Shown: positions 1 to 35,258 of the stretch, one piece after another
How the letters are laid out: every line of letters begins with the position of its first letter
Position numbering within the stretch: position 1 is the first letter of the stretch
Origin: Octopus bimaculoides
Lineage: Eukaryota
NCBI RefSeq assembly: GCF_001194135.2
Contig: NC_068983.1
Location: 3,950,498-3,985,755 of the forward strand
DNA: 35,258 nucleotides
Reading direction: 5' to 3'
The notes under the pieces: generated by a model
What the model was told of the DNA's origin: nothing
Database searches by the model: none
What the model saw: only the letters and a program-made list of their open reading frames with translations
Translations under genes and position numbers: made by a program

Positions 1-589
1 ATATATATATATATATATACATATACATACACGCAAATACAGATGCAATGTAAATAATGTATACTTAAGTATATATGCATGTATGTCCTGATATATGTAG
101 GTGCGTGTGTATACATGCACACACACAAATGCATTCATGCAAACAAGGTGGCACAGAAATACATGTATACCTATATACATACACACATCCATCCAATCAT
201 CCCCGCACGTACATACCGGTACATTCATAAAATATGTTCTTACATCCCCTGACAAAAGAACGATTTTGTACCGCCAGGTCATTGTTTCGTTGTTCGAAGA
301 GAAATGCATGCGACGGAATAAAACATTAGCTTTGAACGAATAAGTTCTACACTAACCACTGATGCAACTGCGTTCCCACCACACACACCTTTGGGTAAGC
401 AAGCAAGACACTATACAAACAAAAAACATTCGGTAACCAATAGAAAAATTGGACATTTTATTGTTATAAAACTGAAGTTGTCATCAGCCGGTTGTGTGTG
501 TGTGTGTGTTTGTAGCTCTCCTGTTAAACAACCTTTGGCCAACCGGTCGCCATGATTGACCGCTAACTCCAAAAGTTTTAAAATTCTCT

Positions 590-735
590 CTCTGTTTATT
601 TCATCGTGTTCCTTTCTGTTGAAGAGCGTAGGCTCGAAATGTAAAAGACTTTCTCACCTTCCCAAACGTCAAACTAATATACCTATGCACCTGCTTGTAG
701 TTTATACACCTGTCTTCGTTTTTTGTTTTTCTGTA
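590..735 (+). repeat. Dispersed repeat, Penelope-like terminal segment (copy 1)
   Basis: TTTCTGTTGAAGAGCGTAGGCTCGAAATGTAAAAGACTTTC...CTAATAT; similar copy at 7686-7835. The family call is from recall. Confidence 0.45.
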
Positions 736-759
736 AATTTCAGTTCCATGGCACATCAT

Positions 760-930
760 TGACCAAAATCACAACATCACTTCCCATGGAACGGGACGCC
801 AGTCTTTTGCAGGGTTACACAGTTACAGCTGAGTGGACTGGAGCAAGTGTTTTGCTCAAGAACACAATGCAGCGCTGGGTCCAGGAATCGAAACCGCGAT
901 CTTGCGAGCGACGCACTTAAACACTAGGCC
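760..930 (-). mobile_element. tRNA-derived SINE fragment (distinct family)
   Basis: Minus strand TGGCCTAGTGTTAAG (A-box-like), GGTTTCGATTCC (B-box-like), then TGTGTTCTTGAGCAAAACACTT...CCAGTCCACTCAGCTG...GACTGGCGTCCCGT. Confidence 0.6.
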
Positions 931-1818
931 ATGGATCTTCATACACGTTACACTGTCATCTCGATCGTATATATGTAAGTATATGTCTGTGCGTTTGCTC
1001 TAAATTTCACATAAAACAAGCACTCAGTCGTATATATACACATAGAAACAGACACAGACATACGTACATACAGACAGACAGACACACACGCAGACAGCAA
1101 CAACATCAGCCTGTGATGACAGATGATGGAGATGAAGGGGACAGACGCTCTCTTCACTCGACTAACACTAAGATCAAACATTGAGAGTTATGGCGGGTGG
1201 TGAGAAGAAGACAGTAGCTAATAGGTAGAGGCGACAGAGTTTTAGGAAGGCCTTTGCATCTGTTAGTTGAGTGCAACAGACCCCTGTTAGTAGTTGACAG
1301 CCATTTAAAGGAGACCAAGTTCTTGTGAGAAGAAAAACTAATGTTACTTCGTGCTATGAACTCGGTCACCCTTACAAACACATTGTTTAAAAACTCGACT
1401 ATTTTTAACGTGTGTGTCCCATTAATCCTTTAACTACTTTGTAAATAAAACAGAAAAGGGGTTAAGTTTTGTTGAAAGCTTATTCTCAATATTACTGTCA
1501 AACGCGGTTATTTCTCAAATGTTACAAACACAGTAACGATAGGAACTGAGAAGTTTAGGTAGTTTGTTTCTTTGGTCAGTTTGTTAGACTAGAAAACGAA
1601 TAGAAATACAGTGATAGTTCGCAGTACGAGTTTAACTCGTTCCATGACTGAACTCGTCTTACGATTTACTCGTTTTACAAATCAATTTTCCCTATTGAAA
1701 TTAACTAGAATATAATTAATCCGTTCCAGTCCCACCAAACCACTTAAAAATAATTTTTTATGGGTTTTAAAGCAGAAATGGTGTAGTTACAAGTAAAATG
1801 ACAATTATAAAAATAGAA

Positions 1819-2245
1819 TGGCACGTAAAAAGCACCATCCGAACGAGGCCGATGCCAGCACCTCTTGACTGGCCCCCGTGCCGGTGGCACTTAAAAAGCA
1901 TTATTTGAACGTGATCGATGCCAGGCCCACCTAACTGGCTCCTGTGTCGGTGACACTTAAAAGCACCCATTACACTCTCGGGGTGGTTGGCGTTAGGAAG
2001 GGCATCCAGCTGTAGAAACATTGCTGTGTCGACAACCGGTGTTGGTTTGTGAATGTCCCTGTAACTTAGCGATTTAACAACAGAGAGCGATAGAATAAGT
2101 ACCTGACTTGGAAATATAACGATTGATATGTTCGACTAAACCCTTCAAGGAAGTGTCCCAGTGTAGCTCCAGAGTTAATGACTGAGGCACACGCAACAAA
2201 GAAAAGACACCGCCTGACTGGCTCCCGTGCCGGTGGCACGTAAAA
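1819..2245 (+). mobile_element. SINE family C (internal GGCACGTAAAAAGCACC repeats), interrupted by a family A fragment
   Basis: Repeated TGGCAC.TAAAAAGCA units then GGTTGGCGTTAGGAAGGGCATCCAGCTGTAGAAAC. Confidence 0.72.
2027..2208 (+). mobile_element. SINE family A, 3' half nested in a family C element
   Basis: GACAACCGGTGTTGGTTTG...GTAACTTAGCG...GATAGAATAAGTACC...ATGACTGA. Confidence 0.65.
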
Positions 2246-2334
2246 ATAATTTTTCCCATTTGTCTTTTTCTTCTTTTTTTTTTATCTCTCAATTATCCTC
2301 TTGTTGCTGTTTTGAACTAGACACGATCTAAGAT

Positions 2335-2560
2335 CTCTTGTCGTTTTAACGTCTGCTTTCCATGCTGGCATGGGTTCGACGGTTTGACTGAGGACTGGTG
2401 AGCTACAAGGCTGCACCAGGCTCACTCTGATCTGGCAAAGTTTCTACAGCTGGATACCCTTCCTAACACCAACTACTCCGAGAGTGCAGTGGGTACTTTT
2501 ATGTGCCACCGACACGAGGGCCAGTCAGGAGGTTCTGGCAACGACCACGCTCAAAAGGTC
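2335..2560 (-). mobile_element. SINE family C 3' end
   Basis: TTTAACGTCTGCTTTCCATGCTGGCATGGG...TTTCTACAGCTGGATACCCTTCCTAAC. Confidence 0.78.
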
Positions 2561-3227
2561 CTCCAATAAATTCCCCTCTCCCTCGTCTCAGCCAATTTTC
2601 GTCCCCTAAAACTATTCTCCTATAACGACTCTTTCAACATTGTTCTCACTCATAGAATAATAGATCTTGTCAAACGGTGAAGCCCTAGATTCCTGATACT
2701 GGACAAAGATCATTTTCAGAGCTTTAGTGACCATTATTAGTAATTTTGTTGTTGAATTGTTTTTTTATGTCCGTGACTCGGTATAAATGAATGCTATGAT
2801 GAGTGGACAATTCACACTATTTGTCACAAAAGAAAGTGATACACACATACGTACATATAGACATATATTTTCAGCTTTCCTACGGACTATCTACTCCTTC
2901 TTTTCCCTCTTCTCTTGAAATTCCTTATTTTTCCGACGAAGAGCCATACTCGAAACGTCCTTTCAACTCCCATTTTCCGTCTAAAACTTTCACTGAGCGT
3001 CAATCAAATGTATATTCTCTGTGTACGTCTAATTCACTTTTGTTGTTTAAAGTTCTGGAGTCAATTTGTTCGGCTAAAACAAGCACTCAGTTTCTATACT
3101 CATAGAAACATACACACACATACATATATGGCGGTGCCCCAACATGGCAACAACCCAATGGCTGAAACAAGTAGAAGATAAAAAATAAAGGATGTACGAG
3201 AGAAAGAGAGAGAGAGGTTGTGCTTAC

Positions 3228-3391
3228 CGCATCGACTCCTTTAAAACTGCTTTCAAGTAAGGCATGTTAGTTAAGTGTGAACTTTGACACGGTTGACCCT
3301 GTAGCGTCCGGGAAATTTCATCATGAAGTTTTTCTTGAACTTCAGGGTTGCTAGCCAAAAGGTAGATAGCAAATCCGAGAGAATTGGAGGC
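3228..3391 (-). CDS. Mitochondrial-clan cytochrome P450, exon 6 (I, J, K helices)
   Basis: tcttctacag acceptor; 164 nt = 54 codons+2: ASNSLGFAIYLLASNPEVQEKLHDEISRTLQGQPCQSSHLTNMPYLKAVLKESM-CG; GTAAGC donor. Contains NPEVQEKL, MPYLKAVLKE and ExxR. Not in the ORF track. Confidence 0.96.
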
Positions 3392-3544
3392 CTGTAGAAG
3401 ACATGAGGACAGGGTAAGATTAGAATTATTTAAGGTTAGTAAAGGGTGTTAAGGCTATAGAGTAAAAGGCAGAGTTTACTGTTACTGTTGACTACTTCCG
3501 GTTAGGTAACAATGGCGAGCTTATTAAACATGGTGAGTACAGTA

Positions 3545-3790
3545 TCGTCCTCATGGTCATCGTTTTAAAGTCCGCTTTTCCATGGAACAAACGGAATTTG
3601 TGAGTCATATTTTATACAACCGGACACACCTCCTGTCGACAATCCTCGTCTGTTTTCAAGCAAGGTAATATTTCCCCATGGCCTGGTATGTTTTCCACAG
3701 ATTACTGGAAATGAACAACGTCGCTTATATGATGGTGCTGCTCGTTTACATCCATCACATGATGTGAAGACAAGGGCATAAACAACCTCG
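3545..3790 (-). mobile_element. SINE family C-related 3' segment
   Basis: CATCGTTTTAAAGTCCGCTTTTCCATG...; similar to 13175-13432. Confidence 0.6.
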
Positions 3791-3800
3791 CATACATATC

Positions 3801-4034
3801 GTATTTCATTATTGCCCACAAGGGGCTACACATAGAGGGGACAAACAAGGACAAACAAACGGATTAAGTCGATTATATCGATCCCAGTGCGTAACTGGTT
3901 CTTAATTTATCGACCCCGAAAGGATGAAAGGCAAAGTCGACCTCGGCGGAATTTGAAATCAGAACGTAACGGCAGACGAAATACCACTAAGCATTTCGCC
4001 CGGTGTGCTAACGTTTCTGCCATCTCGCCGCCTT
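3801..4034 (-). mobile_element. SINE family B (MetaSINE-like core) with 9-bp TSD
   Basis: Core GCCTTTCATCCTTTCGGGGTCGATAAATTAAG; ATACATATC at 3792-3800 and 4035-4043. Confidence 0.88.
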
Positions 4035-4159
4035 ATACATATCTGGTCATTGAAAACAAGCGAGGGTTGGTACAGCAAGAGCACCTATTAATGAAGACTA
4101 TGATGATGAATACAGACAAAAAAAGAAAATACAAAGTAACTAAGCAGACAGAATTTTAC

Positions 4160-4329
4160 CGTATCAAGACCTGCCAAGAACAGTTCAGCCATGTTGGAAT
4201 AAATCTCTGCCATTGAAAATGAAGGATTGCTTAGAAGAAAGTTGAGTAAAGCGGTTCCATTTTGGGGTGGGTCAAGTTGTGATCTGTCTTTTGAATATCC
4301 CACCAATTGCTGATCAATAAATTCTTGAG
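4160..4329 (-). CDS. Mitochondrial-clan cytochrome P450, exon 5 (end of G, H, I helix)
   Basis: ttctttctatttaaag acceptor; 170 nt = 2+56 codons: (A)QEFIDQQLVGYSKDRSQLDPPQNGTALLNFLLSNPSFSMAEIYSNMAELFLAGLDT; GTAAAA donor; I-helix AGxDT motif. Confidence 0.96.
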
Positions 4330-4559
4330 CTTTAAATAGAAAGAAGAAAACAGAACATATACAATGTGGTGGTAGCAATGAAGTTTGGTCAAGGAGAGGG
4401 AGAAATGGTATGTTAGCAAAAAGAGAGAGAGAGAGAGTATGTTAGCAGAAAGAGATAGGGGGAGGGAGAGAAAGAGAGAGAGAGAGAGAGATAGAGAGTA
4501 AAAGAAGGTTAAAAGGTAAAGTTGAACTTATAAAAAAACTAATTTCTCCCTTGGGGGAA

Positions 4560-4720
4560 GGGAGTAAATTGGCCCCAGTTTCTGACAAGTATTTTAGATT
4601 ATCAATTACGATAAGATCAAAGGTAAGTTTGACGCCATCGAGATTTGAACTCGGAACGTAAAGAGAGCTTTAAAGAGAGACCATAAGGTCGTTTTCCCGA
4701 CTCTCCAACGGTTCTACTAA
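4560..4720 (-). mobile_element. SINE family B, decayed
   Basis: AAGGTAAGTTTGACGCCATCGAGATTTGAACTCGGAACGTAA resembles the family B head region. Confidence 0.55.
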
Positions 4721-4911
4721 TCTGCTGTACACGCACGCGCACACATTTGATTTAACCAAAAGAAAAGATGAGGAAGAAGAGAAGACATGCAGACAGTCTC
4801 TTTTTCCCTATACAATGAAAATAACGAACACTTATTTATAATACGTTGTGGAGACCATAGGACATAATAGAGACAATCGGAAAAGTAGCGCCAGAGGGGG
4901 AGGAGGAGAGG

Positions 4912-4943
<32 letters not shown>

Positions 4944-5375
4944 GAGAGAGAGAGAGGGGGGGGCTCCATCACGGGGGAGCCAAGTGAGATACTGGCCTTT
5001 AAGTTTTAACCAGCCCCTAAGTTTAACTACTGGCGCCATCCATACAAGACGCGTGTTTCAGGGTCAGTCTAGAGTGGGATAATTGCGATTCTATTTTGCT
5101 CCGACGTACCTTTTTTTCAAAAGACTCTTAATTGATACGAAAATATTTTCATTCCATCCTTTTCTATTATTTTAATCTTTTCTTTATCTTAATCCTCTTG
5201 TCTTGTCTTTTCTCTTCGTTGCCTCTTCCCCACTCCGCCTGTTTGCTTTTATTTATTTCGTCCTGTCTTCCGCTCCTTATATCTTTGATGGGACGAACGA
5301 AATTGCTCAACGTATTTTGATATATAAACAGCCAAACCGCGACCGACGCCCCCACCTTTCTGTATGCTCCTTCCC

Positions 5376-5412
<37 letters not shown>

Positions 5413-5775
5413 ACAGAGCTCAGTGGAGAAGCTGTTGCTACCCATCCAACGTCCTGAAGGTAGAAAGAACGCAGCGTATAGCGAGGTCCAATCTATCCAT
5501 AGGTGGTGGTCATCATCACTGCAACGCCTGCAACAAATCTGCATATCCCATGCGTATCGGAAGTGAGCTAGAACGTTAAAACTTAGTGCGCATGCTCAGC
5601 AGGGTTCAAGGTCAATCTGTATCAAGCGGCTTCACTCTGCGTGCTTTAGCTTCGTGTAGGGTTTGTATTCTCGGACATGGAACTAAGAACACTATGCAGT
5701 CATGTCCTGCTCAACCCTCAATCGTCAAAGCGACGAGAGAGAAAGAGAGAGAGAGACTTCGATAATGTGCATATC

Positions 5776-6092
5776 TTTTATCTTTTACTTGTGTCGGTCA
5801 TGAAACTGTAGCCATGCTGTGGCCTACGTTTTTAAACGCGGTACTTATTCTGGCTAAGTTACGGGACCGTAAACACACCAACACCGGTTGTCAGGTCGTG
5901 GTAGGAGAGAAACAGAGACACAAAGATACAAACATATATACGACGGGCTTCTTTCAGTTTCCGTCTACCAAATCCACTCACAAGGCTTTTTGGTCGGCCC
6001 GAGGCTATAGACGAAGACACTTGCCCAAGTTGTTATGCAATGGGACGGAACCCGGAACCATGTGGTTGGGAAGGAACAGGCTTCTTCCTACA
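5776..6092 (-). mobile_element. SINE family A (tRNA head, internal microsatellite)
   Basis: Reverse complement of the 6406-6798 consensus, including GACGGGCTTCTTTCAGTTTCCGTCTACCAAATCCACTCACAAGGC. Confidence 0.85.
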
Positions 6093-6405
6093 CACCCACC
6101 CCTGCACACCTTATGTCAGTAGGATATATTATTTTATACATCACTTCTCTCTATGACTGTTTCCCGACATCATTGTTCCCAGTCGCGGATTTTCCCATTT
6201 ACAAATAAATTGATTTTACATTTTCATCATCGATCATCAGAGGAAAACAGTCTGCAACTCCAAGAACCGAAGATTCTCTAAATTACCGATGTAAAACCGC
6301 GACTGCGTACAGAACTCCAAGTACTGTGGCGTTCGGGAATTAACGAACATCCCCGATGTATACGATGAAATTCTTTTCTCTTTTTTAAAAAATTGGACAC
6401 ATTCG

Positions 6406-6798
6406 TAGGAGTAGGAGTGGCTATGTGATAAGTAGCTTGCTTACGAACCACATGGTCCCGGGTTCAGTTCCACTGCGTGGCACCTTGGGCAAGTGTCTTC
6501 TACTATAGCCTCGGGCTGACCAAAGCCTTGTGAGTGGATTTAGTAGACGGAAACTGAAAGAAGCCCGTCGTATATATGTATATGTATATATATATGTGTA
6601 TGTGTTTGTCCCAATATCGCTTGACAACCGATGCTGGTGTGTTTACGTCCCCGTAACTTAGCGGTTCGGCAAAGAGACCGATACAATAAGTACTAAGCTT
6701 CCAAAGAATAAGTCCTGGGGTCGATTTGCTCGACTAAAGGCGGTGCTCCAGCATGGCCGCAGTCAAATGACTGAAACAGGTAAAAGAGTAAAAGAGAA
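6406..6798 (+). mobile_element. SINE family A, full-length
   Basis: GGAGTGGCTATGTGATAAG (A box), GGGTTCAGTTCC (B box), GGCACCTTGGGCAAGTGTCTTC core, internal (TA)n(TG)n, tail ACTGAAACAGGTAAAAGAGTAAAAGAG. Confidence 0.9.
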
Positions 6799-7384
6799 TT
6801 AGATCTGCCATGAAAAATGCATCGAAATAAAATTGAAATCTTTTAACAAAATGTGCATCGTTCATCAGCAAAAACGTGATTTGTTCGCGAAGAAAGAGAT
6901 GTAAAAGATACCATTAAACTAACTCTTGTATCTCTCCCTCTCACCACACACACATATTTGCCCTGTGGTCATTGTAATAAAATCCCTTAAAGAACCATTT
7001 CTGATATGCTTTCAATTACCCCATGAACCCCCACTACAGAAAATACAAATAGCCATTACAGTGAAACGTGCGTTGTGAAACACACTAAAAAGTGCATTTT
7101 GCGTTTATCATACTTCTCTACACCTCCCTCCCCCCTCACACATACACTCACACACACATCTATATGACATTGTACCGAAGGACAACAACGTCCTTGGAAC
7201 AAACAATTTACAAACCGTCTAAAGAATAAAAAACAAATGATTAAAATAAAACAAATATTAAGAACAGGATAAAAAACAAACAAAAAGATAATGTAAAGAA
7301 AAAAATATATAAAAATTCACAGCCAAATCAACAACAGGAATAGTTGGACATTCCAAACTGACTTGACCTCGTCATGTGTAAATA

Positions 7385-7408
7385 CTACATACACAGGCAT
7401 ATGTGTGA

Positions 7409-7441
<33 letters not shown>

Positions 7442-7443
7442 GA

Positions 7444-7481
<38 letters not shown>

Positions 7482-7513
7482 GATGTGTGTGTGTGTATAT
7501 ATATATATGTGTG

Positions 7514-7546
<33 letters not shown>

Positions 7547-7660
7547 ATGTATATATATATATATAGATACATATATATATATATATGTATATATGTATAT
7601 ATATATATATATATAGATACATACAAACACACACATATGTGCACGCGTACATACACATGA
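7385..7660. repeat. Compound (TA)n/(TG)n microsatellite
   Basis: Directly visible. Confidence 0.97.
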
Positions 7661-7685
7661 TTGACCGTTGACTGAACACTATTCA

Positions 7686-7835
7686 ATTTTTTTTCTCCGT
7701 GTTTTTCTCCTTGTCTCCGTATTCTTTCTGTTGAAGAGCGTAGCTCGAAACGTCAAAGACTTTCCGTATTCCCGAGCGTCATACTAATATATACTTTTGT
7801 TATTTACACCACCTGTCCTCGTCTGTTGTTATTTT
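7686..7835 (+). repeat. Dispersed repeat, Penelope-like terminal segment (copy 2)
   Basis: TTTCTGTTGAAGAGCGTAGCTCGAAACGTCAAAGACTTTCC...CTAATAT. Confidence 0.45.
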
Positions 7836-7867
7836 TTGTATAATCTCCTACATATATACATACGCAG

Positions 7868-7901
<34 letters not shown>

Positions 7902-8049
7902 TTATATATATCGACGCACACATACATATGTATGCTGCAGTGGTTTTGGCAGTCGTTGGCCGGTGTTTAGGAGAGTAGTGATGGGGTGGCTTTGATAACG
8001 TGTTGGTGGTGGTTGTGGTGTGCTGTTTCAACAGGTATCTCAGTACTGT

Positions 8050-8098
<49 letters not shown>
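8050..8098. repeat. (TAG)n microsatellite
   Basis: Directly visible, about 16 units. Confidence 0.97.
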
Positions 8099-8469
8099 TA
8101 GACGTGTCGCCAATGTCCGCTAACCGTGGTGGTGAGCTGGTAAAAAAGAGCACACACACACAATCACTGACGTATCCTTTTGTTTGTTTGTTTATTTGAT
8201 TTCTTTCTTTTTTTTTCACCTGGTGACCCTTGTACTCATCCAGACTTAGCAACGACGAGGGAAGTTGAGTGGACACAGGAAGTGTGTGAATGGCGACAGG
8301 GATTGGTGGATGGAAGGAACAATGAGGCAGGGAGAAGAGGTGGGAGATGTTATGAATTGAACAAAATAATCGCTATTTTTATTTGAACCAATCTCTCATA
8401 TTAAAATGCGCATACACGTGTATGTATACACCCCGTCCCTTTCTATCTTTCCGCGTACATACATACATA

Positions 8470-8670
8470 CATAGTTCAGATTACAAGTTCAGGTCTATAC
8501 CTATAATTATTGGGGCCCTAAGATACTTAACACACTGCCTAGATACCAATGTTGAGAAATTAGGCTTCCCAAAACCAGAAAAGAGAAAGCTAATTCAAAG
8601 TCTACAGACCACGCCGTCACTGGAACTGTAAAAATCTGTAAAACTTTCCGGAAGTTTATCATTTAAATAT
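8470..8670 (+). mobile_element. RLE-type LINE 3' remnant
   Basis: YKFRSIPIIIGALRYL...HAVTGTVKICKTFRKFII* (one frameshift); shares the PIIIGAL motif with 30411-30717. Confidence 0.7.
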
Positions 8671-8759
8671 ATATATAAGTATGTCCAGATATGCAAATAT
8701 ATGCATGAGAATACATACATAAAATGAAACATACAAATCTGCACATACATATATATACA

Positions 8760-9050
8760 TACAAAAATACCCTGTTGTTGATGTTGAAATTCCAATGAAG
8801 TTGAAATTCCTATTGACAAGAAATCTTGAATTAAAACTGAACAATGACATAATACATACACATACTTGTGCCTATCATCATAGGTGCATTAGGCCATGTA
8901 CCGAAAATTTCAGACAAAAACCTAGAAATACGAGGTTTTTCGAAGAAAAAGCAATAGAAGCTGATGCGGATTTTATTAGTGGCACAATGACAACCTCTAA
9001 GACATTCTAAAGATTCTCCAATTGAGATTCTTAAATTGGATCTGTTCACA
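8760..9050 (+). mobile_element. RLE-type LINE 3' remnant (decayed)
   Basis: ILVPIIIGALGHVPKISDKNLEIRGFSKKK at about 8860-8955. Confidence 0.6.
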
Positions 9051-9182
9051 TACTTGGTTGCGTACATCTACAAAGACACACACTGAACTGTCTCAACTCA
9101 AAATGCCTTGTTTCTTTGTTAGCGACCGGCTTGAACTCTATGAAGCACGAAGAAAAACTTCAATAAATCTAAAAAGCATATA

Positions 9183-10013
9183 CAGGGTGCGATGGGTAAA
9201 TTGTCGCCAATTTATATTTTTAATTTCGCGCATTGTTTTTGATTTTGTCGTCTGCACAGTATAGTAGGGTCATTAGGCACCGTCTGTGGGAAAAACAGCG
9301 CCATGACACAATTCGCTTTGCCAGAAATTTGGAAACGACATGCTGTACTGCTTGGAACTTTCACCAGAAGCTCCAATACGAACATTTCAGAGTGTTTGGG
9401 TGTCAATCTGAGGACATCCAGTCAACATCATAGTGGTTGGAGTGATCACTAGTAATGGTAATGGTATGCCTCATTCATCTTCCCACACGGCCTCAGACTC
9501 AACGCGGAGGCTTACATCAAGTGCCTGGTGGAGGTAGTGCTACCCTGGGTCAAGAGGATGGATGCTGGAAGACCCTGCGACTGGCAACAGGACTGTGCAC
9601 CAAACTACAGAAGTAGGAGAACCCAGTTATGGCTGTCTGACAATTTCTGTGACCACATTACCCCTAACATCTGGTCAACTAACTCTCCAGACCGCAACAC
9701 TCTTGATTATTATGTGTGGGGCGCAGTTGAGCGAGAGACCAACAAAACTCCTTGTAACACTAAATATGAACTGAAGGCAAGGATCATGGCAGCATTCACC
9801 AACTTAAACAAGGAGACCGTCCAAAAGAGTTGCAAGAGATTCCGAAGTCATCTGGAGGCCGTGATTGAAGCCAATGGCGATTTTGAATAAATTTACTCTT
9901 TAGTATTTCAAGATATTCTTATGTAATTTTGGTAAATATAACTGCTAAAATGAGATGTCAGTGTTATTTTCCTTTTTGTGTAATTTAGACGACAGTTTAT
10001 TCACTGCACCTTA
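9183..10013 (+). mobile_element. Internally deleted maT-like (DD37D) Tc1/mariner element
   Basis: ORF 9528-9890 WQQDCAP...NSPDRNTLDYYVWG has 37 residues between the last two Asp. Degenerate TIRs (CAGGGTGCGATGGGTAAATTGTCG vs TAAGGTGCAGTGAATAAACTGTCG), TA-flanked. Confidence 0.85.
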
Positions 10014-10142
10014 TATATCCATATATACACGTATACATACACGGTGTGACAGGAAACCCTCACGTGATTTACATGGCCATTCTTGTGGTGCAAGTGAAGT
10101 TAGGTAGGTGGTATCTTCGTGTCGCTAATATTCTATCGATTC

Positions 10143-10550
10143 CTAAGGCGGTGAGTTGGCAGAATCGTTAGCACGCCGAGCAAAAAATACTTGGCGATAT
10201 ATATCGTCCGTCTTTACGTTCTGAGTTTTATTCTTCCGGGGTCGATAAAACGAGTACCAGATGGGTACAGGGGTCGATGCAATCGACTTGCTCCCTCACT
10301 CGAAATTGCTGGCCATGTAACAAAATTTGAAATCAATATTTTATCGATTTCTAAAGCGGCAAGCTGACAGAATGGTTAGCACACCGGACAAAATGCTTCG
10401 TAGTGTTTCTTCCGGCTCTGTATATTCAAATTACCCCGAGATCAACTTCCTTCCTATCGGGGGTCGATAAAATAAATACCATTCGAGCACCGGGGATTCA
10501 TACAATCGACTAGCCCCCCACCACCTCCCCACAAAAGATCTCAGGCCTTG
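10143..10550 (+). mobile_element. SINE family B tandem dimer (10143-10334 and 10352-10550)
   Basis: Two AAGGCGG..GAG.TGGCAGAAT heads, each with a GGGGTCGATAAAA core. Confidence 0.8.
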
Positions 10551-10559
10551 TGAAGGGAT

Positions 10560-10850
10560 ATTTTACCGAATTCCTTTCAGTTACCAAAATGGCTTGCAAT
10601 GGTTGCACACCGTGCAATAAATTACCGGACAAGGGAGCAGTGGGCATGATTTGTGTAGAGCCAGTATCACTCTCTCGTCCGTCAAACTTGTGGGACGTTT
10701 ATAACCATTTGCCAAGGGAGCAATCCCATGCTCTCAACACCGAAGTCCCATTTTTCGTCAACCCTTGGCTTTTCAACCGCATACAATCTCCAGTTTTTTA
10801 AACTTTAAATGGTTTTCATTAAATTGAAAGGTTGATTCATTTGTAAAGTC
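10560..10850 (-). mobile_element. Possible highly decayed Tc1/mariner transposase fragment
   Basis: Minus strand gives FTNESTFQFN (like the first-Asp FxDESxFQLN motif), then NWRLYAVEKP and AHCSLVR in shifted frames. Confidence 0.3.
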
Positions 10851-10897
10851 AAAACTATGAATCGATATAAAACTCTGTTTTTTTCTTTTTCTTCTCT

Positions 10898-11095
10898 ATT
10901 CTAGGCACAAGGCCCGAAATTTTGGGGCCCGTCGATTAGATCGATCCCCAGTAAGCAACTGGTACTTAATTTATCGACCTCGAAAGGTTGAAAGGCAAAG
11001 TCAGCCTCGGCGGAATTTGAACTCAGAACGTAAAGACAGACGAAATACCGCTAAGCATTTCGTCCAGCGTGCTAACGTTTCTGCCAGCTCACCGC
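10898..11095 (-). mobile_element. SINE family B
   Basis: GGCACAAGGCCCGAAATTTT...TTATCGACCTCGAAAGG...CTGCCAGCTCACCGC. Confidence 0.88.
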
Positions 11096-11194
11096 TTTTG
11101 AATGCTTATAAAATTAGACACCCCCCCCCCACAAAAAAAAAAGAAAAAAGAAAAGACAAAAAAGAACAAAGGTGGTTGTAATACTTGTGTTCGA

Positions 11195-11400
11195 TAAGAC
11201 TGCGATCTGGTAGAATCGTTGCTGTGCCGGGAAAAATGCATAGCGACACTTCTTCTGACGTTACGTTTTGAGTTCAAACCCCGCCGAGGTCAACTTTGCC
11301 TCTCATCCTTTCGGGGATCGATAAGTACCAACTGAATACGGGGGTTGATGCAATCGACCTACCCTCTTCCTCTACTGACCTTACGCCAAAATTTGCTTTT
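11195..11400 (+). mobile_element. SINE family B
   Basis: GGTAGAATCGTT...CGCCGAGGTCAACTTTGCCTCTCATCCTTTCGGGGATCGATAAGTACC. Confidence 0.82.
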
Positions 11401-11424
11401 GGTCAGTTTCCACTGAACAGAGCT

Positions 11425-11811
11425 CTTTTATTCTTTTATTTGTTTCAGTCATTTGACTGTGGCCATGCTGGAGCACCGCCTTTAGTCTTTCTAAGCCTAG
11501 TACTTATTTTATTGGTCTCTTTTGCCGAACCGCTAAGTTATGGAGACGTAAAGACACCAACATCGGTTGTCAAGCGATGTTGGGGGGACAAACACAGACA
11601 CACAAATAGACAGACATACACACACATATATGACGGGCTTCTTTCAGTTTCCGTCTACCAAATCCACTCACAAGGCTTTGGTCGGCCCGAGGCTATAGTA
11701 GAAGACACTTGCCCAAGGTGCCACGTGGAACTGAACCTGGGACCATGTGGTTGGTAAGCAAGCTACTTTATTTCATAAATATTTGCCTACTACACAGCCA
11801 CTCCTGCGCCT
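11425..11811 (-). mobile_element. SINE family A, full-length
   Basis: Reverse-complement copy with head, core, internal (CA)n and tail. Confidence 0.88.
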
Positions 11812-11999
11812 ATGAGTTATTTATTATCAAAGGATGTTCTAACGGCAAACATCCTCTCGTTTCGTCCAGGTATAACATACAACACATTATCCAATGTTAT
11901 TGTAGGGATTTGGCTGCTATATCTAGCGGGTTTCCTTGCCTCTCATTTCACTTCACTCTCTGCTGTTCTTACAACTTTACACCCACCCACCGCAGACAC

Positions 12000-12300
12000 A
12001 GCGACCAAGGAGACTGCGAGGACGACAACAATAGAAGTGGGAGGTGATTGTTGTAGTGGTGGTGGGAGGAATGGCGGTAGTTGTGGTGAAGGTGAAGTGG
12101 GTGGGGGGAAACTATGGTATGGTGGGGATGGTGGTGTAAGATGACGACGGGAAGATGGAAATCGAGGAAGACGACGATGACGATGATGATGACAGTGATA
12201 GCAGTGGTGATAGTGGTGGACATAGTAGAGAGAAAGAGGGGGGTGGGTAGGTAATGATGGTGGGGGTGGGGGTGGTGGAAGAGGAAGAAACAAATTGTTG
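12000..12300. repeat. (GGT/GAT)n low-complexity tract
   Basis: Directly visible; source of the His/Pro-rich and Gly-rich spurious ORFs. Confidence 0.85.
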
Positions 12301-12379
12301 ACGTTGTTAAAATGTTTGACGCAGCAAACCATTCGTTAAATAAGTACAATAACAACAACAAAGATAAAAAGACTAACGC

Positions 12380-12897
12380 AAACACGCATAATATATATAT
12401 ATATATGTGTATATATATATATATACATATATATATATGTATATATATATATGTGTGTGTATATATATATATATATATATAGATAGATAGATAGATATAT
12501 AGATATGTATATATATATATATATAGATATGTATATATGTATATGTATATATGTATATGTATATATATTGTATATATGCAAGGTCATAGATATACACAAC
12601 TAGAACAGTAAAAAAAAAAGGAACAAAACACTGCAACATTCCAGAAACATCCATTTCTACCCTCCCCCCTCCAAACATAACAAACAAAACATAAAAGAGG
12701 CTCTGACAAATATGTATGAGTGTGTGTGTATGTACGTCTATATATATGTATGCAAGTTTGTGTGTGCGTGTGTGTGAGAATGTATGTGTGTGTGTATATG
12801 TATGTATGTATATATGAGTGTGTGTATCTGTATATGTGTGTGTGACTGTATATATGTATGTGTGCGTGTATGCATGCGGGTTTGTGTATGGGTGTAG

Positions 12898-12949
<52 letters not shown>

Positions 12950-13135
12950 ATGTGTATGCATAGGTGTATCTGCATATGCAAACGGTACGTATGTATGTAT
13001 ATATGTGTGTGTGTATGTATGTGTGTATGTATGTATGCGTGTGCGTATTCACGTGAAAGCGTGTATATTTGTACGTGTTTATATGTATACGTATACGCGT
13101 GGCTGTGAGACGGTATGTATAATTATACGGTTGTG
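12380..13135. repeat. Long compound (TA)/(TAGA)/(TG)/(TATG) microsatellite field
   Basis: Directly visible, with a short non-repeat insert at about 12580-12715. Confidence 0.95.
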
Positions 13136-13174
13136 AGTTCGTTTGTGTGTATGTGAATGAATATCTGCGCGTGA

Positions 13175-13432
13175 GATCATCACCATCACCTGTAGCGTCA
13201 GCGTCCGCAACGCTTTAACGTCCATTTTTCCATGCTTGCTTGTGTCATACAGAAATTGTCGAGGCTGATTTTTATGGCTGGATGCCCTTCCTGTCACCAA
13301 CCCTCGTGTGTTTCCAAACAAAAGAATGTTACTTTGTGGCCAGGTATGATTATTATAATTATTTCTTTTAACAGAAGACCAGGGATGAACAACATAGCGA
13401 TGCTCGTTTACAACCATCACGTGATGTCAAGG
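13175..13432 (-). mobile_element. SINE family C-related 3' segment
   Basis: TTTAACGTCCATTTTTCCATGC...ATGGCTGGATGCCCTTCCTG. Confidence 0.68.
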
Positions 13433-13451
13433 TAAGCGCGCGTTCAGCCAC

Positions 13452-13491
<40 letters not shown>

Positions 13492-13989
13492 TCATCGACC
13501 ACAACTGCTTAACTTCCCAAGCTAACCTGTCATATCTCGACTTTTCTTTCTTCTTTATCGCATACCTTGTTGTCAGCTGGGCATGCTATATCTATGATCC
13601 ATCATCATTTGCTTTCTTTCTCTCTCAATTAAGACTATGTCCGGCTTCCTATTCTCTATCTCATGGTCGCACTTATTATTATTATTATTATTATCATTTT
13701 TAGTAAAGTGGTTTAATGTTAAGTAGATTGTTTGTGAGATCTTTAAGCAAGAATCGAATGCCTAATGCGTTTGCTGACTAATTAAATAAAAGGTTATCCA
13801 CCTACTGGTAAGGAATTTACTTGTCGGTAAACATATAACTACCGGCTTTAGATGAAAAATAAACAACAGTAAAACACAGCGCACAAGTCTTTTCTGTTAA
13901 GTCAATGTTTAGTACAAGGAAGATGACGTCACTGTACAAGCCCAGTGTGTCATTAGATTTACTGATGTCCTTGTTGGCCGCTTCGTTCA

Positions 13990-14400
13990 AGTCATGGCTG
14001 TGTGGTTAAGAAGTTCGCTTTGCAATCACGAGATTACCGGTTCAGTCCCACTGCGCGGCACCTTGAGCAAGTCGTTTCTACTATACTCCGGGCCGAGCAA
14101 TTTCTTGTGAGTGAATTTGGTAGACGGAAACTGTGAGGAAACCTGAGATATATACATGTATGCGTGTGTGTGTTTATGTGTATGTGCGCACGAGTTTGTC
14201 TCCCACCGCTTGACAACCGGTGTTGGTTTGTTTATGCCCTGTAACTTAACGGTTCCACAAAAGAGACCGATAAAATAAGCACCAGACTTAAAAACTTGTA
14301 CTGGGGTCGTTTTGTTCGACTAAACTCTTGCAAGTCGGTGCCCCAGCATGGCCGTAGTCCAAATGACTGGAACAAGTAAAAGATAAAAGATATCTATCTA
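13990..14400 (+). mobile_element. SINE family A, full-length
   Basis: TGGCTGTGTGGTTAAGAAGTTCGC head through GAACAAGTAAAAGATAAAAGA tail. Confidence 0.85.
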
Positions 14401-14431
14401 CCACACATACAAAAAGAAACTCGTACACACG

Positions 14432-14835
14432 GGCGCAGGGGTGGCTGTGTGGTAAGTAACTTGCTTCACAACCACATGGTTCTGGGTTCAGTCCCACTGC
14501 ATGGCACCTTGGGCAAGTGTCTTCTACTATAGCCTCGGGCCGACCAAAGACTTGTGAGCGGATTTGGTAGACGGAAACTGATAGAAGCTTGTCGTATATA
14601 TATGTGTTTGTGTGTGTGTGTGCGCGCATGTCTGGGTGTCTGTGTTTGTCCCCCCCCCCCATCGCTTGACAACCGATGTTGCTGTGTTTACGTATCCGTA
14701 ACTTAGCGGTTCGGCAAAAGACACCGATAGAATAAGAACTAGGCTTACAAAGAATAAGTCCTGGGATCGATTACTTTTACGAAAAAGCGGTGCTCCAGCA
14801 TGGCCGCAGTCAAATGACTGAAACAACTAAAAGAA
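14432..14835 (+). mobile_element. SINE family A, full-length (tandem with previous copy)
   Basis: GCGCAGGGGTGGCTGTGTGGTAAG head through ACTGAAACAACTAAAAGA tail. Confidence 0.88.
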
Positions 14836-14844
14836 CATATCGCC

Positions 14845-15045
14845 AACATCATCATCTGTTTTCCATGCTGGCATGGGTTGGATGGTTTGACACGCTCCAG
14901 TGAGCCAGAGGTTTGCATCAAGCTCGTCTGTTCTGGTATGGTTTCTATGGCTGGATGCTCTAATTAACGCCAACCACTTTATAGAATGGATTGGGTATTT
15001 TTTGTGTGGCACCGACACCAGTGGAGTTACCAAGTACCTTGCACG
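14845..15045 (-). mobile_element. SINE family C 3' end
   Basis: CATCATCATCTGTTTTCCATGCTGGCATGGGTTGGATGG...GGCTGGATGC. Confidence 0.72.
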
Positions 15046-15079
15046 TTAAAGAAAGAGAAGAAAGACGTCCCTCAACTGA

Positions 15080-15570
15080 TTGGGGTTGTGGTGGAAAGGG
15101 AGAAGCATGGGTGCTTTGCTAAAGATGAAATACATGGTTACCCTGCATTATATACGGGTGGATGAGAGTAGCTGGGAAAGCGGCAAAGATGGTGGAGACA
15201 AGATATCAGAGTATGTAGTGAAGATAGGAGAAGGTGAGTGTAAGGGAAATATGGAGATAGAATGAGGAAGGGTGGGAGGATAGGTTTATTAGAGAGAATA
15301 AGAGGAAAGTGGGAGGGGGTAGAGATGATTGTAGCTGAATGATAAACAAGAGCCGAAGGTGTTGTTGAGGGTAAATATCCGAATGAAAAATGGCGAAGAT
15401 GAAAGAAATAGAAGTTGAAGAAAGAGGAGGTGATAAATGGGAGTAGAGGGAAGGGAGGGAGGTGAACAGCAGAATAAATAAATAAGCCTGTAAATAGACC
15501 AAAAGATAGGGAGATGATGTGGAGGGAGAGAGAGTGGAAGAGAGAGAGAGAGATGTGTGCGTGCGTGCGC
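15080..15570. repeat. Purine-rich (GA) low-complexity tract
   Basis: Strong G/A bias on the plus strand; a similar tract lies at 17520-17770. Confidence 0.7.
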
Positions 15571-15571
15571 G

Positions 15572-15995
15572 CACAGCTGTGTAGTTAAGAAGTTCGCTTC
15601 CACTGTGGTTTGAATTTGAACCCCCCCCCACGCTTGATATCTTGAGCAAGTATCTTGGTCTACCAAGGCGTTTTTTGCGAATGGATTTGGTCGACGGAAA
15701 TTGTATATGCATGAGTGTGTTTATGTCACCTTGTCGTGACATTGTGCGTTAATAGTAAACAAATGTCACCGTCATACATACGGTGTCGTTCGTTTGTGAT
15801 CTTGAATGAAATCATGCCCAGCTATTGTGCTATTCGTGTTCGAAGGACCAGATAAATATTTATCTTATTTGGAAACAGGTGAAGGTTGACGACAGGAAAG
15901 GTATCAGGCCGTAGAAAATCTGTCTCAACGAATTTCGTCTAACCCATGCACGCATGGGAAAGAGGACGTTAAAATGATGATGATGATGAAGATGA
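15572..15995 (+). mobile_element. SINE with tRNA-like head and family C (GAT)n tail, ending about 27 nt from the exon 4 donor
   Basis: GCTGTGTAGTTAAGAAGTTCGC head...AACCCATGCACGCATGGGAAAGAGGACGTTAAAATGATGATGATG. Confidence 0.65.
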
Positions 15996-16022
15996 ATGTG
16001 TGAATATGTAAGTTTGACTTAC

Positions 16023-16223
16023 CTAGACCATAGATTATATCAGATGACGATACATGCTTCTGCCAAATTTTAGTATTAAGGAATTGGTGTATACTGGCAC
16101 CGATTGCCATTTGGTGCCCAGTAACGAACATTACTCCGACCGCATCGATGAGATCTTGGATGTTCTGTGGCATTGTATCTGCCAAACAGCCCAGTCGCGA
16201 ACCGAAGAGAACATAACCGACAG
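16023..16223 (-). CDS. Mitochondrial-clan cytochrome P450, exon 4 (E-F-G helices)
   Basis: ttctttatcattcag acceptor; 201 nt, phase 1-1: (S)VGYVLFGSRLGCLADTMPQNIQDLIDAVGVMFVTGHQMAIGASIHQFLNTKIWQKHVSSSDIIYGL; GTAAGT donor. ES..VLFG.RLGCL is typical of mitochondrial-clan P450s. Confidence 0.95.
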
Positions 16224-16340
16224 CTGAATGATAAAGAATCAGAAACCAGTTTTAAAAAGCTTGAAAATTCGGAATTGGTTTGAGAAAATCAATATTTTAA
16301 GTCGAGTTAAATACAAAATTCACAGATTTGAACTACTTAC

Positions 16341-16531
16341 ATTCTGTGGCCCATTTGTAAAGTTCGTTTTGTAATAAGTCGACTGTATTGTCTTCTTTCC
16401 GGATTTTACGTATTCTTGTTAGCAAATCTAACGCTACGGTATTTAACTGGTCTGTATAACATGTAACTGCTTGAGGTCGCATCAATCGTGGGGCGATAGC
16501 ACTGCGGTACTTGTACCACTTGTGATCTGCT
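16341..16531 (-). CDS. Mitochondrial-clan cytochrome P450, exon 3 (C, D and start of E helix)
   Basis: tttgttttgacag acceptor; 191 nt = 1+63 codons+1: ADHKWYKYRSAIAPRLMRPQAVTCYTDQLNTVALDLLTRIRKIRKEDNTVDLLQNELYKWATE; GTAAGT donor; WxxxR motif. Not in the ORF track. Confidence 0.95.
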
Positions 16532-16787
16532 CTGTCAAAACAAATATATATACTTGAGATATTGAAGAAGTGTTTCGAACATAGAATTCTGTTGTGGAAT
16601 TCCTTTAATGGAAAGTATTTTCAGAGTTTAAACTTAATACAGAAGAATGAAACTTTCTCACTCTCACTCTCATGCTGTAAAACTGACCGGAAGTTATCAA
16701 ACCAAACAACATTTATAATGTGGCTGTGTGGTCAGCGAAGTTTACTTCCCGACCACGTGGTCCAGGGTTTATTGGAACAGGTAATTT

Positions 16788-17270
16788 ATTCTTTTATTTT
16801 TTTACTTGTTTCAGTCATTTGACTGCGGCCATGCTGGAGCACTGCCTTATTCTTCGTAAGATTTGTATTTGTTCTATCGGTCGTCTTTAACGAAGCGCTA
16901 AGTTACAGGGACGTAAACAACCAACATCGGTTGTCAAGCGATGGTGGGGGGTGGGGAGAAACACAGACACATACAAATACACACATCTATCTNNNNNNNN
17001 NNNNNNNNNNNNNNNNNNNNNNNNNNNNNNNNNNNNNNNNNNNNNNNNNNNNNNNNNNNNNNNNNNNNNNNNNNNNNNNNNNNNNNNNNNNNNNNNNNNN
17101 NNNNNNNATATATATATATATATATACTAAGGGCTTCTTTCAGTTTCCGTCTACCAAATCCACTCACAAGGCTTTGGTCAACCCGGGGCTATAGTAGAAG
17201 ACACTTGCCCGAGGTACCATGCAGTGGAACCATGTGATTGGGAAGCGAGCTTCTTACCACACAGCCACTC
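16788..17270 (-). mobile_element. SINE family A; internal microsatellite replaced by N gap 16993-17107
   Basis: Tail and 3' half lie left of the gap; core and head (CCACACAGCCACTC) lie right of it. Confidence 0.85.
16993..17107. other. Assembly gap
   Basis: Run of N. Confidence 1.
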
Positions 17271-17319
17271 TTGTGTTTTGTTTTTTGTTTCATTTTCTTT
17301 CCAATCCTCCTCATCACCG

Positions 17320-17450
17320 AACATCCATCTTCCATGGTCAGGACAGTTTGACAGGATCCTACGAGTGCGAAGGTTTGCATTGTACTCTGATGTTTGTTTG
17401 AGCAAAATTTCTATGGCTGTGTGCCCTTCCTAACGTTAACCACTTAACAG
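17320..17450 (-). mobile_element. SINE family C remnant
   Basis: CATCTTCCATGG...TTTCTATGGCTGTGTGCCCTTCCTAACG. Confidence 0.55.
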
Positions 17451-18663
17451 TATGTATTGAGTGCTATCATCATGCAACTCGCAAAACTAAGCCACCCGCT
17501 TCTGACTGAGTGGCGCCACGGTAGAGAGAAAGGTAGCTTTAGGCTACGAGGTGGGAGGCTAAGATGTGAGAGAAAAGCCCAGGACACAACTGATCTCTAC
17601 TCGTATTATAGAAGAGAGGCTGGAACGTGACTAGGTTGAAGGTGGAGAGAGAACTAAAATAATGATGATGAGGTGAGAAGGGAGACGCTAAGGATATTAG
17701 GTAAGAAGAAACAAGGGAACAGAATGTGTGGATGGGTAGAAAAAGAAGGTGAGGGAATTGGTCAGGGAATGACATGTAATATTTTTATTAATTACTCTCA
17801 AAAAAAAAAAAAAGTTATGACTCCAAAATCGAAATAAAAGCGCCTTCGATAAGGTCAAAATGGTGCGTTGAAAGTGGAAGGATTTGATTGGTTAAAATTA
17901 CAAAAATTATTCAACCATCAAACGTTTGTAACTTTTTTTTTATTACTTTATGTGTCAAAAAAAAAATGTTAGAAGTAGCATATCAAAGCGAAAAGATTTG
18001 GTCTACGATCCAAGTAGAGGAACGTCTCCCGAATAGCACTGACAAGGTTTTGGTCGACATGAAGCTACAAGTGTCAGGGGTGCCGAGCAGTGGAATCGAA
18101 CTTGAAACTAAGTAGGTATAAAATAAATTTCTTAGCAACACAACCTGGATGGCGTCTATCGTAGGATGGTCGTGAATCTAAGAAGACAAGATGTCCAAAT
18201 TTGTCCTTTTGATTTAGTCAGTTTTGGGGGACCTGCAACGCTGACTGGTGTTGTTATTCCGCTAAAAGGAGAAAGAATTCTCCTCGCTTCTAGATTTTCG
18301 GTAATTCCAGCATTGAAAATAGATCCAAATTAAATTTAAGAACCTCTACCAGACTTGTTTAGGACTGCGTGTGCATGTGTGTGGGGGTTTTGGTGGAAAG
18401 GCAACTCCCGAAAAAAACAGTTTAATTAATAAACAAGTGCTAATTGTATCCAGCTGAAGAGAAATTTACTGAGAATTGTATAAAGACACACCCTTTAGGA
18501 AGAAATTAATAGCGGTGTGTCGATAGCTTTACGGCATCGATGCCTAACAGTCCAGAACATCAAGGAAGGGGGAAAAAAAAAAAAAAAAACTTCGTTCATT
18601 GAAATTTTATTTCCATTTATTCATGATAACACTAAGGAACAAAAATATATTTATACACACACG

Positions 18664-18694
<31 letters not shown>

Positions 18695-19191
18695 NNNNNN
18701 NNNNNNNNNNNNNNNNNNNNNNNNNNNNNNNNNNNNNNNNNNNNNNNNNNNNNNNNNNNNNNNNNNNNNNNNNNNNNNNNNNNNNNNNNNNNNNNNNNNN
18801 NNNNNNNNNNNNNNNNNNNNNNNNNNNNNNNNNNNNNNNNNNNNNNNNNNNNNNNNNNNNNNNNNNNNNNNNNNNNNNNNNNNNNNNNNNNNNNNNNNNN
18901 NNNNNNNNNNNNNNNNNNNNNNNNNNNNNNNNNNNNNNNNNNNNNNNNNNNNNNNNNNNNNNNNNNNNNNNNNNNNNNNNNNNNNNNNNNNNNNNNNNNN
19001 NNNNNNNNNNNNNNNNNNNNNNNNNNNNNNNNNNNNNNNNNNNNNNNNNNNNNNNNNNNNNNNNNNNNNNNNNNNNNNNNNNNNNNNNNNNNNNNNNNNN
19101 NNNNNNNNNNNNNNNNNNNNNNNNNNNNNNNNNNNNNNNNNNNNNNNNNNNNNNNNNNNNNNNNNNNNNNNNNNNNNNNNNNNNNNNNNNN
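18695..19191. other. Assembly gap flanked by (TA)n
   Basis: Run of N. Confidence 1.
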
Positions 19192-19232
<41 letters not shown>

Positions 19233-19254
19233 GTATGTATATTTATAAATATAT

Positions 19255-19445
19255 AGGCTGTGTGGTAAGTAGCTTGCTTACCAACCACATGGTCCCGGGT
19301 TCAGTTCCACTGCGTAGCACCTTGGGCAAGTGTCTTCTATTATAGCCTCGGACCGACCAAAGCCGTGTGAGTGGATTTGGCAGACAGAAACCCAAAGAAG
19401 CCTGTCGTATATGTATATATATGTATATGTGTGTGTGTATATGTT
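19255..19445 (+). mobile_element. SINE family A, 5' half
   Basis: GGCTGTGTGGTAAGTAGCTTGCTTACC...GAAGCCTGTCG then (TA/TG)n. Confidence 0.85.
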
Positions 19446-19454
19446 TGTATGTTT

Positions 19455-19579
19455 ATCAACCCCGAAAGGATGAAAGGTAAAGTCAACCCCGGCAGGATTT
19501 AAACTCAGAACGTAGCGGCAGACGAAATACTGTTGAGCATTTCGCCCGGCATGCTAACAATTCTGCCAAGCTCGCCGCC

Positions 19580-19613
<34 letters not shown>

Positions 19614-19822
19614 TTTCAAATTTTACCTCAAGGGCAGTCATTTTGGAAGAGGGGATAAGTCGATTACATCGACCCCAGTGTTTCACTGGTACTAAATTAA
19701 TCGACCCCGAAAGGATGAAAGGCAACGTGGAGCTCGGTGGAATTTGAACTCAGAACGTAGTGGCAGACGAAATGCCGCTAAGCATTTCGCCCGATGCGCT
19801 AACGATTCTGCCAGCTGCCACT
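19455..19822 (-). mobile_element. SINE family B tandem pair (19455-19580 partial; 19612-19822) separated and flanked by (TAA)n
   Basis: Two CGACCCCGAAAGGATGAAAGG...CTGCCA copies; (TAA)n at 19581-19610 and 19828-19874. Confidence 0.87.
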
Positions 19823-19828
19823 TTAATC

Positions 19829-19875
<47 letters not shown>

Positions 19876-19885
19876 TCTTACTTAC

Positions 19886-19923
19886 GCCGTCATTAAACCC
19901 GTTTCTTTCTTTCTTAGTTCTTT
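19886..19923 (-). CDS. Mitochondrial-clan cytochrome P450, exon 2 (3' end only; remainder in N gap 19924-20471)
   Basis: Minus strand reads KELRKKETGLMT+GC then a GTAAGT donor. GC plus the first A of exon 3 gives Ala and GLMTAADHKWYKYR, in frame and matching the residues expected before the C-helix WxxxR. Confidence 0.85.
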
Positions 19924-20471
19924 NNNNNNNNNNNNNNNNNNNNNNNNNNNNNNNNNNNNNNNNNNNNNNNNNNNNNNNNNNNNNNNNNNNNNNNNNNNNN
20001 NNNNNNNNNNNNNNNNNNNNNNNNNNNNNNNNNNNNNNNNNNNNNNNNNNNNNNNNNNNNNNNNNNNNNNNNNNNNNNNNNNNNNNNNNNNNNNNNNNNN
20101 NNNNNNNNNNNNNNNNNNNNNNNNNNNNNNNNNNNNNNNNNNNNNNNNNNNNNNNNNNNNNNNNNNNNNNNNNNNNNNNNNNNNNNNNNNNNNNNNNNNN
20201 NNNNNNNNNNNNNNNNNNNNNNNNNNNNNNNNNNNNNNNNNNNNNNNNNNNNNNNNNNNNNNNNNNNNNNNNNNNNNNNNNNNNNNNNNNNNNNNNNNNN
20301 NNNNNNNNNNNNNNNNNNNNNNNNNNNNNNNNNNNNNNNNNNNNNNNNNNNNNNNNNNNNNNNNNNNNNNNNNNNNNNNNNNNNNNNNNNNNNNNNNNNN
20401 NNNNNNNNNNNNNNNNNNNNNNNNNNNNNNNNNNNNNNNNNNNNNNNNNNNNNNNNNNNNNNNNNNNNNNN
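19924..20471. other. Assembly gap containing most of P450 exon 2
   Basis: Run of N that begins inside the open P450 reading frame. Confidence 1.
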
Positions 20472-20577
20472 ATATATATCTATAATTTTAATAATAATAA
20501 AGGGGTAAAATTAATTAATTAATTATTCTTTAGTCTCGTAAAACAAATCTTTTTCATCTTATTTCTTTCTTTGTCTA

Positions 20578-20945
20578 TATTCATTTATTCTTTTACTTGT
20601 TTCAGTCATTTGACTGCGGTCATGCTGGGGCACCGCCTTTAGTCGAAGAAATCAAACCCGGAGACTTATTCTATCGGTCTATTTTGCTGAAACGCTAAGT
20701 TACAGGGATATAAATACATCAACATCGGTTGTCAAGCAATGGTTGGAGTGGGGAACAGACACAGACACACAAACATATACATGCACATCCATATATATAT
20801 GTCGGACTTCTTTCAATTTCCATCAAGGAAATTCACTCACAAGGTTTTGGTCGGTTCGAGGTTACAGTAGAAGACACTTGCTTCAGGTGCCACGCAGTGG
20901 ACTGAATCCGAAACCATATGGTTCTTACCACACAGCTACGCCTAG
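20578..20945 (-). mobile_element. SINE family A
   Basis: Reverse-complement tail, body and head. Confidence 0.82.
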
Positions 20946-21599
20946 GTATAGGCGAACGATTTCAGGAAGTCACCCTGTTTTTCACCAGAAGGTTTCGTAT
21001 CTCATTGAAAACACCGCAGTACACCTGATTAAAGCACTTTTAAATGTTCTGCTCAAGTTTCTTCACTTCTAACCGGGGAATGAAATGCATTGGAAAAAGA
21101 TGGCTGAGAACGACGTCTAAAAACGAATGACAACAATAACAACACGCGCGTGCTTCATGATTGGTACAAGATAAGGCTTATCATGTTCTGCTGAGAAATA
21201 CTATAGTATAACCAAAAGAGAAATAATCTCAACTGGCCGTCATGAAAACAAATTACAACAACGAAGTAAAGAAACTTCATGTTTAATTGGGCATAAACAG
21301 TTTAAATGAATGGAAAGCCATCTCGCAGCACTGAACGCAAAGTTGACTTCGTCAGTTTGGGCAAAAGAACCTTTTTTATACTACTACTTGCAAACAAAGG
21401 TAGGTATATGAACAGACTCTGTGTACACACAAACACACACATATTGTCGAGTGCTATGATATACCTGAAACCAATGGTAGCTTTCAGACCGGCCATAACC
21501 AACCGTATACTACTACTTTATATATTATGCATGTATATCGCTTCTATGTTTTAATTATTATAACTCTTCCACTGAGGGAGGCCGGTTTCCAACAAAGAT

Positions 21600-21880
21600 A
21601 CAAGGCTCCATCTTTGGGATGTAGTTAACACAAACAAATTCCCATTTGGAACTTGAGAAAAATCTTGCATATTTTTACTGTTCCACTCACAGATTACACT
21701 TGTAATGTACGAATATGTATGTATGTTTAAGTCTTCCTCTCAATTTGAACATTTGCACGCTGATTGATGACAGAAGACACCGTTCATACAAACGTTGTTT
21801 GCAGTCTTCATCATAAAAATTTTCCAACCAATATTGAACTGTTGCTAATTGCTCGAGGGAGTAGCGTAAATAGGGTCTTG
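21600..21880 (-). mobile_element. RLE-type LINE 3' remnant
   Basis: Minus strand VSGTVKICKIFLKF (21649-21690) matches VTGTVKICKTFRKF at about 8616-8657 in 11 of 14 residues. Confidence 0.6.
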
Positions 21881-22000
21881 CCTGGAAACATGAGAGAGCT
21901 GACAAGAAAAGCAACTGGTTGTGGAAAACCTGTCTTAGTAAGTATCGACGAACTCATGCAGGTGTAGAAAAGAGGACGTTATGACGATGATGATGACTTA
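21880..22000 (+). mobile_element. SINE family C remnant
   Basis: AACTCATGCAGGTGTAGAAAAGAGGACGTTATGACGATGATGATGA tail. Confidence 0.5.
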
Positions 22001-22304
22001 TGTAGGTATAAACTTATAACTCCACGTCTCATAAACTGATACACATATGAGCGCGCGCGCACACACACACACACACACACGCGGATATAGTATTATCTGA
22101 CTTGAAAGAAGCGACAAACATCAAACAAATAAATTAACATATATTAACCCCAAATTTTCTAATTAATACTAGACAACAAATAAGCAGGATCAATCGGGCA
22201 GGTGATAATTAAGAAATTTGTAGTTCTTAATTATATCTCTTTGTTTCACTTCCCGCCAAATTCGACTTTTACCTTTCATCTTTTCGAGATATAATAAAAG
22301 AACT

Positions 22305-22492
22305 CCAACATTTTGGCACAAAGCCAGCAATTTTCAGAGGAAAATCGATCCCGATACTTCACTGGAATTATATTTTACCATTCCCGTAGGGTTAAAAGCC
22401 AAAGTTGACACCAGCGGAATTTGAACTCAGAACATAATTTTTCAGCAGAAATACCGCTAAGCACTTTGTCCGACGCACCAACGATTCTGCTA
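22305..22492 (-). mobile_element. SINE family B (diverged)
   Basis: TTTTGGCACAAAGCCAGCAATTT...GCGGAATTTGAACTCAGAAC...AACGATTCTGC. Confidence 0.78.
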
Positions 22493-22690
22493 ATAAAGTA
22501 GGGAATAGGCCGAAATGTTATGTTCTTGTAGTTTAGTTATGTACGACGACCTGCTGTCTTAATCAGAATCTGTAATTATAAATTTCTGGTGTGTCACTTG
22601 TTAAATGTAACGATATATAAAGACGCTCCACTGGAACAAAATAGTCACGTGAAAAACAAACCAAAAAAACCAACAATGCAAGAAAATATT

Positions 22691-22902
22691 GGTTTCAAAT
22701 TTTGGCACAAGGCCAGCAATTTCAGAGGTTGGGTAAATCGATTACATCGACCCCTGTGCTCAGCTGATACTTATCTTATGGACCCTGAAAAGATGAAAAG
22801 CAAAGTCAACTCAGCGGAATTTGAACTCAGAACGTAAAGGCAAACGAAATACTGCTCAGCATTGCGTCCGACTCGTTAGCGCTTTGTCAGTTCGCCGAAT
22901 TC
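22691..22902 (-). mobile_element. SINE family B (older member of dimer)
   Basis: Complete tail-to-head copy flanked by 15/18-identical direct repeats. Confidence 0.85.
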
Positions 22903-22920
22903 ACAATAAAAGACAATATT

Positions 22921-23122
22921 CTTTTCTACACTAAGCACAAGGCCCGAAATTTTGGGGGAGGGTACCAGTCGATTACACCGCCCCCTGTACGCAACTGGTA
23001 CTTAATTTATCGATTCCGAAAGGATGAAAGGTAAAGTCAACCTCGGCGGAATTTGAACTCAGAACGTAACGACAGATGAAATATCGCTAAGCATTTCAAC
23101 CATCGTGCCAGCCCGCTGCCTT
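22921..23122 (-). mobile_element. SINE family B with perfect 18-bp TSD
   Basis: ACAATAAAAGACAATATT at 22903-22920 and 23123-23140. Confidence 0.92.
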
Positions 23123-23145
23123 ACAATAAAAGACAATATTAAAAA

Positions 23146-23510
23146 TCTTTTATCTTTTACTCGTTCCAGTCATTGGACTGCGGCCACGCTGTAGCAACAC
23201 CTTGAAGGGTCGAACAGATTGACTTCGGTACTTATTTATATTTTAAGTCGGATTCTAACAGTCGCTGTAGCGAACCACTAAGTTACAGGGTCGTAAACAA
23301 ACCAACATCGGTTGTCAAGCAGTGGTGGGGGACAAGCACAAACGATTAAACACACACACACATGCATGTATTTATGTATATGTATATATACGCACACACC
23401 AAATTCACTCACAAGGTATTGGTTGCCCCGGGGCTTTAGTAGAAGACACTTGCTCACAGTACCACGCAGTGGAACTGAACTCGGCGTCACATGGCTTAAC
23501 CACACAGTCG
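23146..23510 (-). mobile_element. SINE family A (diverged)
   Basis: Reverse-complement tail TTTTATCTTTTAC, body and head CCACACAG. Confidence 0.78.
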
Positions 23511-24565
23511 TACCGATATTTAATAGGTGTACGTAAATATTTAAGACGGCCTGGATCCCCAAAAGCTAAATATTGAATCGGGGTCTTCTTTTAACAAGCC
23601 ACGGTCTTTACACACCATAGACTCTCCGCTGTAAGCATTTTATTGCAAAATAGATATTTCTAAGATGGTATAACACTACAATAGAATATATCAGACTTTA
23701 CAAGACTTTAAAAAACTTTATAAGAGGTGTTGAAAGTGTCGTCCTTCATTTTCAATATCTAAGTTGACTCGTCTACACGTGTTTGACTGTTGGAGAGTCA
23801 GGATGAAAGAAATTCACTGCGGCGAGTCTTTTTGAATAGCCTGTATTTCCACTGAAGTCGCTAATTTTCAAGTGCAAATCTTGTAAGCACTAAAGTGAGG
23901 ACAGCTTCTTTGATGAGCAATTTGCTATTATTTGAAGACATTTGATGATGATGATGATGATGATTCAGTGAGAGTAGGGGTAGGGAGGGTGTTAGAGAGA
24001 AAGAAAGAGAGAGTGTGTGTGTGGGGGGGGGGGCTTACCGAGAAGACCCTATCGCTAATTAGTCATTTAGCAGTCGTCGTAGCAGTTAGTGGAGTAACAA
24101 GAGAGCTGGACGAAAGCATTTTAGTCGTTGCTTCGTTAGTGAGTTCACCTATAATTTCAGAGGCCCGTATATCGTAATTAAGTCACGCGGTTTGTTGCAA
24201 AAAAAATAAAATAAAATAAGGGAGTAAGACAAAAAAAACAAACAAACAAAAAAAGGCAAGGTAAGACAAAAAAAAAAGGCATATAAGAATAAAAATAAAA
24301 AAAAACCCCGAACTTTTTTGGTCTTATCAATATAGAAGTGGCAAAGAAGTTTTACTGGGAAGTTGATTAATTAACGGCCAAATATATCTTAATGCTAGTT
24401 CGGACAGATGTGTGTGTGTGTTGTGACAGTTACTAGAACATCTATTTCTAGTTCTCACTCGCAGTGGTAGGTCGTCGTTATTCCTTACGCTATTTTAGGC
24501 CATAAATATTGGTCGGCTGGGTTATCACGAGGTTATCTTTTACAGCTTTGAACAGATTATTTATC

Positions 24566-24596
<31 letters not shown>

Positions 24597-24873
24597 TACT
24601 TAATGAACCTCTTCTACCTTGTGTCTTGGGAGGGTCACTGTGTGATGATAATAATAACAACACGCACTGGTTTGATATCACTTCTTTATTGTTAGTCAAT
24701 TGGTTAAATCTAACTAAATAACTAACTAATCGATCATTTGTTTAATGTGTTGATTAAACAATTAGTCAGATGTTTGTTTGTTTGTTCGTTTCAACCGTAA
24801 CCTCGCGGGAAAAGGGCAAGTCAATGAAAAGGTCGTGAATAGCGACCAAAGGACTTTGCCCTAACAAACAACA

Positions 24874-24929
<56 letters not shown>

Positions 24930-24963
24930 GTATGAATGTATACATGTATCTGTATTTATTTTG

Positions 24964-25155
24964 CAGGAGTGGCTGTGGTAAGCGCAGGAGTGGCTGTGTG
25001 GTAAATAGCTTGCTTACCAACCACATGGTTCCGGGTTCAGTCCCACTGCGTGGCACCTTAAGCAAGTGTCTTCTACTATAGCCTCGGGCCGACCAAAGCC
25101 TTATGAGTGGATTTGGTAGACGGAAACTGAAAGAAGCCCGTCGTATATATATGTT
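24964..25155 (+). mobile_element. SINE family A, 5' half with duplicated head
   Basis: GCAGGAGTGGCTGTGGTAAG followed by GCAGGAGTGGCTGTGTGGTAAATAG; core nearly identical to 6406-6570. Confidence 0.88.
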
Positions 25156-25220
25156 TGTCTATGACAGTGACGCTTGTTTTCAACCATCATTCGAATTCGA
25201 TGTCAAGACAAAGTAATTGT

Positions 25221-25261
<41 letters not shown>

Positions 25262-25446
25262 TGTTTCGTTTACGCATAGTGATACTAATAACCAGGTGTT
25301 AGAACTTCGTATACGTATGCTTTAGAACAAAGCGTCAGTCGAGTACAGAGCAGTAAAAAGATATTAAAATGCCATGGGAACAAGAAATTAAGCCATGCAC
25401 TTCATTAGCTTACAGTTGTTTCTGCTATAAGATGCATGGTTATATA

Positions 25447-26695
25447 TTGGGTCATCCCATTAATAATGCAATTTTTCCAACTGCATGAATTAAAAGTTGG
25501 AGGGGGATGGTATAAACTACCTGCATCAACTTGCTATAAGAACAAGTAGTAATTTTACCTTGTTCTTATTCTTAGTGCAACTTTTGAAGAATTCAGTTCG
25601 ATTTTAACAGTTATTCTTACAAAGCTATAATGGAAGTGACAAAAGGGCATATTCGGCATATTTTGCTTTGAGTTCAATAAAGGCAACAACGCAACGGAAA
25701 GTGTGGGGAATATTAATGCAGTTTATGGGGATTACACAATAATCCTAAGCCAGTGTCAACAGAGGTTCCAGAAATTCCGAGCCAGAAACTACAGCCTAGA
25801 AGATGATTTTCGTCCTGAAAGATCGGTAGAGGTCGAAGAGGACGTCCTGCAAACTCTGGTGGAACAAAATCCCGTCGTAACTTTTGAGGAACTTGCAGAG
25901 AAGCTTGGATTTGGGGTCATTCATCGACACCTGTTTGCCATCGGAAAAGTCAGCAAGTTGGGTCAATGGGTTCCTCATAAATTTTCCGAGTCTTATCGCG
26001 CGCAGAGAGTGAATGTGTGTTCTTCTTTACTGTCACGTCTCCGAATGAACCTTTTTTTGGACCGAACAATGACTGGTGACGAGAAATGGGTTCTCTATAA
26101 AAATGTCAAGTGCCGAAGACAGTGGGTTGGGAAAAGAGAAACACCGACACCGCAGGCTGAAGGTCTTCACTCACGTAAGGTGTTGTTATCCGTTTGGTGG
26201 GTTATGAAAGGTTCAGTAGTCCACTTTGAACTTTTAAACCCAAGCCAAACGATAACAAAAGAGATCTAGTGCGAGCAGCTTGAGTGGCTTAAGTCAGCGC
26301 TAAAAGACAAATGACCATTTTTGGTTTCAAGACGAAAGGTGTTCTTCCATCTGGATAATGCTCGGCAACATACAACAAGGATGACATTCCAAAAGCTGGA
26401 GCGGTTTGAATGGGAAACGATGCCCCTCCCACACAGATGCCCCATCTGATTATCAAAATCATTGGGACGAAAAAAATATGAATTCTGTAGACGAGGTGAG
26501 AACAGTACTAGAGGAGTATTTTTTGTCATGGGCAAGTGAATTTTGGAAGAGGGGCCTTGCAAATCTACCAAATAGATTGAAGGGCATTGCAGAAAGTGAA
26601 GAAGAGTATATTTTAGATTAAAAAAGAACTTTGTTTATCTTAATTTTGAAAAATAAAAGAAGTATAAAAAACCGCATTGTTTATGGGATGACCCA

Positions 26696-26696
<1 letters not shown>
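25447..26696 (+). mobile_element. Full-length degenerate mariner (DD34D-type) DNA transposon, 1250 bp
   Basis: TIRs TTGGGTCATCCCATTAATAATGC and reverse complement TTGGGTCATCCCATAAACAATGC, each flanked by TA. Broken transposase from ATG 25630 (MEVTKGHIRHILL) with WVPHKF, TGDEKWVLY, HLDNARQH and PSDY; frameshifts, stops and a deletion near the third Asp. Confidence 0.93.
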
Positions 26697-26754
<58 letters not shown>

Positions 26755-27249
26755 CACGCATACGTACACACACGCACTTAAACCGACTTTTTACATTTCG
26801 CGGTGATTGGGCCGTTACAATCTGCAACCAACGATTTTAATTTCCATCCAAAGCAATGAAAAATAAATAACCTTTACCCGAAACACTTCGAATTCAAAAT
26901 GAAGTCCACAAGTCCACATAACCGCATATACCTACTTACAGCTCAATAGACAGGGTTCTATGGAGAGGTTAAGACATGGTTATAACACAGAGCGTCCCCG
27001 TAACATGGATACGACAATGGCTTAAACACATTGAATTTGACTTTTTAGATCCCAGTAGATATGTCGGTCGTTATTTCGGACCACCCACATATTCGTTCCA
27101 GCCACGAAAAAAAATTCACAAAATTCCTGATTTTGTCTGCTACATTCTTTTACATTCTTCACCATTTTGGTAACTGCCAGTAAGGTGATAGCAGTGTATG
27201 ATTTATTTATTTATTTATCTGCTCAGTTAACGAGTCATCCTTTACCTTA

Positions 27250-27829
27250 TTTGTGACCACCGGCCGAGTATACGTGTGGAGACAGCCAAAAGAATCATTT
27301 GACCCAGACTGCCTTCTTCCAACTGTCAAACATGGAGGAGGATCTGTGATGATCTGGGGGGCTATATCTTGGAAATCCACCAGCCCAATGGCTTCCTTTC
27401 ATAGCAGAATTAATAGTCAAGACTATTTAAGCATTTTATCTGATCAAATTTGTCCTATTGTTGCGGAACTGTTTCCAGAAGGAAACGCAATCTTTCAGGA
27501 TGATAATGCACCATTTCACACAGCTAAAGTTGTTACACGAGGAACGTTTTAGTGAAGTTGAACATCTTATCTGGCCGCCACAGTCCCCAGATCTCAATAT
27601 TATTGAACATTTATGGTGCATTTTAAGGAGTGATATCCTCCACTACAAGAACTGGAGACTGTTTTAGCTGAAGAATGGACAAAAATTCCTTTGGAAACAA
27701 TTCAAACTTTGTACGAGTCCAAACCTCGTAGAATTCAAGCTGTAATTACTGACAAAGGCGGTTCTACTCCATATTAAAATAAATTTGTTTGAAATTTTAA
27801 GGTGTTTCCATTATTTTGTCCAACCTCTG
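27250..27829 (+). mobile_element. 5'-truncated Tc1-like (DD34E) transposon
   Basis: Reads TVKHGGGSVMIWGAIS...FQDDNAPFH...WPPQSPDLNIIEHLW, frameshifted. Right end reverse-complements to CAGAGGTTGGACAAAATAAT and is followed by TA. Confidence 0.9.
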
Positions 27830-27847
27830 TATATATATATATATTTT

Positions 27848-28190
27848 TGTGTTTCAGTCATTTGACTGTAGCCATACTGGAGCACCGCCTTTAGTCGAAC
27901 AAACCGATCCCAGGACTTACTCTTTGCAAGCCTAGTACTTATTCTATCGGTCTGTTTTGCCGAACCGCTTCATTACGGGGACGGAAACGCACCAACATCG
28001 ATTGTCAAGCGATGGTAGGGGAACAAACACCGACACACAAACATATATATATATATATACGACGAGCTTCTTCCAGTTTCCGTCTACCAAATCCATTCAC
28101 AAAGTTTTGGTCGGCCCGAGGCTAAAATAGAAGACACTTTGCTCAAGGTGACACGCAGTGGAAAGCAAGCTTCTTACCACACAGCCACGC
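27848..28190 (-). mobile_element. SINE family A
   Basis: Reverse-complement copy immediately after the Tc1 TIR and (TA)n. Confidence 0.85.
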
Positions 28191-28350
28191 GTGTTTCGGA
28201 AGATCGGTCAAACATCAATTACGTAAACTTAAATGCTCATTTACGAGACAAATGCACTCAGCCCGCTTCATTAACTCATATTGGCCAAAATACTTGATTT
28301 CATACACTCCGGTAACATGTTGTGCCTTTCGCCGAACTATTTAGATTAAG

Positions 28351-28383
<33 letters not shown>

Positions 28384-28844
28384 TTGGCTAAACTGAATCT
28401 GTTTAGCGTTCTGTTTTGTCTCTTACTGTTGTCTGTCATTCTCTCGACTAGTTTATAAATCATAAAGTAAGAAGCGAATTTGTTTTCTTTTCCCCTCCCG
28501 TCTGGTAATCTGCTTGGGACTAGCAGACTTCCCACGACTTGCTAACTGGCTAGATATTTGTCTATTGATGTTAAATATCTCCCACAAAGCATGTCCGTTT
28601 GAAGGTCAATCACTCTCGACCCCCAATCATCAAGCTTGTTGACCTCGTTCTCCCTCGCAACTGATTCTACTCAAGAGGAAAAACGTATTACAACCTCTTA
28701 GAGATGTCAAAAACGAAAAGGATTCTTGAGAGTTAAGTACTTGACATCGTCGCCATCACCGTCATCTCGTTGACTTGGTGGAATATGATGGCTTTTTTTT
28801 TGGTGTTTTTTTTTTGTTTGTTTTTACAGTACCTTTTATTGCCT

Positions 28845-29045
28845 TACAAGTTTCAGTCATTAGACTACGACCATACTGGAGTACCGCGCTTGAAGAAATT
28901 TAGTCGAACGAATCGACTAAATTTCTTTTTAAGCCTGTTACTTATTCCATCTATATCTTTTGCCGAACCGCTAAGTTACGGGGACATAACGACACCAACA
29001 CCTGTTGTCAAGCTGTGGACACACACACACACACGACGGGCTTTC
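28845..29045 (-). mobile_element. SINE family A, 3' half
   Basis: TTTCAGTCATTAGACT...GCCGAACCGCTAAGTTACGGGG...TTGTCAAGC. Confidence 0.78.
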
Positions 29046-29094
29046 GTGCGTACGTGTATGTGTGAGTGTGTGTGTATGTGCTTGTATGTGTCTT

Positions 29095-29290
29095 CGCTCA
29101 TTGCTTGACAAACCAATGCTGGTTTGTTTACTTTCCGTAACCTAGTGGTTCGGCAAAAGAGACCGACAGAATAAGTACCAGATTTAAATTACAAGTCCTG
29201 GGGGTCGATTTGATCTATTAAACCCTTGAAGGTAGTGCTCCAGCATGGCCAATGTTCAATGACTGAAAAATAAAAAATAAAATATATAAA
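29095..29290 (+). mobile_element. SINE family A, 3' half
   Basis: GCTTGACAAACC...GTAACCTAGTGGTTCGGCAAAAGAGACCG...ATGACTGAAA. Confidence 0.78.
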
Positions 29291-29599
29291 AGATATCGAG
29301 GACAACATTACCACAAGTGTCCTTCCTTTTTCCAGACGTTAGGGTATGATCTGAGGGGCACTTGGCTGCTACTTTTTAGCAGAAGATATCTAATACAATA
29401 TCATCTAACTTAGTATTAGATAAATGTTAGCTGCAGTGATAAATGGGATAGTCATTGTTGGAGCGCCTTTGATGATACCGAAGGCTAATCAATCACCGAC
29501 ATAAATAGTCAGCGATTATTTTAAACCCACCCCTAAAGAGCATTGATGACTCAGCGAATTCTGAAAGTGAAAACCACCACCAGTCAGCACGATATCAGA

Positions 29600-29659
<60 letters not shown>

Positions 29660-29667
29660 AATAATAA
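29600..29667. repeat. (TAA)n microsatellite
   Basis: Directly visible; further blocks at 30351-30410 and 30718-30768. Confidence 0.97.
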
Positions 29668-29693
29668 GAGGAAGGGGAGGTGTGTTGTAATAA

Positions 29694-30350
29694 AGTGATA
29701 AGTGCAGAATCTGTGGACAAAACGGTGAAACCGTATGGCATATTACCAGTCAATGTACGCCACTAGCCCAGAAGGAATATAAGAGACGCCACGACAATAT
29801 AGCCAGGCTTGTCCATTGGATACTTTGCCACAAGTATGGACTTGAGAGAGCAAAAAATTGGTACGGCCACAAACCCGAAGGCATCATCGAAAATGATAAT
29901 GCAAAGATCCTATGGGATTTTATGATTCAGTGCAACCATGAGATTGAGAATAGGAAGCCGGACATAGTCTTAATTGAGAAAGAAAGTAAACTATGCTGGA
30001 TCATAGATATAGCATGCCCAGCTGACAACAAAGTATGCGATAAGGAAGAAAGAAAAGTCCAGAGATATGACAGGTTATCTTGGGAAGTTAATCAGTTGTG
30101 GTCGAGGAAAATGGTAGCAGTAGTACCAATATTTGTCAGGGCCCTGGAAACTGTGAGCAAATATCTCGAGAAGTACGTGGAACAAATAGGGGCTGCAATA
30201 AGGGTGGAGCACTTGCAGGAAACAACACTGCTTGGAACCACTCGAATACTCCGGAAGGTGCTCGAACAATAAGAAGTGTTACCTTAGTTCACTGGTAGTG
30301 AACAGCTGACACCGTAGTACAATCTCCACGTTAGCAGTTGTGCAAAGGCA
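29694..30350 (+). mobile_element. 5'-truncated R4/Dong-like non-LTR retrotransposon (RLE endonuclease end)
   Basis: Open frame 29694-30272 with CCHC knuckle CRICGQNGETVWHITSQC, RRHDNIAR and RKPDIVLIEKESKLCWIIDIACP (PD..D). Short 3' UTR then a (TAA)n tail. Confidence 0.92.
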
Positions 30351-30353
30351 ATG

Positions 30354-30410
<57 letters not shown>

Positions 30411-30411
<1 letters not shown>

Positions 30412-30717
30412 AAAGACCTGGAAATAGAGTTAACTCGAATGTGGAGTCTAAAAACAGAAACAATTCCTATCATAATAGGTGCCTTAGGTATAATAAAAAA
30501 AATACTCAGACAAATACATAACAAAAACACCAGGACTTACAAATATATATAACATACAGAAAATTGCACTACTGGGCACTGCACACATCCTATGCAAAAC
30601 ACTTTCAATACAGTAACCATAAGAGCACCACAGCAAACCACAGCACATACCCAAGGCGCACAGAGCTGCGCTCGGTAGTGAAGTGAAAGCACGTTATAAA
30701 AATAAAACTACTGAACC
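30411..30717 (+). mobile_element. Second R4/Dong-like 3' end (different subfamily)
   Basis: KDLEIELTRMWSLKTETIPIIIGALG...IQKIALLGTAHILCKTLSIQ*, then 3' UTR and (TAA)n. Confidence 0.85.
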
Positions 30718-31526
30718 ATAATAATAATAATAATAACAATAATAATAATGATGATGATGATAATAATAAGGACAGAGTCCATTGTGCTGTTTGGGCTCGG
30801 TCGAACATTTGGAGCCAGTCTTTTCCAAGACCAATTAGCCGGAAAATTGACTCCTGGAAAAAAAAATATTCCTTGAAGAGCAATTGATGATAATGACAAA
30901 CGGCGAAGCGAAAATGACTGACTCAGTAAGAGGAGAAGGAAGAGGAAGGGGAGGAGTGCTGTAAGTGAAATAATGACAGAGGTCAGATAGTAGGACGGAG
31001 GTCATAATAGCAGTAATAAGGTCGACAACTACAGGTTGTTTTAGATCATAGTACTGGAGTGATTTATCAGCCTGAGGTCAAATTGTAGGACAGGTCAAAT
31101 GGCAAAGTGCAGATGTTAATTGCTGCATACGTTTAAAATAGTAGGACCTGGGCTGGAGATGGTGGTGGTGGAACAACACATTACGGGAGGTTGTTTATCG
31201 CAGAGGTGAGATAGTAAGACGAAGGTCAAATGGTAAAAAGTAAGGTGAAATAAACAAACATGTTGATTAAAAAATACACCTGGAAAGACCGAAGGTTTGA
31301 GAGCAGAATATCTTTAGCTTTCTGACTAACCCCTCCTCCTCCTCACCCCCCCCCCTCCTACCACCACCACCACCACCACCTGTAACAACCAACAATGATT
31401 GCTTCTCACATAGAGAGACGGTATACTCATTTAGATAAGGTCAGTTTTTGTTATTTTAATTAAACAAAAATGAGCAGCAAGAAATCACTACAAGTGGCCA
31501 ATGACATGCGTTTGGATAAAATAGAC

Positions 31527-31812
31527 CAGAGGTTCTCAAACTTTTTGGGCCACCCAAATAAATATTTTATATTTTACTAATTTCTATATACTATAAATCA
31601 TTTGATATTCAATATAATATTATATAATTTGTATACAATACTATATAATAATATTATAATAAATTCATAGCTTCTCCCAATCCACTGCTTTCCTCCCGAC
31701 GCCTCCTTTTTCTCTACCGCCACAACCTCCACTGCCTCCTTAGGCACCAGTGCCCACCTGGACCGTCTCAACGCCCACCAGGGGGCAGTAGCGCCCACTT
31801 TGAGAACCTATG
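31527..31812. mobile_element. hAT-like MITE, 286 bp
   Basis: TIRs CAGAGGTTCTCAAA and reverse complement CATAGGTTCTCAAA (13/14). The 8-bp flanks AAATAGAC and GAGTAGAC share TAGAC, compatible with a decayed hAT TSD. Confidence 0.75.
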
Positions 31813-31924
31813 GAGTAGACTATTAGAGGTATATCAAATACCATAACTTTGATAACTTGATAGGTTTTGGTGAGTATAAGCCCAGGCCATGTCTGACTTA
31901 ACAGCACCACGTGGTGAAGTCATT

Positions 31925-32520
31925 CAGTCATATATGGGACACCATGGCCCACTCTAGCAAAGAGTTATTATTGTTGGAGACATATCCGGGTGGAGGAGGT
32001 TGGTCCGGGATTTATTGTAGAAATTTGTCTAGAGAACATTTTAATTTTATGGGATCCGTTTCCGTTTTGACGTATTTTGGTATGGTATTAAAAACAGCTG
32101 GACCGATTGAGGTAAAGTAGCTATGTCGTAATGTTGCTACGTGTCCTGAGTTCGATTTTTATAGTGGGCGGATAGCACGGGGGCCAAGTCTTGGGTGGAT
32201 TTTAAAATTGATGCCAACATCATTTGTGCAATATTGATGGAATATTTTCCACATCGCACAAATGATGTAACGCTCCCGACAACGTTGGAGAGAATAGAGA
32301 TTGAGAATTTTAGTCGACCCCAATAATCAATGCCTCTCATGCCGTCTATCTTTCTTGTTATGGACCTCTAGAGCACTTCCACTTTCATAATGAGTTGCTT
32401 CGTATGGGGGGACCACAGTGGGGTCGGGCAAAAGTAGAGTAGGGAAGGATGATGATGTTGGCATCTCTAGACCGGAAAGTTCTCAGAATCCAAGAGCACA
32501 TCTTGCGGGCAAATTCTTGA
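31925..32520 (-). mobile_element. CR1/L2-like LINE 3' remnant
   Basis: Frameshifted ARKMCSWILRTFRSRD...RPH..WSPHTK...IDGMRGIDYWGRLK.LNLYSLQRCRERYII...FNTIPK...SLDKFLQ*IPDQP..GY...NSLLEW, the usual C-terminal tail of CR1-type ORF2. Confidence 0.82.
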
Positions 32521-33514
32521 GTTATTTAAAAAAAAAAAAAGCTGCCTCTCGAGGATGTCTCATAAATTACCGAATGGCAGCTAGCATTGACTTCACATAA
32601 GGAGGGGAGATAATCTCCAGAATCGAGCATTCTCCAAAGTTGGCATGCCATTAAGGAAAAGGACAGGCTTATTGTCAGGAGGTAAGAGGACAGTCAGGGA
32701 TACATGTGCTTCTACCTCAATAAGTGTCATCAGCACGACAGTTGTCCAACCCTATCTCCAGTAGGAGACGCCATATATGTATGTCAGGTCACTTTTAGTG
32801 CTACTGGTAATATGTAACCAAGCACAGCCTGTCTCATGGCCAGGCCGTCGGCGTCTAAACATGCAGCCCTACCGAGTCTGCTTGGGAAAGAGGGCGGTTT
32901 TACTGGACATACTGCAAGGCGAAAAACAAAACCTGTAGATGGGTTGATGAGCTCAGTAGAGTCAAAGAGTATCCAACAGCTGGGAGTAAGAGGCCTCTAC
33001 TCTTTATCTACACATTTCTTTAGAAGGAAAATTCTGATGAGTATTTGATAAGTGTAATTGGGTTACTCCCATGTCCCCAACCAACTCTCTCTCGATATCA
33101 GTGACTTTGTTTGTACCTAATAATGGAGGTTACTTTTTCTATTTTGGCAAATGCATGTATTGTTTAGCGAGTGGGACTGCCAGAGGTGCCCAACATTGCT
33201 ATACCTGTGCAAAGGAGTGTAGCTCTTTTGCAAGACTGAAAAACCACGTCCACACCGGAAGAGAACAATCACACGATAACATAACTCGAAACCGTGATGC
33301 AGCCATCATATGGTGGCATTTTATCCGACGCTCTTCCAATTCCGACATTATCAACCATCTTAGTGGCAGTAATCAATAGAAACTGTAGAAATCCCACAAT
33401 TTATGAATTTTCGATTAAAAAAAAAGCAACAAAAAGCTTTAAAGATATCCGCATTTACACATTTAAATATTCAAAAATCACACAAGAATAACAGAGTCAT
33501 TTCCACCTGCTTTC

Positions 33515-33938
33515 TTATTTTGGCACGAGGCCAGTATTTGTAGGGGAAGGGGACAGTCGATTACATTGAGCCGCAGTACTCAGCTGATATTTATTTTATC
33601 GATCCTGTAAGGACGGACGGCAAAATCAATCTGGGCAGAATTTGAACTCAGAGCGTAAAGAGCCGGAAGAAATACCGCAAAGTGTTTTGTCCGACTCGCT
33701 AACCATCCTGCTTGATCTCCGCCTTAATAATCCTTTCTACTGTAGGTACGAGGCCTGAAATTTTGTGGGGAGGGGGTAAGTCGACCCTGGTACTCGACTG
33801 CTACTTAATTTATCGACCCCGAAAGGATGAAAGGCAAAGTCGACCTCGGCGGAATTTGAACTCAGAACGTAAGGACGGACGAAATACTGCTGAGCACTTT
33901 TGTCCGGCATGCTAACGATTCTGCCAGCTCGCCGCCTT
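33515..33938 (-). mobile_element. SINE family B tandem dimer (33515-33725 and 33731-33938)
   Basis: Two head-to-tail copies joined by TTAATAAT; degenerate (TAA/GAT)n beyond. Confidence 0.87.
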
Positions 33939-34159
33939 AATAACAATAACGATGATGACGATAATAATGATGACGATGATGATGGTGATTTCTTTTATTG
34001 GTTATGAGGACCCAAGACACAGAGGACTACATCAAAAGACGAAATACACGACGCGAAAAGGTGTGTGTGTGTGTGTGCGCGCGGGTTTACATCGAAAGGA
34101 AAAAAACAACAACATAAAAATAGAATTTGGAAAAACAAAAAGAAAAAGCTTCTGCCGCT

Positions 34160-34269
34160 NNNNNNNNNNNNNNNNNNNNNNNNNNNNNNNNNNNNNNNNN
34201 NNNNNNNNNNNNNNNNNNNNNNNNNNNNNNNNNNNNNNNNNNNNNNNNNNNNNNNNNNNNNNNNNNNNN
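34160..34269. other. Assembly gap
   Basis: Run of N. Confidence 1.
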
Positions 34270-34739
34270 AATTCACTTTGGGTAATTCGGGGAAACCCGA
34301 CACAAAAAGTCGCGCCTTACTCTGCCCTCTTCAAGGCATTGAAATAATAGTAATAATACGACTGAAGAAGGAAAGCTCAGACTTCAAGACTTCTTTCTAG
34401 ACAGGAAGTAGAGTGGTGGGTTGTGGCATTCATGACTAAACGTTGCTGACACAATACAATATTGGCAGAGAAATTCCACCAAATTTAGAACGGACGAAAA
34501 CATCAGGTTTACAGACGCCAACTCAATTACAAACCAAAGATTGCTGACAAGCAGCGCAAAAACATATACAACACACACACATACACACACCATCCTCCAT
34601 ACACATATGTACAAACTTCCACACATGCACGCACACGCGCATACACACACGCACACACAAGCGCTCGCGAGGAAACATATGCAGCCATATTGAAAGAATG
34701 GAACATCCATTGCCAAACTTTATTGTATTTATATCCTGG

Positions 34740-34818
34740 TGCCTCTTTGTGTATATATCAGTGTGTGCATGCATGTGCACGTGTGTGTGTATGTGTGCGT
34801 GTGCGAGAGAGAGAGAGA

Positions 34819-34861
<43 letters not shown>

Positions 34862-34985
34862 TGTGTGTACTAAAAGCCTGTATAAAAGTTTGGTTGATTT
34901 ATCCTGTCACGCTTTATATCGTATAGAGAGAGGGGGAGAGAAAATAAAAGAAGACAAATAGATAGATACACAGATAGGTAGATAG

Positions 34986-35050
<65 letters not shown>
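34740..35050. repeat. Compound (TG)/(GA)/(GAAA) microsatellites
   Basis: Directly visible. Confidence 0.95.
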
Positions 35051-35194
35051 GTTAACGAGAGGTGGAAGATGAGAGCAGGTACTCGGCTTTGTGGCAGACA
35101 ATGTATAAAGCAACGCTTTACAAACACAGAGAGAAAACGAAGAAAATGATGGAAACACTGGAGGAGAACAAAAGAAGAGAGTAATAGTTTTCTT

Positions 35195-35258
35195 GTGAAT
35201 TGGTTTCGGAAACTGAAAGAAGCCCGTCGTATATATATATATATATATATATATATAA
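35195..35258 (+). mobile_element. SINE family A fragment running into (TA)n at the window edge
   Basis: GGAAACTGAAAGAAGCCCGTCG then (TA)n. Confidence 0.7.

What the first reader, a model, noticed from the sequence alone, without database searches (positions are those of the whole stretch)
3228..19923. Mitochondrial-clan (CYP27/CYP24-like) P450 assembled from scattered exons, with vertebrate-like intron positions
Seen: five exons join in frame (intron phases 2,1,1,0,2) into 255 codons carrying WxxxR, ES..VLFG.RLGCL, AGLDT and ExxR. Established (from recall): vertebrate CYP11/CYP27 genes have introns just before the C-helix, at E|S/A, in the G-helix, at GxDT|T and inside the ExxR Arg, the same positions as here. 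ADHKWYKY, YTDQLNTV, VGVMF and LLNFLLS resemble CYP27A1. Inference: an invertebrate sterol or retinoid hydroxylase of unknown substrate. Mitochondrial-clan P450s act on cholesterol, vitamin D and vitamin A, so it is a candidate for cephalopod steroid (optic gland) or chromophore metabolism.
Basis: partly seen in the sequence, partly recalled or inferred. Interest (0 to 1): 0.72.

Follow-up and report, generated by a model that had tools for sequence, protein, structure and literature searches.

The report
Octopus mitochondrial-type P450 gene, middle exons
The scattered coding pieces are real: they are exons 2 to 6 of an already annotated Octopus bimaculoides gene for a mitochondrial-type cytochrome P450 whose substrate is unknown, so the finding is correct but ordinary.

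Summary
On the minus strand, five coding pieces (19923-19886, 16531-16341, 16223-16023, 4329-4160, 3391-3228) join through canonical GT-AG sites with phases 2,1,1,0,2 into 254 codons plus two bases of the ExxR Arg codon. The four complete exons are 100% identical to RefSeq XP_052821947.1, "cytochrome P450 27C1 isoform X1", of Octopus bimaculoides. The two flagged gaps lie inside one intron, so no reading frame crosses them. A third gap (19924-20471) cuts off the 5' part of exon 2, which is why the RefSeq model starts artificially at "MTA". Four more exons, including the heme loop PFGHGSRSCIG, lie just outside the window. The O. sinensis ortholog (526 aa) is 98.9% identical over the shared 374 residues. 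Solved mitochondrial P450s (CYP24A1, CYP11A1, CYP11B) match far better than any microsomal P450. All five intron positions and phases match fish CYP27A1 and CYP27C1, and the four testable ones match mammalian CYP24A1. They also match oyster and annelid CYP371B1 genes, and four of the five match a sea-anemone gene, so they are ancestral rather than vertebrate-specific. The gene belongs to a mollusc-wide group nearest the annelid family CYP371 and is not a one-to-one CYP27C1 ortholog. Its substrate is unknown.

The parts
19886..19923 (-). Exon 2, last 38 nt only (KELRKKETGLMT plus GC of Ala). It covers the B'-C loop just before the C-helix. Donor GC|GTAAGT, phase 2.
   Evidence: The frame is open to the gap edge. 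It is 100% identical to O. sinensis XP_029633989.1 residues 143-155 and aligns with YKEMRKRNRGIMSA of homologs. Exon numbering follows the 10-exon oyster ortholog.
19924..20471 (.). Assembly gap that hides the 5' part of exon 2 (about 153 nt expected) and its acceptor site.
   Evidence: Exon 2 is 191 nt by the O. sinensis protein, 194 nt in oyster and 191 nt in Capitella.
16532..19885 (-). Intron 2, 3,354 nt in the assembly. It contains both flagged gaps (16993-17107 and 18695-19191), repeat copies and microsatellites.
   Evidence: GTAAGT...TTTGACAG; gap flanks collinear within one repeat copy; (TA)n on both sides of the second gap.
16341..16531 (-). Exon 3, 191 nt: ADHKWYKYRSAIAPRLMRP...YKWATE. 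It holds the C-helix WxxxR. Donor phase 1.
   Evidence: The oyster exon has the same length.
16224..16340 (-). Intron 3, 117 nt.
16023..16223 (-). Exon 4, 201 nt: SVGYVLFGSRLGCLADT...VGVMF...SSSDIIYGL. Donor phase 1.
   Evidence: The exon is also 201 nt in oyster and Capitella.
4330..16022 (-). Intron 4, 11,693 nt with no gaps. It is filled with interspersed repeats, microsatellites and transposon debris.
4160..4329 (-). Exon 5, 170 nt: AQEFIDQQL...LLNFLLS...AELFLAGLDT. It holds the I-helix oxygen-activation motif. Donor phase 0.
3392..4159 (-). Intron 5, 768 nt.
3228..3391 (-). Exon 6, 164 nt: ASNSLGFAIYLLASNPEVQEKL...MPYLKAVLKESM plus CG of Arg. It holds the K-helix ExxR and the two K-helix lysines. 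Donor phase 2.
   Evidence: The oyster exon has the same length.
1..3227 (-). First part of intron 6. Exons 7-10 (79, 157, 44 and 108 nt, with heme loop PFGHGSRSCIG and stop TAA) lie beyond window position 1, at L001 38593-44046.
20472..35258 (-). Probably intron 1 (inferred). No P450 coding sequence was detected here.
   Evidence: tblastn with the O. sinensis N-terminus and 11 homologs, plus a profile search of all six frames, found nothing. The O. sinensis gene spans 113.7 kb.

Best explanation
**What it is.** The region holds exons 2 (3' end only) to 6 of a 10-exon, intact, protein-coding gene of Octopus bimaculoides, LOC for XP_052821947.1, on chromosome record CM046603.1. The gene encodes a mitochondrial-clan (type I) cytochrome P450 monooxygenase.

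**Shown:**
- the exon-intron structure;
- identity to the annotated protein;
- a complete set of P450 catalytic motifs: C-helix WYKYR, I-helix AGLDT, K-helix ESMR, and outside the window PERW and the heme-thiolate loop PFGHGSRSCIG;
- clan placement with CYP24, CYP27 and CYP11;
- membership of a mollusc-wide orthologous group whose nearest named relative is annelid CYP371B1;
- an ancestral gene structure shared with oyster, annelid, sea anemone and vertebrate CYP27/CYP24.

**Inferred mechanism.** The protein is imported into mitochondria through a basic, acid-free presequence, which is seen in the O. sinensis ortholog. It receives two electrons from NADPH by way of adrenodoxin reductase and adrenodoxin. 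Adrenodoxin docks on the conserved basic residues (LKAVLKESMR in the K-helix and C-I-G-R-R after the heme cysteine). The enzyme then inserts one oxygen atom into a lipophilic endogenous substrate.

**Substrate.** By analogy with every characterised member of this subclade, the substrate is most likely a sterol, secosteroid or isoprenoid. Which one cannot be read from the sequence.

**Other points.** The short RefSeq model (374 aa, starting MTA) is an assembly-gap artefact, not a truncated gene. The large gene size comes from repeat-filled introns.
For: Identity and annotation:
- Exons and phases.
- 100% identity to P0001/XP_052821947.1. Genomic placement.
- Pfam PF00067: E 4.7e-39 for the window peptide, 5.5e-102 for the full ortholog.

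Clan placement:
- Every solved mitochondrial P450 listed outranks every other P450, both for the window peptide and for the full-length ortholog.

Intactness:
- The heme loop is present and there are no stops in exons 7-10.
- The O. sinensis ortholog is 526 aa and identical at 370 of 374 shared residues. The Argonauta ortholog is 84% identical.
- Contigs from four sequencing runs of another cephalopod carry the orthologous coding sequence uninterrupted. One was aligned to the 764-nt window coding sequence and gave a single collinear alignment across all four junctions.

Gene structure and family:
- The intron map is identical in column and phase to Capitella CYP371B1 (8 of 8). Oyster shows the same junction contexts and phases and six identical exon lengths. 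Fish CYP27A1/C1 share 7 of 8, Nematostella 7 of 8, and CYP24A1 6 of 7 testable.
- NJ tree: octopus plus Argonauta 100%, mollusc clade 99%, CYP27/24/11-plus-cnidarian clade 95%.
- P0194 is CYP371B1 by exact motif positions and is 42% identical to the ortholog.

Targeting:
- In the ortholog's first 62 residues there are 0 acidic and 8 basic residues.
Against: - Exon 1 and most of exon 2 are not assembled or not found for O. bimaculoides. Intactness of the 5' end therefore rests on the ortholog.
- No O. bimaculoides RNA reads could be examined here.
- The tree is neighbour-joining with simple distances. Deep nodes are weak: 57% for the link to CYP371B1, and 23-54% among CYP27, CYP24 and CYP11.
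- No enzymatic, localisation or redox-partner evidence exists.
- The literature held here says molluscs lack CYP11A and classical vertebrate steroidogenesis (PMC9493083). This cautions against reading a steroid-hormone role into the gene.
Confidence: 0.88

Rival explanations
1. It is a truncated or decaying gene copy (pseudogene). The N-terminal third is truly missing in O. bimaculoides, and the 374-aa RefSeq product would lack the presequence and the A/B helices.
For: The RefSeq models start at MTA (374 aa) or at an internal Met (355 aa). Residues 1-142 of the ortholog were not found in the 15 kb upstream within the window.
Against: - The reading frame is open exactly to the edge of an assembly gap. 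The 13 residues before the annotated part are 100% identical to the ortholog.
- All nine mapped exons are free of stops and frameshifts and have canonical splice sites.
- The protein is 98.9% identical to O. sinensis.
- The O. sinensis gene spans 113.7 kb, so exon 1 is expected well outside the window.
Confidence: 0.04
2. It is the true ortholog of vertebrate CYP27C1, as the RefSeq name says, and therefore a retinoid 3,4-desaturase that tunes the visual chromophore.
For: The RefSeq name is given. Identity to fish CYP27C1/CYP27A1 is 33-37%. Gene structure is shared at 7 of 8 introns.
Against: - In the tree all vertebrate CYP27 sequences form their own clade (100%). The octopus protein sits inside a mollusc clade (99%) with annelid and nemertean proteins.
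- It is as similar to CYP24A1 (38%) as to CYP27.
- Successive automatic names differ for the same protein: 27C1, 1-alpha-hydroxylase-like, and side-chain cleavage enzyme. These names are best-hit labels only.
Confidence: 0.04
3. It is the functional counterpart of CYP11A1, a cholesterol side-chain cleavage enzyme that starts pregnenolone-type steroid synthesis in the optic gland.
For: The UniRef name is 'Cholesterol side-chain cleavage enzyme, mitochondrial'. CYP11A1 is the second-best solved relative. The annelid literature proposes mitochondrial-clan P450s as candidates, although it names a different family, CYP376.
Against: - A vertebrate CYP11A1 fragment does not group with the octopus clade.
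- A review-type paper states that CYP11A homologues have not been found in mollusc genomes and that side-chain cleavage activity is absent or weak in molluscs (PMC9493083).
- Capitella CYP371B1, the nearest named relative, was placed with CYP27s and not with CYP11A.
Confidence: 0.05
4. It is a mitochondrial P450 that acts on xenobiotics or diet-derived compounds, like insect CYP12, rather than a dedicated enzyme of endogenous signalling.
For: Some mitochondrial-clan families in arthropods metabolise xenobiotics (general knowledge). No substrate information is available here.
Against: - Clear orthologs at 42-47% identity, with the same gene structure, occur across molluscs and annelids. The two octopus species are 98.9% identical. 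This pattern suits a conserved endogenous role better than the lineage-specific blooms typical of detoxification P450s.
- In the tree the gene is far from CYP12.
Confidence: 0.1

Closest known systems
RefSeq XP_052821947.1 / XP_052821948.1 (Octopus bimaculoides 'cytochrome P450 27C1' isoforms X1/X2; UniProt A0A0L8FV76), and the O. sinensis ortholog XP_029633989.1
   Same: It is the same gene. The four complete window exons are 100% identical to the RefSeq protein, and the splice junctions are the same. The O. sinensis protein matches at 370 of 374 shared residues.
   Different: The RefSeq model starts at an internal Met (MTA) because exon 2 is cut by the gap at 19924. The window's open frame adds 10 residues upstream of that Met (KELRKKETGL), which match O. 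sinensis. About 142 N-terminal residues are still unassembled or unfound.
CYP371 family (Capitella teleta CYP371B1; Helobdella CYP371A1), lophotrochozoan mitochondrial clan
   Same: It is 42% identical to the octopus ortholog. All 8 mapped introns share column and phase, including the heme-loop intron that vertebrates lack. It clusters with the mollusc clade. It was published as the Capitella P450 that groups with the CYP27s (PMC4229089).
   Different: Bootstrap support for the link is only 57%. The Capitella model has one extra 63-nt exon. No official CYP name is known for the octopus protein. Neither protein has a known function.
Vertebrate CYP27A1 / CYP27C1 (sterol 26/27-hydroxylase; retinoid 3,4-desaturase)
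   Same: Both are mitochondrial-clan P450s at 33-37% identity. Seven of 8 intron positions and phases are identical, including all five inside the window. Both carry the GRRIAE motif after the heme cysteine.
   Different: The octopus gene is not a one-to-one ortholog, because the vertebrate CYP27 clade is separate at 100%. Vertebrate genes lack the phase-1 intron in the heme loop. Their substrates are known; the octopus substrate is not.
Vertebrate CYP24A1 (1,25-dihydroxyvitamin D3 24-hydroxylase; PDB 3k9v)
   Same: It is the best solved relative: E 2.8e-33 for the window peptide and 4e-89 for the full ortholog. The K-helix LKA-LKESMR is near-identical. Six of 7 testable introns are shared.
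   Different: CYP24A1 has two additional introns (NE|VL and KT|MM) and lacks the heme-loop intron. No vitamin D endocrine system is known in cephalopods to my knowledge.
CYP11A1 / CYP11B (vertebrate steroidogenic mitochondrial P450s)
   Same: They belong to the same clan and rank second and third among solved structures.
   Different: They are more distant (224-261 and about 190 bits, against 303 for CYP24A1). They do not group with the octopus clade. CYP11A is reported absent from molluscs (PMC9493083). CYP11 gene structure was not tested here.

Membership tests
Cytochrome P450 superfamily (Pfam PF00067) | Significant match to the family profile above the curated cut-off | tested here: met
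   Window peptide: 134.9 bits, E 4.7e-39, cut-off 22.8, profile positions 93-333 of 462. Full ortholog: 342 bits.
Cytochrome P450 superfamily (Pfam PF00067) | Catalytic motifs: C-helix WxxxR, I-helix (A/G)Gx(D/E)T, K-helix ExxR, PERW, and the heme-thiolate loop FxxGxRxCxG | tested here: met
   WYKYR, AGLDT and ESMR lie in the window. PERW and PFGHGSRSCIG lie in exon 8, outside the window.
Mitochondrial clan (type I animal P450s: CYP11, CYP24, CYP27 and invertebrate relatives) | Groups with mitochondrial-clan members rather than with microsomal clans | tested here: met
   All mitochondrial P450 structures in the PDB list rank first. Scores are 303 to 179 bits, against at most 134 bits for CYP3A4 and others. 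The window peptide alone gives the same order. The NJ tree places it inside the CYP27/24/11-plus-cnidarian clade at 95%.
Mitochondrial clan (type I animal P450s: CYP11, CYP24, CYP27 and invertebrate relatives) | N-terminal mitochondrial presequence instead of a hydrophobic microsomal anchor | tested here: inconclusive
   Exon 1 of this gene is not assembled. In the O. sinensis ortholog the first 62 residues hold 0 Asp/Glu and 8 Arg/Lys. This is only a composition check; no targeting predictor was run.
Mitochondrial clan (type I animal P450s: CYP11, CYP24, CYP27 and invertebrate relatives) | Conserved basic residues used for adrenodoxin docking (two Lys in the K-helix; Arg-Arg after Cys-x-Gly) | tested here: met
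   LKAVLKESMR aligns with LKACLKESMR of CYP24A1 and LKAAIKETLR of CYP11A1. CIGRRIAE aligns with CIGRRLAE and CVGRRIAE. The docking role of these residues is taken from general knowledge.
Mitochondrial clan (type I animal P450s: CYP11, CYP24, CYP27 and invertebrate relatives) | Electron supply by adrenodoxin and adrenodoxin reductase | not testable with these tools
   Needs biochemistry.
Mitochondrial clan (type I animal P450s: CYP11, CYP24, CYP27 and invertebrate relatives) | Shared intron positions and phases with clan members | tested here: met
   Exact exon maps of six other genes were compared; five of them and the octopus gene were placed on one alignment. All five window introns are shared with fish CYP27A1 and CYP27C1, Capitella CYP371B1 and oyster. 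Four are shared with Nematostella and four with CYP24A1. CYP11 was not tested.
CYP371 family | At least 40% amino-acid identity to a named member (the usual CYP family rule) | tested here: met
   42% identity to P0194. P0194 equals CYP371B1 because four motif sequences and their positions match the published tables exactly. The value is borderline.
CYP371 family | Monophyly with named CYP371 members in a phylogeny | tested here: inconclusive
   It clusters with Capitella CYP371B1 plus Ridgeia, but at only 57% bootstrap in an NJ tree. Helobdella CYP371A1 was not available.
CYP371 family | Name assigned by the P450 nomenclature committee | not tested
   No nomenclature list was on hand.
Vertebrate CYP27C1 (the RefSeq name of this protein) | One-to-one orthology with vertebrate CYP27C1 | tested here: not met
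   Vertebrate CYP27A1 and CYP27C1 sequences form one exclusive clade (100%). The octopus protein lies in a mollusc clade (99%).
Vertebrate CYP27C1 (the RefSeq name of this protein) | Retinoid 3,4-desaturase activity | not testable with these tools
   Needs an enzyme assay.
CYP11A1 (the UniRef name of this protein) | Orthology with vertebrate CYP11A1, or cholesterol side-chain cleavage activity | tested here: not met
   The CYP11A1 fragment does not group with the octopus clade. CYP11A is reported absent from mollusc genomes (PMC9493083). Activity cannot be tested here.

The most novel reading that the evidence does not exclude
The conserved mollusc/annelid CYP371-like clade, which includes this gene, could be the still unidentified mitochondrial sterol side-chain oxidase of lophotrochozoans. 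In octopus it would make the oxidised cholesterol or 7-dehydrocholesterol derivatives, or bile-acid-like intermediates, that have been linked to optic-gland control of reproduction and death. That would be a steroid-type pathway built on a P450 family different from vertebrate CYP11A1 and CYP27A1.
Probability: 0.1. Interest if true: 0.6.

Novelty: already known. Interest (0 to 1): 0.18.

Why it matters
As it stands this is a correct re-discovery of an annotated gene.

Three modest points are added:
- The RefSeq protein of O. bimaculoides is truncated at its N-terminus by an assembly gap, not by biology.
- Its automatic names (27C1, 1-alpha-hydroxylase-like, side-chain cleavage enzyme) overstate orthology. 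The gene belongs to a lophotrochozoan group nearest CYP371.
- The 10-exon structure of this subclade is ancient. It is shared from sea anemone to fish and octopus, with the heme-loop intron absent from the vertebrate CYP27 and CYP24 genes examined. The octopus has expanded the gene from about 4 kb (oyster) to more than 34 kb, and to about 114 kb in O. sinensis, with repeat-filled introns.

Functional interest would arise only if the enzyme were shown to act on sterols or retinoids in a defined octopus tissue.

Tried and rejected
**Search for N-terminal exons in the window.** I ran tblastn with 11 full-length homologs, a profile HMM against all six-frame ORF pieces, and tblastn with the near-identical O. 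sinensis N-terminus. Only the 13 residues at 19923-19885 were found. The hits at about 8119-7982 are poly-Thr low-complexity matches and were rejected.

**Protein-database search with the N-terminal 155 aa.** It returned nothing, not even the known cephalopod ortholog P0165. It is therefore uninformative, not negative evidence.

**O. sinensis genomic DNA.** It could not be fetched because the gene range is too long. No dN/dS and no O. sinensis intron map were possible.

**Vertebrate CYP11A1 gene structure.** The only CYP11A1-like representative, P0150, is not on record with a locus.

**Mammalian CYP24A1 model P0051.** It has 145 junk N-terminal residues. Its C-helix intron therefore could not be scored. 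A polypyrimidine-CAG acceptor sits at the expected place in L002, but this is only suggestive.

**Other searches.**
- Rfam scan of the window: no RNA families.
- Literature on octopus optic-gland steroids and on P450 intron evolution: the key papers are not in the held library.

**Not done.**
- Bacterial-style ORF lists and promoter tools are not meaningful for this eukaryotic locus and were not used for inference.
- Structure prediction was not run, because the sequence evidence for the fold is already overwhelming.

Full report
**Source of the window**

The window matches Octopus bimaculoides chromosome record CM046603.1 (assembly GCA_001194135.2) at 100% identity. It corresponds to locus L001 in reverse orientation, with the same gaps. 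It contains four runs of N: 16993-17107, 18695-19191, 19924-20471 and 34160-34269.

**Checking the observation**

Reading that strand with its three frames gave five coding pieces with canonical splice signals:

| Window coordinates (minus strand) | Length | Peptide | Phase at 3' end |
|---|---|---|---|
| 19923-19886 | 38 nt | KELRKKETGLMT plus GC; donor GTAAGT | 2 |
| 16531-16341 | 191 nt | ADHKWYKYR...YKWATE | 1 |
| 16223-16023 | 201 nt | SVGYVLFGSRLGCL...DIIYGL | 1 |
| 4329-4160 | 170 nt | AQEFID...LLNFLLS...AGLDT | 0 |
| 3391-3228 | 164 nt | ASNSL...LKAVLKESM plus CG | 2 |

- The join is 764 nt, which is 254 codons plus two bases of the ExxR arginine.
- The joined 242-residue core matches Pfam PF00067 at E 4.7e-39.
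- It is 100% identical over its full length to a protein in the public collection, XP_052821947.1, "cytochrome P450 27C1 isoform X1 [Octopus bimaculoides]".

**The assembly gaps**

An exact spliced mapping of the RefSeq protein on L001 places both flagged gaps inside the 3,354-nt intron between 19886 and 16531. No reading frame runs across them.

- Gap 16993-17107 splits one copy of an abundant interspersed repeat. The left flank matches positions about 5-193 and the right flank about 207-349 of another copy. Order and orientation are the same against five copies. The flanks are therefore collinear and little sequence is missing.
- Gap 18695-19191 has (TA)n on both sides.
- The splice across these gaps is independently supported. 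The full-length Octopus sinensis ortholog (XP_029633989.1, 526 aa) reads ...YKELRKKETGLMTAADHKWYKY... without a break.

The gap that does matter was not flagged for this finding. It is 19924-20471, and it abuts the first piece.
- The frame is open right to the gap edge.
- Only 38 of about 191 nt of that exon are present. The exon is 191 nt by the O. sinensis protein, 194 nt in oyster and 191 nt in Capitella.
- This explains why RefSeq starts the protein at an internal Met ("MTA", 374 aa). The truncation is an assembly artefact.

**The rest of the gene**

Downstream:
- Four more exons (79, 157, 44 and 108 nt) lie at L001 38593-44046. They are beyond window position 1 and beyond a 3.4-kb gap.
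- They carry PERW, the heme loop PFGHGSRSCIG and a TAA stop.

Upstream:
- Residues 1-142 of the ortholog were not found anywhere in the window.
- The O. sinensis gene spans 113.7 kb, against 34 kb from exon 2 to the stop here. Exon 1 is therefore expected well beyond the window. Window 20472-35258 is probably intron 1. This is an inference.

Conservation and expression:
- The O. bimaculoides protein is identical to O. sinensis at 370 of 374 residues. Argonauta has an 84%-identical ortholog.
- Contigs from four sequencing runs of another cephalopod carry the orthologous coding sequence uninterrupted. The one I aligned (L007) covers the 764-nt window coding sequence in a single collinear match across all four junctions. 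These contigs must derive from spliced transcripts.

**What kind of P450 it is**

| Solved structure | Window peptide | Full-length ortholog |
|---|---|---|
| CYP24A1 (3k9v) | E 2.8e-33 | 303 bits |
| CYP11A1 | E 1.9e-29 to 2e-23 | 261-208 bits |
| CYP11B1 / CYP11B2 | about 1e-17 to 2e-15 | 192-179 bits |
| Best non-mitochondrial P450 | 6e-9 | 134 bits (CYP3A4) |

The K-helix LKAVLKESMR and the C-I-G-R-R-I-A-E stretch after the heme cysteine align with the same basic residues of CYP24A1, CYP11A1 and CYP27. General knowledge links these residues to adrenodoxin docking. The ortholog's first 62 residues contain no acidic and eight basic residues. This composition suits a mitochondrial presequence, but no targeting predictor was run.

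**Family placement**

- A library-wide search found full-length relatives at up to 44% identity, in which the RefSeq protein's first residue aligns at about position 150.
- A profile search that returns names showed the closest relatives to be mollusc proteins at 43-47% identity: Haliotis, Ostrea, Liolophura, Solemya, Gigantopelta, Argopecten, Lottia, Pinctada and Potamilus. Annelid proteins follow at 38-43%.
- One annelid protein, Capitella CAPTEDRAFT_199669, is CYP371B1. Its I-helix, ExxR, meander and heme-loop sequences, and their residue numbers, match the published tables exactly (PMC4229089). That paper reports that CYP371B1 clusters with the CYP27s.

My neighbour-joining tree (50 sequences, 487 columns, 100 bootstraps) gives:

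| Grouping | Bootstrap support |
|---|---|
| Octopus plus Argonauta | 100% |
| Mollusc clade | 99% |
| Mollusc clade with Capitella CYP371B1 plus Ridgeia | 57% |
| Clade of vertebrate CYP27, CYP24, CYP11A1, invertebrate deuterostome and cnidarian proteins | 95% |

- That large clade is separate from the CYP44, CYP10-like, CYP49, CYP301 and CYP12 lineages.
- Vertebrate CYP27 forms its own exclusive clade (100%). The octopus gene is therefore not a one-to-one CYP27C1 ortholog.
- Branching among CYP27, CYP24 and CYP11 is unresolved (23-54%).
- The same protein has carried three automatic names: 27C1, 1-alpha-hydroxylase-like and side-chain cleavage enzyme. These are best-hit labels.

**Intron positions**

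I fetched the genomic loci of six relatives and mapped every exon exactly. Five of them and the octopus gene were placed on one alignment; the oyster gene was compared by its junction contexts, phases and exon lengths.

The five introns in the window are:
- before the C-helix, phase 2;
- at E|S, phase 1;
- in the G-helix region, phase 1;
- at DT|T, phase 0;
- inside the ExxR Arg codon, phase 2.

| Gene | Window introns shared (of 5) | Note |
|---|---|---|
| Fish CYP27A1 | 5 | lacks the heme-loop intron |
| Fish CYP27C1 | 5 | lacks the heme-loop intron |
| Oyster ortholog | 5 | six exon lengths identical to octopus |
| Capitella CYP371B1 | 5 | all 8 mapped octopus introns shared |
| Nematostella | 4 | lacks the G-helix intron |
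| Mammalian CYP24A1 | 4 | C-helix intron not scorable; two extra introns |

- The CYP24A1 gene model has a junk N-terminus, so its C-helix intron could not be scored.
- Octopus, oyster, Capitella and Nematostella share a further phase-1 intron in the heme loop (C-I|G). Fish CYP27 and mammalian CYP24A1 lack it.
- Octopus and oyster exon lengths are identical for six exons: 191, 201, 164, 79, 157 and 44 nt.

The oyster gene spans 4.4 kb. The octopus gene owes its size to introns full of repeats.

**Most likely mechanism**

Shown: an intact, conserved gene for a P450 with all catalytic motifs, of the mitochondrial clan. Spliced transcripts are shown only for the ortholog in another cephalopod.

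Inferred:
- import into mitochondria;
- reduction by NADPH through adrenodoxin reductase and adrenodoxin;
- oxygen activation at the heme thiolate with the I-helix Asp-Thr pair;
- mono-oxygenation of a lipophilic endogenous substrate.

Every characterised enzyme in the surrounding clade acts on sterols, secosteroids or retinoids, so a substrate of that general class is the best guess. I would put this at about 0.6. Orthology to any one vertebrate enzyme is not supported, so the substrate cannot be named. The literature held here states that molluscs lack CYP11A and show weak or no side-chain cleavage (PMC9493083). This argues against simply transferring vertebrate steroidogenic roles.

**Verdict**

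The useful additions are:
- the diagnosis of the truncated RefSeq model;
- the CYP371-like placement;
- the demonstration that the gene structure is ancestral.

Interest is low unless function is established.

Noticed in passing
window 5853-6105, 6405-6796, 11423-11768, 13995-14391, 14433-14840, 16787-16990 plus 17108-17274, 19256-19448, 20569-20941, 23145-23507, 24978-25163, 27825-28194, 28833-29288: There are at least 12 copies, on both strands and at 68-91% identity, of a ~350-400 bp interspersed SINE-like repeat. Its translation recurs as ...VYQIHSQGFGRPEAIVEDTCPRCH..ELNPGPCGW in many spurious ORFs, and also in the read-through tail of protein model P0016.
   Followed up: partly
window 3865-4041, 10352-10551, 10889-11098, 19452-19857, 22673-23140, 33508-33971: A second interspersed repeat family of about 170-400 bp at 70-88% identity. 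It is partly in tandem or nested arrangement.
   Followed up: no
window 16993-17107 and 18695-19191 (gaps): The first gap splits a single repeat copy whose halves are collinear. The second sits inside a (TA)n microsatellite. Both gaps look like repeat-induced assembly breaks with little unique sequence missing.
   Followed up: yes
window 25703-26269 (+): A remnant of a mariner/Mos1-type transposase lies in the presumed intron 1 (Pfam Transposase_1 E 1.7e-14; HTH_48 E 1.8e-4).
   Followed up: partly
window 9528-9890 (+) and 29922-30272 (+); also 13491-13673 vs 30109-29929: Two further ORFs look like transposon or retroelement debris but have no Pfam match above threshold. A 185-bp stretch at 91% identity links 13491-13673 with 29929-30109 in inverted orientation.
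   Followed up: no
window 19886-19923 and RefSeq XP_052821947.1 / XP_052821948.1: The RefSeq isoforms of 374 and 355 aa begin at internal methionines because exon 2 is cut by the gap at 19924. The public protein is an N-terminally truncated model of a roughly 526-aa enzyme.
   Followed up: yes
L001 41896-42052 / 42705-42748; L005, L006, L011: A phase-1 intron inside the heme loop (C-I|G-R-R) is shared by octopus, oyster, Capitella and Nematostella. It is absent from fish CYP27A1/C1 and mammalian CYP24A1, which points to an intron loss in the vertebrate lineages.
   Followed up: partly
L002 (mammalian CYP24A1 locus, GCA_003327715.1) 501-6127: In the deposited gene model for P0051 the first 145 residues are non-homologous junk. 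The true acceptor before EGEDW appears to be the polypyrimidine-CAG at about L002 11343.
   Followed up: partly
L005 1942-2004 (Capitella CYP371B1): The Capitella model has an extra 63-nt exon (TLEASSIQVLSTEEIYCVTKQ) that has no counterpart in any other aligned sequence. It is either a lineage-specific insertion or an annotation artefact.
   Followed up: no
window 7416-7623, 12391-13042, 19824-19875, 29600-29667, 30350-30410: There are long microsatellites: (TA)104, (AT)94 with TG/TA-rich arrays, and several (TAA)/(AAT) runs. They give the many 'YIYIYI' and 'IIIII' pseudo-ORFs.
   Followed up: no
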